Part shown: one piece after another, positions 1 to 64,000 of the stretch
Numbering within the stretch: position 1 is the first letter of the stretch
How the letters are laid out: each line of letters begins with the position of its first letter
Virus record (IMG/VR): IMGVR_UViG_3300018080_000099
Coordinates: 192,001-256,000 of that record
Reading direction: 5' to 3' (one strand)
From: a virus
Length of the DNA stretch: 64,000 nucleotides
Notes under the pieces: generated by a model
What the model was told of the DNA's origin: nothing
Databases searched by the model: none
Seen by the model: only the letters and a program-made list of their open reading frames with translations
Translations under genes and position numbers: made by a program

Positions 1-53
1 TGAAATCCAGCGAAAGACTGCTTGAAAAAATTAGCTGATTTTAAGTTCAAAAA

Positions 54-61
54 CTATAAAT
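54..61 (+). promoter_or_regulatory. T4-type late promoter motif TATAAATA upstream of the scaffold gene
   Basis: Exact TATAAATA about 30 nt upstream of the 93 start. The same aactataaataatta context recurs at 61861. Confidence 0.35.
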
Positions 62-92
62 AATTACAGAGTAAATCCGAGGAGGACGAACT

Positions 93-890
93 ATGAGTAA
101 GAAGATTACTGAAAAGATTAAGGAAATGCTGACTCCTGAAGACCTCAAGACATTTGAGGCCGCAGTCGAAAAGATGATTGCTCAGAAGGTAGCATTGAAA
201 GAAGAAGAAATCAAGGCAAAGTATGATGAGCTTGCAGATGAATATGTTCAGAAGAAGCTTGCTGAAGAAACTGAGACCTTGAAGGCTTCTCTTATTGAGG
301 AATATGACTCTAAGCTCAAGAACATTGAGAAGAAGGTCATTACCAAGCTCGGTTCTTTCCTTGACCACGTTATTGTTGAGCAAATCACTGACGAAGCAAT
401 TGAGAAGCTTGCAATCAACGAAATCGCAATGCCAGTTGTAGAAGGCATTAAGAAGGTATTCGCATCCAACTTCGTAGAGCTTGATTCTGATGGTTCTGGT
501 CTTTTGAAGGCCGAGCAGAAGAAGAATGCTGAACTTGAGAAGCAGTTGTCTGACACTCAAGAGAAGGTTATGGAAGCAGAGGAAAGACTTGAGAAGTCCG
601 CAACATTCTTGCTTATCTCTGAAAAGACTGAAGGCCTTACTGGCACACAGAAGTCCAGAGTAGCAAAGATGTTCAAGAACAAAAGATTCGACGATGTTAA
701 GGATAATATCGACACTTTCGTAGAGATGGTTAAAGAGTCCAAGGCACCGGCTAAGAAGTCCGATGACAAGGGTACACTCGATGAAATCATCACTGAGGAA
801 GATAACATCAAAGAAGAAAAGACTGTAATCTCTGAGAGCGGAGAAGAAATGGACTTCGCTACAAGAGCAAACAGATATTTGGATGAATAA
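93..890 (+). CDS. prohead scaffold/core protein (T4 gp22-like)
   Basis: 265 aa, highly charged Glu/Lys-rich coiled-coil composition with many L/I-x-E motifs. Sits immediately upstream of the major capsid gene as in T4. Strong RBS gaggagg. Confidence 0.55.
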   Translation: MSKKITEKIKEMLTPEDLKTFEAAVEKMIAQKVALKEEEIKAKYDELADEYVQKKLAEETETLKASLIEEYDSKLKNIEKKVITKLGSFLDHVIVEQITDEAIEKLAINEIAMPVVEGIKKVFASNFVELDSDGSGLLKAEQKKNAELEKQLSDTQEKVMEAEERLEKSATFLLISEKTEGLTGTQKSRVAKMFKNKRFDDVKDNIDTFVEMVKESKAPAKKSDDKGTLDEIITEEDNIKEEKTVISESGEEMDFATRANRYLDE

Positions 891-923
891 TTTGCTTAAA
901 CCCATATATGAGGAGGATATATT

Positions 924-2279
924 ATGAGTCTTGCATTAATTAAGAAGTGGGAACAGGCAGAAGGAAAGATGTCCATTAAGGACATCAAGGACAGACACAT
1001 CAAGGAAAATATCGCAACCCTCCTTGAGAACCAAGAAAGAAAGGACATGAATGGCCAGGAAGTTCTTGGTGAAGCTTCACAGGGTTCGATTAACTACGGT
1101 AGTCTCGGTGGATTCACCGATGGTGCCGCAGCTAGCGACTCTTGGATTTTCCGTCCAATCGCACTTGCTCTTGTCCGAAGAACTTTCCCTGACTTGTTCG
1201 CAAACAAAGTAGTCGGCGTACAGGCAATGTCAACTCCGGTTGGTCTTGCATACGCTATGAGAGTCATCTATGATGACGGTAACGGAAACGAAGCCGCATG
1301 GGACAAGGTTCCTGAATACGGTGGATACACAGGTTCTCAGGTTGGTGTTTCCGGTACTCTTGCCGGTGGACATACCAACACATCTGCTGACGCTGGTACT
1401 TATGACACATCCGGTACTGGTGAAGTCACTTCCGCTGCTGAAGCATGGACACTGGATAACAACTGTAATCCGGGTGAATCTGCTACAGCTGGTTGCGGTG
1501 ACTGGCCACAGCTGAAAATGAGAATTGACCAGCTCGCTATTACAGCAAAGACCAGAAAGCTCGCTGCCAGCTTCTCCCTTGAAGCTGCTCAGGACGTCAA
1601 GGCCATGCACGGTATTGACATTGAAAGAGAAATGGTCCAGTTCCTTCAGTACGAAGTAACTGCTGAAATGGACAGAGAAATTGTTTACAGATTGAAGACC
1701 GCCGCAGTAGCAACTGCAAACGGTGGTGAAGTTGTTCCTGCAATCGACCTTACAGGTTCTGGCACAGGTATCGACGGAAGATGGTCTGGTGAAAAATACA
1801 TGAACATCATTTCCGCTATCGTATATCAGGCTAACAAGATTGCTGTTACGACAAGACGTGGACCGGGTAACTTTGTAATCGTTTCCCCAGCTATCGCAAC
1901 TGCATTGCAGGCTGCTGGGCACCAGTTCGTTGCTTACAACCAGAATGTCAACCCAACACAGGTTATGGCAGCTATCGGTAAGCTCAACGGTACACTGGAC
2001 GTTTACAGAGACCAGTACGCAAGAACTGAATACGCACTTGTTGGTTACAAGGGACCGGGCATCTCCGATGCTGGTGTCATCTTCAGCCCATACATCATGG
2101 GTCTGACCAACAGAGCAATCCATCCGCAGGACTTCACACCAAGAATTGGTGTCATGAGCAGATATGCAATTACTGACACATTGCTTGGAAGTGGAAGATA
2201 CTACAGATTGATTCCGTTCTTCAACGTACAGAAGCTCATTCCGGGCGCAACGACTTCGAACCTTCCATCTGGTTTCTAA
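924..2279 (+). CDS. major capsid protein (T4 gp23 homolog)
   Basis: 451 aa. Recalled gp23 blocks match: ENQERKD, VRRTFPDLFANKVVGVQAM, FSLEAAQDVKAMHGIDIE, RGPGNFVIVSPAIA, DVYRDQYARTEYALVGYKGPGISDAGVIFSPY and PRIGVMSRY. Confidence 0.92.
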   Translation: MSLALIKKWEQAEGKMSIKDIKDRHIKENIATLLENQERKDMNGQEVLGEASQGSINYGSLGGFTDGAAASDSWIFRPIALALVRRTFPDLFANKVVGVQAMSTPVGLAYAMRVIYDDGNGNEAAWDKVPEYGGYTGSQVGVSGTLAGGHTNTSADAGTYDTSGTGEVTSAAEAWTLDNNCNPGESATAGCGDWPQLKMRIDQLAITAKTRKLAASFSLEAAQDVKAMHGIDIEREMVQFLQYEVTAEMDREIVYRLKTAAVATANGGEVVPAIDLTGSGTGIDGRWSGEKYMNIISAIVYQANKIAVTTRRGPGNFVIVSPAIATALQAAGHQFVAYNQNVNPTQVMAAIGKLNGTLDVYRDQYARTEYALVGYKGPGISDAGVIFSPYIMGLTNRAIHPQDFTPRIGVMSRYAITDTLLGSGRYYRLIPFFNVQKLIPGATTSNLPSGF

Positions 2280-2309
2280 TCAGACTTGGTTAGTAGTCTT
2301 TGAAATAAG

Positions 2310-2338
2310 GCTGGGAGATTTATCTCCCAGCTTTTTTT
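2310..2338 (+). terminator. rho-independent terminator after the capsid gene
   Basis: gctgggagat / atctcccagc stem of about 9 bp, followed by TTTTTTT. Confidence 0.6.
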
Positions 2339-2358
2339 ACGCCCTTATCTCCAAAAGA

Positions 2359-2366
2359 TATAAATA
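2359..2366 (+). promoter_or_regulatory. TATAAATA late-promoter motif
   Basis: Exact T4 late -10 consensus about 40 nt upstream of the 2407 start. Confidence 0.3.
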
Positions 2367-2406
2367 CATATGAGAAATCAGTTTACTCATTTTAAGGAGG
2401 TTTGAA

Positions 2407-2751
2407 ATGAAAGTTGTAAATATTGCAGGGTTTCCTGTCCAGTTCGAGAAAGGTGGCAAAACTTACAGCGTTCCTTATGATAACCAGCCACACGTTATCC
2501 CTGATGCTTGCTTCTATGAAGATAACTTTCAGGGACTACTCAGAGTTATCGTACCACCAGTACCTGTGAAAAAGGTGGTGGCTAAAATGGAGGAACCTGT
2601 CGATATTGATGACCCAACCGTTAAGGAAGTGGTCATTGAGAAAAGTAAACCAAAACCTCTTGCAGGAAAAAAGCTGAAGCCAAGTATACGGGCAAAACTT
2701 CGTAAGACCCGAAATACGGGCAGAAAGAAAAAAGTAACCGCAGAGGAATAA
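2407..2751 (+). CDS. hypothetical protein with a lysine-rich basic C-terminus
   Basis: 114 aa ORF. Its RBS aaggaggtttgaaATG is identical to the one at 34151. Confidence 0.4.
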   Translation: MKVVNIAGFPVQFEKGGKTYSVPYDNQPHVIPDACFYEDNFQGLLRVIVPPVPVKKVVAKMEEPVDIDDPTVKEVVIEKSKPKPLAGKKLKPSIRAKLRKTRNTGRKKKVTAEE

Positions 2752-2754
2752 CCT

Positions 2755-3531
2755 ATGGCAAAAATAACTAGCCTCACAGGAATGAAGAACTATATCCTGA
2801 CTGAACTGGGGTTCCCTGTTATCAATGTCGAAATTGCTGACAGCCAACTCGAACAGGAAATTGATAACACCATTCAGGACTTTCAGAGATACAATTATGA
2901 TGAAGCAACCTACCGAGATTACTTCCTCCTTCAAACATCAGCCGGAGTCCAAGACTATCCAGTTTCGGCAGTAAGAGACTATACAACCAGCGCAACACTT
3001 GACAACGTAGACTCAATCTACGAGTTCCACGTATCATTCGGACTGAACGGTATTAACACTCTTTTCAGCCCAGCCCATATCCTACTCTACAATGAGTATG
3101 TGAACATGGGAGGCTATCCGGGTGGTCCATGGGGATATGGTACAGGCCTTATCCTAACGAACTATCAAACAGCTATGATTTACTTGGACATGATTAACGA
3201 GATGTTCGGTAAGATGTACACAGCAGATTACCTTCCGGGCCGAGAAGTTATTCGTATCGTCCCGACTCCGTCTGAGGCACTCATTGGAGTACTAGAGATT
3301 TACAGAAAGGAATATGCACACTTCCTGTACAACCATCCACTCGTAAGAAAGCTTGCAGTTGCCAGATGTAAAAAGAGATGGGGATGGAACCTGAATAAGT
3401 ACTCTGGAGCATTACCTGACGGTTTGACAATTAACGCGGCTGAAATTGTTGCGGAAGGAAAAGAAGAAGAGGACAAGTGGCTTGAAAGAATGTGGGAAGA
3501 GTCCCAGCCACCTGACTTCATTGTAGCTTAA
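2755..3531 (+). CDS. putative neck protein (T4 gp13-like)
   Basis: 258 aa. N-terminal block LTELGFPVINVEIADSQLEQEI resembles my recollection of gp13 (LRRLGAPIINVELTPDQI). Position in the head module fits. Confidence 0.4.
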   Translation: MAKITSLTGMKNYILTELGFPVINVEIADSQLEQEIDNTIQDFQRYNYDEATYRDYFLLQTSAGVQDYPVSAVRDYTTSATLDNVDSIYEFHVSFGLNGINTLFSPAHILLYNEYVNMGGYPGGPWGYGTGLILTNYQTAMIYLDMINEMFGKMYTADYLPGREVIRIVPTPSEALIGVLEIYRKEYAHFLYNHPLVRKLAVARCKKRWGWNLNKYSGALPDGLTINAAEIVAEGKEEEDKWLERMWEESQPPDFIVA

Positions 3532-3540
3532 GGAGAACAC

Positions 3541-3858
3541 ATGTCTTTTAACGATTACTTAAACAAGCGTCTGAATGAAGGAGTCGAGGAGTTTGAGAAC
3601 ATCGACCCTGCCGTGATTAACAAAGCCTTTGATAAGCGCGGACTATCTTCGGACGAAAAGGAAAATCAGGCCAACAGCATTGAGTATGACGATAGAGGTT
3701 TGGAAGTCGTTGTCTCATTTACATCGAAGGCTTATGGTGGAGAGTTCCCAGAGAACAACAAAGAAGTCCTCGATGCTATTACCAAAGAGATTGGAGCTAA
3801 TGAATGGTTCTACCGCGGGGATAATCCTTGGGTAGTCACATTCAGTTTTGAGGACTAA
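3541..3858 (+). CDS. small protein, MxFxEYL N-terminal family
   Basis: 105 aa, begins MSFNDYLNKRLNE. Conserved ggagaacacATG initiation context. Confidence 0.5.
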   Translation: MSFNDYLNKRLNEGVEEFENIDPAVINKAFDKRGLSSDEKENQANSIEYDDRGLEVVVSFTSKAYGGEFPENNKEVLDAITKEIGANEWFYRGDNPWVVTFSFED

Positions 3859-3867
3859 GGAGAACAT

Positions 3868-4275
3868 ATGTCGTTTCGAGATTTTCTGAAAGAGCAAGAG
3901 GAAAGCAATGTCGGATTCATAACCGACATTGAGAAGGACACTGTTGAGAATGAGAACTACAGAGAAGTTCTTTTCACAGGAGAGCAACTACAGCTTGTTA
4001 TTATGGCACTGAAATCCGGTGAAGAAATCGGCGAGGAAGTCCATGAAGGCATTGACCAGTTCTTTAGAGTTGATGAAGGTTCAGGAAAGGTTGTCATGGA
4101 TGGCAACGAAAGCGAGATTAAAGATGGTTCAGCTTTCATCATCCCCGGTGGTACAAAGCATAATGTGGTTGCCGGAGAAGGTGGACTGAAGCTTTACACG
4201 ATATATGCTCCGCCGGAACATCCGGACGGAACCATTCAGAAATCCAAAGAGGAAGGAGAAGAAGATGGACTTTAA
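3868..4275 (+). CDS. cupin-domain protein, MxFxEYL N-terminal family
   Basis: 135 aa, begins MSFRDFLKEQEE. C-terminal cupin-like block FIIPGGTKHNVVAGEGGLKLYTIY. Confidence 0.5.
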   Translation: MSFRDFLKEQEESNVGFITDIEKDTVENENYREVLFTGEQLQLVIMALKSGEEIGEEVHEGIDQFFRVDEGSGKVVMDGNESEIKDGSAFIIPGGTKHNVVAGEGGLKLYTIYAPPEHPDGTIQKSKEEGEEDGL

Positions 4276-4564
4276 CGAATACCTTACCGAATCTTTGAAG
4301 TCAATGACGTTTGGCGAAATGCCGGACTTCGAAGAATTCAAAGCCGCCTTTGAGAAAGAAGTACCCGGTGCCACATATTCTATTGAAGCTGGTCCAGTTG
4401 CGAAGGGCAAAATCAAAGAGGTTGAAGGCGAATATGATGTGAAGGCATTGTATGACTTGGTAGGAAAGCTCAAAGACGACTGGGAAGAAGATGAAGAAGG
4501 CGAAGATTCAGGAGCAAGAATCGCCGGTGACATCATGGGAACCCTTGGCTTTGAGTGGATTTAA
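4265..4564 (+). CDS. small acidic protein, MxFxEYL N-terminal family
   Basis: Start moved to the in-frame ATG at 4265 (MDFNEYLTESLKS). Overlaps the upstream stop. Confidence 0.45.
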   Translation: MDFNEYLTESLKSMTFGEMPDFEEFKAAFEKEVPGATYSIEAGPVAKGKIKEVEGEYDVKALYDLVGKLKDDWEEDEEGEDSGARIAGDIMGTLGFEWI

Positions 4565-4669
4565 GCATGATGGAAGAATACGAGTACGAACAATGGAAGC
4601 CCTTGAAGTATCCGGGCATCTATAAGCCAGTTTGGCCACGCTTCGATAAACCAAAAAAAGAGGAAGTAG

Positions 4670-5629
4670 ATGGAGACCTATTACTATCCAAGGACGACTA
4701 AGGGGATTATTGTAGCTTTGTCAGATGTTTTCAACCAGATGGTTGTTTACAAGTACGACCAAGGCTCAACATCCGCTGGTTATGGAGCATCGGCACAGGA
4801 AATAACGGTGCCGCTGACTTTTGGTCCTGTCGAGAAAGAGCACCAGCAAAGAATTGAGGACCACGAATACATTGCCAGTGCTACTGACCCGAACGGATAT
4901 AAACAAGTAGAAGCATACGGACAGAGATACTATCTGTATCTTCCACGTATGGCACTTGTTCTTAACGGAATTGCTTACAATGCCGAAAGAGCATATGGAG
5001 TCAACGAGTGGAGAGAATGGTTTGCTGAAACCACAGAAATGAGCGGAGGCAATGTTGAGGAAGTTCTAAGAGATTATCAACCGACACCTTGGGACTTTAA
5101 CTTCACGCTTTACATCATGACGGATTCGATGGATTACTTCTCTCAAATTTTGGAAAACATTCTGCCGTACTTCAACCCAGCATTACAACTGAGAGTGAAG
5201 GAGTTTTCGTTCCTCAATATTGAGAGGAACTTAAAGACAACTATCAATGGTGTGGTGCCTGAATTCCTGTCACCTGAGATTTCAGAAGATGAAAGAAGGT
5301 ATGTCAATGGAACTATCGACATTACCGTTCAGGGTTACATGTATCGACCATTCGAGTACAGCAAGGTTATCAAGAGCATTCACAGCAAGTACTTCGTTGT
5401 GGACTCTTCCAACGTATCCGGAACATCGGCACTGGCGGCTGGAGAAGAACCAGCAAGCACATATGTCATTTCTGCCGATTACTACGATACTTCTGCTGTC
5501 GAGATTACATCCGCCGGTACCTCAGCAATACCAACGAGCGCAATACCACAGGCATACTCGTTCAGTGGAACATACGATGACGATGTTAAGAACTTTGTTT
5601 ACTTTACAAGTGCAACTAATATAACGTAA
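4670..5629 (+). CDS. hypothetical head/neck-module protein (possibly gp14-like)
   Basis: 319 aa ORF with RBS agaggaag. Located between neck-like and terminase genes. Assignment rests on size and position only. Confidence 0.35.
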   Translation: METYYYPRTTKGIIVALSDVFNQMVVYKYDQGSTSAGYGASAQEITVPLTFGPVEKEHQQRIEDHEYIASATDPNGYKQVEAYGQRYYLYLPRMALVLNGIAYNAERAYGVNEWREWFAETTEMSGGNVEEVLRDYQPTPWDFNFTLYIMTDSMDYFSQILENILPYFNPALQLRVKEFSFLNIERNLKTTINGVVPEFLSPEISEDERRYVNGTIDITVQGYMYRPFEYSKVIKSIHSKYFVVDSSNVSGTSALAAGEEPASTYVISADYYDTSAVEITSAGTSAIPTSAIPQAYSFSGTYDDDVKNFVYFTSATNIT

Positions 5630-5636
5630 GGAGTTT

Positions 5637-6173
5637 ATGATGGAAGGATTTGACGGATTGAGCAGCGCATTTAATGTTGAAAATGAAGAAGAGTTTGTCC
5701 ACGCTGTAGAAGAAGTACAACAGGACATGGAGATGATTGAGGCAAAGAAAAACGAGATAGCTCAGAAGATTAACTTCCCTGTCATGTTTGAGGACCAAGG
5801 ATTCATTCAAAGAGAATTGAAGTCTTTGATTATGAGTGCTCGTACAGTCATGACAAAGGTTGAACAGGACATTAAAATCGGATGTCCACCGAGACAGGTT
5901 GAAGTCTATGCCAAGCTGGTAGAGTCAATCGGAAAGCAATATACTTCACTGCTTGACCTTAACAAGACAGTTTTTGAAGCTGCTGTTGAAGCAAAGCAAG
6001 TGGATATAAATAACATAGGAAATAACAAGATTTCACTGACTTCGGAACAATTGCTGGACATGATAAATGGAGCAAAAGAGAATAGTCAGATGAATGCTAT
6101 TGATGCTGATTTTGAAGTAGAGGACGAACATCTTCCACAGAAAAGGGAAAGAAGGGAGAACCCCGATGCCTGA
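5637..6173 (+). CDS. terminase small subunit (T4 gp16-like)
   Basis: 178 aa. MMEGFDGL N-terminus and PPRQVEVYAKLVESIGKQ resemble T4 gp16 (MEGLD..., PRHMEVFATLMGQ). Directly upstream of the large terminase. Confidence 0.6.
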   Translation: MMEGFDGLSSAFNVENEEEFVHAVEEVQQDMEMIEAKKNEIAQKINFPVMFEDQGFIQRELKSLIMSARTVMTKVEQDIKIGCPPRQVEVYAKLVESIGKQYTSLLDLNKTVFEAAVEAKQVDINNIGNNKISLTSEQLLDMINGAKENSQMNAIDADFEVEDEHLPQKRERRENPDA

Positions 6174-6183
6174 AGGAGAATAA

Positions 6184-6456
6184 ATGAGTTTCAACGAATA
6201 CTTAAAAGAAGCCTTCGAAGAAATTAGCTACGAAGGAGAACAATTGGAATATCCTGATATTGCTGAAATAATTGCTAATGATGGAGAATTACTCAAGCAA
6301 ATGGGTAGAGAGGGATTAAGCCTTGAAGATTTGGAGAATGACACAAGGAAGTTTTTCGACTTCATGGTTAAGCATCTTGAAGAAATGAAAAAGAAGTATG
6401 ATTTCGTAGCCAACCCCGAGGACTTAGAGGTTGATTGGCACTACGAGCAAAAATAA
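6184..6456 (+). CDS. small acidic protein, MxFxEYL N-terminal family, inserted between the terminase subunits
   Basis: 90 aa, begins MSFNEYLKEAFEE. RBS aggagaa. Confidence 0.5.
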   Translation: MSFNEYLKEAFEEISYEGEQLEYPDIAEIIANDGELLKQMGREGLSLEDLENDTRKFFDFMVKHLEEMKKKYDFVANPEDLEVDWHYEQK

Positions 6457-6466
6457 GGGAGTTTGA

Positions 6467-8029
6467 ATGTTTTTAGGCAATGCCGATTTGAGGAAAGTGG
6501 GTGAAAGAATTGAATACACCCAAGAGATGATAAATGAGATAATTAAGTGCAAAGAGGACATCATATACTTTGCTGAAAGATATTTCTACATTATCCATCC
6601 AGACCGTGGTAAAGAGAAGATTCAGCTTTACGAATGGCAAAAGAAAGTCCTCAAGGCATATGTAGATACACCAAACGGAAAGCGCCACTGCATTGTGAAG
6701 ATTGCCAGACAGTCAGGTAAGACGACTGTTTCGACAATCTTTTTGCTTTGGTATGCGCTGTTCAACAAGGATAAGACGATTGCGGTTGTTGCTCACAAGC
6801 AGGAAGCCGCCATTGACATCCTTAAAAGAATCAAGATGTCCATTGGAATGCTACCATTGTGGCTTCAGCAGGGACTCATGGAAGATGGCTGGAACAAGAA
6901 GTCCGTTGTATTTGAGAACGGCTCTCGTATTCTAGCTCAGGCAACATCGGCAGAATCACTTACATCATTGGCTGTAAACCTGTTGTTCCTCGACGAGTTT
7001 GCTAAGGTGCCGGCCCACGTTGCTGAAGAATTCATCACATCGACATATCCTGTTATTACGGCTGGTAAGACTTCCAAGATTATCATGATTTCTACGCCTA
7101 AGGGACTCAATCACTTCTACGAGTTCTGGGCCAAGGCTGTCAGAGAAGAAAAGCAGAATAACTTCTTCCCTATCAGGGTTTCTTGGTGGGAAGTTCCGAA
7201 TCGTGACGAAGTTTGGAAGGAACAGACCATTGCTGATATTGGACCAATTAGGTTTGCACAGGAGTTCCAGTGCAAGTTCCTTGGTGGTTCGTCAACGCTT
7301 ATTGATTCAGATGTCCTTGAAAGAATACAATTTAAGGACCCAATTGCTATGAAGTGGAATGGATTGCTTCAAATGTATAAACAACCAGTACCAAATGGCC
7401 AGTATATTCTCGGTGTTGACACGGCAAAGGGTACAGGAAAAGATTCATCTGTAATACAGGTGCTTAAGATAAATAATCAATATGATATTGAACAGGTAGC
7501 TGTTTACAGAAGTAACCTTATCAGACCACATGATTACTCTCAGATAGTTGTTTCTATCGCAAAACTTTACAACAACGCGGGTGTCATGGTGGAAAACAAT
7601 GACATCGGGCAATCTGTGTGCGACTCTGTGTGGTATGAGTTGGAATATGAAGAATTGATTAACATTGACCCAAAAGGATTGGGTATTAGAAGCACAAAAA
7701 AGACAAAAGCTAAAGCCAATGCATTGCTGAAAGAATATGTTGAGAAGGATTGGTTGAGGCTATGTGACGAGCGAACGCTTTATGAATTAAGCAGATATGA
7801 AGAAATTCGTCCGAACGTGTTCGCCGCGGGAAAGCATGAGCATGATGATTGCGTGACTTCCCTTCTTTGGGCCTTATACTTTCTCATTTGTGAAGAAAAT
7901 GAGGATAGGGATGTGGACCCGAAGGATATTCAGGACGAATACAATGCTCAAAACGAGGACGATTGGGAGTTTCCTACATGGTCGGGATTCGAGGATGACG
8001 ACCCTGACGGACCAATTTTCAGTCTTTGA
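6467..8029 (+). CDS. terminase large subunit (T4 gp17 homolog)
   Basis: 520 aa. Walker A ARQSGKTT, Walker B LLFLDEF. Blocks NKDKTIAVVAHK, ISTPKGLNHFYEFW and GGSSTLIDSD match recalled gp17. Confidence 0.93.
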   Translation: MFLGNADLRKVGERIEYTQEMINEIIKCKEDIIYFAERYFYIIHPDRGKEKIQLYEWQKKVLKAYVDTPNGKRHCIVKIARQSGKTTVSTIFLLWYALFNKDKTIAVVAHKQEAAIDILKRIKMSIGMLPLWLQQGLMEDGWNKKSVVFENGSRILAQATSAESLTSLAVNLLFLDEFAKVPAHVAEEFITSTYPVITAGKTSKIIMISTPKGLNHFYEFWAKAVREEKQNNFFPIRVSWWEVPNRDEVWKEQTIADIGPIRFAQEFQCKFLGGSSTLIDSDVLERIQFKDPIAMKWNGLLQMYKQPVPNGQYILGVDTAKGTGKDSSVIQVLKINNQYDIEQVAVYRSNLIRPHDYSQIVVSIAKLYNNAGVMVENNDIGQSVCDSVWYELEYEELINIDPKGLGIRSTKKTKAKANALLKEYVEKDWLRLCDERTLYELSRYEEIRPNVFAAGKHEHDDCVTSLLWALYFLICEENEDRDVDPKDIQDEYNAQNEDDWEFPTWSGFEDDDPDGPIFSL

Positions 8030-8031
8030 GT

Positions 8032-8059
8032 ATAAATACAAATGAAGAAATATAAATAC
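8032..8059 (+). promoter_or_regulatory. tandem TATAAATA late-promoter motifs
   Basis: Two exact copies at 8032-8039 and 8052-8059, upstream of the small ORF and the sheath gene. Confidence 0.35.
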
Positions 8060-8072
8060 TTTGGAGGTTATT

Positions 8073-8216
8073 ATGGCATGGGCTAGAAGACCCGTAAAAC
8101 CTAAGGCTGAAAACGTAGTAAAAGTTGAAGAAGTAGTTGAAAAACCTCAGCCAGAAAAGAAACGAAGAACGAGAAAATCGACCAATAAGACAATCAATAA
8201 ATTGGGAGGTAACTAA
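8073..8216 (+). CDS. small basic protein (47 aa)
   Basis: MAWARRPVKPKAENVV...KRRTRKSTNK. Good RBS ggagg. Stop overlaps the sheath start (TAATG). Below the size cutoff of the ORF track. Confidence 0.3.
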   Translation: MAWARRPVKPKAENVVKVEEVVEKPQPEKKRRTRKSTNKTINKLGGN

Positions 8217-10126
8217 TGGCAAGAGTATTTTCAACTCCGGGCGTATATAGAAGGGAAATCGACCTTTCTGAGATTCTGGTTGCTGCTGGTATTTCTAACG
8301 GCGGAACAGTAATCAGAGCACGAAGAGGCCCGGTCAACAGACCTGTTCTTGTTGCCAATGATAAGGAATTCAACGAAACATTCGGTGAACCAATCTTCAC
8401 ATCGGGAACGAACAGAACAACCGTAACGGGACCACTTATTCCAGAATTTGGATATGGTGCCTATGCGGCTTTGGAATACTTGAAAGAATCTGACACCCTG
8501 TATGTCGTAAGAGACTTCACACCGGGTGAAGATAACTACGCAGCTGTTTCCTACGCAACTGATATGAGCTTCACTATTGCAAGTGCCGGTATCTCCGGTA
8601 CCAGATTTGTACGTGGTGACAGACTTGACGCAGCTGACAGAATCAAGATTTTGGACGAACATGCTGAGACCGGCGGCGATGGAGCATCCGACTTCACCGT
8701 AGCATATGTCGGTCCGGGAACTGATGGAAATAACGTAGGTGTAACAGTTGAACCATTCAGCCTTTCCGCTGACTGGAAATTTGCATACGATGAGTACCCA
8801 ACTTCCGCACATGCCGCTTCTGCAACATCTTTGACTGATGCAGAAATTAACGAGTGGTATCCGATTGGAAGTAAGGTATTCAAGATGAATGTCTACCTTA
8901 AGAACAACGACCAAAACTGGCAGGACCTTTACAGAAATGATAGCGACAGGCTCAATGGTAGACTGTACATCTCACCTGTAGAAACATACTACGGTTCTTT
9001 CAATGAAAGTCTGAAAGATGGTAACGGTAACAACCTGTTCATCGAAACTGTTGTGAACGGTGCTTCTGAGTACATCTATGTTAAGAAGGGAGCATCTTTT
9101 AACCCAACCGATGACCACTTCCCATATGTCAACAGTACCTCTGAATTGTCAGCACTGCCAGATGCCGAAGATTCTGCTGGTGACACGTATGCTAAGTGGC
9201 AAGTTTCGGCTACAACCAATCCGGGTCTTGCTACCATGTCTGGTGGAGAAACTGACATTGACAACGGAATGGATGACACGACTGGATGGAATATTTTTGA
9301 GGACAGAGAGAACGTAACTGTCGGAATTCTTATCGGACATAGCTTCAATACTGCATACAAGCAGGAAGTCGCAAGAGTCGCTGCTGTAAGAGCCGACTGT
9401 ATTGCAGTCCTTCAGACTGGTGAGTTGAATGACGATACCACGACTGAGGTTCTTGCTTCCGAAGATTATGGTTACAGAAGCCCATCCTACGCAGCACTGT
9501 ACGGTGGTTACTGCAAGGTATACGACACATACAACGATAAATTCGTCTACTTGCCGAACTCCATCTTTGGAGCCGCACTGATGGCAAGAGTTGACACAAT
9601 TGCTAACCCTTGGGATGCACCGGCTGGTGTGAACCGAGCAATCATGCCTGTTCTTGAACAGCGCAAGATTTGGACCTTCGATGAAATCGGAAAGCTTTAC
9701 GACAGAAACATCAATGTTCCGAAGCTCATCACAGGTACAGGTAACGTAATGTGGGGCCAAAAGACGGCCCAGATGAAGGCATCCGCACTTGACAGAATCA
9801 ATGTCAGAAGAAACCTTCTGTACATTGAGAACAATGTCGAGGTAGCATTGCTTCCATTCGTGTTCGAGAACAACACGGCAAAGACAAGACTGAGAGTGTT
9901 CAGCTTGGTTGACGAGTTCTTGGCAGGCGTACAGGCGGCTGGTGGTTTGACTGCGTATCAGGTTGTTGTTGACGAAACCAACAACACTCCAGCAATCATT
10001 GATGCCAACAGACTTAATGTTGACATCTATGTACAGCCAACAAGAGCAATCGAATTCATCCAGCTGACAACGGTTATTACAAGAACTGGCATCAGCTTTG
10101 AAGAAGTTAGAATAGCAACTGCTTAA
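8216..10126 (+). CDS. tail sheath protein (gp18-like)
   Basis: 636 aa. Typical sheath N-terminus (STPGVYRREID). Size and position ahead of the tube gene fit. Confidence 0.85.
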   Translation: MARVFSTPGVYRREIDLSEILVAAGISNGGTVIRARRGPVNRPVLVANDKEFNETFGEPIFTSGTNRTTVTGPLIPEFGYGAYAALEYLKESDTLYVVRDFTPGEDNYAAVSYATDMSFTIASAGISGTRFVRGDRLDAADRIKILDEHAETGGDGASDFTVAYVGPGTDGNNVGVTVEPFSLSADWKFAYDEYPTSAHAASATSLTDAEINEWYPIGSKVFKMNVYLKNNDQNWQDLYRNDSDRLNGRLYISPVETYYGSFNESLKDGNGNNLFIETVVNGASEYIYVKKGASFNPTDDHFPYVNSTSELSALPDAEDSAGDTYAKWQVSATTNPGLATMSGGETDIDNGMDDTTGWNIFEDRENVTVGILIGHSFNTAYKQEVARVAAVRADCIAVLQTGELNDDTTTEVLASEDYGYRSPSYAALYGGYCKVYDTYNDKFVYLPNSIFGAALMARVDTIANPWDAPAGVNRAIMPVLEQRKIWTFDEIGKLYDRNINVPKLITGTGNVMWGQKTAQMKASALDRINVRRNLLYIENNVEVALLPFVFENNTAKTRLRVFSLVDEFLAGVQAAGGLTAYQVVVDETNNTPAIIDANRLNVDIYVQPTRAIEFIQLTTVITRTGISFEEVRIATA

Positions 10127-10143
10127 TATAGAGGAGGATAAAG

Positions 10144-10695
10144 ATGCCTAATTTCACAATCGAAGGAAGAGCAAAGACGTTGCCTGACATTCAGAGAAAC
10201 TGGATGTGGGAACTACTTATTCCTTCCATTAGCGATGTTACGAATGGAGTCATGGGCGATGTTGAGGACCTGATTATTCGTTGCAGAACGGCAGTTATCC
10301 CGGCAAGGGGTAACGAACCGATTGAAAGTAACTTCATGGGTATGAAGCAGTTCTTTCCGGGTAAGCCAACATTCACGCATACTTTCGATGTAACCATAGA
10401 AGAAACTCAAGACCAAATTGTACACAAGGCTTTAACAGCTTGGCAGAACTTGGTATTCAGTGTAAGTCCAACAACTCCGACTGGTGGTGCCTCTTTGAGA
10501 CCACTCAAAAGAGATGTAGCAAAGGACATCTACTTGGTTATGTACAAGTATAATCAGGAAGAAATGGAAAGAAAGATTCGCTTCTACAATGCATTTATTT
10601 CCAATGTTGGTGATGTGCCGATGGACTACACAACCCAAGCCGCCGTACAATTTACTGCAACGTTCCAGTTCGATTTCTGGGAACTGCAGGGTTAA
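10144..10695 (+). CDS. tail tube protein (T4 gp19 homolog)
   Basis: CRTAVIPARGNEPIESNFMGMKQFFPGKPTFTHTFDVTIEETQDQIVHKALTAWQ aligns with recalled gp19 CKATALPAG...FMNRKINVAGDRTFDDWTVTVMNDEAHDARQKFVDWQ. Confidence 0.8.
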   Translation: MPNFTIEGRAKTLPDIQRNWMWELLIPSISDVTNGVMGDVEDLIIRCRTAVIPARGNEPIESNFMGMKQFFPGKPTFTHTFDVTIEETQDQIVHKALTAWQNLVFSVSPTTPTGGASLRPLKRDVAKDIYLVMYKYNQEEMERKIRFYNAFISNVGDVPMDYTTQAAVQFTATFQFDFWELQG

Positions 10696-10717
10696 TACTA
10701 CAAGACATTCTTCTTTG

Positions 10718-10725
10718 TATAAATA
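10718..10725 (+). promoter_or_regulatory. TATAAATA motif immediately 5' of a hairpin
   Basis: Exact motif. Unusual placement directly before the terminator-like hairpin. Confidence 0.2.
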
Positions 10726-10726
10726 A

Positions 10727-10762
10727 CTGTGAGGTCCGACACACGGGCCTCACAGATTTTGA
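10727..10762 (+). terminator. hairpin/terminator after the tube gene
   Basis: ctgtgaggtccg ... cgggcctcacag stem of 11-12 bp with one mismatch, followed by ATTTT. Confidence 0.5.
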
Positions 10763-10795
10763 TAAACATTTGTAACATGTTATAAGGATAGGATT

Positions 10796-11440
10796 ATGCC
10801 AATAGGTGTAACTTCAGTCGAGTTACTAAGGTATTTTAGACAACCTGAAAGCGCTTTTGGTAAATCTGTACAACGTCCGTGGACATTCAATGCCCTTTTT
10901 ATCTACAATCCTTTTAAGGGACTGTCGTTAGGGAGAAGTATTGAATTTCCCCCAGTTTTACAGACTTTCCATTTCGTGGATATAACCATACCAACGTATT
11001 CCTTCAATAAGGAAATTTTGATGTATGGTCAGATTCCGAGAACATTTCCGATACTGAACTTCAAAGGGTTTGAGGTTAGAATGACATTGGAAGAAGATGA
11101 GCAAGGAACTGTTGAATACTTCATAAATTGGAACCAAAGAAACATCATAAATAAAGACGGAACGTACAATGCTCCAGATAATGCAAAGATAAAGGCTTTG
11201 GCTATTGAGATTCAGGATAAAACAGGAATACCAATCGTTTACTACATATTTCACGATTTGTATTTCCTTAATGCTGACCCGGTAACATATGCATATCAAG
11301 CAAGCGATAGCATTAAAAGAAATGTGACTTTTGGAGTTGATAGGTTGTCAACTTACTTTACAAAACAGAACATTGTATCGAGAGGGCTTGGAGCAATAAC
11401 AGGTACAATAGGTGGAATTGCAAATGCCATTCGTGGCTAA
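10796..11440 (+). CDS. hypothetical tail protein (possible tube terminator or completion protein)
   Basis: 214 aa ORF immediately after the tube gene and terminator. No motif recognised. Confidence 0.35.
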   Translation: MPIGVTSVELLRYFRQPESAFGKSVQRPWTFNALFIYNPFKGLSLGRSIEFPPVLQTFHFVDITIPTYSFNKEILMYGQIPRTFPILNFKGFEVRMTLEEDEQGTVEYFINWNQRNIINKDGTYNAPDNAKIKALAIEIQDKTGIPIVYYIFHDLYFLNADPVTYAYQASDSIKRNVTFGVDRLSTYFTKQNIVSRGLGAITGTIGGIANAIRG

Positions 11441-11464
11441 TTTTAATAACCTTGGAGGGTTGAT

Positions 11465-12424
11465 ATGAACCAAATGAAAGATGTTAGTGATGAAGAACTC
11501 AGAAAGATTGAACAGGGTGCATCACAGAGAGAAGAACAATCTCCGGATTTGACAGACGAACAGTTGATTAACATGGTTAAGGCAACTGAGGGAGGAAGTG
11601 TAACTTTGGACGATGTAGTAAAGGCAAAGCAAGAGGCGGCACCCCCGCCAGCCCCGGCACAGCCTGCCCCACAACCACAAGCTCAACAGCCTTACCCAAA
11701 TGCTAATTTTTGGGAAGTTACAAATCTACCTTCGTTGAATAAGTTCTACCCAGAAGGTACACGGATTTTCGGAAGGCCGATGAAGGTGATTGAGGTTAAG
11801 AAGATTTCATCTATGGGAGATAGCAATGGCGACTTCATTCTCAATGACATTGTGAGAAGAACAACTAAGGGAATTGACCATGATGAAATGTATGTGGCTG
11901 ACAAGTTGTTTATCATTTTCTGGCTGAGAGCCAATACTTATAGAGACAGTGGCTACGTTGTGAACTTCGTTTGTCCGAAGTGTGAGATGAAGTCTGAGTA
12001 TCATTTTGAAATCGACAACCTCGAAGTCCAGCATGTCACCGAAGATTTCAACCCTGCTAGTGAACTGAAAATGAAGGGCGGAGATGTCATTACTTATGAC
12101 TATCTGAAAATCAAGGACGAGCTTTACATTGATAGATTCAAGGAATTGAACTATAAGGCGGTGGGTGAAGTCGATGACGAGCTGTTAGCAATGGCTCAGA
12201 TGGTTAAAACAATTAATGGAAAGGAACTAACACTTTTGCAGAAGTATCACTGGGTAACGGAATTGGACCCCGGTGACTTTGCATACATGAGAAGTTATAT
12301 GGAAAAGAAGGGAATGGGAATAAAACCTTACGTTAACGTAACGTGCAAAGAGTGTGGAGGTACCGTCCCAGTGGCGGTTTCGTTTCGCTCCGACTTCTTT
12401 ATTCCCGAATATAAGTTTGAATGA
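11465..12424 (+). CDS. tail/baseplate assembly protein with a C4 zinc ribbon
   Basis: Acidic N-terminus, PAPAQPAPQPQ linker, CPKCE...CKECGG. Sits just upstream of the tape-measure-like gene. Confidence 0.4.
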   Translation: MNQMKDVSDEELRKIEQGASQREEQSPDLTDEQLINMVKATEGGSVTLDDVVKAKQEAAPPPAPAQPAPQPQAQQPYPNANFWEVTNLPSLNKFYPEGTRIFGRPMKVIEVKKISSMGDSNGDFILNDIVRRTTKGIDHDEMYVADKLFIIFWLRANTYRDSGYVVNFVCPKCEMKSEYHFEIDNLEVQHVTEDFNPASELKMKGGDVITYDYLKIKDELYIDRFKELNYKAVGEVDDELLAMAQMVKTINGKELTLLQKYHWVTELDPGDFAYMRSYMEKKGMGIKPYVNVTCKECGGTVPVAVSFRSDFFIPEYKFE

Positions 12425-12613
12425 TATTCTTGAAGTTGAATTTCAGTTAGCATATAACATGAAGGTTCAGCCGAACTTTGATGAAAAGGAGTTTTTTGAA
12501 CTGATTTGGCTGTATGAAAGAATGGCAGAACAAAGAAGGAAAGAGAACGAGGAAGCTCAAAAGAAGCCCGGAGATGTTTCTCTTTCAGATGTGATGAATC
12601 AAGGATAATAACC

Positions 12614-14611
12614 GTGGCAGACGAACAGCAACAAGAACAGCAAAAGAAAGGCTCTGGCTTTTTAACGGCTTCATTTCTCAAAAATGAAGCCTTTGCTCGA
12701 AGGTCCGAGGGACTTGGTAATCTGAATAAGATGATGAATACCTTTACGTCCAAAAACGTACAGGAACTTCAGAAAATTACAAAGCAACTTACAAAGCTCA
12801 ACTTGAACTTCGAGATGCAGAGAAAGACAGCCTCAAGCCGAAAGGATTTCCTCAGACGAGAAGACCCAAGTAAAAAGCTTATTAAGCATGTGGATGACCT
12901 CGAAGGATTGATTAGAGAACAAAACAAGATGAGGAAAGCTGCCACAGGAGCCCTCAAATGGCTGAGAGGATTCGCAGTATCCGGATTTATAAGTTGGTTG
13001 CTGTTTGGAGATAAGGCACCAATAGTCAAGCTTATAAAAGGATTTGGGGAGTTTGTCAAGGAGTCGGGTTCTGGATTACTGCATACCATTCTAACAGGAG
13101 ACTACTCAGGTATAAAGAGAGGATTCCAACATATTAAAAATATTGGAGGAGGACTTTGGAGATTCCTGACAACTGGTAAACCCGATAGACTTGCAAGTGA
13201 CTGGAATCTTCTAAAACAAAGCGTCCCAAAGAAAGGTGTTATGGGATTCCTTTTCCACGGACAAGATGCTAAGGGAGCAACAGCCAGAAGTTTAAATGCT
13301 TTCTATAACTCTATAAGATTGCCGGGTGGGCTTTTCCAAGGACTAGTTTTTGGAAAATGGGACCTCCTTAAAGAAAGTTGGGAAGGGTTGAAAAATGTTG
13401 TTCCCGGCGGTGCATGGGGAGCTGGTGGAGTTGTAGCGTCAGTACTATTTGGAATCCCAATTGCTAAAGGTATAATTGGTGGAGCAGTAAAGGGACTAAC
13501 AACAACAATAACTCAGGCTCTTAGCCAAGCCGCAGTTAACATGGCTACCGGAACGGGTGGAGCTTCATTGATAAGCCCGATGAAATTGCTCACACCATTC
13601 CTTGCTAAGGGAGTCCTTGCTTCGGTTGCCGGTGTCGCATTACCAGTTATTGGTATGGCGGTGGCTGGATACTTTGCTCATAAGCATATTATGAAAGAGG
13701 AGAAGGCACGTCTTGCTTACGAGAGAGGTGAGTATGAAATTCGGGATGCAGAAACAGGACAAGTCATGCATGAGTATGGAAAGCCTATTTACACGGAAGG
13801 TCCTGCCGCAGAAGCATATAAAAAAAGAAAGCAACTCGAAGCTGAACAAAGATTCGCCAAAGGACAACAAAGAACAGCGGAGCTTGCTGATATTCAAACT
13901 GAAGAACAGGCTTTGGAATATGCACAACGACATGGTATCGAAATAACACCAATTCAGCCCGGTGGAAAGAGGCCGGATATGGCTTCGATATTGACAGTTA
14001 AATCTTCTCCATCGACATACACGAGCCCGTTTGGCACTCCTACAAAAAAGGACCCCCTAATGTGGGCTCCGGGAGTTATGAAGTCCAAGGATAGCGTAAA
14101 CTTGGATGGGTTAGATTCTAATACTAAAAAGGCTTTGAAGGCTGCGGGCCACGAATATTTCAAAAAGACGGGTGGACAGAAAGCATTTGTCGTGACATCG
14201 GGTTTCCGTACAAAAGCAAAGCAACAAGAATTGTATGATAAATTTGTCAATAATCAAAGTAGATATCCAGCGGCAAAACCGGGAAGTTCCCGACATGAAA
14301 TAGGTAGGGCTATAGACTTGGTTATTGAGGGGCCGGCAGCTCCAAATGCTGCGGGATATAGCATTCTTAACAGACATGGATTCAACAGGCCGTTGACTTT
14401 TCGTGACCCGATTCACTTTGAACATGCTGAGGGTGATGCTAACCTTCCTCAGTCTCGAATTGCACCACAGGCTAATGTAGATACTAACAAGCCTCTTGAC
14501 TTGTCGGATGAAACAATCAAACAACTTGCTGAATCAATGTCGGGTTCGATGAAGGGAGCATTCCCTCAGAATAATCAGAGCTTTGTATTAGATACTTCAA
14601 TGAGAGGATAA
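12614..14611 (+). CDS. tape-measure-like tail protein with a C-terminal peptidase M15 (LAS) cell-wall hydrolase domain
   Basis: GTG start. Central Gly-rich hydrophobic segments typical of tape-measure proteins. C-terminus carries VTSGFR, SSRHEIGRAIDL and HFEH, consistent with zinc D,D- or L,D-peptidases (VanY/M15). Confidence 0.6.
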   Translation: MADEQQQEQQKKGSGFLTASFLKNEAFARRSEGLGNLNKMMNTFTSKNVQELQKITKQLTKLNLNFEMQRKTASSRKDFLRREDPSKKLIKHVDDLEGLIREQNKMRKAATGALKWLRGFAVSGFISWLLFGDKAPIVKLIKGFGEFVKESGSGLLHTILTGDYSGIKRGFQHIKNIGGGLWRFLTTGKPDRLASDWNLLKQSVPKKGVMGFLFHGQDAKGATARSLNAFYNSIRLPGGLFQGLVFGKWDLLKESWEGLKNVVPGGAWGAGGVVASVLFGIPIAKGIIGGAVKGLTTTITQALSQAAVNMATGTGGASLISPMKLLTPFLAKGVLASVAGVALPVIGMAVAGYFAHKHIMKEEKARLAYERGEYEIRDAETGQVMHEYGKPIYTEGPAAEAYKKRKQLEAEQRFAKGQQRTAELADIQTEEQALEYAQRHGIEITPIQPGGKRPDMASILTVKSSPSTYTSPFGTPTKKDPLMWAPGVMKSKDSVNLDGLDSNTKKALKAAGHEYFKKTGGQKAFVVTSGFRTKAKQQELYDKFVNNQSRYPAAKPGSSRHEIGRAIDLVIEGPAAPNAAGYSILNRHGFNRPLTFRDPIHFEHAEGDANLPQSRIAPQANVDTNKPLDLSDETIKQLAESMSGSMKGAFPQNNQSFVLDTSMRG

Positions 14612-14612
14612 T

Positions 14613-15686
14613 ATGGGATTTATAGACTCTTTCAATAAATCAGTTTTCACAAAAAGCTCTTATGCAGAAGCTGTCCGAGGCAAGGCTGGTTCAACGGGAG
14701 GACTCGGTCATGCAGTCATTCGAATTCAGGCAGAAGGAGAAAGATTCGGAGCCGATTATCCAGACCCTTATATTTTAGGAGTTGTGAAAGAAGGGGTATC
14801 ATTTGAAATTCGAGCCAAGTATTCGGATTTGGGTGGACTCGGTGCGGCTGTTTTTCCGAAGTCCGCTGCAATAGTTAAAGGAGCATTTGAGAAGTTTAAT
14901 GCCCTTGCCAGCACTGCTGATGTGGCTAATTTTGGAGCAGTATATGCCAGTAAAAAAATATATCAGAAAAGCGAGTACCTTGTCATCAAACCACAATTTA
15001 GGGTTGTCGATTGGCAGGGTATTGGACAACCAGTTATGACAGCTAAAATTTTAGCTTTGTATACAACACCTGTTGTTGTCATGTCTGGTAAGGAAGTTTT
15101 AAAAGCCGCTGGAGATGCGGCAAAGCCAGCGGTACAAGCGGCAACAAATACGGCTAAGCAGGGGGCCAGTGCCGCAACAGCGAAGGCTGAGAGTGCAGTG
15201 GATAAAGCTAAAGCTGAGATTGATGAAATGAAAAAGAGTGAGAAAAAACTTGTCAGTACCGTTGGAAATTTTCTTGACTCTAGTGTTGAAAATTTTGAAG
15301 GGGCATTTAATGATGTTGTAAGTGTAGCTGGAAAAGCGGCAGATGCTGTCGGAGGTTTTGGTTCAAAGGTTGCTGGTTCCGAACCAGTGCAGAGAGCTAA
15401 CAAAAACGTCCTATCAGATATAGATGATGTTATTACCGTTAGAAGTTCTCCGATGCCAGTAAAAGTTTGGATTGGTAAATTTTTCCATAGAAGTGATATG
15501 ATTATTGAAAGTATTGACTACAAGTTTTCAAAGGAAATGACAGCGGCAGGGCCGTTGTATGTTGACATTGGAATGACACTTAGCTCAAGAAAAATTATTG
15601 GTTCTCTGGAAGATATTGGATTGAATATAGCTGAGAAGAAGAGCAGGGTTTTGGGAAGTAACGCAACTGGTGTAACTGGGGGATAA
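14613..15686 (+). CDS. hypothetical baseplate/tail-tube-associated protein
   Basis: 357 aa with an Ala-rich C-terminus. Position between the tape-measure-like gene and the hub. Confidence 0.35.
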   Translation: MGFIDSFNKSVFTKSSYAEAVRGKAGSTGGLGHAVIRIQAEGERFGADYPDPYILGVVKEGVSFEIRAKYSDLGGLGAAVFPKSAAIVKGAFEKFNALASTADVANFGAVYASKKIYQKSEYLVIKPQFRVVDWQGIGQPVMTAKILALYTTPVVVMSGKEVLKAAGDAAKPAVQAATNTAKQGASAATAKAESAVDKAKAEIDEMKKSEKKLVSTVGNFLDSSVENFEGAFNDVVSVAGKAADAVGGFGSKVAGSEPVQRANKNVLSDIDDVITVRSSPMPVKVWIGKFFHRSDMIIESIDYKFSKEMTAAGPLYVDIGMTLSSRKIIGSLEDIGLNIAEKKSRVLGSNATGVTGG

Positions 15687-15688
15687 AG

Positions 15689-16015
15689 ATGGCGCTTAAC
15701 AAATACAGGAGAACAAGATTTCAAGAGCAGGAAACTATTGATGGCGTTCTTGAGCAGGACATCCTTAATAATAACTGGGAGCTTTTTGAGATTAAACGTC
15801 CGATGTCATTTTTTACGGTTACTCCAACATTCATTCAAAGACCAGAACTGCTTTCGATAAAGCTTTATGGTAAGCAGGCGTACTGGTGGATTTTAGCAAA
15901 GTTCAACAATATTGATGACTGGTGGAACGACATTCAGGCAGATGATGTCATAGATGTTCCGAACATCAGGGATATTGAGGACTGGTATGTTCGTGTAAAA
16001 CAGAGGAATAGATAA
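15689..16015 (+). CDS. LysM-like small tail protein (gpX/gp53-like)
   Basis: ELLSIKLYGKQAYWWILAKFNNIDD...DDVIDVP fits the LysM pattern. Position before the hub gene. Confidence 0.35.
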   Translation: MALNKYRRTRFQEQETIDGVLEQDILNNNWELFEIKRPMSFFTVTPTFIQRPELLSIKLYGKQAYWWILAKFNNIDDWWNDIQADDVIDVPNIRDIEDWYVRVKQRNR

Positions 16016-17271
16016 TGGCTGAATTTGGTCAATTAGCGGGCCAACATTTTTACTGTATATTAACCATTAAAGGAACCGACTACAACCCATCCAACTTGAT
16101 GTACTTAATCATCAGAGAATGGGTTTTCAATGTTCTTCCTACAATTGAGCTGCAGTTCCTTGATGATGGGTACTTAAATGAAGTAAGCCCGCTCGAAGAT
16201 GGTGAAGATATTCAGATTTCCGTTGCCAAGCATGAGGATGATGTTGAGGTAATGGAGTTGACGTTCTCTATGGATAACTACGAGGTAGGTATTCTGGGCG
16301 ACAACAATAAGAGTATCGTCACATTGACAGGCCATCTTAAAGCCGATGATATGTTTACAACCAAAACGAGAAGGTTCCCACGGCAGAACTCTGAGGCAGT
16401 TTTACAGACAATTTCAGATGAAGCTGGATTTAATTTCAAGAATCCTCATAAAATAGCTCCGGCTGATAACATGATTTGGTATCAGCTCGGAATAAGTAAT
16501 TTTGATATGATTCGGCATGTAATGAAAAGAGCATACATTCCGAATGATACCATTTTTGCTTATGCAAATACAAATGTAGACGCTTTGAGTTTGCCAGTAG
16601 GCGGTCTCACAAAATCAAGAAAAAGCGATTTTGTTTTCACTTCATTGCAGTCGGAAGTTGATAAGAAGGAAATCAAAATCTGTAAATATGATGTTCCAAG
16701 TTTTGAACTGAATGTTAAGAACACAGAGGATAAGGACGACATAATTTGGTTTAGCTCATATAGTATTGTCAACAACTCAGGATATTATAACAAAATGAGA
16801 TGCTATGGAGTGAGATATGGATACTACGATTTGAGTACTGGTACATCATCATATCCGCTTTATTCAGACATAATCAAAACTACCAAGCTATCGTTCAGAA
16901 ATAAGGACTTAGCAGGGCAGTCAGTGTATGGAAAATATGGTGGAGACTTGAACGAAGCAAATCTATATGGTCCTGAATACTTTGAATCGAGGGTAAGAAA
17001 CAAGTTTCTGAGAAACAACTTCTTTGCATTCTCAATGGTGCTTAACATCAATGCAATAAATAAAGTCAGCCTTCTGGATTTGGTCGATGTATCAATACCA
17101 TCCCTGTTTGTCGATGATACGATTAACTCCGTAATGTCAGGGAAGTATTTGATTGCAGGCATCCAGCACGAAATATCTAAAGACGGTATATATACCAAGA
17201 AGATTGCTGTGAGTCGAAGTGGAATGAATGATAGTAGTAGCGTTAAATTGGAAGAGGTTGAAGGAACATGA
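16015..17271 (+). CDS. baseplate hub protein (T4 gp27 homolog)
   Basis: LQFLDDGY...DGEDIQISVAK and IAVSRSGMNDSS match recalled gp27 LQFYDSKN...DGNEIIQISVAN and IVVSRSGAYSE. Confidence 0.7.
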   Translation: MAEFGQLAGQHFYCILTIKGTDYNPSNLMYLIIREWVFNVLPTIELQFLDDGYLNEVSPLEDGEDIQISVAKHEDDVEVMELTFSMDNYEVGILGDNNKSIVTLTGHLKADDMFTTKTRRFPRQNSEAVLQTISDEAGFNFKNPHKIAPADNMIWYQLGISNFDMIRHVMKRAYIPNDTIFAYANTNVDALSLPVGGLTKSRKSDFVFTSLQSEVDKKEIKICKYDVPSFELNVKNTEDKDDIIWFSSYSIVNNSGYYNKMRCYGVRYGYYDLSTGTSSYPLYSDIIKTTKLSFRNKDLAGQSVYGKYGGDLNEANLYGPEYFESRVRNKFLRNNFFAFSMVLNINAINKVSLLDLVDVSIPSLFVDDTINSVMSGKYLIAGIQHEISKDGIYTKKIAVSRSGMNDSSSVKLEEVEGT

Positions 17272-17930
17272 TTGAGAATATAAGAAGGCAAACGGGAATG
17301 ACTCCCGAAGAAATGACGAAGGACTTTCTTGATAAGTCTTGTGACGAAAAAGAATTGTCCTTCTATTCAGGCAGAGTGGTAAATAACAATGACCCAGACC
17401 AACAAGGAAAATGCCAAATTAGAGTATATTGTGTTTTCGGAGATGAAATCCCTGATGAGGACCTTCCTTGGGCGCTTCCCGATTTCGGATTTATTGGAAG
17501 CACTCTTGGTAGTTTTATTGTGCCACCTAATGGTGCAATTGTCAAAGTATACTTTGACCAAGGAGATTTATACTTACCTCATTATACAACAAAAGCAGTT
17601 AATGCTGGAAGCTTACCTCCTCAAAGATTTACGGACTATCCCGATACAATGGTTTTCTTCTCTTTGGATGAGGAAGATTATCTTACCATCAATCGAAAGA
17701 CTGGTGACGCAGTATACTCGCAAAGGCTAGGAGTGAAAATAGTGGCAGATGAAGATGGTAACTTGACAATCCATTCAGATGTGGGAGTTAAGATTGATAC
17801 AAAAGTCTCTGGTGATAACCAGACGGTGATAGGTCCCGATGGTGGTTATGTAGTAACATCTCCATCTCCCGGCCCAATTCTTACTCAGGATGGACATACT
17901 CTCCAAGCAACAGAAAAAGTGAGGGCATAA
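17268..17930 (+). CDS. baseplate central spike, gp5 N-terminal OB-fold / gpV-like, with no lysozyme domain
   Basis: SGRVVNNNDPDQQGKCQIRV...PWALP...GSFIVPPNGAIVKVYFDQGDLYLPHY is the Phage_base_V signature. Only 220 aa. Confidence 0.65.
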   Translation: MIENIRRQTGMTPEEMTKDFLDKSCDEKELSFYSGRVVNNNDPDQQGKCQIRVYCVFGDEIPDEDLPWALPDFGFIGSTLGSFIVPPNGAIVKVYFDQGDLYLPHYTTKAVNAGSLPPQRFTDYPDTMVFFSLDEEDYLTINRKTGDAVYSQRLGVKIVADEDGNLTIHSDVGVKIDTKVSGDNQTVIGPDGGYVVTSPSPGPILTQDGHTLQATEKVRA

Positions 17931-17932
17931 TT

Positions 17933-18313
17933 ATGGCAACTGTTGGTGAATTAATAAAGGTAGACTACAAGAAGGATTCGTTGACACTTGAAGAACTTCA
18001 AGCCGCGCTTATTGCCGCTCAGGGCATTCAGGCAATTTCTAAGGTTCCTGAGATTAACGCGGCACTAACGGCGGCGCTTATAGCCGTAACAGCCTACAAT
18101 ACTATCATTACAGTTGTAGACATTATTCAAAAAGCTACACCCGCTGTGAAGGCGGCGACTAAGGCGGCGGCAATTCCTTTGAATCCTTCGATGGCGGCTG
18201 AGGTTGCTCAGGACGGGATTCAACTCGCAATTGCACAAGTACCGGGGCTTTTAGCAACAGGTGTGCAAACGGCAAAGGATGCTGTTTTGGGTATTGAGGT
18301 TCCGGGTACATAA
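17933..18313 (+). CDS. Ala-rich small baseplate protein
   Basis: 126 aa ORF, ATG four nt after the spike stop. Confidence 0.35.
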   Translation: MATVGELIKVDYKKDSLTLEELQAALIAAQGIQAISKVPEINAALTAALIAVTAYNTIITVVDIIQKATPAVKAATKAAAIPLNPSMAAEVAQDGIQLAIAQVPGLLATGVQTAKDAVLGIEVPGT

Positions 18314-18324
18314 GGGAGATTGAT

Positions 18325-19056
18325 ATGCCTATTGACAAAGACCAAATATACGAAAGTGCAACAGAGATGTTGTATACGATTATTTCTAGGATTAATAAAC
18401 AGGAAATCGTTTATCTTAGTTCAGCTACCGGGCAGTCGGCGCTTACAGGAAGCCCACAAGAGATTTCAGGAGTCAGAGAGGTTGAACAAATCATTCATCC
18501 ATTTGACCCACCAGCTCTTGAAGCCGAATTGAATGTGGCTATCTCAGCTCAAAGGAATTTGGGATTATCAGCCGAATATCCATTGTCGGCATTTAGTAAT
18601 GTTGAATCTTGGTTCCGAGTCATTGCTGACGAGATGACATACCAACTGTTAAGTGCGTATGAAGTGGAAGATATTAGCAATGTATCGTCTACGCCAACAA
18701 GAGCATACTATTTGTTTGATACTGGTAACGGGTGGATAAACGAACCACTTGATGAACTAAGCGCATGGCATACTCATGACCAAAGATACTATAGGGAAGA
18801 TGAAGTTGACCTGTGGAGGAATGGAACAACAAGTGCTGTCATGGGATATGTAAGCGGAGTAAACTCAGATATTCAGGTACAACTAGATGATAGATATACA
18901 AAAGATGAAACGATAGCTGAAATTCAACAAAACGACATTTTAACGAATATTCCTTTTGGAGCAACATCAGCCATTGCAGAGCCAAATGGTATGTGGGCAA
19001 CTTCAGGACATGCTACACTACCTGACGGAGTTTTGATGTTAAGACCGAACTACTAA
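18325..19056 (+). CDS. hypothetical baseplate protein
   Basis: 243 aa ORF with RBS gggagattgatATG. Confidence 0.35.
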   Translation: MPIDKDQIYESATEMLYTIISRINKQEIVYLSSATGQSALTGSPQEISGVREVEQIIHPFDPPALEAELNVAISAQRNLGLSAEYPLSAFSNVESWFRVIADEMTYQLLSAYEVEDISNVSSTPTRAYYLFDTGNGWINEPLDELSAWHTHDQRYYREDEVDLWRNGTTSAVMGYVSGVNSDIQVQLDDRYTKDETIAEIQQNDILTNIPFGATSAIAEPNGMWATSGHATLPDGVLMLRPNY

Positions 19057-19086
19057 AAAAGATAAATAATGTAGAGGTATAGACAT

Positions 19087-19485
19087 ATGGCACGTAGAAG
19101 AACTCAAAGAACAATATCATCCCGATGGGCTTATGACATCGACAAGAACCCAATCGACCAAGGGGAGATTTGGGATGCTGATGTTATCAACCAAAGTATT
19201 GAACTGATACTTGGAACTGCCCCGTATGAAAGGGTGTTTAATCCTGCGTTTGGATTTGGTCTTCAATTCAAGATTTTTAACTTAGCAACCAATAGTGAAT
19301 TGGAAAGCTTGCTTGATGAAGTTGCTATTGCTATCTCAACATGGGAAGACCGAATAACGGTTATTGAAAAGGAAATGAGAGTCATAACAGATGTTGACAG
19401 AAATTCAGCAATTATAGTTATACCTTATGTCATCAATAGAACTCAAATTAGAAGCACATTCAAGAAGAAAATTTTTAGTACTTAA
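19087..19485 (+). CDS. baseplate wedge protein gp25/GPW family
   Basis: 132 aa, the same length as T4 gp25. SIELILGTAPYERVFNPAFGFGL...EDRI aligns with gp25 SLLGIITTRKGSRPFDPEFGCDL...EPRI. Confidence 0.8.
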   Translation: MARRRTQRTISSRWAYDIDKNPIDQGEIWDADVINQSIELILGTAPYERVFNPAFGFGLQFKIFNLATNSELESLLDEVAIAISTWEDRITVIEKEMRVITDVDRNSAIIVIPYVINRTQIRSTFKKKIFST

Positions 19486-19494
19486 GGGGAAATC

Positions 19495-22215
19495 ATGGCT
19501 AGGAACTTTTTACAGTATTCTGGGCTGACATACGAAGAAATCATTCAGCAAGTCAATGACAAGTTGAATTCAGACGAGAGGTTTGCGAACTTCAGAGAAT
19601 CTGCAATCGCCCAGACATTGGTAGAAATCTTTGCCGGTACAGTTGATATTGTCAACTACTACTTAGAAAGAAGAGCCGAAGAGTCATTCTTCGACACGGC
19701 AAGATTAAGAAGCTCGGTTATTATGTTGGCCCGTCAGTTGGGATATGTTGTTCAACGTCCTGTTCCTGCCGAAGCTAGCATCAAACTTAAACTCAAAGGT
19801 AACTTTGCTGGTATTGTCAACGCTAATGACCAGTTACAGATTCCTTTCCAATCAGTTTTCTCGTTCGGCGGTTTCAAATATATCCTGAAGAATACTCTGA
19901 CTATCAGCCTTTCCCCATATGTTGATAGAATGAATGCTCAGGGAAATGCTTTTGAAAGTGATTTCATTGAACTCGACATCGAAGGAAACGACATTGAAAT
20001 TGTACAAGGTGAGATTAAGGAAAAGGTTTTTGAAGGCTCAACAAATCCACAGGTTGGTTCGACATTCCAGCTGTACAGAATTGATGACACAGAGGCAAGT
20101 AACCGATACGGTTCCGAGGATTATACAGTTCCTGTAACGAAGGTATGGGTAGGAAACGTTAAGAACGATAATACCGAATACACCATTGACAGACGTTCTC
20201 TTATCAACTGGGAAGTTATTGATGCCGCCACAGGTGGAGAGACAGTTGATGTCTGTGTATTGCGAACCTCGATAACCGAGGGATTGGAACTACTCTTCGG
20301 TGATGGTAGATTTGCCGAGCTAGGTGCCACAACATCCGGGCAAGGAGCCCAGACATCATTCGAGAATGTTTATCTTCAGTACCTAGCAACTAAGGGTTCA
20401 TTGGCAAACCAGACGGGCGTTAAGGGCAAGAAACTCACATTTTCCGGTAAAGTATTCACTAACACCGGACAGGACATTACGGATAAGGTTGAATTCAACT
20501 TTAAAAGCAATATCACTGGTGGTGCTGATATGGAGGATATTGACTCAATTCGAATCAATGCTCCAAATATTTACTACACATTGGACAGACTTGTTTCCAA
20601 AGTTGACTACACGAACTATCTGAGGTCACTGACTAGCCCGATTGATATTAAGAACGCAATCGCTTGGGGCGAGCAGGAAGAACTTGAAAAGAGAAATACT
20701 GATGCGCTTATCCGAATGTTCAATATTGTTTTCTTCAGTGTTGTTGGTCCTCTTTATCAGGTTAATACATCACCATACTTTGCGAAGTCCAGAGAAACTG
20801 GATTAGATGATGCCGTTCTCGATTTTCGATTCGATGAAGATGAACTGAATCAAAGAAACTACTTCATTGTCTATACCAAGGGCTCTTCGGACAGCATTTG
20901 TGACTCCGGTAATATGGTAGAACAGCTTAGAGAATATCAAACAACAAGTTATGTCTGGAAAATGGCAGGCACGGATGTTGCTACAAGTGCTCAGAATGGG
21001 GATTATTGGTCAACAAACTATGGACAAAACACTTCCATTGATTTGTGGTATACGACTGATGCGACTATTAATGGGCCGACACTTTCAGGTTTTACACAGA
21101 TAACAATGGATACTAGGGAGCTTTCAGGTATTGCTAACAATGATACAGCTATGACAGAACTTGCATCACTGACTCAGGCACAGCTCCGAGGAGTTACGGA
21201 CAGTAGAGGTACGGGTCTGACTAATAACGCTAACTATGGTAGTCCAGCATTTCCAAACTCAACTGTGGCATGGAACTCTGTCAGTAAAGAATTTACGATT
21301 AGCTTTGAAGCCGATACTCCTTGCTATGCTACGACATTGAGCGGGGCAGTGGCAATTGATATGGGATTGTCAGTATCATCTCCCGACCTTGTGACGGTGG
21401 ATAGGGAACTAAGCAACAAGATTGTGACGGTTGTTAATAACCTGAATACAAGGTCTCAAACAACTATTAGAAACATTTATCTCAGTCCAATTATCCAAAG
21501 TTTCGATTTGAAGGGAACCGTTTATTTGAACGCTCTTTTTGATAAAAATGCTGAGAGAACCAATATTGAGAATGCGATTTATACTTGGTTGAACGACAAC
21601 GCTGACTTCAACGAGGAAATTTTCCTTTCTAACATTGTTGAAAAAATCGAACAGTTCCCGTCCGTTATCAATGCTAATGTAAGATTGGTTCCAAATGCTC
21701 CAGTAAATCCTGAGGGTGGGTTGTGGTATAAGTCTGGTAATAATAGAAATGTTGAAATTGCATTTTCGGATGCCACCGAAAAGGCACAAGCATATACATA
21801 TATTGATTCAGCAATTTCATCTTTCCTTTTTGGTTCCCAAGTCACAACGGACACAAGCGGAGCGGCCGAGTTTTATCAATCTTATGGAGCATTTATCATA
21901 CAAACTTACAACTTGGCTTTTCGAGTAAGGATAAACGAAAGGGATTTCCTTGAAACATTTGCAAAAAGCTTATATCTCACATTAAGAGGTGAAGGTGGTA
22001 ATTTTGCTAATTTTGCAGACAGTGATAACTTCATCGGAGTAATAAGCGATATTCATAAGGACTTTGCAACAGTGATAAAATATAACATAATGGATACTGC
22101 TGGTAATATTGCGAGAGAAGAGGACTCAAGAGGCAACTTTATAAAGGGCGGCTTCTCACTTGGAAATGAAATTGCCAAAATTAACAGCGTAATGACTTAC
22201 GAATACAAGGGGTAA
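19495..22215 (+). CDS. baseplate wedge protein (gp6 / Baseplate_J-like)
   Basis: 906 aa directly after the gp25-like gene. N-terminal region is typical of the J/gp6 family. Confidence 0.5.
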   Translation: MARNFLQYSGLTYEEIIQQVNDKLNSDERFANFRESAIAQTLVEIFAGTVDIVNYYLERRAEESFFDTARLRSSVIMLARQLGYVVQRPVPAEASIKLKLKGNFAGIVNANDQLQIPFQSVFSFGGFKYILKNTLTISLSPYVDRMNAQGNAFESDFIELDIEGNDIEIVQGEIKEKVFEGSTNPQVGSTFQLYRIDDTEASNRYGSEDYTVPVTKVWVGNVKNDNTEYTIDRRSLINWEVIDAATGGETVDVCVLRTSITEGLELLFGDGRFAELGATTSGQGAQTSFENVYLQYLATKGSLANQTGVKGKKLTFSGKVFTNTGQDITDKVEFNFKSNITGGADMEDIDSIRINAPNIYYTLDRLVSKVDYTNYLRSLTSPIDIKNAIAWGEQEELEKRNTDALIRMFNIVFFSVVGPLYQVNTSPYFAKSRETGLDDAVLDFRFDEDELNQRNYFIVYTKGSSDSICDSGNMVEQLREYQTTSYVWKMAGTDVATSAQNGDYWSTNYGQNTSIDLWYTTDATINGPTLSGFTQITMDTRELSGIANNDTAMTELASLTQAQLRGVTDSRGTGLTNNANYGSPAFPNSTVAWNSVSKEFTISFEADTPCYATTLSGAVAIDMGLSVSSPDLVTVDRELSNKIVTVVNNLNTRSQTTIRNIYLSPIIQSFDLKGTVYLNALFDKNAERTNIENAIYTWLNDNADFNEEIFLSNIVEKIEQFPSVINANVRLVPNAPVNPEGGLWYKSGNNRNVEIAFSDATEKAQAYTYIDSAISSFLFGSQVTTDTSGAAEFYQSYGAFIIQTYNLAFRVRINERDFLETFAKSLYLTLRGEGGNFANFADSDNFIGVISDIHKDFATVIKYNIMDTAGNIAREEDSRGNFIKGGFSLGNEIAKINSVMTYEYKG

Positions 22216-22218
22216 TGA

Positions 22219-24654
22219 ATGGCTACTGAACCCATTTTTGTAGTAATTACCAATGGATATGCAACGGGCGCCGGTCCAGTCGGAGGCCGAGACAACCCTT
22301 GGGATTGGGATAGGTTTATCTCTGAGCTTGAATATAGTCAAATCAACGAGTCTTATCCTGTTGGAGATTTTCGAGACATCATTTTCTACTTGTCGGGTAC
22401 AAGGTCAACGTCGGCAAGTGGTCAAGTCATTGCTATTAGCGCTAATTCAAATACAAGAGATTCAAATACAGTAACATACACGTTTAGTGGTTGGGATGGA
22501 GAACCGTATAGGATTTACGGACCTAATGCCATCAGGTGGGATACTAAGTTTATTAGCGATTTACGAATTCATGATATGATGCTGACATTACCCACGACAA
22601 ACTTTATTTTTGCTCCTTTGGATGTTGACCAACAAAGGCGAGGTACAGTCTACTTTGACAACTGCCATATTGCGGCTGGGGGAACTTTCTATTTCTCGCA
22701 GTTCCAAGAAGTCCAATTTGTCAACTGTAATATTAAGGCTAACGGGTTTACGGTAGTTAATGACTTCCGATTTTACAATGTTGGGGGAGTCGATATTAAG
22801 AACTCCATTATGGACGTTTCAGATATTTGGGCTACGGTGCCTGACGTTGGGTTTGTATCTCTGTACAATGTTGCTTTGACGAGTGCTGTCAGTGATTACA
22901 CGGCATATCAGGAAGGACTAGTTACCTATGAAACGATTCAGGAAAATTGGCCTTCTGCCACAGCATTTGGATTGGATGCTCCTGACTTGGTACAAAGCGC
23001 TTTAAACTATGTCAACGATGACTTTGGAAATATTTCAGCCGTTGATGGAGATACGACATATACGAGTAAGTGGTGGGACGACACAACCAGAGATGGTATT
23101 GGTGCTCTTTACTTCCCAACGATTTCAGGAGTTGGTATTTCAGCCAGCTCGGCTATTGGCGGATTCCCAATAACATCCGATTTTGTTTTCAGCGGTAATG
23201 ACCCATTTACAGTCTTTAGTGCGACCGAGGCAACATATTCTTTTGGAGAAGATTTTACGACTTCAAGTGTTTCAGCTAATGATGTTATTACTAAGGAGTT
23301 TTCTGGATATGGACGGTGGGATGTTGATGCCACAATAACGTCTTTTAATCAGTGGTATACAACAGCAACAGATACTTTTGTCATTTCAGCATATAATTTG
23401 AGTGGTTCATCTGTAACATTTGATTTTCGAAACATATGGACATCGGCAACTATTACTAGTGCTAATATTTACGATACTATATTACTGTCGGCCAACGTAG
23501 CCCCACCGGAGTATGGGTTCCAATATCTGTGGGATTTTGGTGACGGAACTTCCGTCGAAACATTTTCCGAATCAACAACGACGCACTTTTGGGAAACATC
23601 AGGAACGAAAACAGTTGTACTGACAGTTTGGAATAATTTTGGAGATGTGTCCGCTTCTGATACGAATACATTCTCAGTTTCAGCTATTATTCAAATACTG
23701 TATGTGAACATCAACAGTAGTTACACATGCGCGGCTCCGAACTCAGGAACTATTTCGGACCCACTAAACTACAATGAGTTTGTAGGACGGCTAGAGACAT
23801 CTGGAACATTTGGAGATATTTACAGGTTACAAGGCAGTCGTGTACTAACAAAACCGACAGGTGCATCAACCCCGTGGTATCCGATAAGCGCCGACCCGAA
23901 CATGAATTTCCAAATTGAGGCTTGGGATATGTCAGCATATGGTCCGTGGGTATTGATTCCTGAGGACTATGCTACGTCTGACAATACCAGACTCTCTTTG
24001 GCAGGAACAGTTTTAAGAAATGGAATCATTTACAACAAAACCTTTGGATGGCCAACAAGATATGGTGGACAAATCTATGTATCTAACCTCTACGATGTGT
24101 ATGTCGTTTGTCAGGGAGAAGGTAGTTACATTACTCTTGTTCCTTCACCATCTGGAACGACAAGAAGGGATGGACAGGTTTCAGAGGTAGATTTGTCTGG
24201 AGTCAACATTATTGGTTCAACGCTTTACACAACTAGTGGATATTATGATGAAGCCACTGATGCACATACGGTTAGCTTGATTGATTCAGTATTTAGGAAC
24301 TTACAAAATGTTTCAGCTAATGATGAAACGCTATCAGGTTCATTCTCAGCGGCGGATGTGGTAATTCTTTACTGTGCTGTCAGTAACGCATCTTCGGATG
24401 TTGCTGGAGACTTTAACATTACATCGGCATCTAGTGTACAGTACAACTGGACTCCGCCAACGGATTATCCGTTTACGCCTGATAACGACTTGTACAATAA
24501 GGACATTGCATATATACTGATAAAAAAATCTCAGCTCAGACCATTTGATGGAATTGGATTTCCACCGAATCCGGGTTACAACTTCTCAGCATATCCGGGA
24601 TATGATACTGGATTGTTTGGGGAAGATAGAGCTTCATACTCAGGAGACTTATAA
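22219..24654 (+). CDS. tail fibre/tailspike protein with a PKD domain and a C-terminal adaptor module
   Basis: 811 aa. YLWDFGDGTSVETF...TKTVVLTVWN is a PKD signature. C-terminal block YVNINSS...DPLNYNEF...AWDMSAYGPWVLIP matches the shared module. Confidence 0.5.
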   Translation: MATEPIFVVITNGYATGAGPVGGRDNPWDWDRFISELEYSQINESYPVGDFRDIIFYLSGTRSTSASGQVIAISANSNTRDSNTVTYTFSGWDGEPYRIYGPNAIRWDTKFISDLRIHDMMLTLPTTNFIFAPLDVDQQRRGTVYFDNCHIAAGGTFYFSQFQEVQFVNCNIKANGFTVVNDFRFYNVGGVDIKNSIMDVSDIWATVPDVGFVSLYNVALTSAVSDYTAYQEGLVTYETIQENWPSATAFGLDAPDLVQSALNYVNDDFGNISAVDGDTTYTSKWWDDTTRDGIGALYFPTISGVGISASSAIGGFPITSDFVFSGNDPFTVFSATEATYSFGEDFTTSSVSANDVITKEFSGYGRWDVDATITSFNQWYTTATDTFVISAYNLSGSSVTFDFRNIWTSATITSANIYDTILLSANVAPPEYGFQYLWDFGDGTSVETFSESTTTHFWETSGTKTVVLTVWNNFGDVSASDTNTFSVSAIIQILYVNINSSYTCAAPNSGTISDPLNYNEFVGRLETSGTFGDIYRLQGSRVLTKPTGASTPWYPISADPNMNFQIEAWDMSAYGPWVLIPEDYATSDNTRLSLAGTVLRNGIIYNKTFGWPTRYGGQIYVSNLYDVYVVCQGEGSYITLVPSPSGTTRRDGQVSEVDLSGVNIIGSTLYTTSGYYDEATDAHTVSLIDSVFRNLQNVSANDETLSGSFSAADVVILYCAVSNASSDVAGDFNITSASSVQYNWTPPTDYPFTPDNDLYNKDIAYILIKKSQLRPFDGIGFPPNPGYNFSAYPGYDTGLFGEDRASYSGDL

Positions 24655-25574
24655 TGCCTTCAGCATTCTATGTAGATTTGGATGTCGCTGGAACAGGTGG
24701 AGCCGGAACACAGGGCGACCCGTGGACTTGGTTGGACTTCTATGCCGAAGTTAGTGCCGGTGGTGGTGCATTATCGGCTGACGATACTGTTTTTCTCAGA
24801 GGCGAAAAAGACATCACGGATAGCCCATCTGGTCCAAAAAGCTTTTGGCAAGTTTATAGAGGCCAATTCGAACTTTTCAATATGAGTGCTTGGGATTTGT
24901 CAGCGTATGGTCCGTGGCGAATATACGATACTGATAACCGAATACATCTGAACGGAGTATATCGCATTCATGGAGGACTTGTTCAATCGGATTATGAGCG
25001 TACAGGCGCAGATAAAACAGCTAATCGTCCGTCAATTTCTATTAATGCTTTTGAAGTGGAGAATTGTTTGCTGAGAGGAGAAAGCATTGCTATTCGCTCG
25101 TTTGTGTACACATCTGCTTTTGCCGACGTACTTTATCCGACTGGTGGTGGATACTGTTCACAAAATTATTGTGGAGGTAGTTCAGCCACAATAGATATAC
25201 GTGGATGTACAATTATTTGTGATAAGGACGATAATTTAGCAAAATTTGATTTTGATTTAAGAGTGCCGACTGTTGTTACTATTAAAGACTCTATTGTGTA
25301 TATCTCGGAACAGCAACTTTTGAAAGGCAGAGGGCCAGCAACAACCCCAACATCGGCGGTATCTGCTGTCTATGATTGGGTGGCAACTAGCGCGGCGTCC
25401 GTGGAAGAACTATCTGGGACGGGAATTAACGCCGTCAACACTTCAGCATCAAGCAACATGCAGTACAGCTGGCAAAGAGAAGTAGACTGGCCAAACTGGG
25501 ATGACGAAGAACCAGCATTTTGGTATAGCATATTAGGACAAGGTATAACGATTTCAGGCTCAGGTGAGTGGTGA
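24654..25574 (+). CDS. short tail fibre / tailspike paralog
   Basis: Begins with the shared module: FYVDLDVAGTGGAGTQGDPWTWLDF ... SAWDLSAYGPWRIY. The beta-helix-like N-terminal motif Y-V-D...G-T-G...D-P is present. ATAATG overlap with the upstream gene. Confidence 0.5.
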   Translation: MPSAFYVDLDVAGTGGAGTQGDPWTWLDFYAEVSAGGGALSADDTVFLRGEKDITDSPSGPKSFWQVYRGQFELFNMSAWDLSAYGPWRIYDTDNRIHLNGVYRIHGGLVQSDYERTGADKTANRPSISINAFEVENCLLRGESIAIRSFVYTSAFADVLYPTGGGYCSQNYCGGSSATIDIRGCTIICDKDDNLAKFDFDLRVPTVVTIKDSIVYISEQQLLKGRGPATTPTSAVSAVYDWVATSAASVEELSGTGINAVNTSASSNMQYSWQREVDWPNWDDEEPAFWYSILGQGITISGSGEW

Positions 25575-25581
25575 AACATCA

Positions 25582-25589
25582 TATAAATA
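25582..25589 (+). promoter_or_regulatory. TATAAATA late-promoter motif
   Basis: Exact motif about 35 nt upstream of the 25623 start. Confidence 0.3.
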
Positions 25590-25622
25590 CTCACTCTACA
25601 AGGAAATCAATGAGGTAGGTTA

Positions 25623-27300
25623 ATGGCAACATATTATGTAGACTTTGCAGTTACTGGAACAGGACAAACAGGAACCGAATACGACCCATTTGGTTGGAAT
25701 GAATTTTCAGCTTCATGGGGCAGTAATACTTACTATATTCGGGGAACTTACTATTATGTTGGCGCAGGCTCAGTGTCGTATTTTGGTGGTAATAACGATA
25801 CAGTTTATGCTTGGGATTTGGATAAGTATGGGCCTTGGAGATTGAGTGCAAGTAATACCACAACGGTTTATGATGTCAGAGCAGACATAAACGATGGCAT
25901 ATGGGAAATTGACGTTACAAGCTCTATTTTTAGGGCAATTCATAATTGCTACGTCTATACTGCCATCCAAAATGGAACAACAAATTTAGATTTCAATGAT
26001 TCCACAATTATTGTTCCGGGCCATCAGATTCCAACTAATCCTAACGTTATTTCAGGATGTATTCTTGATACAGGCGGCACTTTTGCACTACAATCGAATG
26101 TAAGCGCTACAATAGAAAATACTATCACAGATAGATTAAGCCTTAGTGGTTCAACACCAGTTTTTACTACTGCCGGTGGTTCTGGACAGGCGGCAATAGA
26201 TTTGGGAGGAAACGTCTATAGCGCAACTTTTAGCGCGGCACCTTCATTTACTGAAACTGATTTGACCGAATTCCGTTTGGGAGTTTCTACAACATCCGCT
26301 TTTGGACCTTCGTGGTCTCAAGGACGAACAAAGTTCTGGGTTTCGTTTGACTTAACGTCTACTGCCGGTTTGGGATATGAAAACGACCCTTATGGATGGA
26401 ATGAGTTCTCAGCTTCTTGGGGTGGCGGAAAGGAATACTATATTAAGGGTTCTATTGTCGAACCATTGGTGAAAATTGGTGGAGTTGATTATATTGGAAA
26501 TGGCGCTGATACTTGGTATGCTTGGGATATGGATAAGTATGGTCCTTGGAGATTTCAACCAGCAAGCAACCCCGACTGGCATCAGTTTGATGCGGAATTA
26601 CACGAAGGAATAATTGATAGTAGTTTTACGGATACTGTATTTGGAGATGTATATGATTGTGCTGTGGAAGTAAATTGGCGTAGTAGTATCGGAAACTTCG
26701 ATTTCTACGACTGTACTTTTGTGGGAACGGATTCCGTAATATTAGGCGGTACAGTTAATACTCTGAGTGGGTGCATTGCTAAAACAACATCATCGTATGG
26801 ACTCGGACAGAATGATACTGGTAGAATTTTGGACTCCGTTACAAACCGTTTAGCAGTTTCTGGAGGAGGCTCACCATTTTACTCACAAGCCGCGGCACCA
26901 CCGCAGTACTATGACGGAACGGGAACAGTTTATGGAGAAACGCTGAATAATTGGCCGGGACTGTATGAACAAGAACTTTCGGCATATGCTCTTGGAGTTT
27001 CACTCACAAGCGGATTTGGTCCGTACTGGTTGTCAGCAACCCCTGCTTTGTATGTCAATCTTGATACTTCAGCTGTGGCTGGGGATGGGTCGAGTAGCAA
27101 TCCATACAACTACACACAGTTTGCCGACTTTGGGCAAGGGTCAAAGAATCAATATATTTTAGATGTAGGATTAAGTGCTACATTCAGATTGAAGGGAGAA
27201 ACAACTCTATCGGGAACAAACCGTAAGGTTCTTTTCCCCGGCACAACAACAACTGTTACATCGTGGGAGCCACTGTCAGCATATGGTCCGTGGAGATTCC
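25623..27300 (+). repeat. three dispersed about 230-nt coding repeats (adaptor module) within one gene
   Basis: Nucleotide-level similarity, e.g. gatttggataagtatgggccttggagattg (25816) against gatatggataagtatggtccttggagattt (26527). Confidence 0.6.
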
Positions 27301-27914
27301 ATAACACGATTTCAGCGGTTGATGCCGACTCAGCTGTTGAGTTTGGGGCCAAGACAATTCGAAATGGAATCATTTATACGAGTGGAGCAACGGAGGACGT
27401 TAATACGGAAATATACTTCTTCACGAAGGAGATGGAAAACCTGTTTGTTTTGGGAAACCCAACATTCGCCTCGTATTGGTATGATAGAGGAATATTATAT
27501 TGCTTCCAGCCATATTGTGGAGTTGAGGATGGCGAGGACATAGATATTAAAGGTTCTACAATTCTGTCAATGCAAAGTAGTGCATACGGTGGTTTTGGAT
27601 ATGATTTAAGGAGTAACTTCAACTTTGATATAAAGGATGATGTTATAATCGTATCAGCATTTACTGACAGGAATACAAATGGGGCTGGTACGAATGCACA
27701 GACATCAGCCATTAGCGCTGTCATACAACATACTGTGAACTATGAGTCTGACGTTAATACTATCAGCGGAGACATAAATGATATTTCGGGAGGTCCGGGT
27801 AATCAGTTCGATTGGACACCACCGACATTTCCTACATGGGATGGAGACCGTGATGAATATAAGTTTGAAACATTTGGAGCAGGAATAACAATTAGTGGTT
27901 CAGGAGATTGGTAA
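25623..27914 (+). CDS. tail fibre/tailspike protein carrying three tandem copies of the shared adaptor module
   Basis: 763 aa. Module copies at about aa 1-75, 238-318 and 468-555, each with YV(D/S/N)...GTG...DP(F/Y)...AWD(L/M)DKYGPWR(L/F). Confidence 0.55.
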   Translation: MATYYVDFAVTGTGQTGTEYDPFGWNEFSASWGSNTYYIRGTYYYVGAGSVSYFGGNNDTVYAWDLDKYGPWRLSASNTTTVYDVRADINDGIWEIDVTSSIFRAIHNCYVYTAIQNGTTNLDFNDSTIIVPGHQIPTNPNVISGCILDTGGTFALQSNVSATIENTITDRLSLSGSTPVFTTAGGSGQAAIDLGGNVYSATFSAAPSFTETDLTEFRLGVSTTSAFGPSWSQGRTKFWVSFDLTSTAGLGYENDPYGWNEFSASWGGGKEYYIKGSIVEPLVKIGGVDYIGNGADTWYAWDMDKYGPWRFQPASNPDWHQFDAELHEGIIDSSFTDTVFGDVYDCAVEVNWRSSIGNFDFYDCTFVGTDSVILGGTVNTLSGCIAKTTSSYGLGQNDTGRILDSVTNRLAVSGGGSPFYSQAAAPPQYYDGTGTVYGETLNNWPGLYEQELSAYALGVSLTSGFGPYWLSATPALYVNLDTSAVAGDGSSSNPYNYTQFADFGQGSKNQYILDVGLSATFRLKGETTLSGTNRKVLFPGTTTTVTSWEPLSAYGPWRFHNTISAVDADSAVEFGAKTIRNGIIYTSGATEDVNTEIYFFTKEMENLFVLGNPTFASYWYDRGILYCFQPYCGVEDGEDIDIKGSTILSMQSSAYGGFGYDLRSNFNFDIKDDVIIVSAFTDRNTNGAGTNAQTSAISAVIQHTVNYESDVNTISGDINDISGGPGNQFDWTPPTFPTWDGDRDEYKFETFGAGITISGSGDW

Positions 27915-29779
27915 TGGCCGAACAGGGATATGGCACAGGACTATGGGGAGAACCTAGAGAGGGACCGGGTGCTTTTGACTTTGAGGAAGATGAGTCGAGT
28001 AGCTCAATTTCATCTTCGGAGTCGTCAGTGTCTGAGTCATCAGTTTCGGAATCTTCGGATTCGTCATCGGATTCTTCAGTATCTGAGTCATCAGTATCGT
28101 TTTCTTCTGAATCTTCATCGGACTCATCTTCTGATTCTTCAGTATCGGAGTCGTCAGAATCTTCATCGGATTCATCAGTATCCGAGTCATCGGACTCTTC
28201 ATCAGATTCGTCAGTATCGGAGTCGTCAGAATCGTCATCAGATTCGTCAGTTTCAGAATCTTCGGAATCGTCATCAGATTCGTCAGTATCGGAGTCGTCA
28301 GAATCTTCATCAGATTCGTCAGTATCGGAGTCGTCAGAATCTTCATCGGATTCATCAGTTTCAGAATCTTCGGAATCGTCATCAGATTCGTCAGTTTCAG
28401 AATCTTCGGAATCGTCATCAGATTCGTCAGTTTCAGAATCTTCGGAATCGTCATCGGATTCTTCGGAGTCGTCATCGTATTCGAGTTCATCAGGAGATGA
28501 ACCAGATACATTCTATGTAGACCTTACAGAAGTAACAACAGGACATGCTGGAACAAGTGCGGACCCATTCAACTATGATGACATGGTTGACAGAATTACA
28601 ACATGGCAAGTTGATGGTGATGAATTTCTTATTAGTGGTTCACGTGAAGTTAGTGCAAATCTTTTGGCTAATGAATACCACTACTTTACAATGGATGCTT
28701 GGGACATAGATGTAGCAGGCCCTTGGAGATTAAAATATAACGGAACGTCAGCGGCAACAATTCAGTGCAGAAGAGCTTTTTTGAAAAATGGTGTTTTAGA
28801 CACTAATAATTTTGCTGCTCAGCTTGGGCGAATGCAAGATATGGTTTGGATTGCTCGCAACCTCCAAAATCATTGGGCATGGCCATTAAGTGCGGGTGAT
28901 AGAAGTAGCGATTATAATACTCTTATAAACTTAAATACTTCGGCGGATGTTCCAGTTGTTCCTGAAAATATAACACAAGTTTATTTGAATTCAATAACTA
29001 CATCAGGAGTTTCTGCCGAAGGAATCGAATATAATAACTGTATTTTCTATACGAGTGGTGGAAATAATCCTTTCGCAGATGGTGGAACATCGGCCGGTAC
29101 TTATCCAATATCAGCTTTTGATTGTATTACGGACGCTCCAACGTCTGCGGAGTTTTTGATTACAAGTGCGGATGGTGGTTGGCCGGGATTGGTTGAAAAC
29201 AATTTCCAGTATGGTGTTGAGCTAACAACAATTAATCCTGTCCCAGAGTGGTCAGCATCTGACTTGTCTCTATTCAATTTGGATATAGGAGCAGGCTACG
29301 GTCCAAGATGGTCTTGGTCGTCTACCTCTGGTAGCATTGGTGCATTCTACTTCGGTCCAATTAGTGAAACTGTATCGGCTGATGTACTTGAAGTTTCGGC
29401 AGTACTGCTTATACCGACAGTCACGCTTGTCAACCCTCAGAGTGCGGAAGCAACTCCGCAGAGAATGTCGCATAGACACATTCTGCTTCAGCCGACTGTT
29501 TACGCAACACAGGATATTAAGGTTGACTTTGTTGGAAATGTTCTTTCAGGACCATCACCGTTGGTAGTTCAGTTCACGGCATTTGTAACATTCTCGCCTG
29601 AAATGAAGAATAAATATAGAGTGTCGCAGTATACGTGGTGCTTCAATTACGACCCAACAAACTCAGTTTGTAAAGAAGATGTGGTTGTCACAACCAACAA
29701 TCCGATAACTCGTACATTTACAGGTTACAGTGGGCAAGGATATTCTGTGACCTGTGCTGTAACAATAGAACCAATTTAA
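27908..29779 (+). CDS. tail fibre protein with a Ser/Asp/Glu-rich tandem repeat, the shared module and a C-terminal PKD-like domain
   Basis: 623 aa. 12-residue VSESSESSSDSS unit repeated many times. Then FYVDLTEVTTGHAGTSADPFNYDDM...DAWDIDVAGPWRL. C-terminal VDFVGNVLSGPSPLVVQFTAF...YTWCFNYD. Confidence 0.55.
   Translation: MVMAEQGYGTGLWGEPREGPGAFDFEEDESSSSISSSESSVSESSVSESSDSSSDSSVSESSVSFSSESSSDSSSDSSVSESSESSSDSSVSESSDSSSDSSVSESSESSSDSSVSESSESSSDSSVSESSESSSDSSVSESSESSSDSSVSESSESSSDSSVSESSESSSDSSVSESSESSSDSSESSSYSSSSGDEPDTFYVDLTEVTTGHAGTSADPFNYDDMVDRITTWQVDGDEFLISGSREVSANLLANEYHYFTMDAWDIDVAGPWRLKYNGTSAATIQCRRAFLKNGVLDTNNFAAQLGRMQDMVWIARNLQNHWAWPLSAGDRSSDYNTLINLNTSADVPVVPENITQVYLNSITTSGVSAEGIEYNNCIFYTSGGNNPFADGGTSAGTYPISAFDCITDAPTSAEFLITSADGGWPGLVENNFQYGVELTTINPVPEWSASDLSLFNLDIGAGYGPRWSWSSTSGSIGAFYFGPISETVSADVLEVSAVLLIPTVTLVNPQSAEATPQRMSHRHILLQPTVYATQDIKVDFVGNVLSGPSPLVVQFTAFVTFSPEMKNKYRVSQYTWCFNYDPTNSVCKEDVVVTTNNPITRTFTGYSGQGYSVTCAVTIEPI
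28005..28490 (+). repeat. 36-nt in-frame tandem repeat (about 12 copies) encoding the SSDSSVSESSES low-complexity region
   Basis: Units such as tcagattcgtcagtatcggagtcgtcagaatcttca recur directly in the sequence. Confidence 0.85.
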
Positions 29780-29789
29780 GGGGTAACGA

Positions 29790-31424
29790 ATGGCTTACGA
29801 TACAGGACTATGGGGAAATCCAAGAGATGGAATAGGGTTCTTTAGCTTTGCTACAAGCTCAGTTTCCGTTGACTTTTCCGTAGAGCCTCAATTGAACTTT
29901 GTTGGAAACGACTTTACGTTTTCCGCAGACGTTACTTCAGCAGGCTTGCCGACAGATTGGCAGAGTACTTATACAGTTAACTTTGGAGATTCGACGGTTA
30001 CGGCAACAACAAACTTCTCTATTACGCGTGCATATATAGGACGCGGTACTTACAATACGACTCATACATACGAGATTACGGACGGAGCCGATACGAAGTT
30101 TTATGTCACATCTGCTATTACAGGAATTGAGGTAAATCCTCTTCCGGATGCGACTTTCATTGGAATTCCGAGAGCAAACAGCCCATTGACATTCTATGAT
30201 ACTAAGGGTGGATACTACATTACGAGTACAATTGTTAGTGCGGACTGGGACTTTGGAGATGGATTTACGTCAGCAACGACTGACACAACAGATACATTTG
30301 AACACACATATACTACCGAAGGAATTTATACTGTTTCAGTTTCAGCACATGATATAAACGGAAATGTTGGAGTAGATACATTATCAGTTGGTATTGTGGC
30401 TGGGTCGGTATCGGCTCTCAAACAGGATTACATTACACTTTGTGGTCCAGACATGCTTGGAAGATATGGTGTCAATCGTCAAATCAACTTGACTAAATTC
30501 CTACCACTGTATTTGAAGGGTGGAGAAACTGAAAGCTTTTTGGTACTGTTCGAAGAGTTCCTTAATACAATGTTTGATGGAAAGGACGGATGGGTGACTA
30601 GTGCTGACGAGCTTGATATAACCAAGAGTTGGGCTCCTAATACAGCAACATCGGCAGAGCCAGAAAGAACATTTACATATGACCTTTGTGGAACTGATAC
30701 GCCAACAGATGCTAACGCGGTGTCTGCACTGAGTTTGCACTATACACAGGATTCACTTTCCGCAAATCCGAAGATGAGCATTTTGGAGAAAGTTTACAGA
30801 ATTGCGGAACTACATGACCCAGACCTGATAGATATTGATTATATTCAGTACTTCGCTCAGAACTTGGGTTATCAGGTTAGTGTGTTCCGAGACGAGCTTG
30901 GGGTTAGTGGAACAGCGGCAACGTACGCTGTCTCGAATCCGGCTTGTGGTACAAATGAGATAAATAGGTATTTAAGGTTTGTTGTAAGAAACCTACCTAC
31001 ATGGTACAAGATTAAAACGACCCGAAACGCTGTTAAGGTAATGCTTTACTCATTTGGGCTCGTTGGTGACATTATAGAGTTCTATACGAACAATTACTTA
31101 CCGAGAGATGACGGTGGAAACTGGAGACTCGATTTTAATGAGGATTTGGCCGAGATACCTGATAAATGGTATCCGACACCACACTTCTCAATCCTTGTCA
31201 ATTTGGATGAAAGTGCTGACATTTCATTTGACGTAGCACGAAGGGATAAGGTGATTCGCGCAATTGAGTCTATCCGCCCAGTTAACAACGTGTTCCGAAG
31301 ATTGTCAGGATTTCTCCAAAGAACATACAACATCGAGATGGCGCTTTGGACAAGGATGACAAGATATAAGGAAATAAAATCAAACGGATACTCCAACAGC
31401 TGGTGGGATGGTTCACCACTGTAA
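29790..31424 (+). CDS. tail fibre-associated protein with PKD domains
   Basis: N-terminus GLWGNPRDGIGFF parallels the 27908 gene N-terminus GLWGEPREGPGAF. WDFGDGFTSATTD...YTVSVSAHD is a PKD signature. Confidence 0.5.
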   Translation: MAYDTGLWGNPRDGIGFFSFATSSVSVDFSVEPQLNFVGNDFTFSADVTSAGLPTDWQSTYTVNFGDSTVTATTNFSITRAYIGRGTYNTTHTYEITDGADTKFYVTSAITGIEVNPLPDATFIGIPRANSPLTFYDTKGGYYITSTIVSADWDFGDGFTSATTDTTDTFEHTYTTEGIYTVSVSAHDINGNVGVDTLSVGIVAGSVSALKQDYITLCGPDMLGRYGVNRQINLTKFLPLYLKGGETESFLVLFEEFLNTMFDGKDGWVTSADELDITKSWAPNTATSAEPERTFTYDLCGTDTPTDANAVSALSLHYTQDSLSANPKMSILEKVYRIAELHDPDLIDIDYIQYFAQNLGYQVSVFRDELGVSGTAATYAVSNPACGTNEINRYLRFVVRNLPTWYKIKTTRNAVKVMLYSFGLVGDIIEFYTNNYLPRDDGGNWRLDFNEDLAEIPDKWYPTPHFSILVNLDESADISFDVARRDKVIRAIESIRPVNNVFRRLSGFLQRTYNIEMALWTRMTRYKEIKSNGYSNSWWDGSPL

Positions 31425-31427
31425 AGA

Positions 31428-31435
31428 TATAAATA
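31428..31435 (+). promoter_or_regulatory. TATAAATA late-promoter motif
   Basis: Exact motif about 40 nt upstream of the 31473 start. Confidence 0.3.
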
Positions 31436-31472
31436 ATCAGGAGATACGATTTGTCAATAGAAGGAGTTTAAC

Positions 31473-34148
31473 ATGCCTAATGTTTTAATCACAACACAGG
31501 GACTTCAGTACGTTCTATCAGCACATGATAGTGGCGTGTATGTTGACCTCAGATATTTTGTCCCTGTATATGATGATAGGATAGACCCGAATGTAAGAGA
31601 TGATGCTGTTCTATCAGCATTCTCTCAGATTGCTGACAACACGGCAACCGAACCTTACGGGGAAAAGATATGGAATGTTTCAGGATACTCGTTGTCCGAT
31701 AACAACGATTACCTCATCTCAGCATCGGCACTTGTCGGTGGTTTGATGACGGACACCTATCAGAAAACACAGGTAGCCACGAACACATTTAGCGCCACTC
31801 CGCTCTCTAACCAAGTTAGCGGAACAGGTTATGGTGTTTCGGCCGGTTCCCAACTGGGTCTATATGACTGGACAGTTACCACACCGGCAGGGGTCGCCGG
31901 AGATAACTCTCGTCCAACGAGCACATCATCGGACTACTTCCTTACAAAAGATTACTACCCAGTATACGATTCTTCAGCGGCTAACAGACTGCGCGGTGCT
32001 TTCAAGATGGAGATGGCACAGAATGTTGGAAAGTTCAAGTTCAACAAACTAGCACTGTATGCCGTTCAGGTTGATAATGTTGGTACTGTTCTTGGGGAAG
32101 CTTTTTTTGGAGAAGCATATCTTTCCGAGCCTGTTGTTAAAACATCGCTTGCTGAAGATGGTTTCGATAATTTCATTTTTGACATACAAATTGACCTAAG
32201 TGGAACATCAGCAACATGGGATGAAGTATTTTTCTCGTCATCGGCTGATTACTGGAGCCACTCACCGGGCGGACTATATTATCCGGGTAAGATTGGCGTA
32301 GGACAGTTTGAGGACAATACTAAGGAACTTAGCGCAACGGCACACCTTAGAAAGCCGCGCGACATTAGTGGCAATGTCGACCAAACATCACATATTCTAA
32401 GAATGGATTATGACAACGACAAATTCTTTACTTTCGATGTCACTTCGGCAACTGCTGAAACTGGAGTTAGTGTGTATGACTTGGTTGTTGGAAACCAGCT
32501 GTTCTGTGGAGGCAATCAAGAATATTGTGGAAGTATAAGACCTGAGGCGGTCAATTCTATTGGACTTGGAACGTGGGATTATCCGTTCCACCACCTTGTT
32601 TTGAATGATTACTTCCACCTGAAAAGTGTACTTTCTGCTACATCAACAGGCCTGATTACAAACTCGAAGAGCATTGAAATTCAGGGAACTGCCAAGACAG
32701 GAAACTTTGTCAATGGTGATTTAGTAGCCAATGACGATTTCAGTGATTCAAGTGAGGGCTATCACATCAACAGTTTGCTTATCCGAACTAACCGTGGCGA
32801 TAACGATTATTGTGGTGACGTATTTATTGTTGCTGGTGCTAAGACAACTGGTTCATGGCCACATGGAGGTTCTATAACTCACAGAAAAATTCTTGAAGAG
32901 CTTCAAGTTAATGAGGACTTCGAAACAAACTTCTGGAATGATGACAAACTTTTCCTTGTAGCTAAGGGCGGAACAAAGCTATATGGTTCATTTGAAATGG
33001 AAAACAACCGTGATAACTTTACGGTTGATGGAAGAACATATTCTCATGTTACTTCACAGATTTTCTCAAAGTCTCAGGAAGTGATGCTGTTTAGCCGACT
33101 GAAACCAACGGTGACTTTGGATAATATTTCATACTGGTTCTCACAGTGGAGTTTGAGTTGGAACGGCACATATCGTAATGTTGGATTTTCTGAAATCGTA
33201 AACGAAGCTGCACGACTGTTCCTAATTTCTGACCAAATCAGAACATATGGAACAATTCTCCCTGCGATTGGATATGCCGCCAATGCCACATCCGAAGGGG
33301 CGGCAGAAATAGCTAATGGAGTGAGCGACATCGGAACAAACAATGAAAGATTTGCTACGGGATACTTTAACAGCCTTATAGCAGCCGTAGCTAATATCAC
33401 TAACATTACTGCATCTAGTGGTAATATTACAACACTTTTGAACAATGAAATAACTAGTACTGGTAATATAAATGTTGCTAGTAGTACCGTTTTGTTAAAT
33501 TCTGGCGGTGTTGCTTCTACAAACTACTATGCCAGTGAGGGATATTATAAGACGGATTCGAGAGCACCGGGACAGGCTATAAGATTTGGAAGGTGGATAA
33601 ATATACCTGTTTCATACTTGAGGGCAGTAGCTATTGGTAGTAACATGAACTCAGCCCCAATTATTACGAGATGTGGGGTAACTTTTGTGAACGAGAACCA
33701 GCTAATGTTCGATGTAGCAGTTACTTTGCGGGGAATTGGAAGCTATCCTAACCCAACTCTTCCTGAGTACGGGAGTACAGATAGTGCTGATTTTCCAAAA
33801 GCGGCTATTGGGTTCCCTCGTGGCAGTGATTCCGATTTGGCAATCAATATGCCTCTTGTTTACTGGGCCATCCGTGATATGGAAAACAATTTTGGATACA
33901 CCGTTAACACACCTTCCTATTATCCGGGCGTTGAGATAATAACTTTTGGAGGGGCTGGTGCGAGCGAATATCGAGAACCGTCTTGGATAAGAGTGCAAGG
34001 ACAACCGGGACCGACAGCTCTTGGTCCAGTTTTCAATAATTTCTATATTCAGTTTTTGGTTTTTGGTCCGGGAGCAAACGGATTCAACAATGCTCAAATA
34101 GTTTTCAGATGTCAGCCTATATTGACCATTAAGAGAGATAATTTCTAA
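31473..34148 (+). CDS. large tail fibre protein
   Basis: 891 aa. N-terminus MPNVLITTQGLQYVLSAHDSGVYVDLRYFVPVYDD is typical of myovirus fibre N-terminal domains. Last gene of the fibre cluster. Confidence 0.5.
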   Translation: MPNVLITTQGLQYVLSAHDSGVYVDLRYFVPVYDDRIDPNVRDDAVLSAFSQIADNTATEPYGEKIWNVSGYSLSDNNDYLISASALVGGLMTDTYQKTQVATNTFSATPLSNQVSGTGYGVSAGSQLGLYDWTVTTPAGVAGDNSRPTSTSSDYFLTKDYYPVYDSSAANRLRGAFKMEMAQNVGKFKFNKLALYAVQVDNVGTVLGEAFFGEAYLSEPVVKTSLAEDGFDNFIFDIQIDLSGTSATWDEVFFSSSADYWSHSPGGLYYPGKIGVGQFEDNTKELSATAHLRKPRDISGNVDQTSHILRMDYDNDKFFTFDVTSATAETGVSVYDLVVGNQLFCGGNQEYCGSIRPEAVNSIGLGTWDYPFHHLVLNDYFHLKSVLSATSTGLITNSKSIEIQGTAKTGNFVNGDLVANDDFSDSSEGYHINSLLIRTNRGDNDYCGDVFIVAGAKTTGSWPHGGSITHRKILEELQVNEDFETNFWNDDKLFLVAKGGTKLYGSFEMENNRDNFTVDGRTYSHVTSQIFSKSQEVMLFSRLKPTVTLDNISYWFSQWSLSWNGTYRNVGFSEIVNEAARLFLISDQIRTYGTILPAIGYAANATSEGAAEIANGVSDIGTNNERFATGYFNSLIAAVANITNITASSGNITTLLNNEITSTGNINVASSTVLLNSGGVASTNYYASEGYYKTDSRAPGQAIRFGRWINIPVSYLRAVAIGSNMNSAPIITRCGVTFVNENQLMFDVAVTLRGIGSYPNPTLPEYGSTDSADFPKAAIGFPRGSDSDLAINMPLVYWAIRDMENNFGYTVNTPSYYPGVEIITFGGAGASEYREPSWIRVQGQPGPTALGPVFNNFYIQFLVFGPGANGFNNAQIVFRCQPILTIKRDNF

Positions 34149-34165
34149 TTTGAAGGAGGTTTGAA

Positions 34166-34690
34166 ATGAAAATGAGTTTGTCAAGACAAGCAATTGTCGA
34201 AATTTTTTATGTGTTGAATGAACTGTTGAATGAGGAAAAGTCGAAGTTCAACAAAGGATTTACATTCGCTGTTACGAGAACAATGGATAGTATCAAACCA
34301 GAAGTTCGCGCTATCATCGAGGCTCGGGAGACTGGTGTTGATAAGTACAAAGAGTATGAAGAAAAGAAGATGGAGCTTGTTAGCAAGTATGCTTCGAAGG
34401 ACGAAAATGGAGAGCCAGTTTCTGAAAATAGTCAATGGACTTTTCCGAGTCCTGAAGTAAAGACAAAGGCTCAAGAAGAGTTAAATGCCATAAGGGGAGA
34501 CTACGAAGAAGCCATCCAAGAAAGAGCAAAAGAAATTGACTTGTACAACGAGTTAGCGGCTGAAGAAGTAGAGATAGAAATTTGTCAGACGTCCTTTGAG
34601 AGACTGCCAGATGACCTTCTCCCATATCAGTTTGAAGCTCTTAGACCTATGATAAAAGAAACTGATGAAGAAATTGAGGCACTGATATAA
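34166..34690 (+). CDS. hypothetical protein (possible fibre assembly factor)
   Basis: 174 aa. RBS aaggaggtttgaaATG is identical to the one at 2392. Confidence 0.35.
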   Translation: MKMSLSRQAIVEIFYVLNELLNEEKSKFNKGFTFAVTRTMDSIKPEVRAIIEARETGVDKYKEYEEKKMELVSKYASKDENGEPVSENSQWTFPSPEVKTKAQEELNAIRGDYEEAIQERAKEIDLYNELAAEEVEIEICQTSFERLPDDLLPYQFEALRPMIKETDEEIEALI

Positions 34691-35232
34691 TGGCCGAAAC
34701 AGCTTTTCCAAACCTATTTCATAATGATAAGTGGCAATGCAACTTCTCTAATTTGCCATCCTTAGAATCCAAAGCAGACATGCGAATCTATGATTTGTAT
34801 GTCAAGTCAGTAGTATTCCCAGACTACAACATGGCTGAAATCTATTCTGACATTAAAGGATTCCGTATTAGGCATCCTGTCGGTGGTGTTAATGCTAACA
34901 TCGACCTTTCTCAAATACAGGTTGAATTCAAACTATCAGAAGATATGAAGAACTACATTTATCTGTTTGAGTGGATGCGTTCACTTCGTTATGGACATGT
35001 GGAAGAGTTCAATGCTGAAGAAGAGTTTTTCAGAAAGTACAACATTAAGTCAATCGGTATAAATATATTGGACAACGAGAAGCGACCTATTGCCGTGTGG
35101 CGATTCACCAATGCTTTCTTGTTGACATTAAGCTCACTTTCGTTAGATACGGGTGTGAGTGAGGAGATTACGTTTACAGCGAACTTCTCCTATGAAGAAG
35201 TGAAATACGAGACCAAGAGTGTGTTTAGTTAG
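34690..35232 (+). CDS. hypothetical protein
   Basis: 180 aa ORF, ATG overlapping the upstream stop (TAATG). Confidence 0.35.
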   Translation: MAETAFPNLFHNDKWQCNFSNLPSLESKADMRIYDLYVKSVVFPDYNMAEIYSDIKGFRIRHPVGGVNANIDLSQIQVEFKLSEDMKNYIYLFEWMRSLRYGHVEEFNAEEEFFRKYNIKSIGINILDNEKRPIAVWRFTNAFLLTLSSLSLDTGVSEEITFTANFSYEEVKYETKSVFS

Positions 35233-35240
35233 GAGGATGT

Positions 35241-35624
35241 ATGGAGATTAAAGACTTACTTGAAGTGAAAGTTTTAGTAGATGACAAGGTTATAAAAGAG
35301 ACACTTAACCGAATTGGCATTGCCAATAAGAAAAAGAAAATACTCTATCCAAGTTGCTACTTAATTGAAGAAAATGGAAAGCATTATCTCGCGCACTTTA
35401 AGCAATTGTTCCTGTTGACAAGGGATAGCGCTTATAATGCAGTCTGTGAGGACGACATACTGAGAAGAAATGCAATCGCTTTCTGCCTGAAAAATTGGGG
35501 TTTAATTGAAGTAGAAGATGAAGTTATCGAGCCCCATAACAAATTTGTGTTCGTTTTGCCTCATACACAGAAGCAAGATTGGAAGATTTCGCATAAATTT
35601 AACTTCAGGACTATAAATAGTTAA
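35241..35624 (+). CDS. regA: translational repressor RegA
   Basis: ETLNRIGIANKKKKILYPSCYLIEENGKHYLAHFKQLF, RRNAIAFCLKNWGLIEVEDE and FVLPHTQKQDWKISHKFNF align along the full length with recalled T4 RegA. Confidence 0.85.
   Translation: MEIKDLLEVKVLVDDKVIKETLNRIGIANKKKKILYPSCYLIEENGKHYLAHFKQLFLLTRDSAYNAVCEDDILRRNAIAFCLKNWGLIEVEDEVIEPHNKFVFVLPHTQKQDWKISHKFNFRTINS
35612..35619 (+). promoter_or_regulatory. TATAAATA motif inside the 3' end of regA
   Basis: Exact motif about 25 nt upstream of the small acidic ORF at 35641. Confidence 0.25.
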
Positions 35625-35640
35625 GGGAGCTATAGTGGTT

Positions 35641-35799
35641 ATGGAATATAAAGACAACTACTTAACTAACGTAGACGACCCAGAAAGTGAAGAAGAGTTG
35701 AACTTGTTTAATGAAGAGGACGATGACGAACCTAAAGAATTGGACTTCTATGATGAATCCTTCGTGCCTCCGCCTGAATTTTTCCCTGAGGAAGAATAG
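35641..35799 (+). CDS. small acidic protein (52 aa)
   Basis: MEYKDNYLTN...EEDDDEP. RBS gggag. Below the ORF-track cutoff. Coordinates verified by manual translation. Confidence 0.3.
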   Translation: MEYKDNYLTNVDDPESEEELNLFNEEDDDEPKELDFYDESFVPPPEFFPEEE

Positions 35800-35828
35800 A
35801 CAAACTTTTAATATATAAGGAGAGAGAT

Positions 35829-37487
35829 ATGTTGGAATTTGCTAATTATCTTAAAGAGAGCTACAATGATGATGTCTCTAAGGCAGAGGAAATCATCAAG
35901 CAGAAGTGGGATAAGGTAGTTGCTATCATCAAGGAAGCATTTGATGACCAGTACGCTGACCGAAAGACCGCACTCCACAGAATTCAAAATGAATTCACAG
36001 ACCCAAAAATTGCCCCATCATCCATTGATGTCGATTTCTTGAAGGAGAATATCGACTATGTTATCAATAAGGTTAACTCCCTTGACGAGGGAGAAATCCG
36101 TATTGTTATCAACAACGATGTACAGAAGGGCGGCACTGCACCAAAGGTTCCTGCACTTTCCATTGCCGGTGACGGTATGGAAATGGAATGTAATGAGCCC
36201 GGTAAGAAAAAGAGAGGACGTCCTAAGAAGGTCGTTAAGGAAGCCGAGGAAGAGCCTGAAAAGACTGTTGCCATTACAGTAGATGATACTGTGGTTACGG
36301 TAGAACCTTCCGAAGAATCCGGCCTTGAGAAGAAGGAACACTCCTTTGAATCCGCATCACAAGCAAACAAATTCGCTGACTCTATGAAGGCATTCTTTCA
36401 GGAGCAGGGTTTTGAATTGACTGGTGATGAAGCAGAAGGTGGAGAGGAAGCAGAGGACGCCGCAGCTGAAGAAGAGCCAGCACCTGAGGAAGGTGGTGAG
36501 GAAGCTCCTGCTGAAGAAGAGCCTGCACCTGAGGAAGGTGGAGAGGAAGCCCCAGAGGGTGAAGAAGCCCCTGCCGAAGAAGAGCCTGCACCTGAAGGTG
36601 AAGAAGAAGAGTCTACTCCAGAAGAAAAGGAAGATTCCGAAGAGGAAGTTTCCATTAGCTGGGAAGATGTAGCAGACGTTGACTTGGAAGATGCCGAAGA
36701 AGAAGCTGAAGATGATGTTCCAATGGAGAACATGGACCTGAGCAAACTCGTTGGTAAGCTTGTAAAAGTTGAGAACAACTGGTTCAGCGTCAAGGAAGTA
36801 TCCGAGGACAATCAGCTTGTTTGTTTGAACAAGGAAGGAGAGGAATCTACTTTTGGAATTGATGACATTGCAGAAGCTGAATATGAAGCTGAAGAAGAAG
36901 GCGAGGACGTCGAAGAAGCCAAAGAAGAAGGCGAGGACGTCGAAGAAGCCTGTGCAGAAGAAGAAGCTGAGGACGTCGAAGAAGGCAAGGAAGAAGAAAA
37001 GGAAGATGTAGAAGAAGCCGCCGAAGAACCTGAGGACGTTGAAGAAGCCGCAGAAGAACCTGAGGATGTAGAAGAAGCTAAGGAAGAAGGCGAGGATGCT
37101 GAAGAAGAAGTGATTGAGTTCGAATCAGTCATGACAAAGTATGCTAACCTGTTCTTTGACACCGACCCTGACGATGAAGTCGTTGAGGAAGCAGATGACA
37201 AGGCTAACATCGGTGGACATTCCAACGCTTTGACTGGCAAGCCTTCGGCTCCACCTAAGAAGATGGAGAAAACCAATGCCGCTCCAAAGGCACCGAAGAA
37301 GCCGGGCCCAACAGGAAGCTACACTGCAAAGCCGGGTAAGCCACCTAAAAAGTCTGAAAAGGCTGGAACTGTTCCGAAGGCTCCGAAGAAGCCTGCCCCA
37401 ACGGGAAGCTTCACAAAGAACCCGAACAAGCCACCGAAAAAGACTGATGGCGTACCAGCTCCGGTGATTCCGTCTGAATACAAATAA
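35829..37487 (+). CDS. large acidic repeat protein with an N-terminal AT-hook and a basic PK-rich C-terminus, MxFxEYL-like N-terminus
   Basis: 552 aa, begins MLEFANYLKESYN. KKRGRPKK AT-hook. Long E-rich arrays (EEPAPEEGGEEAP and EEAKEEGEDVEEA units). C-terminus with repeated PKAPKKPGPTGS(Y/F)T. Confidence 0.55.
   Translation: MLEFANYLKESYNDDVSKAEEIIKQKWDKVVAIIKEAFDDQYADRKTALHRIQNEFTDPKIAPSSIDVDFLKENIDYVINKVNSLDEGEIRIVINNDVQKGGTAPKVPALSIAGDGMEMECNEPGKKKRGRPKKVVKEAEEEPEKTVAITVDDTVVTVEPSEESGLEKKEHSFESASQANKFADSMKAFFQEQGFELTGDEAEGGEEAEDAAAEEEPAPEEGGEEAPAEEEPAPEEGGEEAPEGEEAPAEEEPAPEGEEEESTPEEKEDSEEEVSISWEDVADVDLEDAEEEAEDDVPMENMDLSKLVGKLVKVENNWFSVKEVSEDNQLVCLNKEGEESTFGIDDIAEAEYEAEEEGEDVEEAKEEGEDVEEACAEEEAEDVEEGKEEEKEDVEEAAEEPEDVEEAAEEPEDVEEAKEEGEDAEEEVIEFESVMTKYANLFFDTDPDDEVVEEADDKANIGGHSNALTGKPSAPPKKMEKTNAAPKAPKKPGPTGSYTAKPGKPPKKSEKAGTVPKAPKKPAPTGSFTKNPNKPPKKTDGVPAPVIPSEYK
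36470..37450 (+). repeat. three distinct in-frame tandem repeat arrays inside the acidic protein gene
   Basis: About 45-nt units at 36470-36612, about 39-nt units at 36886-37107 and about 63-nt units at 37240-37450. Confidence 0.7.
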
Positions 37488-37518
37488 GGTTGAAAAATCA
37501 TAAACGCTTGATGTGAAA

Positions 37519-37550
37519 AGCCAGCTAGAAATAGCTGGCTTTGATTTTTT
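37519..37550 (+). terminator. rho-independent terminator
   Basis: aagccagcta-gaaa-tagctggctt 10-bp stem followed by TGATTTTTT. Confidence 0.65.
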
Positions 37551-37608
37551 CTGGGGAAGATGTTATCTTAGTATTGTAAATCCTAAGAACCTGTAAGAAA
37601 GGAACCTT

Positions 37609-38262
37609 ATGCCGCTCGTAGATTACACTCTCAAAGGAAACATTCCAGTCAAGCGTTATGTCATTGACGAGGACGTAAAACCAACAGCCGTAGTCTTTGG
37701 TAAATTTAGTCCATGGACCGGGCCTAATGGTCATGGTAAACTCGTGGACTATGCCAAAGAAAACTTTGATGAAGTAGTAATAGTCTCCCCAACTAGAAAA
37801 GCCAAAGACAAAAAGGTTGACATCTTCACTGACGAACAGAAGGAGAAGATAATCAACAAGGCAAACCCCGATATAAAATTCCATCGTATACCAAGTGATA
37901 TTCCAATTAGGATGTTCACCGAGGTTCTTGGACTAGGTTATGAGAGACCCGTGCTGATTGTAGGAGAGGACAGAGGAAAATCCTTTTCAAGATTCTTCAT
38001 ACATTACGATGAAAACAATAAAGCTATAACAGACCAAGATAACAAAGAACTTTTCGGCAAGGGAGAATATCTTGTAGTACCGAGAGGGGATGAAGATACC
38101 TCAGCCACCAAAGTCCGCGAGGCTCTTGAAGCAGATGACAAGGAAACCTTCATCGAACTTACAGGTTATGATGAAGCAATGTGGAAGCTAATGAAAAGCT
38201 TCCTAAAGAAAAACCTTGGAATCAAAGAGAGTTTTTGTTATTTTTATTCTGAAGGAGAATGA
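37609..38262 (+). CDS. nucleotidyltransferase-superfamily protein (NMN/NaMN adenylyltransferase-like)
   Basis: VVFGKFSPWTGPNGHGKL resembles the G-x-F-x-P-x-(H/T)-x-G-H motif of the cytidylyltransferase/NMNAT superfamily. Confidence 0.4.
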   Translation: MPLVDYTLKGNIPVKRYVIDEDVKPTAVVFGKFSPWTGPNGHGKLVDYAKENFDEVVIVSPTRKAKDKKVDIFTDEQKEKIINKANPDIKFHRIPSDIPIRMFTEVLGLGYERPVLIVGEDRGKSFSRFFIHYDENNKAITDQDNKELFGKGEYLVVPRGDEDTSATKVREALEADDKETFIELTGYDEAMWKLMKSFLKKNLGIKESFCYFYSEGE

Positions 38263-38263
38263 T

Positions 38264-39463
38264 ATGGCATCGTTTGACAAGTTCTATTTTGATAAGCTTT
38301 CACTCTTTGAAGGAGGTAATGTTAAAGTGGGTGGAAATCTTGAATCAGCACAGAAGATACCGTTGGGTGAACTCTCCAGTGGACAATTCGAACAGTTCAA
38401 AGCTGAACTGGCAAACACACTCAAGGCATTCAACAAAGAATTCGAGAAGCAAACAGGAGAAGCTCTGTGGCCGAATTTGGATGCTTTGATTGAGAACGGC
38501 AAGCTGTTCTCAGGCTCTACAAGACTTCTGTTCACCAAACCATTGAAGGAACTCCAACAGCACAAGAAAACTGTGGGCGACATTGACTTGCAGTATCCGG
38601 ATGACAAGAGGGATGCTCTCAAAGAATTCCTGTCCAACGTAGAGGACCAACAGTTCGGTGATATGACGTTCTTTGGCATGGGCGGTAGGAGTCCAATCCA
38701 ATTCAACACCATATTCAAAACCACATCCCTCCCCGATGATATTACCAACATACAAGTAGACTTTGAACCCACATTCTGGGAGAACGGTGAGCCTACCGAA
38801 TTCTCCACATATGCTCATTACAGCTCATGGGAAGATGTCAAATCCAAAGTCAAGGGAGCATTCTCTAAGCTTCTGACAAGAGCCTTGGTGAGTAACAAGC
38901 AAAAACTTGGTGACATTGCCGTGGTGACTCCAACCGGAAAGATTTCCAAATCCGCCAAGTACGACAATCCCGGTATGCGTGGCTTCTCAGTTGACAAAGG
39001 CATGAGAGTCAAGTACGAACCTGTCACAGATGAAAAGGGCAATCAGAAAACTACCGAAGATGGAAAGCCAATGTACCGTGAGCTTCCAACGAAGGATTCC
39101 AATTACGAAAGAGACTTGGCTGATATTTTCGGATTCCTTTTTGACAAGACTCCGACTGAAGATGAAAAGCACCAGATGCATTCGTACATCGGCATCCTCA
39201 AAATCATGAAGAAGCATATGGATGAAGATACGGCAAAGTCCGTGTTTGATGACTTCATGAAGATAATCTGGGGTGACGCAGCTCAGGAAATTGAGCAGGG
39301 AGAATTTCAGAACGGTATAAATAATAATGACTTCGAAGTCAAGAAAGCCGCCTACGACCAGTTCATCATGGCATTCCCTAAGCTACAGATGTCGGATGAA
39401 GAGTTGAAGGCATACGTCACACCGTTCTACGACAAGCTCGCCAAGAGGAAGATGGCTAAATGA
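38264..39463 (+). CDS. hypothetical protein with a possible Pol-beta-type NTase motif, MxFxEYL-like N-terminus
   Basis: Start at the in-frame ATG 38264 (MASFDKFYFDKL), RBS aggagaa. FSGSTR...VGDIDLQY is loosely like hG[GS]...DhDh. Confidence 0.4.
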   Translation: MASFDKFYFDKLSLFEGGNVKVGGNLESAQKIPLGELSSGQFEQFKAELANTLKAFNKEFEKQTGEALWPNLDALIENGKLFSGSTRLLFTKPLKELQQHKKTVGDIDLQYPDDKRDALKEFLSNVEDQQFGDMTFFGMGGRSPIQFNTIFKTTSLPDDITNIQVDFEPTFWENGEPTEFSTYAHYSSWEDVKSKVKGAFSKLLTRALVSNKQKLGDIAVVTPTGKISKSAKYDNPGMRGFSVDKGMRVKYEPVTDEKGNQKTTEDGKPMYRELPTKDSNYERDLADIFGFLFDKTPTEDEKHQMHSYIGILKIMKKHMDEDTAKSVFDDFMKIIWGDAAQEIEQGEFQNGINNNDFEVKKAAYDQFIMAFPKLQMSDEELKAYVTPFYDKLAKRKMAK

Positions 39464-40092
39464 TTCATTTCGAGAAGCATTATTTTGCAGAGAGAAGAGG
39501 GAGCAAGTTTCGTTCCCTCATCGTCGTTGATATACAACCGTTGTATGAAGAAGGAATTAAAAGAAGCTTTGACCTAGAAGATTTTGGAGACTTTCTTTCA
39601 GAGATTAAGGAAGGTGTTCTGTTTTTCTATAATGGTCCTGAAACAATTGGTTCGGACGATTCCCCTGAAGTCATACAACAATGGCTCATGGAACACAATC
39701 CTAAGCTCGAAGAGTTTGACTGGGAACAGGTAGAATGGTATGACAAAGGATATTCATTTTTTCGAGATTGGACTGATGCCGGTGTATCGAACAACGGAAT
39801 GGTTAAGGCTTTGCGTCACATGTATACCAATAGGAAGTACGATAGCCGTGAAGTCTCTGTGGAAGAGTGGGAAAAGGTTTTGCCACAGTCGGACTTCAAT
39901 GCAATCAAAGATGCTTTGGAAGATGAAGGGCTTACTATTTGGACACCTGACATAAGCATTTCTGAACTCCGAGAGTGGAGTGGTTCCCTTCTTTGTGGTG
40001 GTGGAATGAATGAGTGCTTAAAAGAAATTCAAATCCTGATGAATGCTTTCAATATCAAATACAGTCTTGTTGACAAGTTCGTTTATTACTAA
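39460..40092 (+). CDS. isochorismatase/nicotinamidase-like hydrolase (tentative)
   Basis: SLIVVDIQPLYEEG and LLCGGGMNEC resemble the Asp/Cys catalytic blocks of the isochorismatase family. Begins MIHFEKHYF. Confidence 0.3.
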   Translation: MIHFEKHYFAERRGSKFRSLIVVDIQPLYEEGIKRSFDLEDFGDFLSEIKEGVLFFYNGPETIGSDDSPEVIQQWLMEHNPKLEEFDWEQVEWYDKGYSFFRDWTDAGVSNNGMVKALRHMYTNRKYDSREVSVEEWEKVLPQSDFNAIKDALEDEGLTIWTPDISISELREWSGSLLCGGGMNECLKEIQILMNAFNIKYSLVDKFVYY

Positions 40093-40101
40093 GGGAGATT
40101 T

Positions 40102-41091
40102 ATGGACTTCATAAACCATTACTGTACTGAAGTTGCCCCTTCCAAAAGAAAGGGCATTCAGCATATTTACGGTGGGAACGAAGGGCAGTATTCCATGAAA
40201 CCGAATGATTTCTTGGAGCTTATCAGATATATTCGAGACTCAGGTGAGGGGAGATTATCACAGGCTAACTCCAGTATTTCTGAAAAGGCTGATGGATTCA
40301 GACTCATTTTCGGTTTGGACCCACAAAATCGCTTCTTTATTGAGTCCGCTCGTTCAGGTCCAGTTCACGATGAGGGACGGTTCAGAGACTTCACAATCGC
40401 AAAAAAGGGCGAATCTGACCCAATCAGCGAAGGCTACGAAGATATTCTGATAAAGCTGAAGAACGATAAGAGGTTACAGGATTTCCTTCAAACTATAAAT
40501 ACTCCTAGTGGTATTAAGATACAAACCGAGGCATTTTACCTTCCTTTAGGAAAGTATAGCGAATTAGATGACTCGATAGTTCGGTTTGTCGCCACATGGT
40601 ACAAGAAAGAAAGATTAGGAAAATGGGCCACCTTTGTGGTAATAAACGTAATTGACGGAAAGGGGAGACCATTTCCACACGACTTTGTGCAAAATGTCAA
40701 GAAAGGGCTTAAAGAATTAAGCACCGATGATATAAAGTTTGAGACAAATGAAGCTCCAGATTTCAAGGAAGTGGATTTAAGTGACGAGATTGAAAAGGCA
40801 GAACAGCTTGTAAGCCAGTTGGAAAAGGAATACGGCCAAAAGCTTGAGGACATTGTACTGAATCCGAGCCGCAAGAAGGATGCGAGGGAGCAAAAGAAGC
40901 GTATCAAACAGGAGATGCTTAAGCTCCAGAAAGAATTTGCGAGTAGGATTTCAAGCCTTATTGGAAAGAAGGGCATGTTCGGAGATGAATACGAGGGATT
41001 GGTATTTGAGCTTGCCAACGGAATAATGTTCAAGGTCGTATCGGACAAATTCAAAGAAGCCAAGAAGGCTTACAATAAGGGAGAACTGTGA
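40102..41091 (+). CDS. putative ATP-dependent nucleic-acid ligase (K-x-D-G motif)
   Basis: SEKADGFRLIFG matches ligase motif I (KxDGxR; T4 DNA ligase active site is KADGAR). Begins MDFINHY. Confidence 0.4.
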   Translation: MDFINHYCTEVAPSKRKGIQHIYGGNEGQYSMKPNDFLELIRYIRDSGEGRLSQANSSISEKADGFRLIFGLDPQNRFFIESARSGPVHDEGRFRDFTIAKKGESDPISEGYEDILIKLKNDKRLQDFLQTINTPSGIKIQTEAFYLPLGKYSELDDSIVRFVATWYKKERLGKWATFVVINVIDGKGRPFPHDFVQNVKKGLKELSTDDIKFETNEAPDFKEVDLSDEIEKAEQLVSQLEKEYGQKLEDIVLNPSRKKDAREQKKRIKQEMLKLQKEFASRISSLIGKKGMFGDEYEGLVFELANGIMFKVVSDKFKEAKKAYNKGEL

Positions 41092-41486
41092 TGGGTTTCA
41101 GAGAGTATTACTTAAGTGAATCGGTAGAAGGCCACGAAAAACTTCAGGACGTAATGAGGGGTATCGTTAATCAAGACGTGAATATTATTCAGCAGTGGAG
41201 TTACCTGAGTCCGCAAGGATGGGAAAATGCCGGTGTTGAGAAAGATGCTGGTATTATCAACTTTGGTTTGAGGCCTTCAGGCTATCAGGGAGTCTTGATA
41301 TTTGATGATGTTGGTAAGCTTGCCAAAGCTGAAATAGGAAGTAGTCCAAGATTACAAAGGGCTTTGGAGGATAATGCACAGGATTTGGAAGCTGCATTTG
41401 CGGAAGTTAAGCTTCGTCCACAGGACATACCGGCATTCGATAGAGCAGTCGATGCCATTATTTCACAGCTCGGAGCACAGCTTTAA
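41088..41486 (+). CDS. small protein, MxFxEYL N-terminal family
   Basis: 132 aa, begins MGFREYYLSESVE. ATGA overlap with the upstream gene. Confidence 0.45.
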   Translation: MMGFREYYLSESVEGHEKLQDVMRGIVNQDVNIIQQWSYLSPQGWENAGVEKDAGIINFGLRPSGYQGVLIFDDVGKLAKAEIGSSPRLQRALEDNAQDLEAAFAEVKLRPQDIPAFDRAVDAIISQLGAQL

Positions 41487-41495
41487 GGAGAGAAT

Positions 41496-42149
41496 ATGAG
41501 CTTCAAAGAATATTATTTACAAGAGGCTGAAGAAAAGGGTGCCATAGTTGATGGTGAATTCCGCAAAGGCGTTCCGACTCCTTCAGAAAAGTTCAACAAG
41601 CCCGTCATCGGAACTATCACAGCTAAGAACATCATTGCCGACGGCACAACCGATTACGATGTCATTGAAAAGGTTAAGGGCAATACTATGGATATTTGGG
41701 TTACGAATCAGTGGTATACTTATCGCCCTGACAAACAAGTCGTTCAGTTTGTTCCTGATGAATTTGTAGAAGATTTCCGAGAGGTCGATGCCCAGACTGA
41801 AGATAATGATTTGGAAGCAAAGGCGGCGAAAATTCCGGCTTCTCAAAAGGGTTCAAAGAACATTCCGAGTTGGGTTTCGACAAAGATGAAGAGCCTTTCG
41901 GATACTGATGCTACCAAAGAGTGGCTACTCATGGCTAAGAATACAATGGGACAGGCTCCTCTTGGATTAATCCTTCAGAACTTGGCGGATGGTGCCGAAG
42001 CAACTGCTAAAGAGTTTGAAACTGAGGATGAGCCAGACGAGAACATTGCCAAGCAATACAGGGCAGTCGCAAATGAGATTAGAGGAATCATTCAGAAGGT
42101 TAAACCAGAAATGGAATGGGAACCGGAATTCGGAGGAACTGGAGAATGA
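41496..42149 (+). CDS. hypothetical protein, MxFxEYL N-terminal family
   Basis: 217 aa, begins MSFKEYYLQEAEE. ggagagaatATG context. Confidence 0.45.
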   Translation: MSFKEYYLQEAEEKGAIVDGEFRKGVPTPSEKFNKPVIGTITAKNIIADGTTDYDVIEKVKGNTMDIWVTNQWYTYRPDKQVVQFVPDEFVEDFREVDAQTEDNDLEAKAAKIPASQKGSKNIPSWVSTKMKSLSDTDATKEWLLMAKNTMGQAPLGLILQNLADGAEATAKEFETEDEPDENIAKQYRAVANEIRGIIQKVKPEMEWEPEFGGTGE

Positions 42150-42691
42150 AGGCTTACAACAAATACTTAAAGAACAGAGTCCTTCGTGAATATGGTGAAT
42201 TGGAGTATGAAGTCGATGAAGTTGAGTTGACTTTTAAGGACAATGCGGTTTGGGTAGGTGATACAAAAATAGCTGACATTAAGTGGGTGCCGGGTGAAAA
42301 GCCATATGCGATTAAGGTCGAGGAAGTCAACTTCACAGATGAGTTTGATTTCGCTAAAGTCGAGCAGGAAGAAAAGGAAGGTTTGGCCGAATCCATTCAG
42401 GAATTTTTTGATGAACCGCCTGAGGAAGGCAAAGAATATAAGTTTGAACATTTCATTACTGTTGAGGCTGAGGCGACATCAGTAGACCCCGGCCAACAGG
42501 GTGGAAGGACTGACCCATCATGGGACCCATATGTTGAAGAGTTTGAAGCTAAATGGGGTGGTGTAGATATTACGGAACATCTTCCTGATAGAGATAAAGA
42601 CAAAATTGCTGAAAAACTCATGGACGAAATAGAGCAAAATGCTCGTGACGCTGAAGCAGAAGCCAAGTATAGTCGATACGAGGACTATTAA
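42146..42691 (+). CDS. hypothetical acidic protein
   Basis: Start at ATG 42146 (MKAYNKYLKN), RBS ggagg. ATGA overlap with the upstream stop. Confidence 0.4.
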   Translation: MKAYNKYLKNRVLREYGELEYEVDEVELTFKDNAVWVGDTKIADIKWVPGEKPYAIKVEEVNFTDEFDFAKVEQEEKEGLAESIQEFFDEPPEEGKEYKFEHFITVEAEATSVDPGQQGGRTDPSWDPYVEEFEAKWGGVDITEHLPDRDKDKIAEKLMDEIEQNARDAEAEAKYSRYEDY

Positions 42692-43095
42692 TGAACTTTC
42701 AAGAACACTACTACGGAAAGGATGCTAAGGAATTTGTCAAACTCTTTGAGGGTTACTTGACAGAATACCTTGACGGTGAGTCCGAACCTACCTCCGAGTT
42801 AGACCCGCAGTTCATTTCAAGGTTATGTGACTACCTTGAGAAGTGTTTCCCGTCATACGGAAACTTCAATACTGCTATTAGTACGGAACTTCGCAATGTC
42901 ATGAAGGGTGATAACAACCAGATTCAGAAGATGAAGAAGAAGATTCATGACGCTATAAATAAAGCAAAAGCTAAATTTCTTGATACGGTACAAAACAAAT
43001 GCGAAAAAATACAGGTGGTTCCTAAAAAACCAAAGGAGCCTAAAGTTCCCGAACCAGCAGGAGAAGAACAACCGTATGGCCCTAATGAGCTTTGA
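42691..43095 (+). CDS. small protein, MxFxEYY N-terminal family
   Basis: 134 aa, begins MNFQEHYYGKD. Confidence 0.45.
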   Translation: MNFQEHYYGKDAKEFVKLFEGYLTEYLDGESEPTSELDPQFISRLCDYLEKCFPSYGNFNTAISTELRNVMKGDNNQIQKMKKKIHDAINKAKAKFLDTVQNKCEKIQVVPKKPKEPKVPEPAGEEQPYGPNEL

Positions 43096-43630
43096 GAGTT
43101 ATTATAGTCACACAGAACCAGCTCAAATCGAAATCCAGCATCTTGACACCATTGAGGAAGATAAGCTGTTCGTGACTGTCGGCGGAGGAATTGCAGTTGG
43201 CAAATCCTACGTGGCTGAGAAGTTTATCCATCTTCCCGTTATTGATGTTGACGATTGTGTTGTCGAAGTAAACGGTGGTACATACGATAGAAGCTGTCTT
43301 GCAGAAGGCAGGAAGTTGTTCAAACAAAGACTTGAGGATGCATTTGAAAGCTCAGCATCCTTCTGTCACATGGGAACAAACGCAAACCTTAACGGTACGA
43401 AGAAAAGATTATATTGCGCTAAAGAGAACGGTTTTACTTCCGTTCTCGTTTTGGTTGAGACTCCCATTGAAAAAGCACTTGCTCAATCCAAACAGCGAGT
43501 GGATGAAGGTGTTCGTAACGAAATCTCCATAGAGAGAATCTACCAATCCATGCTTGATTCCATGCGAGTCTTTCACCAACTAAATAAGGATAACACATTA
43601 GTAGATTTTTATGTTCATGTAAAGAATTAA
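43085..43630 (+). CDS. P-loop nucleoside/polynucleotide kinase-like protein
   Basis: Start at in-frame ATG 43085 (MSFESYYSHTE). Walker A VTVGGGIAVGKSYVAEKF. 181 aa, the size of a kinase domain. Confidence 0.5.
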   Translation: MSFESYYSHTEPAQIEIQHLDTIEEDKLFVTVGGGIAVGKSYVAEKFIHLPVIDVDDCVVEVNGGTYDRSCLAEGRKLFKQRLEDAFESSASFCHMGTNANLNGTKKRLYCAKENGFTSVLVLVETPIEKALAQSKQRVDEGVRNEISIERIYQSMLDSMRVFHQLNKDNTLVDFYVHVKN

Positions 43631-43656
43631 AATTTTTGTGCTTATAGACACTCTTA

Positions 43657-43677
43657 TTAGTCATAAATTATGACTAA
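43657..43677. repeat. perfect 10-bp inverted repeat ttagtcataa-a-ttatgactaa
   Basis: Palindrome read directly in the intergenic region. Followed by a T-run and the TATAAATA at 43681. Confidence 0.5.
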
Positions 43678-43680
43678 TTT

Positions 43681-43688
43681 TATAAATA
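43681..43688 (+). promoter_or_regulatory. TATAAATA motif upstream of the HNH gene
   Basis: Exact motif 19 nt upstream of the 43707 ATG. Confidence 0.25.
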
Positions 43689-43706
43689 TGAATAAAGGAG
43701 TGTTCT

Positions 43707-44549
43707 ATGAAAGTTATTTGTAGCAATTGTAATAAAGAAATAGAAAGAAAACCTTCAAATATAAAAAGAAGTAAAAACATTTTTTGTTCGAGGGAATGTA
43801 GATATGATTGGCAAAAGTATAATTTTTGTGGGGAAAAGAATCCTAACTTTGGGAATGTTTGGAGTGATGAGCAAAAAATAAAACAATCTGAAATTGTGAA
43901 AAGTAAAATGAATAGTGATATTGTTAAGTTTAAGTGTGGTTCCGCAAATAGAGGTAAAAAGTTTAGTCAAGAGATACGAGATAAAATATCCAAAGGCCAT
44001 GAAGGATTAACTTATAAACCAATGTCAGATGAGGGTAGAAGAAATATTGGAATTGCTTCTTCTAAAAAGTTTACAGATGATTATAAAAAAGCTCATAAGA
44101 AAAAAATGATTGATTTAGGGTACTGGGTTTCTGAAAGTGATAAGTCTGATTGGGAGATTTATTTTGATGAATCTAATTGGATAGAAAGAATGTTCGATAG
44201 AGCTAATGATAAAGAACAAATTCTTTTGAAGGAGTTTGGTGTTTTTAACTGTAGAAATAATAGTAAAGGAGTTGTTCGTGACCATGCTTATTCAAGAAAA
44301 AGTGGTTTTGAAAATAAAGTTTTTCCTGAAATATTAAGGCATCCTTGTAATTGTAGAATTATAACTCATTCTGATAATACTAAAAAAAGAAAAGCAAGGT
44401 ATGTTGATGCTGATAGTATAACTCTACAGTCATTATTTAACGAAATAATTAAATACGAAGGCAAATGGGATGAGCAACAGAAATGTTTAAGTTTAATTAA
44501 TGATTATTTTAGTGGAAAGAGATGGAATAGAAATGTTACTAAAAGTTAA
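43707..44549 (+). CDS. HNH-type homing endonuclease with NUMOD3 repeats
   Basis: GEKNPNFGNVWSDEQKIKQSE and SANRGKKFSQEIRDKISKGH resemble NUMOD3. N-terminal Cys cluster CSNCNKEI...FCSRECRYDW. C-terminal VRDHAY...N...HPCNCRIITHSDN is HNH-like. The region is clearly AT-richer than its flanks. Confidence 0.55.
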   Translation: MKVICSNCNKEIERKPSNIKRSKNIFCSRECRYDWQKYNFCGEKNPNFGNVWSDEQKIKQSEIVKSKMNSDIVKFKCGSANRGKKFSQEIRDKISKGHEGLTYKPMSDEGRRNIGIASSKKFTDDYKKAHKKKMIDLGYWVSESDKSDWEIYFDESNWIERMFDRANDKEQILLKEFGVFNCRNNSKGVVRDHAYSRKSGFENKVFPEILRHPCNCRIITHSDNTKKRKARYVDADSITLQSLFNEIIKYEGKWDEQQKCLSLINDYFSGKRWNRNVTKS

Positions 44550-45129
44550 AATGAAAAATCCTTTTTGGGTAGCGAGCGATTGTCATTGGTATCATACTAA
44601 TATTATTAAGTATTGCCAAAGACCTTTTACTAATGAAGGCGACCTTGACGATTCAGGTAACTGGATTTCAGAAGAAGTTGCTCAGAAAAGCACCGAGCTT
44701 ATGAACGAGACAATGTTCAATAATTGGCAGAGCCTAATCGGAGAAAAAGACAAGGTTTTCTTTTTGGGCGACTGGGTTATTGGTGCTGAGAATAAATACA
44801 AAACAGGTCAGATACTCCACGACCAACTGCATGGGCGCAAAATTTTCATTCAGGGAAACCACGACGAACACATCCACAGGTTCACGAACATCCGAGTTAT
44901 CGACGGAACTATTCAGGTTAGTTACAAAGGCCTGAACTTCATGATGTCACATGAGCCTATTTGGGAACACTCCCCAGACATTGACATCTATATCTGTGGA
45001 CATATACATAACAATGAGGAAAACGAAAGACTGTTGCCTAATATGATAAATGTATCAATGGAGATGACAGACTACAAGCCTGTCCACATTGATGCCATCA
45101 TTGAGAAAGTAGGAGTGCAACATGATTAG
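44533..45129 (+). CDS. calcineurin-like metallophosphoesterase
   Basis: SDCHWYH, GDWV, GNHDEH and CGHIHN are metallophosphatase motifs. Alternative start at 44551 (MKNPFW). Confidence 0.6.
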   Translation: MLLKVKMKNPFWVASDCHWYHTNIIKYCQRPFTNEGDLDDSGNWISEEVAQKSTELMNETMFNNWQSLIGEKDKVFFLGDWVIGAENKYKTGQILHDQLHGRKIFIQGNHDEHIHRFTNIRVIDGTIQVSYKGLNFMMSHEPIWEHSPDIDIYICGHIHNNEENERLLPNMINVSMEMTDYKPVHIDAIIEKVGVQHD

Positions 45130-45904
45130 GTTTCTTACAGGTTGGTCAAATCCCGGCGGCTCAACAGTCGCCTTCATTAACTTGGTCAACGCACTGAACA
45201 AATATGGACACGAATCTATCCTCGGAGGCCCTCACACATGGCACTTAGATAAGTGTAAATCCGAACAGGTAGTGCGCGGCAATAAGCTATTAGTCCATAA
45301 AGATGACATCATTGTAGCACATTACATGAGAATCTTTGTGGCTCGCCCGCCTGTGAAAGGATTCTTCTTGTCGAGCCAAGAGCAGGAATTTTTTCCACTG
45401 AATACAATTGACTACGGCATCTTTGATAAGATACACTACGTCAGTGAACATCATAAAGATTTTCATGGCATTGCCGGGCATCCCCACTTCATTATCCCGA
45501 ACATTTTAGAAGACCTAAAACCCAATAGTAAGCCAACTAAAAAGATTGGTGGCATTATTGGCACGATTGACAAAAGCAAAAGAGTTAGTACTTGTATCAA
45601 GGAAGCTCTTGAAGATGGATGTGACAAGGTTCTTATCTACGGAATGGTTTCAGACCCGTGGTACTGGCAGGATAAAATAACCAAGATGATTGACGGAAGG
45701 AAAGTCCAGTATATGGGATTTGAGGATGACAAGCAAAAAATGTACGATTCAGTTACCGATGTCTACGCAGGCTTTGATGTTCGGGGAAATGTGGAAGGCG
45801 AGTGCAATCTCACTGAAACAAACTTCCACGGGCAGTCTTTCCGAAAGGAAGAATTGGACAAGAAGTCTATTGTCAAAAGATGGGTGAAGGAGTTGGGAGT
45901 ATAA
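45122..45904 (+). CDS. putative glycosyltransferase
   Basis: 260 aa ORF heading the glycan cluster. No family-specific motif recognised. Confidence 0.3.
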   Translation: MIRFLTGWSNPGGSTVAFINLVNALNKYGHESILGGPHTWHLDKCKSEQVVRGNKLLVHKDDIIVAHYMRIFVARPPVKGFFLSSQEQEFFPLNTIDYGIFDKIHYVSEHHKDFHGIAGHPHFIIPNILEDLKPNSKPTKKIGGIIGTIDKSKRVSTCIKEALEDGCDKVLIYGMVSDPWYWQDKITKMIDGRKVQYMGFEDDKQKMYDSVTDVYAGFDVRGNVEGECNLTETNFHGQSFRKEELDKKSIVKRWVKELGV

Positions 45905-46593
45905 TGGACAAAATATCTGTCATTATCCCATGCTACAATCATGGGAAGCATTTAAGGGAAGCGATTGAATCGCTGTATTCCAACTGGCTGACGATTGAGA
46001 TGGATGTGATGGTTATTGATGATTGTAGTACTGACGATTCTTTTGAGGTTGCTCAAAAGCTTTCAAAGGAATTTGGATTCAAGACTCATCAGATGTCAAA
46101 GAACTCAAAGCCTGCAAAGGTTCGAAACACAGCAATCGGGATGATTGATGGAAACATTATTGTCTGCTTAGACGGTGATGATAAGTTACCCCCTCATTAC
46201 CTTCAAGAGAATTACAACAACATTCTCATGTATCAAGTTGACGTTTCGTATAACAACTCCGTGATGTTCGGCTCAACGAACCGGGAGTTGAATTGGCCTG
46301 AGTTTAACATTGAGACGCTTAGAAGAACCCCTTTCATTCATTGTACTTCAATGTTTCGAAAGGAAGCATGGGAGAAGGTTGGAGGGTTTGATGAGTCAAT
46401 GGTAGACGGCTGGGAAGATTATGATTTCTGGCTGAGAGTTGCCAATGCAGGATTTAAGTTCAAGAAATGTAATCAGACGTTTCTTTACTACCGACAAAGT
46501 GGTAATGAAAATAGAGATGTACAAGCCAAGGCGAAGCTTGATAAAATTCGTGCTTATATGAGAAACAAACACAAAGGGTTTTACTTGGGGTGA
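45904..46593 (+). CDS. family 2 glycosyltransferase
   Basis: MDKISVIIPCYNHGKHL...VIDDCSTDDS is the GT2 signature. TAATG overlap. Confidence 0.7.
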   Translation: MDKISVIIPCYNHGKHLREAIESLYSNWLTIEMDVMVIDDCSTDDSFEVAQKLSKEFGFKTHQMSKNSKPAKVRNTAIGMIDGNIIVCLDGDDKLPPHYLQENYNNILMYQVDVSYNNSVMFGSTNRELNWPEFNIETLRRTPFIHCTSMFRKEAWEKVGGFDESMVDGWEDYDFWLRVANAGFKFKKCNQTFLYYRQSGNENRDVQAKAKLDKIRAYMRNKHKGFYLG

Positions 46594-46610
46594 GTATGAA
46601 AGAGAATAAA

Positions 46611-47351
46611 ATGAAAGTCGTTATTCCAGTGTACAACGCCGAAAAGTGGATTCAGAAATGTATCTGGTCTTTGTACAATCAGTCTTATCAGAACTGGGAA
46701 GCCGTTATTGTCAATGATGCGTCAACTGACAAGACGCTGGATGTTATTAAGGATTTCATGAAAGACATTCCAGCTGAAGAGGTTCACAAAAAGAAAAGGT
46801 TCCGTGTCCTTGACAGAACCATGAATGTAGGAGCCCTTGAAAATATCGACTATGGTACGGAGCTACTCTGTGACGATGATGAGGACGTAGTTGTGCTGTT
46901 GGACGGCGATGACTGGCTGGCGGCAAATGATGTCCTGACACATCTGAACGAACTGTATCAAGATGAAACTTGGCTAACCTACGGACAGTTTCAGTTCAAT
47001 AGTAACGGAAACATTTCAAGTAACCGACAGATAACCGACACCCGAACGTATAGAACGAAGCAGTCATTTTGTTCCTCACATTTGCGAACATATAAGTATA
47101 AGATATGGAAACGCATAAAGAAGGACGACCTTAAGAATGGTGCCGGTAAGTATTATCCGATGGCATGGGATTTGTCCATCATGTACCCATTGATTGAGAT
47201 GGCCGGACCAAAAAGAATCAAGTGTGCTGATAAGGTGATGTACATTTACAATAACCAGAATCCAATCAACGACCATAAGAAAAACTACAAGCTCCAAGTG
47301 AGCTTAGACTTTGAAATCAGAAAGAAGCCACAGTACGCAGAACTACCATGA
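46611..47351 (+). CDS. family 2 glycosyltransferase
   Basis: MKVVIPVYNAEKWI...VIVNDASTDKT. Alternative starts at 46596 or 46590 (GTG). Confidence 0.65.
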   Translation: MKVVIPVYNAEKWIQKCIWSLYNQSYQNWEAVIVNDASTDKTLDVIKDFMKDIPAEEVHKKKRFRVLDRTMNVGALENIDYGTELLCDDDEDVVVLLDGDDWLAANDVLTHLNELYQDETWLTYGQFQFNSNGNISSNRQITDTRTYRTKQSFCSSHLRTYKYKIWKRIKKDDLKNGAGKYYPMAWDLSIMYPLIEMAGPKRIKCADKVMYIYNNQNPINDHKKNYKLQVSLDFEIRKKPQYAELP

Positions 47352-48421
47352 AAGTTATTATCAACAGAAGCGGCGGTCCCTTAAAAATCCCAGAAATCAG
47401 AAAAGAGATTCCGTGGGATGGGAAGCAGTACATACTTAACGATATTCTGACTAACAAGTATCGCAAATACTTGGAGGTTGTCGATGTAGACAAACAAAAA
47501 GAGATTGAGGACTTGCAAGTTAAGGTCAGAGATTTGAAGGTTAATCTTGACAATACCATGATGGAAAACGACAAGCTCCAAGATTTCATTGGCAAGCTTC
47601 GTGACAATACAAAGATTCCTTGTTTGGACTTCTTGTATTCATTCCACTTCAACGAAAATATGGACGAGGCAGTTGAAAGACTGAGATGTTCCATTGAAAG
47701 CATACGGCACCAGAATGTTCGTGTCTGTGTTTGCAATACTTCCAAAAAGAGTATCAAAAGCAAGCTCCGTGGGCTGGGAAAGATTGCATATTTTCATAAT
47801 CCTTTGGAGCTGAATGTTTACAACAAGCCCAAGACAATCAATCTAGGAGTTAAGAAACTTGTCAAGACAGACTACTTCTTTCTCTCAGACATTGATTTGT
47901 ACTACCATCCGGACTTCGTTGCCAACATGGGAGTTGTTCTAAAGCTGACTGGGAATGTTCCTTACAGGATTGTTTTTCATAACAACAACATGGGACCCGG
48001 AGATTATCCTGAAAGTATTGAGGACTGTCACAATCTTTTCACAAACTCCAAAGATACCTCGAGGTCAATGAAGGGATTGGCACCGGGCAACGGATTAATT
48101 TACCGTCCTTCTTTTGAAGCCATTGAGGGGTTTGATGAAATGTATGTAGGGTACGGCCCAGAGGACGCGGACTTCAATTATAGAATCCGCAAGATATGTG
48201 AGTACATAGAAATAGATTTGGAAGGCTTCAACACGTATCATCTTTTCCATGCGAACCAAACTAGAGACTCACAAGAGTACGCTAACAATAGAATCAGATG
48301 TGACTACATGATGAAAATGGATAGAAAGAATAACTACAACATCATAAAGTCCGGGCAGATTGAACCGCCCAGAAAGCTAAAGTTTGTTATAGACGAGAAC
48401 ATTCGGGAAGTGGTAATATGA
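47348..48421 (+). CDS. glycosyltransferase with a beta4GalT-type (GT7-like) motif and an N-terminal coiled coil
   Basis: FLSDIDLYY DXD-like. EGFDEMYVGYGPEDADFNYRI resembles the GWGGEDDDxxxR block. Confidence 0.45.
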   Translation: MKVIINRSGGPLKIPEIRKEIPWDGKQYILNDILTNKYRKYLEVVDVDKQKEIEDLQVKVRDLKVNLDNTMMENDKLQDFIGKLRDNTKIPCLDFLYSFHFNENMDEAVERLRCSIESIRHQNVRVCVCNTSKKSIKSKLRGLGKIAYFHNPLELNVYNKPKTINLGVKKLVKTDYFFLSDIDLYYHPDFVANMGVVLKLTGNVPYRIVFHNNNMGPGDYPESIEDCHNLFTNSKDTSRSMKGLAPGNGLIYRPSFEAIEGFDEMYVGYGPEDADFNYRIRKICEYIEIDLEGFNTYHLFHANQTRDSQEYANNRIRCDYMMKMDRKNNYNIIKSGQIEPPRKLKFVIDENIREVVI

Positions 48422-49185
48422 TTATTCCAATGCTAAAAGGTGGAGTGGGAAACCAACTATTCCAAATTGCATGTGCATATGCTTATGCGAAAAAGCATGG
48501 CACAGACTTTGCCATTAACTATAGCCTGAGCTTTTGTCCTAATCAGGGATTTTCAGCACCCAAATACAAGGACACGCTTTTCAAGAACATATCTGTCACA
48601 ACAGTACATCCTCATAAAATCATGAAGGAGAACGGGAACGCCTACCGAGAACTTCCATTTCTTGAAGGCGACTTCATTTTGGATGGGTTCTTTCAGTCTG
48701 AGAAGTTCTTTGCGGATTGTGTAGACGAGATTAAAGAACTGTTTGTGTTCCCTGAAAATGTCAAGAGCGCTGTAGACAAATTCATGAAGGTAAAACTAAG
48801 TACGCCATCCAATCATCCCATTGCCGGAGTTCATATTCGAAGGGGAGACTACAAAAAATTCAGTCACGAATATATTCTCAATGGTTCGGAATACTACTTA
48901 GCCGCCGCCAAGCATCTGCCGGGTTTTGTGTCAGTGGTTTGTACAGACGACTGGAGTTCAGTGAGTAAGGAAATGACATTTGCCAAAGCCGAGAAGTCAC
49001 CATTCACAGACGAGGTTCACGACCTTTACCTTCTTTCCCAGTGTGATGCAGTTGTCATGTGTAACAGCAGTTTCTCATGGTGGGCGGCATTTCTTGGCAA
49101 AGATAAGAAGGTCATTGCTCCGAACAACTGGTTTGTCCACAAGTCCGCAGAGGACATGTATTGTAAGGATTGGATAAGAATATGA
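48418..49185 (+). CDS. alpha-1,2-fucosyltransferase (GT11)
   Basis: GGVGNQLFQIACAYAYA matches GT11 motif I (LGNQMFQYAFA). Size and the FFQSEKFF block are consistent. Confidence 0.7.
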   Translation: MIIPMLKGGVGNQLFQIACAYAYAKKHGTDFAINYSLSFCPNQGFSAPKYKDTLFKNISVTTVHPHKIMKENGNAYRELPFLEGDFILDGFFQSEKFFADCVDEIKELFVFPENVKSAVDKFMKVKLSTPSNHPIAGVHIRRGDYKKFSHEYILNGSEYYLAAAKHLPGFVSVVCTDDWSSVSKEMTFAKAEKSPFTDEVHDLYLLSQCDAVVMCNSSFSWWAAFLGKDKKVIAPNNWFVHKSAEDMYCKDWIRI

Positions 49186-50015
49186 TGGAAGTGAAAATAG
49201 TTGATAGGAACTTCGCTCACGCATATCTATTTGGCAACGGAGACTTGAAGATGTCTGCCAAAGAGATGCAGTGGTATAGGGGCAATGATGCGAGAGACAT
49301 TTGCTTTTTTACAGACATGACTCTGGGAGAAGTGAATAACTTTCAACTTCCACGGAGCCGTATCAATGTGGCATGGCTTTTGGAACCACCTTCAGTTGCT
49401 TTACAAACGTACAATTGGATTAAGTCAAATTACGAGTTCTTTGACTACGTTTTGACTTACAACAAGGAGTTGCTTTCGATTTCACCTAAGTTCAAATGGT
49501 ATCCACACGGCGGCTGTTGGATTTATCCTAAGGACTGGAAAGTCCATCGGAAGTCCAAAGACGTTTCCATGATTGCTTCCAACAAGAACTTTACAGCTGG
49601 ACATCGTTTGAGACATGATGTGATGAATCGGCTCGGTAGTAACATAGACTTAGTATGTGGACGAGGGCATAAACCCTTTGAATACAAACTCGATGTTTTG
49701 AAAGATTATAGATACTCCATAGTCATAGAGAATGGCAGATACGAAACATACTTCACAGAGAAGCTTATAGACTGCTTCATGACCGGAACAGTTCCGATTT
49801 ATTGGGGATGTTCGCTTAAGGGTTTGTTTGAGGAAGGCGGCATCTTGTACTTCGAAACAATAGATGAGCTACAAGAAATTCTGAGGAAAATCCGTGAGGG
49901 TGAGATTGATTATGACAAGATGCTTTGTTCGGTGTACTACAATGTCAAAGTCGCAGAACGATATGCAATAACTGAGAACTGGATTTACGAGAACTTCATA
50001 AAGAGGATAGTATGA
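49182..50015 (+). CDS. alpha-1,3/4-fucosyltransferase-like (GT10)
   Basis: YRYSIVIENGRYETYFTEKLIDCFMTGTVPIYWG matches the GT10 motif FYLAFENS...Y(I/V)TEK...G(A/T)VPVV. ATG at 49182 chosen over the upstream TTG. Confidence 0.6.
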   Translation: MMEVKIVDRNFAHAYLFGNGDLKMSAKEMQWYRGNDARDICFFTDMTLGEVNNFQLPRSRINVAWLLEPPSVALQTYNWIKSNYEFFDYVLTYNKELLSISPKFKWYPHGGCWIYPKDWKVHRKSKDVSMIASNKNFTAGHRLRHDVMNRLGSNIDLVCGRGHKPFEYKLDVLKDYRYSIVIENGRYETYFTEKLIDCFMTGTVPIYWGCSLKGLFEEGGILYFETIDELQEILRKIREGEIDYDKMLCSVYYNVKVAERYAITENWIYENFIKRIV

Positions 50016-51361
50016 TTAAGCTAGTAATTTTCGACCTCGATGGTGTCCTAACCGAATCAAAAGACTTACACTTCAATGCTTTGAATAGAGCTTTGGAGGA
50101 TTTCGGGTTCACCGCTATCACTTACAAAGAACACATCTCCAAGTATGATGGTAAGCCGACCGCAGTGAAGCTTGCGATAAAGGGAGTCGATGAAGAACTA
50201 CACCTGAAGATTAATGAGCGCAAGCAGGAAATCACGGCGGACCTTTTGGATAAGAAGATTAAGAAGGACGAGAAGTTTATTGACTTGTTCAAACGGCTGA
50301 AGCAAGACGGATACATTATCAACGTGGCATCCAATTCTGTGATGTACACGATACAGTTGGTTCTTTTCAAGATGGGAGTTATGCGGTATGTCGACCACAT
50401 CGTATCAAATCAAGATGTGGAATTTGGCAAACCTCATCCAGAGATGTACATGAAGTGTATGGTACATTCTAAGGTCGGCCCAAAGGACGCAATCATTATT
50501 GAGGATTCCTACGTGGGAAGGCAGGGTGCCTTCAACTCTGGGGCTCATCTGTGTGCAGTCCGAAATCCTGATGAAGTAACATACGAGTTCATTAAAAACA
50601 ATATTGCAATCGCAAACGGTGAGAAACCGAAGTGGAAGGGGAACAATATGAATATACTTATTCCTATGGCTGGCGCTGGTAGTCGGTTCACAAAGGCGGG
50701 ATTTACTTTCCCGAAGCCTTTGATTGAAGTAAACGGAAAGCCCATGATTCAGGTTGTCGTGGACAATATCAACATTGAAGGGAACTACATCTTCATTGTT
50801 CGCAAGGAACACTACGAGAAGTACAATCTGAATTACATGCTTGATATGATTGCGCCGGGCTGTAAGATTGTTCAGGTTGACCGTTTGACGGAAGGCGCGG
50901 CATGTACAACCCTTCTTGCCAAGGAATACATCGACAATGACGAACAGCTTTTGATTGCCAACTCAGACCAGTGGATTGACTGGGATAGCTCAGACTTCAT
51001 GTATTCCGTTCAGGGAAACCATGTGGACGGCGGAGTTCTGACATTCCCGAATGCTCATCCGAAGTGGTCTTATGCCAAGGTTGACAAGAACGGCTTTGTG
51101 ACTGACATTAAGGAGAAGAAGGTTATCTCCAACAAAGCAACTGTTGGTATCTATCATTGGAAACGAGGTTCGGATTATGTGAGGTTCGCTGAGCAAATGA
51201 TAGAGAAGGATGTTCGTGTCAATGGTGAGTTCTATGTGGCTCCTGTCTACAATGAAGCTATTGCCGACGGAAAGAAGTTTAAGATTTATGATGTGAAGAA
51301 GATGATGGGACTGGGAACACCGGAAGACTTGGACATCTTTTTGAAGGAAAAGCTTGGATGA
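50012..51361 (+). CDS. bifunctional HAD-phosphatase / sugar-phosphate nucleotidyltransferase
   Basis: N-terminal LVIFDLDGVLTESKD (HAD motif I). C-terminal half MNILIPMAGAGSRF...KPLIEVNGKPMI is the NTP_transferase signature. Confidence 0.6.
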   Translation: MIKLVIFDLDGVLTESKDLHFNALNRALEDFGFTAITYKEHISKYDGKPTAVKLAIKGVDEELHLKINERKQEITADLLDKKIKKDEKFIDLFKRLKQDGYIINVASNSVMYTIQLVLFKMGVMRYVDHIVSNQDVEFGKPHPEMYMKCMVHSKVGPKDAIIIEDSYVGRQGAFNSGAHLCAVRNPDEVTYEFIKNNIAIANGEKPKWKGNNMNILIPMAGAGSRFTKAGFTFPKPLIEVNGKPMIQVVVDNINIEGNYIFIVRKEHYEKYNLNYMLDMIAPGCKIVQVDRLTEGAACTTLLAKEYIDNDEQLLIANSDQWIDWDSSDFMYSVQGNHVDGGVLTFPNAHPKWSYAKVDKNGFVTDIKEKKVISNKATVGIYHWKRGSDYVRFAEQMIEKDVRVNGEFYVAPVYNEAIADGKKFKIYDVKKMMGLGTPEDLDIFLKEKLG

Positions 51362-51969
51362 AAATTGTAGTAGTCGGGATGTTTCGAGCAGGCAGTACGG
51401 TTTTGTTCAACATGATTCGTTATATGCTCATTGAGGAATATGGGAAAGACGAAGTGTACTCATGTTATTATCCTAAGCGCAATCCGAAGAAAGAGAAAAA
51501 ATATGTTGTGATGAAACAGCATGACTTTGATGCCGGCCTTCTTGAAGAATCCGATATGGTGTTTACTACAAGAAGGGACATCCGAGATGTCGTAGCATCA
51601 CTCATTCGGAGAGATGGGCGACATCGGTGGAAGTCCATTCCGAAAGTTTGTCAGTGGGCCAAGGACTGTTACGACGGATGGAAAAAACATTCAACGTATG
51701 AGTTTGTTTACGAAAGATATAAAGCCAATCCCTTGAAAGTCATCAAAGAAGTCGGTGCCATATTGAACATTGACTGTAAGGCTAGGAAGATTCAAGAAAA
51801 GTTGGAGGCCCTTAAAAAGCCACGACAACCAAGGGAAACTCTGATAATGTCAGCCAAACACGTTACAGATGGCTCAGTCCATTCATTTGCAAAGACATTG
51901 GACGAAAAGGAAATTAAAATTATAGAGGAAATGGCAAATGATTTACTGTATAGGAAACAGCCATGTTAA
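51358..51969 (+). CDS. sulfotransferase
   Basis: VGMFRAGSTVLFNMI resembles the 5'-PSB loop. TRRDIRDVVASLIRR resembles the 3'-PB motif. Confidence 0.55.
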   Translation: MKIVVVGMFRAGSTVLFNMIRYMLIEEYGKDEVYSCYYPKRNPKKEKKYVVMKQHDFDAGLLEESDMVFTTRRDIRDVVASLIRRDGRHRWKSIPKVCQWAKDCYDGWKKHSTYEFVYERYKANPLKVIKEVGAILNIDCKARKIQEKLEALKKPRQPRETLIMSAKHVTDGSVHSFAKTLDEKEIKIIEEMANDLLYRKQPC

Positions 51970-52564
51970 TACTTTTTCAAACTCCAAACCGTTATGCTTC
52001 AGCTTTCATAACAAGCATTTTGTTGGCCACAGTATAGGACCAATAATCGCTTATAACTTTAGGAAGAATCATCTTTCTAAAGTGCTGAACTATTTGAAGT
52101 CCACGAGTATCCAAAAGAAAAATGACTTCGTGACATTGGTTGTTGGGGAAGTTGACTGTAGACTTCATTTACCAAGGCAGGCAGATTTACAGAAAAGAAA
52201 GGACAAAGATATGGCTGAAGAATGTACTCAAAGATTGATGGAATGTTATGATGAGTTAAGAGATAAAGGATTCAGAGTACTTGTTTGTGGCACGCATCCT
52301 ACCACAACTTATACTGAAAAAGATATTGACAATGTAGTAGTCGGCCCGATATACGGAGATGTTGAGAGAAGAAATCAGATATGTTTGTACTGGAATGAGT
52401 CATTGAAAACCATGAGTGAAGAGCGGAATATCCCCTTCATTTCTATCTATAAATATCTTGTCGATGCAAACAACATTACTAAGATGGAATTCTATCAGGA
52501 CTATTGCCATCTTAAAAGCGATAGAGTTTTTGAATTTATCCTGAGGGAACTGGAATCATTATGA
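51938..52564 (+). CDS. hypothetical protein, possibly SGNH/GDSL-like hydrolase
   Basis: N-terminus MIYCIGNSHV weakly resembles SGNH block I. 208 aa. Confidence 0.3.
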   Translation: MIYCIGNSHVNTFSNSKPLCFSFHNKHFVGHSIGPIIAYNFRKNHLSKVLNYLKSTSIQKKNDFVTLVVGEVDCRLHLPRQADLQKRKDKDMAEECTQRLMECYDELRDKGFRVLVCGTHPTTTYTEKDIDNVVVGPIYGDVERRNQICLYWNESLKTMSEERNIPFISIYKYLVDANNITKMEFYQDYCHLKSDRVFEFILRELESL

Positions 52565-53316
52565 AATTGAGCTTCGATGATGTTAGAAACACGCAACAGG
52601 GCGCACCAGCTTTGATAGTCGCCCACGGGCCAAGTTCAAATGAATATTTGGACAAAATCGCTTACTACAAGAATCTGGGGTTTGTCATTGTAGGAACCAA
52701 TGACTGGTTCCTTTTTCACGATGAAGAACCTCATTATTCGGTAATGGCTAATAGTGTCTTTACAATTCAGACGAAACATGTTATCTTTAATAGATACAAT
52801 ACTAAGTTGGTGTATGCTGATTCAGTCGATGCGACTCCTAAGGAAATGGCAGAACAGGTTTTGAAAGTTGATTACCTTCCTTACGACCAACGCCACTTCA
52901 TGGGAATGCCGTGTGGATGCGGAGCCTGCTGTTCAAGGATAGACGGTTCAAGGCTTACGATTCAGGAAGAACTCCAAAAGTACTGTAACGCGGACAAGCA
53001 TTATGGAACGGGTGACACAGTTGCCCTCCATCAGATTGCTTTTGCAATCCTGTTAGGATGCAATCCGATTTACTTTGTGGGAGTTGACTTGGACTACCGA
53101 CTTGGCTTTGCAAGAAACACAGGAAACAAGACTTCAAAATCAGTTCACATTGGAGCTATAAACGATTATCGAGATAACATCCTAAAGGATATGCAGACAA
53201 TTAAAGAAATGGTTACTCCTTTGGGAGTGAAGATTGTAAACCTGAATAAAGCATCCACATGGGATGTGTTTGAAATTGGAGAGATTGATGAAGGTTTTCA
53301 GCCTAACGCCAGCTAG
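52561..53316 (+). CDS. Maf/DUF115-like or GT42 (CstII-like) nonulosonic-acid transferase (tentative)
   Basis: LIVAHGPSSNE and GCNPIYFVGVDLDY resemble CstII VIIAGNGPSLKE and GYKEIYLSGIDFYQ. Adjacent to the NeuA-like gene. Confidence 0.4.
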   Translation: MKLSFDDVRNTQQGAPALIVAHGPSSNEYLDKIAYYKNLGFVIVGTNDWFLFHDEEPHYSVMANSVFTIQTKHVIFNRYNTKLVYADSVDATPKEMAEQVLKVDYLPYDQRHFMGMPCGCGACCSRIDGSRLTIQEELQKYCNADKHYGTGDTVALHQIAFAILLGCNPIYFVGVDLDYRLGFARNTGNKTSKSVHIGAINDYRDNILKDMQTIKEMVTPLGVKIVNLNKASTWDVFEIGEIDEGFQPNAS

Positions 53317-53953
53317 AGGCGGCTCAAAAAGAATTCCCAACAAAGCTGTGGTTGACCTCTGTGGACGACCGCTTATTGAATGGACTCTGAGAGATTCAAT
53401 ACAGTCCAACCGGATTGACAAATCATATGTCAGCACGGATTCACAACTCATAAAGGACGAAATTCGGCAATTGCCCGTCGAAGTTGTGGATAGGCCTTCA
53501 GAGTTTGCTGGGGATAAATCTAGCTCTGAGTCGGTGGTAAAACATTGGCTGAGCACGCTGGACGAGAAGCCCGATATTATTGTGATGCTTCAGTGTACCG
53601 GACCATTCAGGCAGAGAGAAACTCTTGATAATGCCATTCAGAAACTGATAGATGAAAAGGCTGACAGTCTTTTTTTTGGCTCAGATTTGGGAAGGTGGAT
53701 TTGGTCAACAAGCAATGTTCCTCTAAATTACGACTACCGCAACCGAATAATGACTCAAGACAAAGAATGGGAGCTTGTGGAAGGCAGCGATTACATTTTC
53801 ACACGAAAGCTCTTTGAGGAAACTGGTTTTAGGCTTGGTGGAAAAATTGTTCATTACAAGATAGAAAAGCTGGAGAGTATAGATATAGACGACAAAGACG
53901 ATTTGATAATCGCTCGTGGAGTGGCTCAAACAAAGGGGTATATGTATGATTAA
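53288..53953 (+). CDS. CMP-nonulosonic acid synthetase (acylneuraminate cytidylyltransferase family)
   Basis: Start at in-frame ATG 53288. LTPARGGSKRIPNKAV is the family signature. Confidence 0.7.
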   Translation: MKVFSLTPARGGSKRIPNKAVVDLCGRPLIEWTLRDSIQSNRIDKSYVSTDSQLIKDEIRQLPVEVVDRPSEFAGDKSSSESVVKHWLSTLDEKPDIIVMLQCTGPFRQRETLDNAIQKLIDEKADSLFFGSDLGRWIWSTSNVPLNYDYRNRIMTQDKEWELVEGSDYIFTRKLFEETGFRLGGKIVHYKIEKLESIDIDDKDDLIIARGVAQTKGYMYD

Positions 53954-54875
53954 TCCTTGGAGAGAAGTGTACGACTTGCCACAATCAGTTGACCCTTGGA
54001 AGAACGGCGTTCCTGATTTTGCATTGTATTTGGACGTCGAGCCTACGAACTTCTGTAATTTTAAGTGCGAGTTCTGTGTAGGACAGCAACAGGGTAAAAG
54101 GAAAAGAGGCCACATGAGCCTCGATATGTTTGCTGAGATTTGTCGGCAGGCAGAGAAGTACGGATGTCGCGGAATTAGGTTTCTCCGGTGGGGAGAACCA
54201 CTCCTCAACAAAGACTTTTTTGAGATGATTCGAATGGCTAAAAACCACGGACTGTTGACACACGTTACTACCAATGGAATATTACTAAAGGATGCAGAGC
54301 AGTTCATTGAAACGGGAATAGATAGCGTAATCATCTCGCTACAAGGACTAAACGCTGAAGAATACAAGAGGCTTCGTAAGGGAAATTATGATGTCCTTGT
54401 ATCTCGAATTGTGAACCTGAAATGTACCAGAGATGAACTAGGTGCCAACAATCCTTTCATTTCTCTTTCAACAACGGTAACTGATGAAACCCAAGAAGAA
54501 GTTGATGCCTTCAAAAAGAAGTGGGAAGGGATTGTAGATTACGTTGGTGTGGGATATACTTGGTTCAAACGCTTAGAAGATAAGAGTGGAGTTCAAGACT
54601 ATCTCTCACGGGCAAAGAAGCTTCCACATCTTTTCAAATGTCAAGAAGTCATGGTGAAGCTCAGCATAGACTGGGACGGCACAGTCTCACCATGTTGCTT
54701 GGACTATGACCAACAGCTTGCCGTTGGCAACATTCAAAATGATGATTTGATGGAGCTTTGGAACTCTGAGGATGTAAAAGCTATTCGAACATTGCTCTCT
54801 CACAAAAGACAGGACATGTTTACTCTTTGTCAAACATGTGAATTGAACTACAACTTCCGAGGGAAAGATGAGTAA
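53946..54875 (+). CDS. radical SAM enzyme with a C-terminal SPASM-like Cys cluster
   Basis: CNFKCEFC (CxxxCxxC). Later CQEV...SPCC and CQTC clusters. Start at in-frame ATG 53946. Confidence 0.7.
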   Translation: MINPWREVYDLPQSVDPWKNGVPDFALYLDVEPTNFCNFKCEFCVGQQQGKRKRGHMSLDMFAEICRQAEKYGCRGIRFLRWGEPLLNKDFFEMIRMAKNHGLLTHVTTNGILLKDAEQFIETGIDSVIISLQGLNAEEYKRLRKGNYDVLVSRIVNLKCTRDELGANNPFISLSTTVTDETQEEVDAFKKKWEGIVDYVGVGYTWFKRLEDKSGVQDYLSRAKKLPHLFKCQEVMVKLSIDWDGTVSPCCLDYDQQLAVGNIQNDDLMELWNSEDVKAIRTLLSHKRQDMFTLCQTCELNYNFRGKDE

Positions 54876-55530
54876 CTACACTGATTTGATTTATCCGGAT
54901 GAAGTCAATCTTTATCCGGCGAAGTTGTGCAAGTACATTCATCAAAGATTCTTTGCGGCTGGTGGTAGGATGCTTGACATCGGATGTAGTAAGGGAACCC
55001 ACCTGAAGGAATTTGAAAGACTGGGGCTAGACACATTTGGGGTTGACCTTCGTAAAGACATGGATAGCGATAAGGTATTCGCCTGCAATTTGGAAAATGA
55101 CCCACTGCCATTTGATGACTTCAAATTTGACTTCGTTTGGTCAAAGTCTGTCGTGGAACACATTACGAATGCTGATAATCTTTTGGATGAAATCTATCGA
55201 GTGCTAAAGCCTCGTGGTGTTTGTGTTATTATGACACCGGACTGGGAAAGCCAGATGTCTCACTTCTGGGATGATTACACACATGTAAAGGCTTGGACAG
55301 TCAAAAGTCTACCGAATGCTTTACGAATGCGAGGCATGGATGCCCGATGTGAAAAGTTCTATCAACTACCTTTCGTATGGAAACATCCGTGGCTGAAGAT
55401 TATTCCTAAGGTGGTTTCAGTTTGTCCTCAGTCTTGGAAGTGGAAAGATGATTCAATGTCGAATGGAAATGACAGGAAGCTCATCAGATTTTCTAAGGAA
55501 CAAATGCTTTTAGCTTGGGGTGTGAAATGA
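54868..55530 (+). CDS. class I SAM-dependent methyltransferase
   Basis: RMLDIGCSKGTHL (motif I) and LKPRGVCVI (post-I/II) blocks. Confidence 0.6.
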   Translation: MSNYTDLIYPDEVNLYPAKLCKYIHQRFFAAGGRMLDIGCSKGTHLKEFERLGLDTFGVDLRKDMDSDKVFACNLENDPLPFDDFKFDFVWSKSVVEHITNADNLLDEIYRVLKPRGVCVIMTPDWESQMSHFWDDYTHVKAWTVKSLPNALRMRGMDARCEKFYQLPFVWKHPWLKIIPKVVSVCPQSWKWKDDSMSNGNDRKLIRFSKEQMLLAWGVK

Positions 55531-55817
55531 TAATCAGGGTTGACATAGACGAAACTATATGTGAGAAGGTTGACAATGCCCGGTATCAAGATGCTACGCC
55601 GATACCCGAAAACATCGCCAAGATAAACCAACTATATAATGATGGACACACCATCATCTACTGGACGTCAAGAGGAATGACTACAGGGTTGGATTGGTCT
55701 GCTGTTACGCAAAGACAGCTCGTAGAGTGGGGTTGCAAGTTCAACAAGCTGGAAATGGGTAAGCCTTTCTATGACATGTTGATTTGTGACAAGAGTAAAA
55801 GGATTGAAGAAATATGA
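55527..55817 (+). CDS. small HAD-like hydrolase (tentative)
   Basis: MIIRVDIDETIC start resembles the HAD DxD motif. 96 aa. Confidence 0.3.
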   Translation: MIIRVDIDETICEKVDNARYQDATPIPENIAKINQLYNDGHTIIYWTSRGMTTGLDWSAVTQRQLVEWGCKFNKLEMGKPFYDMLICDKSKRIEEI

Positions 55818-56464
55818 GAAATGCTATCTTGCTCTCATATCCTCGCTGTGGAAATAGCTGGCTGAGATTTTGTGTGGAGTTCCTAAGTCAAAGGAAAACA
55901 ACTCCGAACAGTCCTAATGCTCAGAAGTTTAGGGAATCAGTTGGTTTGGAGTTTGATACTGAGAAGTTTTTGATGTTCAAGTATCATGGCTGGCGAGATG
56001 TGAAGGAGGATTTATCGGACAGCATCATTCTTCTTTTGAGGAACTACAAGGAATGTATTCCGAGACATTGTAGGCGTATCGAAGATGATGCTACATCTCA
56101 TGGGGAAACACACCCACTCAAGTTCAGTTACATTGACAACCTTTTGTACTTTGAGAGGTCGTCATTCAAGAATAAGCATGTTGTCTATTATGAGGATTTG
56201 ATTGTACAACCGATGGTTGTTTTGAGGGACCTACTGAACTTTTTGGATGTTGATGATGGCCGATTGCTGGAGTTCTTTGAGAGGTACGATGAAATAAAGG
56301 ACAAGTCTATTGAAGCTTATAGTGAATCTCAAACTCAGGGCAAGGAAGTATTAGTCCACTCCAAGAAGTTCTCACGGGAAGAAATATTGAAGTTTGATGA
56401 ATTGGTTAAAGCCCAAAGCCCAGAGTGCTATGAAAAATACTTAATCAGATATTATGGGGTTTGA
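55814..56464 (+). CDS. sulfotransferase (second copy)
   Basis: LLSYPRCGNSWLRFCVE resembles the 5'-PSB motif. LLLRNYKECIPR resembles the 3'-PB motif. Confidence 0.5.
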   Translation: MRNAILLSYPRCGNSWLRFCVEFLSQRKTTPNSPNAQKFRESVGLEFDTEKFLMFKYHGWRDVKEDLSDSIILLLRNYKECIPRHCRRIEDDATSHGETHPLKFSYIDNLLYFERSSFKNKHVVYYEDLIVQPMVVLRDLLNFLDVDDGRLLEFFERYDEIKDKSIEAYSESQTQGKEVLVHSKKFSREEILKFDELVKAQSPECYEKYLIRYYGV

Positions 56465-56466
56465 AA

Positions 56467-56799
56467 ATGCAAATTGTAAAGAAGGTATGGGGCGAGGAAC
56501 GATGGTTAGCCAATGCTGACTTTTGTTGTAAGGAGCTTATCCTTGAGAGAGGATTTAGGTGTAGTCTGCACTACCACAAAAAGAAAGATGAACTGTTCTA
56601 TGTTTTGGAAGGACAAGTTTTGCTTGAGATAAACGGAGAAGAGCATGTCTTAAGTCCCGGTGCTTGGTACAGAGTTTACCCTAACGACATCCACCGATTT
56701 AACGGATGGGCTCGCTCCTTAATACTTGAAAGCTCAACACATCACGAAGATGAAGATTCATATAGGATTGAACCTAGTGGGAGGATGTATGAACACTAA
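56467..56799 (+). CDS. cupin-domain protein (sugar isomerase/epimerase-like)
   Basis: KVWGEERWL...HYHKKKDELFYVLEG...HRF is the two-His cupin signature. ATG at 56467. Confidence 0.45.
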   Translation: MQIVKKVWGEERWLANADFCCKELILERGFRCSLHYHKKKDELFYVLEGQVLLEINGEEHVLSPGAWYRVYPNDIHRFNGWARSLILESSTHHEDEDSYRIEPSGRMYEH

Positions 56800-57625
56800 G
56801 CTTGTAGCCGAAATCGGCATCAACCATAATGGCGATATGGAAATCGTCAAGAAGCTTATTGACAATGCCGTTGAAGGCGGATGTCAGTATGTGAAGTTCC
56901 AGAAGAGGACTGTTGAGGATGTTTACACACCGGAAGAACTTGACAAATACCGCGAGTCTCCGTGGGGAACAACCAACCGTCAGCAGAAGATGGGATTGGA
57001 GTTTGGCAAAGATGAGTATGACGAAATAGACGCATATTGCAAAGAGAAGGGGATTGAATGGTTCGCCTCTCCGTGGGATGCCAAATCCGTTGACTTTCTC
57101 ATGGAATACAACCCTCCTTACATCAAAGTTGCTTCGGCAATGGTAACAAACAAACCAATGCTGGAAAAGATTAAGGAAGCAGTTGACGGAACTGATACTA
57201 GAGTTATTGTAGCTGTTGGTATGACAACCGAAGATGAATTGGAAGCTTACTTGGACATCCTTGGTGAATACACGGACTATATTCTTTCATGTACTTCAAG
57301 TTATCCTACACCAGTTGAGGATATGAATATGAATCGTATTAAAACGCTTCAGGATAAGTATGGTCCGTTGTATAACATTGGATTCTCAAACCATTCACAG
57401 GGAATCACTTTCATGCTCATGGCATACTGCCTTGGCGCTAAAATGATTGAGTACCACATCACACTTGACAGAACAATGTACGGAAGCGACCAAGCAGCAT
57501 CCATTGAGACTCCCGGTGTTAGGAGAATCAGAAAGTATCTTGAATCATTTGATAAGGCTTGGGGCAATGGGGCGCTTGGATGTCAGCCTAGTGAAGTTCC
57601 TATCAAGGAGAAGTTGAGAAAATGA
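56789..57625 (+). CDS. nonulosonic acid synthase (NeuB/PseI/LegI family)
   Basis: LVAEIGINHNGDMEIVKKLIDNAVEGGCQYVKFQ is the NeuB-family N-terminal signature. Start at 56789 with RBS gggagga. Confidence 0.75.
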   Translation: MNTKLVAEIGINHNGDMEIVKKLIDNAVEGGCQYVKFQKRTVEDVYTPEELDKYRESPWGTTNRQQKMGLEFGKDEYDEIDAYCKEKGIEWFASPWDAKSVDFLMEYNPPYIKVASAMVTNKPMLEKIKEAVDGTDTRVIVAVGMTTEDELEAYLDILGEYTDYILSCTSSYPTPVEDMNMNRIKTLQDKYGPLYNIGFSNHSQGITFMLMAYCLGAKMIEYHITLDRTMYGSDQAASIETPGVRRIRKYLESFDKAWGNGALGCQPSEVPIKEKLRK

Positions 57626-58494
57626 GAGAGCTGATAATTTTTATGGCCTCCCGAGGCCCAAACATTTTGACTTCAAGGACAACCGAAGCTATTGATTCAA
57701 TCATGAACAACATTGGGATTGAGGACTACGCCTTCTACTTTGTCTTTGACAATGAAGATTACATGAACCACTTCGTTTCCTATGTTCCACCTGAACACAT
57801 TGAGAAAGCTGTTATGTCTCAAGGAACGACATGGGCTCAAATCTTTAACCAGTTCTTTGACGAATACTGCATGACGGATAAGTCACGATACATTCTTGTA
57901 TCACACGATGATGTCATTGCCATGACGAAGAACTTCTATCCAATGACGATGGAAGAAATTTCAGGTTATGAGGACCAAATCGGATGGATAACATACTCAA
58001 GCATAGGCTACTTCCATCAGGACAAACGAACCTCAAACTCTGTGAGAGCTGGATTCTTTAAGGACAGAGGAAAGTTCCCTAGCATTTTTGAGTTCCATTC
58101 CGACATCTTGGACTATCCTACAAGAGCAGTTAGGACGTTCGGACCGTTCACTCACTTCAATTTGGTAAAGACAAGTGCTTTGAAAGAGATTGGTAAGTGT
58201 GAGGACTGGACAGTTGGTGGAGTTCTGACAGACGAGGATTGGTCGCTTGAGTCCTTGATAAAGGGATACTACAATGTGTGGGTGCCGACAGTCCATTACT
58301 TCCATCCCAACAAACCAACCAGACGCATTTATGATACTTTGTCGGATGCTCCACAAGCCCACGAGGGCTTCAGAAATAAGTGGGGATTCGATACACCAAT
58401 ACCATATCAGGAAGCTGACAAGTTGATTGAGAAGTATCCGCACTTGGCAGACTATGCTCACAAGAACTCATACGATTGGATGTACTTAAAATGA
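57622..58494 (+). CDS. putative GT-A-fold glycosyltransferase
   Basis: ILVSHDDVIAM DXD-like motif. 290 aa. Confidence 0.3.
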   Translation: MRELIIFMASRGPNILTSRTTEAIDSIMNNIGIEDYAFYFVFDNEDYMNHFVSYVPPEHIEKAVMSQGTTWAQIFNQFFDEYCMTDKSRYILVSHDDVIAMTKNFYPMTMEEISGYEDQIGWITYSSIGYFHQDKRTSNSVRAGFFKDRGKFPSIFEFHSDILDYPTRAVRTFGPFTHFNLVKTSALKEIGKCEDWTVGGVLTDEDWSLESLIKGYYNVWVPTVHYFHPNKPTRRIYDTLSDAPQAHEGFRNKWGFDTPIPYQEADKLIEKYPHLADYAHKNSYDWMYLK

Positions 58495-58817
58495 ACGAAG
58501 CAAGAATAGAAGATTTTACGCGTGGGTGGTTTGTAGGCGACTTTGACCCCACACTATATAAGACAGGTGATGTTGAAGTTGCCTATAAAACTTACAAAGC
58601 TGGTGACAAAGAAGCCAAACACTATCACAAGATAGCAACCGAGATTTCCATTGTGACTAAGGGAGTCGTCCTGATGAACGGTAAGGAATACCGTAAGGGC
58701 GACATCATTGTTATGGAACCTTACGATGTGGCAGACTTTAGTGTAGTTGAAGATGCTGAGAACATTGTTGTCAAGATTCCCGGTGCTACCAATGACAAGT
58801 ACGAGGTCGAAGAATGA
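58491..58817 (+). CDS. cupin-domain protein
   Basis: Small beta-barrel-like sequence with HYHK...E. Start at in-frame ATG 58491. Confidence 0.35.
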   Translation: MNEARIEDFTRGWFVGDFDPTLYKTGDVEVAYKTYKAGDKEAKHYHKIATEISIVTKGVVLMNGKEYRKGDIIVMEPYDVADFSVVEDAENIVVKIPGATNDKYEVEE

Positions 58818-59263
58818 TTTATATTGCTCACAGGGGAAACATAGACGGCCGGATGCCAGAGGCTGAGAACCATCCAAATCATATAAAGTACGCTTTATTT
58901 GAAGGATATGATGTGGAGATTGACTTCTGGTTAGTCGATGGTAAGATAGTGCTTGGACATGATGAACCCCAGCATGAAGTTGATAAAAGGTTCCTAATCC
59001 ATCCGAACATATGGATTCATGCTAAGAACCCCGAAGCATTTGAAATGATTGTTGGAAACCAACTCAAAGGGTTTTGGCACACGCAAGAGGACTATGCGCT
59101 CACAACGGATGGACATATCTGGGTTTACCCCGGCAACCAACTACTTAAAGATTCAATAGCTGTGCTGCCTGAAACAGTCACGAACTATGGGGTGAGTGAC
59201 TTGCAACAGTGTTTTGCCATTTGTTCCGATGAAGTCAAGAAGTTCAAGGGGTTGCTCCAATGA
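58814..59263 (+). CDS. glycerophosphodiester phosphodiesterase-like protein
   Basis: IAHRGN...E...EIDFWLVDGKIVLGHD is the N-terminal GDPD signature. 149 aa. Confidence 0.45.
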   Translation: MIYIAHRGNIDGRMPEAENHPNHIKYALFEGYDVEIDFWLVDGKIVLGHDEPQHEVDKRFLIHPNIWIHAKNPEAFEMIVGNQLKGFWHTQEDYALTTDGHIWVYPGNQLLKDSIAVLPETVTNYGVSDLQQCFAICSDEVKKFKGLLQ

Positions 59264-59958
59264 ACTTTACATTCGGCATCATCACAAACAAAGGAACTGA
59301 GAAGCGAATCAATACAATCATAGATTCTATTGAAACTCAGAAGATTCCTGAGTACGAAGTCTTGATTGTCGGTTCCGCCAAGATTGAAAGGGAACACACC
59401 AGAGTCATTCCTTTTGATGAGTCTAAGAAGCGTGCATGGATTACCAAGAAGAAGAACATGCTAACTCAAGAAGCTTCATTTGAGAACGTAGTTTACTTGC
59501 ACGACTATATCAAGTTTGAGGAAGGATGGTACGATGGTTTCCTTCAGTTCGGAAATGATTTCAAGGTATGCATGAACGTCATTCAAAACAAAGACGGCTA
59601 CCGATACCGGGACTGGAGTTTGTGGGCTGAAGATTCTCCGAAGATTGGTTTCAAGAAGGGTGAGTGTATTCTTCCTTACTGGGTAAGACACTTGACAAAG
59701 TATATGTATATCTCAGGAGCTTACTGGGTTGCTAAGAAAGATGTCATGGAAGAGTTTCCTTTGGATGAAAAATTGACCTGGGGAGCTGGTGAGGATGTTG
59801 AGTGGTCCAAACGAATCCGAGAGAAGTATGATTTCTCAATGAATGATAAGTCCAAAGTAAAACTCATGAAACAGAAAGCTGTTATTCTAAGAGCCATAAG
59901 TGATAAAAGATACAATGAGGTAATGAACATTGAGAGAGATGGAGAGAAGGAGACTTGA
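59260..59958 (+). CDS. hypothetical protein (possible glycosyltransferase)
   Basis: 232 aa ORF in the glycan cluster. Confidence 0.3.
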   Translation: MNFTFGIITNKGTEKRINTIIDSIETQKIPEYEVLIVGSAKIEREHTRVIPFDESKKRAWITKKKNMLTQEASFENVVYLHDYIKFEEGWYDGFLQFGNDFKVCMNVIQNKDGYRYRDWSLWAEDSPKIGFKKGECILPYWVRHLTKYMYISGAYWVAKKDVMEEFPLDEKLTWGAGEDVEWSKRIREKYDFSMNDKSKVKLMKQKAVILRAISDKRYNEVMNIERDGEKET

Positions 59959-60499
59959 CTTCCACATCCCTGAAAGTGGTTTGATACTGGACATGGGAGG
60001 GTTTTGTGGGCAGTGGACTCAAACGGCATTCAATCACTTTGGGTGTCGTGTTTATGTTATGGAGCCCATTAAGGAGTTCTATGAGAAAATCGTCCAGCGA
60101 TTCCAAGGGAACGACAAGATTGTTCCTTTGAACTTCGGATTGGCAGGGGAGAATACTTCAACCACCATTTATAAGAGTTTGGATGGCTCAAGCATCTTTA
60201 CAAAGAATGGTCCCTCAGAAGTCATTGAGTTGAGAAACGCCAGTGAGTTCATGGAGGAAATGGAGATAAGCTCAGTAGATTTGGCAAATGTCAACGTGGA
60301 GGGTTCGGAGTATGACATTCTCCCAAACCTGATGGAGTCGGGGAAGATTGAAGTTTTCAAGAACATTCAGATACAGTTCCACAAAAACCGAGAAGGTTAT
60401 GTGGAGAAGCGAAAAGCAATACAGGAATCATTAAGTCAGACGCACACACAGATTTGGAACTACGAAATGGCTTGGGAGTGTTGGAGGAGAAATGTCTAA
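59930..60499 (+). CDS. FkbM-family methyltransferase
   Basis: ILDMGGFCGQWT...VYVMEP resembles the FkbM domain. Alternative start at 59939. Confidence 0.5.
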   Translation: MREMERRRLDFHIPESGLILDMGGFCGQWTQTAFNHFGCRVYVMEPIKEFYEKIVQRFQGNDKIVPLNFGLAGENTSTTIYKSLDGSSIFTKNGPSEVIELRNASEFMEEMEISSVDLANVNVEGSEYDILPNLMESGKIEVFKNIQIQFHKNREGYVEKRKAIQESLSQTHTQIWNYEMAWECWRRNV

Positions 60500-61415
60500 G
60501 ATATTGATTACGGGTGCTAAAGGGCTTGTCGGTTCAGCCATTCCAATAAGCATGGATAATGTTTTGCTTGTTCCTAAAAGGTCGGATATGGATTTGATGA
60601 ATGAGCAAGATACTTGGTCATACATTTCATATCACAAGCCGGACTCTGTTATTCATTGTGCCGCTAAGGTTGGTGGGCTTGCAGGGAATATGAATCATAT
60701 GGGAGAGTTCTTTTATGAGAACATGCTAATGACAACTCAGCTCATAGAACTTTGTCGGCAGGCAGGAGTCAAGAAGGTTCTGTCCTTTCTGTCAACCTGT
60801 ATCTTTCCGGACAAAGCTGAATATCCATTGACTGAGGACCAAATACTTCTTGGGCCTCCGCATGAATCCAACTACGGTTACGCATATGCCAAACGCATGA
60901 CGTACATCCAGAGTTGTGCCTATCGTCAACAATATGGAATGAATTGTATCTGTGTTGTGCCGACAAACATCTACGGCCCCAGAGACAACTATGATTTGGA
61001 TAATGGACATGTGCTACCATCTCTCATACACAAATGCTACTTAGCTAAGCAGAACAAGACTGAGTTTGTGGTGTGGGGAAGTGGTGCGCCTTTAAGGGAG
61101 TTCATTTTCTCTGAGGATATTGGTAAGTTAGTATTGAAACTATTGGAGGATTACAATGAGGAAGAACCTATCATCCTTACAACGGGTGATGAAATTCCTA
61201 TCGGGGTGGTTGCTGGACTTGTGGCAAAGGCAATGGGCTACAAAGGCAAAATCAAATTTGATACGAGCAAGCCAGATGGACAATTCCGCAAGCCGTCATC
61301 AAATGCTAAGCTCATGGCTTTATATCCTGATTTCAAGTTCACACCAATAGAGATTGGTATTCAGCGCGCAGTTGATTGGTTTTGCCACAATTATCCAAAC
61401 GTGAGGGGAGCATGA
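60492..61415 (+). CDS. fcl: GDP-L-fucose synthase (GDP-4-keto-6-deoxymannose 3,5-epimerase/4-reductase)
   Basis: ILITGAKGLVGSAI, AAKVGG, YAYAKR, VPTNIYGPRDN, VVWGSGAPLREF and GYKGKIKFDTSKPDG align with recalled E. coli Fcl. Confidence 0.8.
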   Translation: MSKILITGAKGLVGSAIPISMDNVLLVPKRSDMDLMNEQDTWSYISYHKPDSVIHCAAKVGGLAGNMNHMGEFFYENMLMTTQLIELCRQAGVKKVLSFLSTCIFPDKAEYPLTEDQILLGPPHESNYGYAYAKRMTYIQSCAYRQQYGMNCICVVPTNIYGPRDNYDLDNGHVLPSLIHKCYLAKQNKTEFVVWGSGAPLREFIFSEDIGKLVLKLLEDYNEEEPIILTTGDEIPIGVVAGLVAKAMGYKGKIKFDTSKPDGQFRKPSSNAKLMALYPDFKFTPIEIGIQRAVDWFCHNYPNVRGA

Positions 61416-61852
61416 GCCAGTATATTCCTCAGGATAAGTACGACTACATTTTAACGCACATGCCTATTGCTTGTGTGGATGTTTGCATTGTGTCAGAGAA
61501 GGGCATCCTTCTTGTCAAAAGAAACACTGAGCCTGCGAAAGGAACTTGGTGGGTGCCCGGCGGAAGAGTTCACAAAGGAGAAACGTTGAGGGACTGTGCA
61601 TATCGTAAGTGTTTGGAAGAAGTCAACTTACACTGTTCCATTGGACCGATAGTTCATACTGATGAAACGGTATTTGATACAGGGCCATCGGGCATCCCGA
61701 TTCATTCAATCAATGTATGCTTTTTAGCAATCCCTCATACTGCTGATGTCAAGTTAGATGACTACAGTGATAGTCATGCATGGGTACCTCATATAGCTGA
61801 CAATTTCCATCCGTACGTTCGGAAGTGTTTTGAAGGTTGCGGATTCAAATAA
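61412..61852 (+). CDS. Nudix hydrolase, GDP-mannose mannosyl hydrolase-like
   Basis: Nudix box GGRVHKGETLRDCAYRKCLEEVNL. Adjacent to fcl as in gmd-fcl-gmm clusters. Start at in-frame ATG 61412. Confidence 0.6.
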   Translation: MSQYIPQDKYDYILTHMPIACVDVCIVSEKGILLVKRNTEPAKGTWWVPGGRVHKGETLRDCAYRKCLEEVNLHCSIGPIVHTDETVFDTGPSGIPIHSINVCFLAIPHTADVKLDDYSDSHAWVPHIADNFHPYVRKCFEGCGFK

Positions 61853-61863
61853 GTCTTGACAAC

Positions 61864-61871
61864 TATAAATA
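61864..61871 (+). promoter_or_regulatory. TATAAATA late-promoter motif upstream of the tmRNA
   Basis: aactataaataatta, nearly identical to the context at 51-65. Confidence 0.35.
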
Positions 61872-61898
61872 ATTATAGTATATTGTCTTAACCACAGT

Positions 61899-62258
61899 GG
61901 GGCTGTACTTGGCTTTCGACTGGGTATGTTTGTTGGATGACTGCACGCCGAGGTTGGTCAGTTGGCCTCGTAAAAAGCTGACTAAATTATAAGCGCAGAA
62001 GATTACGCTTACGCACAGGCTGCTTAATCAGTCTGCCTGAAACCCTCAAATGCCATCGGTGAGGCGAGTAAGGACCAATTTAGATGGTGTAGGGAACCTG
62101 AGGCATCATAAGGGGACCGAAGTAAATGATGCAACATATCGCCAGTATGTACTCGTTTACTGGACTTACTGGCGATTATTTGACAGTAAACTAAGCGTGT
62201 GAATGAAGTCCCAACGGGTGTACGCAACACGGCGGTTCGATTCCGCCCAGCTCCACCA
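61899..62258 (+). ncRNA. ssrA: tmRNA (SsrA)
   Basis: 5' GGGGCUG pairs with 3' CAGCUCCACCA. T-arm GGCGGUUCGAUUCCGCC. GGCCUCGUAAAAAGC block as in E. coli tmRNA. Resume codon GCA at 61995 opens a tag ORF GCA GAA GAU UAC GCU UAC GCA CAG GCU GCU UAA (AEDYAYAQAA*). Confidence 0.8.
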
Positions 62259-62448
62259 AGTTTACACTGAGAGGAATTGTTGTTCAAATACGAGCTTGGC
62301 TTCGGCCATTGTATCAGTGTACTTCCCATTGCGTGGAGTAACTGATTTATATGATGTTGAAAGAAGATTAGCCCTCTTCGCTTTTGAATCACTTATAAGG
62401 GACTCCTTAATTAGATGTGAGGTAGATATAACCCATATCTAAAGTATT

Positions 62449-62456
62449 TATAAATA
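62449..62456 (+). promoter_or_regulatory. TATAAATA motif
   Basis: Exact motif 15 nt upstream of the RBS of the 62472 gene. Confidence 0.25.
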
Positions 62457-62471
62457 ATTTTGGAGAAAGGA

Positions 62472-62987
62472 ATGAAATTTGAAGAGTACTACCTAAAAGA
62501 AGAAGATATGCCACAGTACCAGCTGTTTTGCGACATGGACGGTGTTCTCACAGACTGGGAACAAGCTTTCCTGAATCTAGGTGTAACCAAGTTGACAGGA
62601 GAGAAGTTCGAAGAAAAGAACGGCAAAGCAGCTCTTTGGGCTGTCATTACCAAACACGGCAAGCTAGACTTCTGGGAAAACATGCCGTGGACAGAAGATG
62701 GTAAGAAACTGTGGAACTATATCAAGAAGCACAAACCTACCATACTAACGACCCCCGCGAGAAATAAATACAGTAGGGATGGCAAGAAGCTTTGGATTGC
62801 CAGAGAACTTGGCAAAGATGTTGAGTACATCTTTGAGAAGGATAAGTTCAAGCACGCCAATCCACAAGCCATTCTTATTGATGATTTTGATACGAAGATA
62901 AATGACTGGGTGAACCATGACGGTGTTGGCATCCTTCATGTGACTGCCGATGACACAATCAAGCAGTTAAAGGAGTTTGGATTCTAA
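62472..62987 (+). CDS. HAD-family 5'(3')-deoxyribonucleotidase-like protein, MxFxEYYL N-terminal family
   Basis: Begins MKFEEYYLKEED. FCDMDGVLTDW is HAD motif I. RBS ggagaaagg. Confidence 0.5.
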   Translation: MKFEEYYLKEEDMPQYQLFCDMDGVLTDWEQAFLNLGVTKLTGEKFEEKNGKAALWAVITKHGKLDFWENMPWTEDGKKLWNYIKKHKPTILTTPARNKYSRDGKKLWIARELGKDVEYIFEKDKFKHANPQAILIDDFDTKINDWVNHDGVGILHVTADDTIKQLKEFGF

Positions 62988-63175
62988 TGAAGGGAACCGA
63001 CCCAGTACACCGAAATAACGCCTTCACCGAGTATTACTTTACTGATGATGATACTACGGGTACAAAGAAGGAAAAGACCTTCATCGGTCGTAAACACGAA
63101 GATTTGGGCTGGGATGTTTCCCATAAGCTCAATAAAGAAATAAAGAAGGAATATGGAATAGAGGAGCGACCATGA
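62987..63175 (+). CDS. small protein with an internal FTEYYF motif
   Basis: 62 aa ORF, TAATG overlap. NAFTEYYFTDDD at residues 12-23. Confidence 0.3.
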   Translation: MKGTDPVHRNNAFTEYYFTDDDTTGTKKEKTFIGRKHEDLGWDVSHKLNKEIKKEYGIEERP

Positions 63176-63465
63176 AGTTCGAAGAACACTATAACGCCAT
63201 AGACTTAGATAAGCTCATAACCGAAGATGATGTTGATGAATTAACTCCTGAGAAAAAGTCTTTCCTTGAGCTAGGAATGGAGATTGCCAAGAAACTTGGT
63301 ATCACCTTCAATGGCGTATGGGATGCCGAAGGACTTCCGGGAATGGAGGACTTGTTAGTTTTCACAGACCCGAAATCCCACGGCACATTTACAGCCAAGA
63401 GCGAGCCTGAAGCACGTAAGAAGTTTAAGGATATGATAACAAGCTTCGCATCGGCAGCGGCTTAA
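63172..63465 (+). CDS. small protein, MxFxE(H/Y)Y N-terminal family
   Basis: 97 aa, begins MKFEEHYNAIDLDKLITE. Confidence 0.45.
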   Translation: MKFEEHYNAIDLDKLITEDDVDELTPEKKSFLELGMEIAKKLGITFNGVWDAEGLPGMEDLLVFTDPKSHGTFTAKSEPEARKKFKDMITSFASAAA

Positions 63466-63471
63466 GGAGTT

Positions 63472-63693
63472 GTGATGAAATTCGAAGAGTATTATTTTAT
63501 GGAAGATAAAGATGTTAAGGAAGGTCTTTTGTCGGCCTTCTTAAAACCAAGACGAGACAAACAACCAGCTAACCCTTCACTGTGGCAAACACTTATGCAG
63601 AGAGCCAAAAAGCAATTTGGTAAGCGCGACAGTGATACAAAGTTCAACTGGGTATACAGAGAATATATGAAGCAGGGAGGGAAGTTCGCGTGA
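63472..63693 (+). CDS. small protein, MxFxEYY N-terminal family
   Basis: 73 aa, begins MMKFEEYYFMEDKD. Confidence 0.4.
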   Translation: MMKFEEYYFMEDKDVKEGLLSAFLKPRRDKQPANPSLWQTLMQRAKKQFGKRDSDTKFNWVYREYMKQGGKFA

Positions 63694-64000
63694 TAAGCTT
63701 CGATGAACATTACTATGACGAAATTGTAGTTGATATTCCACTTAACTTTGACCTAATGCGTTTTAACGAGGAAGGACAAATAGAGATGGACATTGAGGAA
63801 AAATACGTTCCTGAACTCATCAAGTGTGGATTCTTGAAGAAGTCTGTCAAGGAAGCTACACTAGGTAAAATGAAGAAAGGAATCGTCAAGGTTACGGACC
63901 CGGAGACTGGGAAGGAAACAGACTTCGAGGCGTCCGTAGGTAATGCTAAAATCGGAGGCGAGACAATCGTTATCAATATGTCAACGGCTAAGCAGTGCAT
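63690..64000 (+). CDS. small protein (3'-partial at window end), FDEHYY N-terminus
   Basis: GTG start overlapping the upstream stop (GTGA). VISFDEHYYDEIVV. Runs off the window. Confidence 0.3.
   Translation, partial: MISFDEHYYDEIVVDIPLNFDLMRFNEEGQIEMDIEEKYVPELIKCGFLKKSVKEATLGKMKKGIVKVTDPETGKETDFEASVGNAKIGGETIVINMSTAKQC

Follow-up and report, generated by a model that had tools for sequence, protein, structure and literature searches.

What does a phage make with an unbroken 17-kb block of sugar genes, and on what molecule would the product be built? The block lies at 45122-61852 of the window (the whole 64,000-nucleotide stretch analysed here) and consists of 24 + strand ORFs, contiguous and for the most part overlapping, in an uninterrupted string (Table 1). 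Gene calling on the source contig gives the same layout; the preliminary description, which counted about 22 genes, was right that the island is real. Its carrier is an uncultured 264-kb phage with a gp23-type major capsid protein (MCP), sheath, terminase, baseplate wedge and RegA, and is clearly a T4-like myovirus. Our tentative reading, which we hold at somewhat below an even chance, is that a lytic T4-like phage here carries its own glycan assembly line, self-contained and made up of soluble enzymes throughout, with the chain built on a phage structural protein. The gene families, the folds, the synteny and the enriched motif were computed directly; all substrates, the sequence of steps, the late timing of expression and the acceptor are what we infer from them.

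Table 1. Genes of the island and two features outside it, with the matches behind each assignment (GA, gathering score).
Feature	Position	Strand	Assignment	Basis
Fibre	27908..29779	+	Fibre-like structural protein, outside island	N-terminal Ser-rich acidic tandem repeat, ~170 aa
Motif	43681..43688	+	T4-type late-promoter motif TATAAATA	18 nt upstream of ORF 43707
g01	45122..45904	+		260 aa; no match in Pfam, PHROG, PDB-sequence searches
g02	45904..46593	+	GT2 glycosyltransferase	PF00535 3.5e-21; Glyco_transf_7C 2e-6
g03	46590..47351	+	GT2 glycosyltransferase	PF00535 9.1e-25
g04	47348..48421	+	GT-A glycosyltransferase, beta4GalT-type C-terminal motif	PF02709 Glyco_transf_7C 28.4 bits vs GA 23
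g05	48418..49185	+	GT11 (alpha-1,2-fucosyltransferase family)	PF01531 9.5e-21
g06	49182..50015	+	GT10-like (alpha-1,3/4-fucosyltransferase family)	PF00852 7.9e-8, 32.6 bits vs GA 23.9
g07	50012..51361	+	Fusion: beta-phosphoglucomutase-like HAD + sugar-1-phosphate nucleotidyltransferase	HAD_2 8e-29; NTP_transf_3 4e-4
g08	51358..51969	+	Possible sulfotransferase (weak)	Sulfotransfer_3 16.6 bits < GA 27, N-terminal P-loop only
g09	51938..52564	+	SGNH/GDSL-like (possible O-acyl esterase or transferase), weak	Lipase_GDSL_2 24.9 bits < GA 32.9
g10	52561..53316	+	Stand-alone DUF115/MptE-like protein, sialyltransferase-like fold	PF01973 2e-10, 41.1 vs 34.6
g11	53288..53953	+	CMP-nonulosonate (or ulosonate) synthetase	PF02348 CTP_transf_3 3e-25
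g12	53946..54875	+	Radical SAM/SPASM enzyme	PF04055 2.8e-21; PF13186 1.1e-15
g13	54868..55530	+	Class I SAM methyltransferase	Methyltransf_23 1.5e-17
g14	55527..55817	+	Small HAD-type phosphatase	PDB 9IQW 'capsule biosynthesis protein' 4e-10; phrog_1238 1e-25
g15	55814..56464	+	Probable sulfotransferase	Sulfotransfer_1 25.1 bits vs GA 22, C-terminal half
g16	56467..56799	+	Small cupin	Cupin_2 9e-12
g17	56789..57625	+	NeuB-family nonulosonate synthase without C-terminal SAF domain	PF03102 6e-62
g18	57622..58494	+	Predicted GT-A-fold glycosyltransferase	AF2 pLDDT 76, pTM 0.81; Foldseek
g19	58491..58817	+	Cupin-like small protein	phrog_24762 5.6e-42; cupin HxH...E...G motif
g20	58814..59263	+		phrog_34507 7e-28, phrog of unknown function
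g21	59260..59958	+		No match in Pfam, PHROG, PDB
g22	59930..60499	+	FkbM-family methyltransferase	PF05050 29.3 bits vs GA 22.7
g23	60492..61415	+	GDP-L-fucose synthase-like epimerase/reductase	Epimerase 2.4e-47; NF047922 Fcl 1.2e-74
g24	61412..61852	+	Nudix hydrolase, GDP-mannose mannosyl hydrolase type	NUDIX 6.5e-15; PDB 1RYA 7e-10

Profile searches confirm most of the family calls made in the preliminary description, whose enzyme inventory is largely right. Both GT2 proteins, the beta4GalT-type protein (islands L003 and L029 have homologues at 40-41% identity), the GT11 protein and the GT10 C-terminal domain of g06 score above gathering thresholds, as do both domains of the radical SAM/SPASM enzyme and the class I and FkbM methyltransferases. 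The GT11 protein has GNQLFQ and HIRRGDY motifs and is 31% identical to annotated cyanophage alpha-1,2-fucosyltransferases, and g06 carries the ENGRYETYFTEK motif and shares 37-43% identity with proteins of huge phages and cyanophages. g18 has no match in Pfam, PHROG or PDB-sequence searches; its modelled fold points to a hidden GT-A glycosyltransferase, missed by sequence profiles and by the preliminary description alike. The best Foldseek matches are ppGalNAc-T2 (E 1.4e-8, TM 0.62), TarP, SpsA and Mimivirus R699, and they do not separate ppGalNAc-T from TarP/SpsA (E 1.4e-8 vs 1.8e-8); a homologue in L040 sits between DUF115 and NeuA. Together with the DUF115 protein g10, this makes seven supported glycosyltransferases: two GT2, the beta4GalT-like GT-A, GT11, GT10, the hidden GT-A and a CstII-like DUF115. 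Motifs hint that g21 may be another GT-A candidate, and the syntenic island L029 opens with a homologue of g01 (37% identity).

g10 had been called Maf/CstII-like, and of that pair it is the CstII side that stands. Foldseek on a confident AF2 model (pLDDT 94) returns CstII 1RO7 (E 1e-5) and Maf 5MU5 (E 2e-5) as best matches, whereas the family profile favours CstII (E 8e-6) over Maf (E 0.3); the protein has CstII-like motifs and stands alone, without Maf's flanking domains. On both fold and profile its nearer relative of the two is CstII, a lipooligosaccharide (LOS) sialyltransferase, and not Maf, which glycosylates proteins; it is a candidate CMP-nonulosonate transferase. Of the 12 other loci in which we found DUF115, all but L037 have NeuA and NeuB linked to it; in L037 a truncated DUF115 lies on a 9-kb contig without either gene. 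The linkage is seen in the window, L003, L006, L029, L030/31, L032, L034, L035, L036, L040 and the bacterial L033. By this synteny, the DUF115-NeuA-NeuB module (with cupin, Nudix and HAD genes) is real and conserved; we find it on many large uncultured phage contigs and not in cultured phages. The module occupies the same backbone locus in relatives: the flanks of L034 are homologues of window ORFs w42980 and w62460/w63172, and the L003 island adjoins RegA and a gp19-like gene.

The calls for a CMP-nonulosonate synthetase, a NeuB-family synthase, a GDP-fucose synthase and a Nudix GDP-mannose mannosyl hydrolase were also sound. At the level of NCBIfam equivalogs, g11 best matches PseF (87 bits, cut-off 205.7) and g17 matches TIGR03569 at 210 bits (cut-off 399.65) over model positions 3-276 of 329; all nonulosonate-pathway proteins miss these cut-offs, so that profiles do not fix the identity of the nonulosonate. 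Fcl is likewise the best NCBIfam match of g23, over its full length but below the equivalog cut-off (251 bits against 500), and genes of this type recur beside NeuB (L003, L014, L029, L030, L039). In PDB, the best match of g17 is a 290-aa NeuB (6NCS, 3e-32) and that of g24, almost full length, is the E. coli GDP-mannose mannosyl hydrolase; in L034 and L040 a NUDIX gene comes immediately after NeuB, and in L030 one stands immediately before DUF115. Of the two cupins described, g16 holds (its PDB matches are small cupins, including 'mannose-6-phosphate isomerase' 7ZVM, 2e-5), and g19 has the cupin motif but no Pfam match. L030 has a cupin fused to NeuB, and in L003, L034 and L040 one stands immediately upstream of NeuB, so that g16 is probably tied to NeuB in function. 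In the proposed fusion g07 the HAD half is well matched (NCBIfam bPGM family 1e-25) and the nucleotidyltransferase half only weakly (rmlA_long/GlmU-type 1e-11); a homologue at 53% identity adjoins NeuB in L008. The small HAD g14, overlooked in the preliminary description, also matches TIGR01689 weakly, and its type accompanies NeuB in 13 of 22 IMG/VR loci as well as in L030, L038 and L039.

From these parts the island could make a fucosylated, sialic-acid-like sugar chain, probably methylated and sulfated. In the CMP-nonulosonate branch, the Gmm-like Nudix protein and/or a cupin would yield a hexose or hexose phosphate, the SAF-less NeuB would condense it with PEP, the small HAD would take off the phosphate, if one is present, and the NeuA-like enzyme would activate the nonulosonate with CTP. 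The acid is most likely deaminated and KDN-like, since an aminotransferase, N-acetyltransferase, 4,6-dehydratase and NeuC are all missing from the island. The GDP-fucose branch would comprise the last, Fcl-like step alone, with Gmd supplied by the host or encoded in another part of the genome: as previously described, gmd is missing, here by tblastn with two Gmd proxies over the window and the next 10 kb (74 kb of the 264-kb contig). The fusion g07 would supply an NDP-hexose, and the seven supported transferases would build the oligosaccharide. The beta4GalT-like, GT10, GT11 and CstII-like proteins form an enzyme set of Lewis/sialyl-Lewis type, and the earlier proposal of a fucosylated, nonulosonate-capped, Lewis-type glycan is a fair reading of the inventory, but which linkages are formed, and on which acceptors, does not follow from the families alone.

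Tailoring would fall to two methyltransferases, one or two sulfotransferases, the SGNH-like protein and the radical SAM enzyme. Two sulfotransferases had been called, both weakly matched: g15 passes the gathering score with partial coverage, has a PRCGNSW sequence resembling the PAPS-binding loop and has homologues (30-35%) in L003, L029 and L039, whereas g08 falls below, and the L029 gene at its position has the same weak Sulfotransfer_3 match. Homologues of g13 (36-40%) occur in L003, L006, L029 and L036; g12 reaches no NCBIfam equivalog, and radical SAM/SPASM genes recur in related islands. The SGNH-like g09, below cut-off and absent from the preliminary description, has a homologue at the same position in L029 (27% identity). 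A GDPD-like call for g20 is unsupported, with no match in Pfam or PDB.

When might the island be expressed? The window has 18 copies of the putative promoter motif TATAAATA where 2.25 would be expected, an eightfold excess that none of 100 shuffles reached; 17 of the 18 copies are on the + strand and several lie 18-70 nt upstream of structural genes. Sigma-70-like sites are not enriched. ORF 43707, just downstream of one copy, is the first gene of a gap-free string that extends across the island as far as 61852 with no internal terminator, and the island is therefore probably transcribed late, with the virion genes. In our preferred reading the acceptor is a phage structural protein that would receive its glycan in the cytoplasm, ahead of assembly, much as happens in mycobacteriophages and giant viruses. 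PMC12619734 cites glycosylation of phage virions, and glycosylation clusters for giant-virus fibrils have been described (PMC10117803). Concretely, we speculate that the acceptor may be the Ser-rich-repeat fibre protein at 27908-29779 (S+T 31% overall, 36-nt repeats x 9.6), whose C-terminal domain is common to other fibre-like proteins.

The preliminary description had argued for cytoplasmic protein glycosylation from the lack of an export route. The observation holds: every ORF has at most one hydrophobic 19-residue window, that of the DUF115 protein is buried in a confident globular model, and the 24 ORFs include no polytopic protein and no match to lipid-carrier or export families. Nor do Pfam tables show an initiating phosphoglycosyltransferase, flippase, polymerase or ABC transporter in any of five other phage-type islands (L029, L030, L032, L034, L040). 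The inference is weak, however. The characterised enzymes nearest to those of the island, of the CstII, FutC/GT11 and FutA/GT10 types, are soluble and act on lipid-linked LOS/LPS acceptors exported by the host's housekeeping machinery; LOS loci without export genes are normal, so missing export genes are no proof of protein glycosylation.

It is thus also possible, at a chance we put nearer one in three, that the island remodels host LOS/LPS. The affinity of g10 to CstII rather than Maf fits this, as does the bacterial chromosomal cluster L033, which has the same enzyme combination and looks like a surface-polysaccharide locus; late expression would suit receptor masking at lysis too. Protein glycosylation of the virion stays viable, and we rank it slightly ahead, though still as a doubtful call, because of the T4-type late promoter motif and the Ser-rich-repeat fibre; the mucin-type polypeptide GalNAc-transferases among the top structural matches of g18 and the lack of lipid-carrier and export genes in the island also lean this way. 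Against virion decoration, no protein-O-glycosylation initiator (GtfA/B-type GT4, full-length Maf or oligosaccharyltransferase) was recognised, the Ser-rich repeat is missing from all four proteins read that share the fibre's C-terminal domain, no S/T-rich protein was noticed within 10 kb of the other islands except a Thr/Gly repeat in L022/L023, and late expression is read from the motif alone.

Such an island had been called remarkable for a phage, which overstates the case. Clusters of 24 'LPS' genes have been on record for the T4-like cyanophage P-SSM2 since 2005 (PMC1079782), S-SCSM1 has Gmm, Gmd, Fcl and fucosyltransferases (PMC9602691), and S-SCSM2R has 13 GTs including GT10 and GT11, plus KdsA/KdsB (PMC12801897). 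Sugar-gene islands in T4-like cyanophages have been known for a long time, and GT11/GT10 glycan islands are common to these cultured phages and ours; the DUF115-NeuA-NeuB module is what cultured phages lack. Among GenBank phage records, 104 carry a GT11 homologue and 20 a GT10-like one.

The sequence lies, in reverse orientation, at around 115-180 kb of a 263,805-bp metagenome contig (ENA ERZ27256796:k141_2651556), and short identical JGI contigs exist. Its backbone is that of a T4-like myovirus, with a gp23-type major capsid protein (phrog_138, 4e-85), tail sheath, large terminase and baseplate wedge, and it also encodes a gp19-like protein and the RegA translational repressor. The capsid protein is about 35% identical to its best relatives, which are Kyanoviridae cyanophages, and by megablast neither the island nor the structural region has a DNA-level relative among 50,697 phage records. 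The island occupies positions 45122-61852, where 24 plus-strand ORFs follow one another, nearly all with overlaps of a few bases, and it is real and well delimited. GC content and GC skew are the same there as in the rest of the window, and thus the island was not acquired recently from a foreign source.

The gene inventory of the preliminary description is mostly right. Pfam supports two GT2 glycosyltransferases, a Glyco_transf_7C GT-A transferase, a GT11 and a GT10 enzyme, a fusion of HAD_2 and nucleotidyltransferase domains, CTP_transf_3, Radical_SAM with SPASM, class I and FkbM methyltransferases, Cupin_2, NeuB, an SDR epimerase and a Nudix protein. The GT11 protein (g05) scores 74.7 bits against PF01531 (gathering score 23.9, E 9.5e-21), with residues 85-254 aligned to profile positions 123-296. 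Hallmarks of this family are an N-terminal GxQxFQ-type motif and an HxRRxD motif, and the g05 translation carries GNQLFQ and HIRRGDY; at family level g05 is an alpha-1,2-fucosyltransferase, and alpha-1,2 transfer from GDP-fucose is the predicted activity. The GT10 protein (g06) reaches 32.6 bits against PF00852 (gathering score 23.9) and contains the FxxxENxxxxxYxTEK-type motif as IVIENGRYETYFTEK, also given as ENGRYETYFTEK. For the SDR epimerase (g23), the best NCBIfam model is GDP-L-fucose synthase NF047922, matched over its full length at 251.5 bits (E 1e-74); this is by far the best family even though the equivalog cut-off of 500 is missed. Neither the window nor the 10 kb after it encodes a Gmd partner for g23, which bears out the absence reported earlier. 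The Nudix protein (g24) has as its best PDB match the E. coli GDP-mannose mannosyl hydrolase (1RYA, E 7e-10, query residues 4-126) and scores 43 bits against the NCBIfam Gmm subfamily model, whose cut-off is 146.

Other assignments had to be revised. Two sulfotransferases had been named, and one of them, g15, passes Pfam (25.1 against 22), over residues 112-188 only, while g08 stays below threshold (16.6 against 27) with a match to the P-loop only. Both carry an N-terminal motif resembling a PAPS-binding loop, and their homologues in L029, a 190-kb scaffold with a related island, show the same weak sulfotransferase matches. We rejected the label "GDPD-like" for 58814-59263 (g20) because no profile supports it; nor does the PDB, where sequence searches with g01, g18, g20 and g21 gave noise or nothing. 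Three genes had been overlooked: a 96-aa HAD phosphatase (g14, 55527-55817; PDB 9IQW "capsule biosynthesis protein", 4e-10; phrog_1238), an SGNH-like ORF (g09), and g18 (57622-58494), which has no sequence-profile match and whose structural model is a GT-A glycosyltransferase, with Mimivirus R699 among its fold matches. In cyanophage S-T4 (MH412654.1), the gene at 16668-17015 is annotated "phosphoheptose isomerase 1", a name shared by phrog_1238, and belongs to the small HAD family of g14 (40% identity; PDB 9IQW); the label is probably a propagated misannotation. A cytidylyltransferase-like protein is encoded at 37609-38262 on the plus strand (PF01467, 24.4 bits; phrog_3041/395), 7 kb upstream of the island and separated from it by genes without sugar-related matches, and the glycan island of S-T4 contains a "cytidyltransferase-related protein".

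One gene of the island's acidic-sugar set, g10 at 52561-53316, had been described as Maf/CstII-like. The CstII half of this description holds; the Maf half fails by profile and survives as the second-best fold match. The Pfam scan gave PF01973 (MptE-like) only, and the Pfam GT42 model is not matched by g10. As a single sequence, the DUF115 protein returned noise or nothing from the PDB, so that a family profile was needed to reach CstII. That family, a large metagenomic one with 240 matches, consists of stand-alone DUF115 proteins 240-300 aa long and has a nearly invariant YDQRH motif, and its profile matches CstII with E 8e-6, with aligned stretches GPSL, CN and T.G..A..LG..IY.G.D, as against E 0.3 for Maf. 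The AlphaFold model of g10 (pLDDT 94) likewise has as its best Foldseek match CstII, the Campylobacter lipooligosaccharide (LOS) sialyltransferase (1RO7, E 1e-5, probability 1.00, TM-score 0.48-0.50), followed by the Maf flagellin glycosyltransferase (5MU5, E 2e-5); only these two are significant, and ST8SiaIII and the archaeal MptE kinase come next. Maf shares with g10 the MptE-like/DUF115 core (PF01973) and the linkage to NeuB/NeuA-type genes, but its solved chain is 632-666 residues long, whereas g10, at 251 residues, is the core domain only. No flagellar genes are present in the window. We read g10 as a predicted CMP-nonulosonate (CMP-NulO) transferase, most like the enzymes that act on glycan acceptors.

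What sugar g10 might transfer is suggested by its neighbors. The NeuB protein (g17) scores 209.7 bits against the NeuB TIM-barrel model PF03102 (E 6e-62) and 210 bits against the equivalog TIGR03569 (cut-off 399.65), where the alignment ends at model position 276 of 329; the 278-aa protein has no C-terminal SAF/antifreeze-like domain, and its best PDB relative, 6NCS, is an equally short NeuB of 290 aa. The NeuA-like protein (g11) scores 89.6 bits against PF02348 (CTP_transf_3), and its best NCBIfam model is PseF at 87.2 bits (cut-off 205.7), with KdsB models scoring lower. The NCBIfam equivalogs that would name the NulO (Neu5Ac, Pse, Kdo) all stay below their cut-offs. No epimerase_2-type NeuC was matched among the 24 ORFs, and the island also lacks a 4,6-dehydratase, an aminotransferase and an N-acetyltransferase, all enzymes of amino-sugar routes. 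The conserved partners of NeuB are instead a cupin, a Gmm-type Nudix protein and a small phosphatase. Because the amino-sugar enzymes are missing, NeuB is SAF-less and its partners are of this kind, the simplest reading of the gene set is that the product would be a deaminated, KDN-like acid. In such a pathway, the Nudix enzyme would release mannose from GDP-mannose, analogous to the hydrolysing step of NeuC, LegG and PseG, and the acid would be built from that mannose; alternatively, the cupin might supply a hexose 6-phosphate and the HAD protein strip the phosphate. The acid would then be activated with CTP. The Fcl-like g23 would most simply feed the GT11 and GT10 enzymes, and its recurrent position next to NeuB leaves room for a role in a 9-deoxy NulO branch. 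The seven supported transferases could assemble a LacNAc/Lewis-like chain capped by the acid; the chain would then be decorated with methyl, sulfate and perhaps acyl substituents. Whichever acceptor is used, the conserved cupin-NeuB-Nudix-HAD arrangement points to a NulO pathway unlike the textbook NeuC/NeuB/NeuA route.

This module recurs well beyond the present phage. Relatives of the NeuB, 42-66% identical, are found on 22 IMG/VR viral contigs, 13 of which also encode the small HAD; single-protein scans of IMG/VR with the upstream ORF 43707, DUF115 and the fibre C-terminal domain found nothing, and NeuB alone gave loci. The island on L029 is near-syntenic, with NeuB 70% and DUF115 50% identical and the GT-7C, sulfotransferase-like, SGNH-like, methyltransferase, cupin and Fcl-like genes in the same order. 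A second group (L030 and L031; 135 collection blocks, contigs of up to 190 kb) combines a NUDIX-DUF115-NeuA-NeuB::cupin fusion arrangement with GT10, radical SAM, Fcl-like and Gmd-like genes. In L030 (11610-13082 and 1070-2174), which represents a widely distributed marine contig family, a C-terminal cupin domain fused to NeuB replaces the usual SAF domain, and split transketolase N- and C-terminal genes lie in the same island. A 288-kb contig (L032) carries GT10, GT11, GT2, GT-7C, DUF115, NeuA, SPASM and NeuB. In two further loci, L034 and L040, cupin, NeuB and NUDIX genes are consecutive, and L040 also has a carbamoyltransferase and, between DUF115 and NeuA, a homologue of the hidden GT-A g18. 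Common to the island studied here and those of L030-L032, L034 and L040 is a core of GT10, DUF115, NeuA, NeuB, cupin, SPASM, methyltransferase and Nudix genes. Most of the islands from uncultured large phages, unlike the one in the window, also encode aminotransferases and B12-radical SAM enzymes, a sign of amino-NulO variants. Homologues of the window genes flank the L034 island on either side, and another relative, L003, adjoins RegA and a gp19-like gene; in related phages, the same backbone position is thus taken by an island of variable content around a conserved core. Other carriers of the module are the GenBank huge phage LR756508 and the Kyanoviridae single-virus genome AG-345-L05. We found no annotation or published description of uncultured-phage islands with a NulO module. 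A bacterial chromosomal cluster (L033; Logan SRR8164873_5623, 5154-19353), beside MurB, an XerC-type integrase, PlsY and HiPIP, is a cellular counterpart of the phage island; its gene order is ManC-Gmd-Fcl-acyltransferase (Acyl_transf_3)-DUF115-GT11-NeuB-NeuA-DegT-GT2-GT10, with NeuB as a NeuB::AP_endonuc_2 fusion. A genome-collection scan for the DUF115 subfamily gave three loci only, of one pattern (an Elusimicrobia MAG and two Maricaulis MAG contigs), too small a set to define the family's surroundings in bacteria.

Against this background, the earlier judgement that the gene set is remarkable for a phage was overstated, as its fucose part is ordinary for T4-like cyanophages. Homologues of the GT11 protein occur in 104 GenBank phage records and GT10-like ones in 20, and the annotated glycan islands of S-SRM01 and S-T4 (11-14 kb) hold GT11, GT10-like, Fcl-like, cupin and small HAD homologues. 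P-SSM2 has 24 "LPS genes" (PMC1079782), S-SCSM1 encodes Gmm, Gmd, Fcl and fucosyltransferases (PMC9602691), and S-SCSM2R has 13 glycosyltransferases together with KdsA/KdsB, an ulosonic-acid branch (PMC12801897). These "LPS / cell-wall" islands of T4-like cyanomyoviruses share the T4-like backbone and likewise comprise 12-20 kb of soluble glycosyltransferases and nucleotide-sugar enzymes near tail-fibre and baseplate genes; their GT11 and GT10-like proteins are 31-38% identical to those of the window, and Fcl, Gmm, FkbM and class I methyltransferases are common to both. What the window island has and they do not is the NeuB/NeuA nine-carbon branch, the CstII-like DUF115 protein, sulfotransferase-like genes and the radical SAM/SPASM enzyme. 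No DUF115 match was found among 50,697 GenBank phage records, in which NeuB-like proteins occur in only two uncultured phages, a Kyanoviridae single-virus genome and a 484-kb huge phage, and NeuA-like and sulfotransferase-like genes in the 484-kb huge phage only; one Moritella contig was also matched by these searches. There is no PHROG family for NeuB or DUF115, and full-text searching, with most subscription journals outside its coverage, found no paper on NulO genes in phages. We conclude that the island is a variant of known T4-like phage glycan islands, set apart by a conserved and apparently undescribed NulO module with a CstII-like transferase and sulfation candidates. Among bacterial systems, the Campylobacter jejuni LOS locus (neuBCA with cstII and GT2/GT-A) follows the same logic of NeuB, CMP-synthetase and CstII-fold transferase, and the Lewis-antigen LPS enzymes of Helicobacter pylori (FutA/B of GT10, FutC of GT11, beta4GalT) are the same set of fucosyltransferases and Gal-transferase-like GT-A. 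As in the island, all these enzymes are soluble and no flippase is in the locus. The island differs from both in having no NeuC, a SAF-less NeuB and no Pfam GT42 match, in its extra phosphatase, cupin, Nudix, sulfotransferase-like and radical SAM genes, and in being borne by a lytic phage.

The timing of expression can be approached through the T4-type late-promoter motif TATAAATA, which occurs 18 times in the window against 2.25 expected (eightfold), with 17 of the 18 copies on the plus strand (e.g. at 2359, 8031, 8051, 10718, 25582, 31428, 42954, 43681 and 62449). For many copies a start codon follows at a distance of 18-70 nt; the motif precedes structural genes, and one copy stands 18 nt upstream of the first gene in the gap-free string that contains the island, where sigma-70-like sites are not enriched. 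From this pattern, the phage appears to use T4-like late transcription. A further copy lies 105 nt upstream of the DUF115 gene; comparison with relatives says nothing for or against a conserved internal late promoter there, as their GC content is 26-38% and the motif occurs in them by chance, at no fixed position. Directly past the last stop codon of the island, at 61856-61884 on the plus strand, is a near-consensus sigma-70 promoter (TTGACA-17-TATATT, 11/12) overlapping the motif copy at 61864; another transcription unit may begin here.

Where would such a glycan be attached? We rank decoration of the virion first, tentatively and at somewhat short of an even chance. The preliminary description had inferred protein glycosylation from the lack of visible membrane export machinery. 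The absence itself is confirmed: no ORF with two or more hydrophobic segments lies in 34166-64000 or the next 10 kb, and no phosphoglycosyltransferase, flippase, polymerase or ABC transporter was matched by Pfam in the island. The inference is weaker than presented, because LOS-type loci and the characterised relatives of the transferases also lack export genes, so that their absence does not discriminate. On the side of the virion are the enrichment of the late motif, its plus-strand bias and its position before both the structural genes and the island string; the absence of any lipid-carrier or export gene from the other phage-type islands with Pfam tables (5 of 5); the size of a 24-gene investment; and the precedents of mycobacteriophages and giant viruses. 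The glycan systems of mycobacteriophage capsids and tail tubes, Mimivirus/Megavirinae fibrils and chlorovirus capsids are likewise virus-encoded soluble clusters without membrane export; they consist of nucleotide-sugar enzymes, GT-A transferases and methyltransferases, and the structural proteins are decorated while in the cytoplasm or viral factory (PMC10117803, PMC12619734), but there is no sequence-level orthology between these clusters and the island. The literature searched holds no report of a NulO, or of a fucosyl/sulfate combination, on a phage virion. Telling against the virion is that the island contains no recognised protein-glycosylation initiator. To our knowledge, T4-like virions have yet to be shown to carry a glycan. 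A candidate acceptor is the fibre-like protein listed in the table, 15 kb upstream of the island, whose repeats resemble Gram-positive Ser-rich and SD-repeat glycoproteins and whose globular C-terminal part is paralogous to ORF 22219-24654. An acceptor-type protein of this kind is one mark of GtfA/B- and SdgA/B-type systems; no Glycos_transf_1/GT4 initiating transferase of those systems was matched in the island. All four fibre homologues inspected lack the Ser-rich repeat and share only the last ~150 residues, and the 10 kb around each of the other islands contain no Ser-rich protein like it, so we regard this fibre as a conserved acceptor only as a lead. A fuller account, which taken jointly we consider rather doubtful, is that uncultured large T4-like or "huge" phages, as a widespread and undescribed group, make their own sialic-acid-like sugar by a non-canonical route, in which the Gmm-type Nudix enzyme would release the hexose, SAF-less NeuB would act with the cupin, and the small HAD would complete the acid; with fucose, methyl and sulfate it would then cap O-glycans on virion fibres such as the Ser-rich one, giving the first NulO-decorated, "sialyl-Lewis-like" phage particles.

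Remodelling of the host envelope is only slightly less probable, and we place it second. Here the substrates of the phage enzymes would be the host's lipid A-core or undecaprenyl-linked intermediates, reached from the cytoplasmic side of the inner membrane; export of the product would fall to host MsbA, Wzx or ABC transporters and a host ligase, and the cell would show a fucosylated, NulO-capped LOS/LPS or capsule, a new surface that could block superinfection, keep progeny off debris or deter grazers. Among characterised proteins, the assignable transferases come closest to LOS/LPS enzymes (the CstII profile match and the GT11 and GT10 families), the small HAD has a match named as a capsule biosynthesis protein, and the bacterial cluster L033 combines the same enzymes chromosomally. 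Campylobacter-type LOS loci normally have no export genes, and their absence from the island is therefore expected if the host is the target. It is also the standard view, in that the literature reads homologous cyanophage clusters in this way (PMC1079782; PMC9602691; PMC12801897), but no T4-like phage is known to offer experimental backing for it. Moreover, 24 genes with at least seven glycosyltransferases are far above the known phage serotype-conversion systems, which include membrane proteins, and the sole enriched promoter motif is a late one, whereas known exclusion functions are early. We think it distinctly unlikely that the island is a mosaic of independent modules with different targets, with GT2, GT11, GT10 and Fcl forming a cyanophage-type surface module and DUF115, NeuA, NeuB, cupin, HAD and Nudix serving another acceptor, brought together only via an insertion hot spot. 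Gene content at the same backbone locus does differ among relatives, cultured cyanophages have GT11 and GT10 without NeuB, many IMG/VR loci have NeuB and the small HAD with few other genes, and the DUF115 gene has its own upstream copy of the late motif; but GT10 and/or GT11 accompany the NulO module in seven loci (L029, L030, L032, L033, L034, L039 and L040), the genes overlap gap-free, and their base composition is that of the rest of the window. Least probable by far is that some or all transferases glycosylate modified phage bases against restriction, like T4 glucosylation or the 5hmC glycans of metagenomic phages. T4-like phages classically glucosylate their DNA, the island enzymes are all soluble, and phage GT-A/GT-B enzymes building DNA glycans are widespread, but such pathways are defined by a neighboring C5-methyltransferase and 5mYOX/TET, or by a ThyS-like hydroxymethylase (10.1101/2023.12.21.572611). 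We rank DNA glycosylation low because none of these families (C5-MT, 5mYOX, TET, ThyS-like) is among the Pfam matches for 34166-62987 or the 10 kb downstream; fucosyltransferase families, a NulO branch and sulfotransferases also have no known precedent on DNA.

The role of large glycan-gene islands in T4-like marine phages has been a standing question since P-SSM2 in 2005 (PMC1079782). To that question the island and its relatives add a nine-carbon acidic sugar branch, a CstII-like transferase and candidates for sulfation and methylation; the nine-carbon, CstII-like and sulfation features are found in no cultured phage and are recurrent across many uncultured large phages. If the glycan is on virions, natural phage particles could bear sialic-acid-like, fucosylated coats, with effects on adsorption, mucus/particle adhesion, grazing, protease resistance and immune recognition. 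If it is on the host, lytic phages would change the antigens of the cell surface far more extensively than known seroconversion does.

Fibre-like and other proteins of the window described in the text
Feature	Position	Strand	Description
Fibre-like protein	27908-29779	+	623 aa; N-terminal ~170 residues are 9.6 tandem copies of a 12-aa Ser-rich acidic SESSSDSSVSES-type unit; 36-nt DNA period
Hyper-acidic protein	35829-37487	+	552 aa, 30% Asp+Glu; EEAPAEEE- and EDVEEA-type tandem repeats; basic C-terminal KPPKK/APKKP repeat
Minus-strand ORF	54-905	-	283 aa; three hydrophobic segments; immediately upstream of the major capsid gene; no Pfam match

Several other proteins drew our attention. The hyper-acidic protein, just after RegA and with a late-promoter motif ahead of it at 35612, has no Pfam or PHROG match. 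The minus-strand ORF beside the capsid gene is one of only three on that strand in the gene list and the sole sizeable one. Several large fibre-like proteins with PKD domains (22219-24654, 29790-31424, P0121-P0124) share a conserved C-terminal ~150 aa (HIGSFYFGP...SAVLL...DFVG.P..G.SPL.V.F) and have otherwise unrelated N-terminal parts, which suggests modular, swappable receptor-binding proteins. On the contig that covers the 10 kb downstream of the window (L025), a PolyA_pol/CCA-adding-type nucleotidyltransferase at 15176-17568 is split into ORFs of 133 and 395 aa, apparently due to a GIY-YIG homing endonuclease gene, and an ART-PolyVal ADP-ribosyltransferase-like gene lies just upstream.

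Follow-up and report, generated by a model that had tools for sequence, protein, structure and literature searches.

Introduction

Transfer-messenger RNA (tmRNA, ssrA) genes are well documented in phages. Bxz1-like mycobacteriophages and Bacillus phage G appeared as carriers of ssrA in a 2014 list (PMC4131195), tmRNA together with SmpB was described in huge phages in 2020 (PMC7162821), and phage tmRNAs were the subject of a further report (PMC12484599). A survey of 2022 found tmRNA in 402 of 18,146 phage genomes (2.3%), in 133 distinct forms (PMC9004378). In the present study, IMG/VR by itself yielded over 100 tmRNAs in two pattern scans. The original prediction for the locus described here, which was made from the DNA sequence, held that tmRNA genes are rare in phages and known from a few large myoviruses; given the counts above, this understates their occurrence.

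Here we characterize a tmRNA gene found in a 64-kb window (the whole stretch of viral DNA that was analysed, 64,000 nt), which exact protein matches placed in a 263,805-bp metagenome contig (ena:ERZ27256796:k141_2651556). Judged from its sequence, the gene is likely to be a functional one-piece tmRNA of a ~264-kb T4-like phage, inherited within a clade of such phages. As with the phage tmRNAs already known, it is a complete gene in a large lytic phage genome with other translation- or RNA-related genes; unlike them, it carries a different tag and has no detectable sequence similarity to a collection of 50,697 phage genomes. Some huge phages encode SmpB, whereas none was seen here in the ~71 kb read. 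Melnitz, a phage of OM43, and the pelagimyophages have two-piece tmRNAs, and the likeness to them is that the phages are T4-like, that the tmRNA directly follows a sigma-70-type early promoter and that there is no integrase (PMC9004378). On the other hand, the window tmRNA is one-piece and not permuted, it is without a glutamine riboswitch or other Rfam element, and its putative early promoter has a late-promoter motif nested in it.

Comparison with cellular and T4 counterparts gave a similar mixture. E. coli ssrA and the Rfam family RF00023 share with the window gene a 7-bp acceptor stem with G3:U70, a T-arm, an encoded CCA, helix 2 and a pseudoknot 1 (PK1) containing GGCCUCGUAAAAAGC. In E. 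coli ssrA, too, AUA lies upstream of GCA, the tag has 10 residues and closes with Ala-Ala, and the stop codon sits in the loop of a hairpin; its three pseudoknots further downstream have predicted counterparts in the window gene. Unlike bacterial tmRNAs, the window tmRNA is phage-encoded, has no adjoining smpB, lies behind a predicted composite early/late phage promoter, shows Gln at position -3 of the tag in place of Leu, Val or Met, and is at most 63% identical to the sampled ones. The late-promoter octamer TATAAATA is identical to that of the T4 late promoters, which are used by gp55/gp33-modified RNA polymerase, and, as in T4, it is enriched, strand-biased, mostly intergenic and found 15-70 nt upstream of structural-gene starts in a genome with T4-like core genes. 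In contrast to T4, the octamer at the window tmRNA overlaps a putative sigma-70 promoter.

Results

The gene is a full-length one-piece tmRNA

ARAGORN called a one-piece tmRNA gene (ssrA) of 360 nt, with the CCA encoded, at 61899-62258 on the plus strand, and this was the sole RNA gene called in the 64-kb window. A covariance-model search with RF00023 matched the same coordinates at 121.3 bits (E 7e-47), well over the gathering score of 47, and the match covered model positions 1-374 of 374. The two calls thus coincide over the full length, in agreement with the original prediction that the element is a tmRNA. The features of the locus are listed in Table 1.

The acceptor stem reads GGGGCUG/CAGCUCC with a G3:U70 pair, and is followed by the discriminator A and the encoded CCA; the T-arm reads GGCGG-UUCGAUU-CCGCC. 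G3:U70 is the identity element for alanine. The block GGCCTCGTAAAAAGC, which had been described as conserved with E. coli SsrA, is indeed an exact match in E. coli K-12 ssrA, and GGCCUCGUAAAAAGC in PK1 was also found to be identical to E. coli ssrA by pattern search. Note that the blastn alignment against E. coli genomes was confined to the tRNA-Ala-like 3' end; the shared 15-mer was confirmed by pattern search. In the mRNA-like domain, an alanine resume codon opens a short frame that closes with Ala-Ala and an in-frame stop. Both ARAGORN and the sequence confirmed the tag reading frame as first proposed, namely AEDYAYAQAA-stop beginning at GCA. This resume codon is preceded by AAAUUAUAAGC, and the stop codon UAA sits in the loop of a hairpin at 62016-62035. 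Downstream of it, standard pairs in the window sequence allow all the stems of PK2-PK4 to be drawn. At the level of sequence, the gene carries the sequence and structure hallmarks of a tmRNA, with PK2 and PK3 as predicted elements.

Table 1. Coordinates of the tmRNA features and flanking elements in the 64-kb window.
Feature	Position	Strand	Remark
NUDIX hydrolase gene, upstream neighbour	61412..61852	+	last gene of sugar-synthesis cluster
-35 hexamer TTGACA, sigma-70-type	61856..61861	+	17-nt spacer to TATATT; 11/12 matches
TATAAATA, T4-type late-promoter motif	61864..61871	+	within sigma-70 spacer; conserved in L132 and L133
-10 hexamer TATATT	61879..61884	+	ends 14 nt before G1; identical in L132 and L133
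Predicted 5' leader, removed by RNase P	61885..61898	+	inferred from hexamer positions and established tmRNA maturation
Acceptor stem 5' strand, positions 1-7	61899..61905	+	pairs with 62248-62254; contains G3:U70
Helix 2 5' strand, positions 23-50	61921..61948	+	pairs with 62195-62226
Pseudoknot 1, stems 51-55/68-72 and 59-65/78-84	61949..61982	+	contains block GGCCUCGUAAAAAGC
Tag reading frame	61995..62027	+	resume codon GCA at 61995, AEDYAYAQAA, stop UAA 62025-62027
Pseudoknots 2-4	62044..62191	+	PK2 62044-62087, PK3 62097-62132, PK4 62138-62191; stems found by inspection
T-arm 62231-62247, acceptor 3' strand 62248-62254, ACCA 62255-62258	62231..62258	+	window sequence and Rfam
Non-coding spacer	62259..62471	+	no canonical terminator; late-promoter TATAAATA at 62449-62456 serves next gene
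5'-3' deoxyribonucleotidase-like protein, 171 aa, downstream neighbour	62472..62987	+	phrog_2643, E 4e-25

Phage relatives and covariation

Pattern scans gave five more tmRNAs with the AEDYAYAQAA tag, all of them on phage contigs: one on a 149-kb IMG/VR contig (L009) and four on metagenome contigs (L131, L132, L133 and L134). Note that the relatives other than L009 were retrieved by a pattern demanding the exact AEDYAYAQAA tag, so that conservation of the tag in the family is partly by construction; the tag codons of these relatives, selected as they were by tag, show synonymous differences only. The window tmRNA is 61-71% identical to the five relatives, and 66-71% identical to the four closest, versus a maximum of 63% and a median of 58% for ~100 sampled bacterial tmRNAs with similar tags. 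Because the four closest phage relatives are nearer than the sampled bacterial tmRNAs, the gene appears to have been inherited within a phage lineage. On the same figures, with ~100 bacterial tmRNAs sampled, a recent capture from a host was rejected.

Covariation was counted on a MAFFT alignment (A3) of the six family tmRNAs. In this alignment, 74.8% of the cells pair, versus 37-47% when the partners are slid, and 32 pairs are altered on both sides, a number that was reached by 0 of 500 shuffles. The acceptor stem and tRNA-like T-arm named in the original prediction hold across the six members. Specifically, the acceptor stem is 100% paired, with G3:U70 invariant in 6/6 and C5-G68 swapped to G5-C68, and the T-stem is 93% paired, with 4/5 pairs changed on both sides. 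Helix 2, drawn as segments 2a-d, is 70-92% paired and has 10 pairs changed on both sides. The two stems of PK1 are 100% and 95% paired, and 5 pairs are changed on both sides, the compensatory changes leading from CGAGG/CCUCG to CGUGG/CCACG, CAUGG/CCAUG and AGCGG/CCGCU. Stem 2 of PK4 is 84% paired across the family, and 42-67% of the cells pair in PK2 and PK3, on a MAFFT alignment that is unreliable in that region. Folding of the four pseudoknots therefore left PK1 backed by covariation and PK2-PK4 drawable, with PK2 and PK3 lacking covariation support where the alignment is poor.

A homologue of the downstream neighbour gene lies 3' of the tmRNA in L009 and L131-L133 (58-63% amino-acid identity), and other nearby genes are also common to the loci. 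L134 has different neighbours, including a T4 Rnl1-type RNA ligase. Among 80 IMG/VR loci with a homologue of the neighbour gene, no tmRNA was found except on one contig that was already known. Two RNA patterns that did not use the tag matched many other viral tmRNAs in IMG/VR and no new family member.

Several other kinds of viral tmRNA were seen alongside. Many IMG/VR contigs of 100-360 kb (including L338, L340, L348, L355, L361 and L370) carry tmRNAs of 367-385 nt with unusually long tags of 24-26 residues, of which GEEKSSFTWEDAMAFIGADYAVAA, AVELSTMTFEDAMAFVGADYAVAA and GNTSIWDVINGFVGAPATEVEYAVAA are examples; the motif CUAAnCnUGUGAAYGARG is common to these long-tag viral tmRNAs and the AEDYAYAQAA family. 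Short one-piece tmRNAs of ~265 nt with the tag AKTTSFALAA are present in L004 and L008, and permuted two-piece tmRNAs with the tag AEPCFALAA or ADESLALAA in L005-L007. In L005 and L006, the ARAGORN tmRNA call overlaps a tRNA-Trp gene.

A late-promoter motif nested in a putative sigma-70-type promoter

The 46-nt gap between the stop codon of the NUDIX gene and the tmRNA is filled by a predicted composite promoter, in which 27 nt separate TATAAATA from G1 of the tmRNA (Table 1). There are 18 copies of the octamer in the window against 2.25 expected, and 17 of these are on the plus strand. Of the 17 plus-strand copies, 12 are located outside long ORFs, and 9 are followed at 15-70 nt by a Shine-Dalgarno sequence and a start codon. 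The late motif upstream of the post-tmRNA gene (62445-62456) is part of a palindrome, TATTTATAAATA, whose two strands each match TATAAATA; this explains the one copy counted on the minus strand of the window. In L132 and L133, two overlapping copies of TATAAATA were seen directly 3' of the tmRNA.

TTGACA-17-TATATT is the only sigma-70 site with at least 11/12 matches on either strand of the window under the prediction criteria used. When 128 kb were searched with looser criteria, sigma-70 matches of at least 11/12 were not enriched (2 observed vs 2.2 in shuffles), and significance of the match by itself was rejected after these shuffles. Because the match alone is not statistically unusual, the weight of the sigma-70 promoter lies on its position and conservation. 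Upstream of the tmRNA, L132 has TTGACC, 3 nt, TATAAATA, 6 nt and TATATT (10/12), and L133 has TTGACA, 4 nt, TATAAATA, 6 nt and TATATT (11/12). The composite is kept in these two relatives despite tmRNAs that are only ~70% identical and upstream genes that differ. No promoter of its own was found upstream of the tmRNA in L009, L131 and L134, where the tmRNA is probably co-transcribed with the upstream gene.

The tmRNA had originally been predicted to be driven by a T4-type late promoter. This holds with respect to TATAAATA itself, which is genuine, enriched, strand-biased and mostly intergenic, but the sigma-70 pair in which the motif is nested had been overlooked. The arrangement suggests that the tmRNA promoter is a nested early (host sigma-70) and late (T4-type) promoter, and transcription both early and late is the better reading because L132 and L133 keep the composite in front of their tmRNAs. 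Expression in the late phase only, from TATAAATA alone and with the flanking TTGACA and TATATT being coincidental, could account for the strong enrichment and strand bias of the octamer and for its position before structural genes, and chance alone would give about two near-consensus sigma-70 sites in a window of such size. We nevertheless regard late-only expression as unlikely, since both hexamers remain 17-18 nt apart in L132 and L133 amid sequence that has diverged, flanking hexamers of this kind are seen at none of the other TATAAATA sites in the window, and the tmRNA of the T4-like phage Melnitz follows an early promoter (PMC9004378). With regard to the T4-type late factors, neither gp55 nor gp33 was annotated among the scanned window proteins, within the ~71 of 264 kb read.

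Tag, degron and host range

When 185,579 species genomes were scanned for A[DE]DY.YA.AA-stop, at least 120 loci matched. The tag-type matches listed were mostly from Desulfobacterota (Desulfobulbaceae, Desulfobacterales, Desulfocapsa and Desulfosarcina), and fewer were from Chlorobi, Salinibacter/Longimonas, Fibrobacter and other MAGs. The earlier suggestion that the tag sequence hints at the host clade is thus borne out, as the type is concentrated in Desulfobacterota among the matches listed, and the tag narrows the host search mostly to this group plus a few other sediment or anaerobe lineages. Use of the Shine-Dalgarno sequence is strong (33-41 of the 47 starts); such strong use and a canonical -35/-10 promoter speak against a Bacteroidota host.

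Position -3 of the bacterial A[DE]DY.YA.AA tags is occupied by Val, Leu, Met and, once, Ala, with Gln in 0 of 120 among the matches listed. AEDYAYAQAA was confined to phage contigs among these matches, and Gln was present at -3 in all six phage lineages found. None of the ~116 other IMG/VR viral tmRNAs ends in QAA. By structural and kinetic evidence, Ala-Ala-COO- is the dominant ClpXP determinant, and changes at -3 or at Tyr -5 raise KM only modestly (PMC7652416). On these grounds, the possibility that Gln at -3 abolishes the degron was rejected. Because Tyr -5 and Ala-Ala-COO- are retained, the tag should remain a degron; AEDYAYAQAA is most likely still of the ClpXP type, and is perhaps somewhat weaker.

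A more far-reaching scenario can be drawn, in which the phage clade would have evolved its own degron (YAQAA) and the phage tmRNA would replace the host tmRNA in infection, both early and late through the composite promoter. This would alter the fate of rescued polypeptides, for example by slower ClpXP turnover or by a different adaptor or protease. Along with the CCA-adding enzyme, kinase and RNA-ligase genes in the vicinity, it would also shield phage translation from abortive-infection nucleases that cleave mRNA or tRNA. We consider this scenario distinctly unlikely. A purpose other than mere rescue capacity, namely tagging of nascent host proteins for amino-acid recycling or an altered fate of the rescued proteins via Gln at -3, also appears quite improbable. 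The recycling idea has been raised for Melnitz (PMC9004378), and the absence of Gln at -3 from the like-type bacterial tags listed and from the other viral tmRNAs would agree with a special role of the tag. However, a tmRNA has no known means of choosing host over phage ribosomes, changes at -3 shift the ClpXP KM only modestly in E. coli, and the bacterial tag comparison rests on the at least 120 loci listed.

Predicted action in ribosome rescue

On the preferred reading, that of a functional tmRNA adding rescue capacity, transcription would begin early with host RNA polymerase, and the late-modified polymerase would keep the tmRNA on late in infection, with predicted start sites near 61891 for the sigma-70 promoter and near 61877 for the late promoter. 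Host RNase P would cut the resulting 7-22-nt leader to give G1, and host nucleases would trim the 3' end to the encoded CCA. Once charged by host AlaRS through G3:U70, the RNA would be delivered by host SmpB and EF-Tu to ribosomes whose A site is empty after stalling on mRNAs that are broken or lack a stop codon. We assume that the SmpB of the host is used, because no smpB was found by tblastn in the window, L001 or the relatives. Note that the smpB and integrase searches cover ~71 kb of the 264-kb genome, and that tblastn did detect smpB next to ssrA in many of the bacterial control loci. Translation would then resume at GCA, (A)AEDYAYAQAA would be added, and the reading would end at UAA, by which the ribosome would be freed. 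The benefit to the phage may be extra capacity for ribosome rescue during host mRNA decay or when defence nucleases cleave mRNA or tRNA. The nearby genes for a CCA-adding enzyme, a kinase and an ADP-ribosyltransferase, together with the Rnl1-type ligase in L134, hint at an RNA-damage context.

The RNA could instead act as a decoy or inhibitor that titrates host SmpB or competes with host tmRNA, thereby shutting down host trans-translation. As no phage smpB was seen in the readable ~71 kb, the RNA must compete for host SmpB, and a TLD-only molecule of mycobacteriophage DS6A has been proposed to act likewise (PMC4131195). The tRNA-like domain alone would however suffice for such an inhibitor, whereas here the full mRNA-like domain is kept at 61-71% identity, including PK1, the AUA upstream of the resume codon, the 10-codon frame and the stop in the hairpin loop. 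Inhibition of host trans-translation is therefore highly improbable as the role of the gene.

Genome context and phage origin

The window contains a T4-like module with scaffold, major head protein, head-tail adaptor, sheath stabiliser, and small and large terminase genes, and T4-like tail genes for sheath, tube, and baseplate hub and wedge. The terminase is ~38% identical to those of T4-like cyanophages. The tmRNA had been predicted to be phage-encoded, and this is supported because the 263.8-kb contig carries a module of T4-like head, tail and terminase genes. The tmRNA is flanked on both sides by genes and regulatory motifs of the phage, with no att/integrase arrangement. Neither blastn nor megablast found DNA similarity to 50,697 phage records for the tmRNA or 24 kb of the window. 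On two shorter contigs from other datasets, the tmRNA locus recurs with flanks that are identical; in total it was assembled in three independent datasets. Although ssrA is a classic prophage integration site, with intA lying just after ssrA in E. coli K-12, it is extremely improbable that the tmRNA is a host ssrA beside an integrated prophage (as for CP4-57 at E. coli ssrA) or that the contig is an assembly chimera, since the window and a further 7.4 kb yielded neither an integrase nor smpB, the genes are all co-oriented with a uniform G+C of 0.38-0.46, late-promoter motifs of the phage occur both before and after the tmRNA, the flanks are identical in the three independent assemblies, the five relatives are on phage contigs, and AEDYAYAQAA was in no bacterial genome among the tag-scan matches listed.

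In the spacer following the phage tmRNA, 0 canonical terminators were found (fold z-scores of -0.5 and -2.0 in 62259-62471), and no other Rfam family was matched. Further along, in L001 at 17856-20248 (~4.3-6.7 kb past the window end), the gene for a CCA-adding enzyme (PolyA_pol) is apparently split by a GIY-YIG homing-endonuclease gene, and genes for an AAA_33/Zeta-toxin-like kinase and an ART-PolyVal ADP-ribosyltransferase lie near it. These genes downstream of the tmRNA may form an island for RNA repair or host takeover.

On the upstream side, a ~20-kb cluster for nonulosonic-acid/sugar synthesis and modification occupies ~42000-61852 of the window in this T4-like phage, with genes for NeuB, cytidylyltransferases, radical SAM/SPASM proteins, several methyltransferases, a sulfotransferase-like protein, a cupin, an epimerase and the NUDIX hydrolase. 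In L132 and L133, a gene with a sugar-epimerase-like end, as judged by eye, lies just upstream of the tmRNA. Two tail-tube paralogues, both phrog_45, were also seen ~24 kb apart at 10144-10695 and 34690-35232.

A further observation concerns an N-terminal decapeptide, M-x-F-x-E-Y-Y-L-x-E, which is shared by otherwise unrelated proteins (for example MKFEEYYLKE, MGFREYYLSE and MRFDEYYLTE). Its starts are at 41091, 41496, 62472, 63172 and 63475 in the window and at 15233 and 16877 in L001. The carriers include the deoxyribonucleotidase-like protein and the ART-PolyVal ADP-ribosyltransferase, and the motif is present in the relatives as well. We take the decapeptide to resemble the ~10-residue capsid targeting sequence of T4, which ends in an L/I-x-E prohead-protease site. 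By this analogy, the motif suggests that the proteins bearing it are a head-packaged, injected set; the concept of the capsid targeting sequence (CTS) is described in PMC3012670.

Discussion

The locus is a well-supported new addition to a known class and leaves existing knowledge unchanged, as phage tmRNAs are already well documented. To our knowledge, phage tmRNAs have often been annotated, and none has been shown to work. The particular points of this locus are the conserved composite promoter and Gln at -3 of the tag. Being full-length, backed by covariation and accompanied by a small set of diverged relatives, the gene offers a clean experimental case: the conserved promoter predicts expression throughout infection, and the tag differs from the sampled bacterial tags at one defined position.
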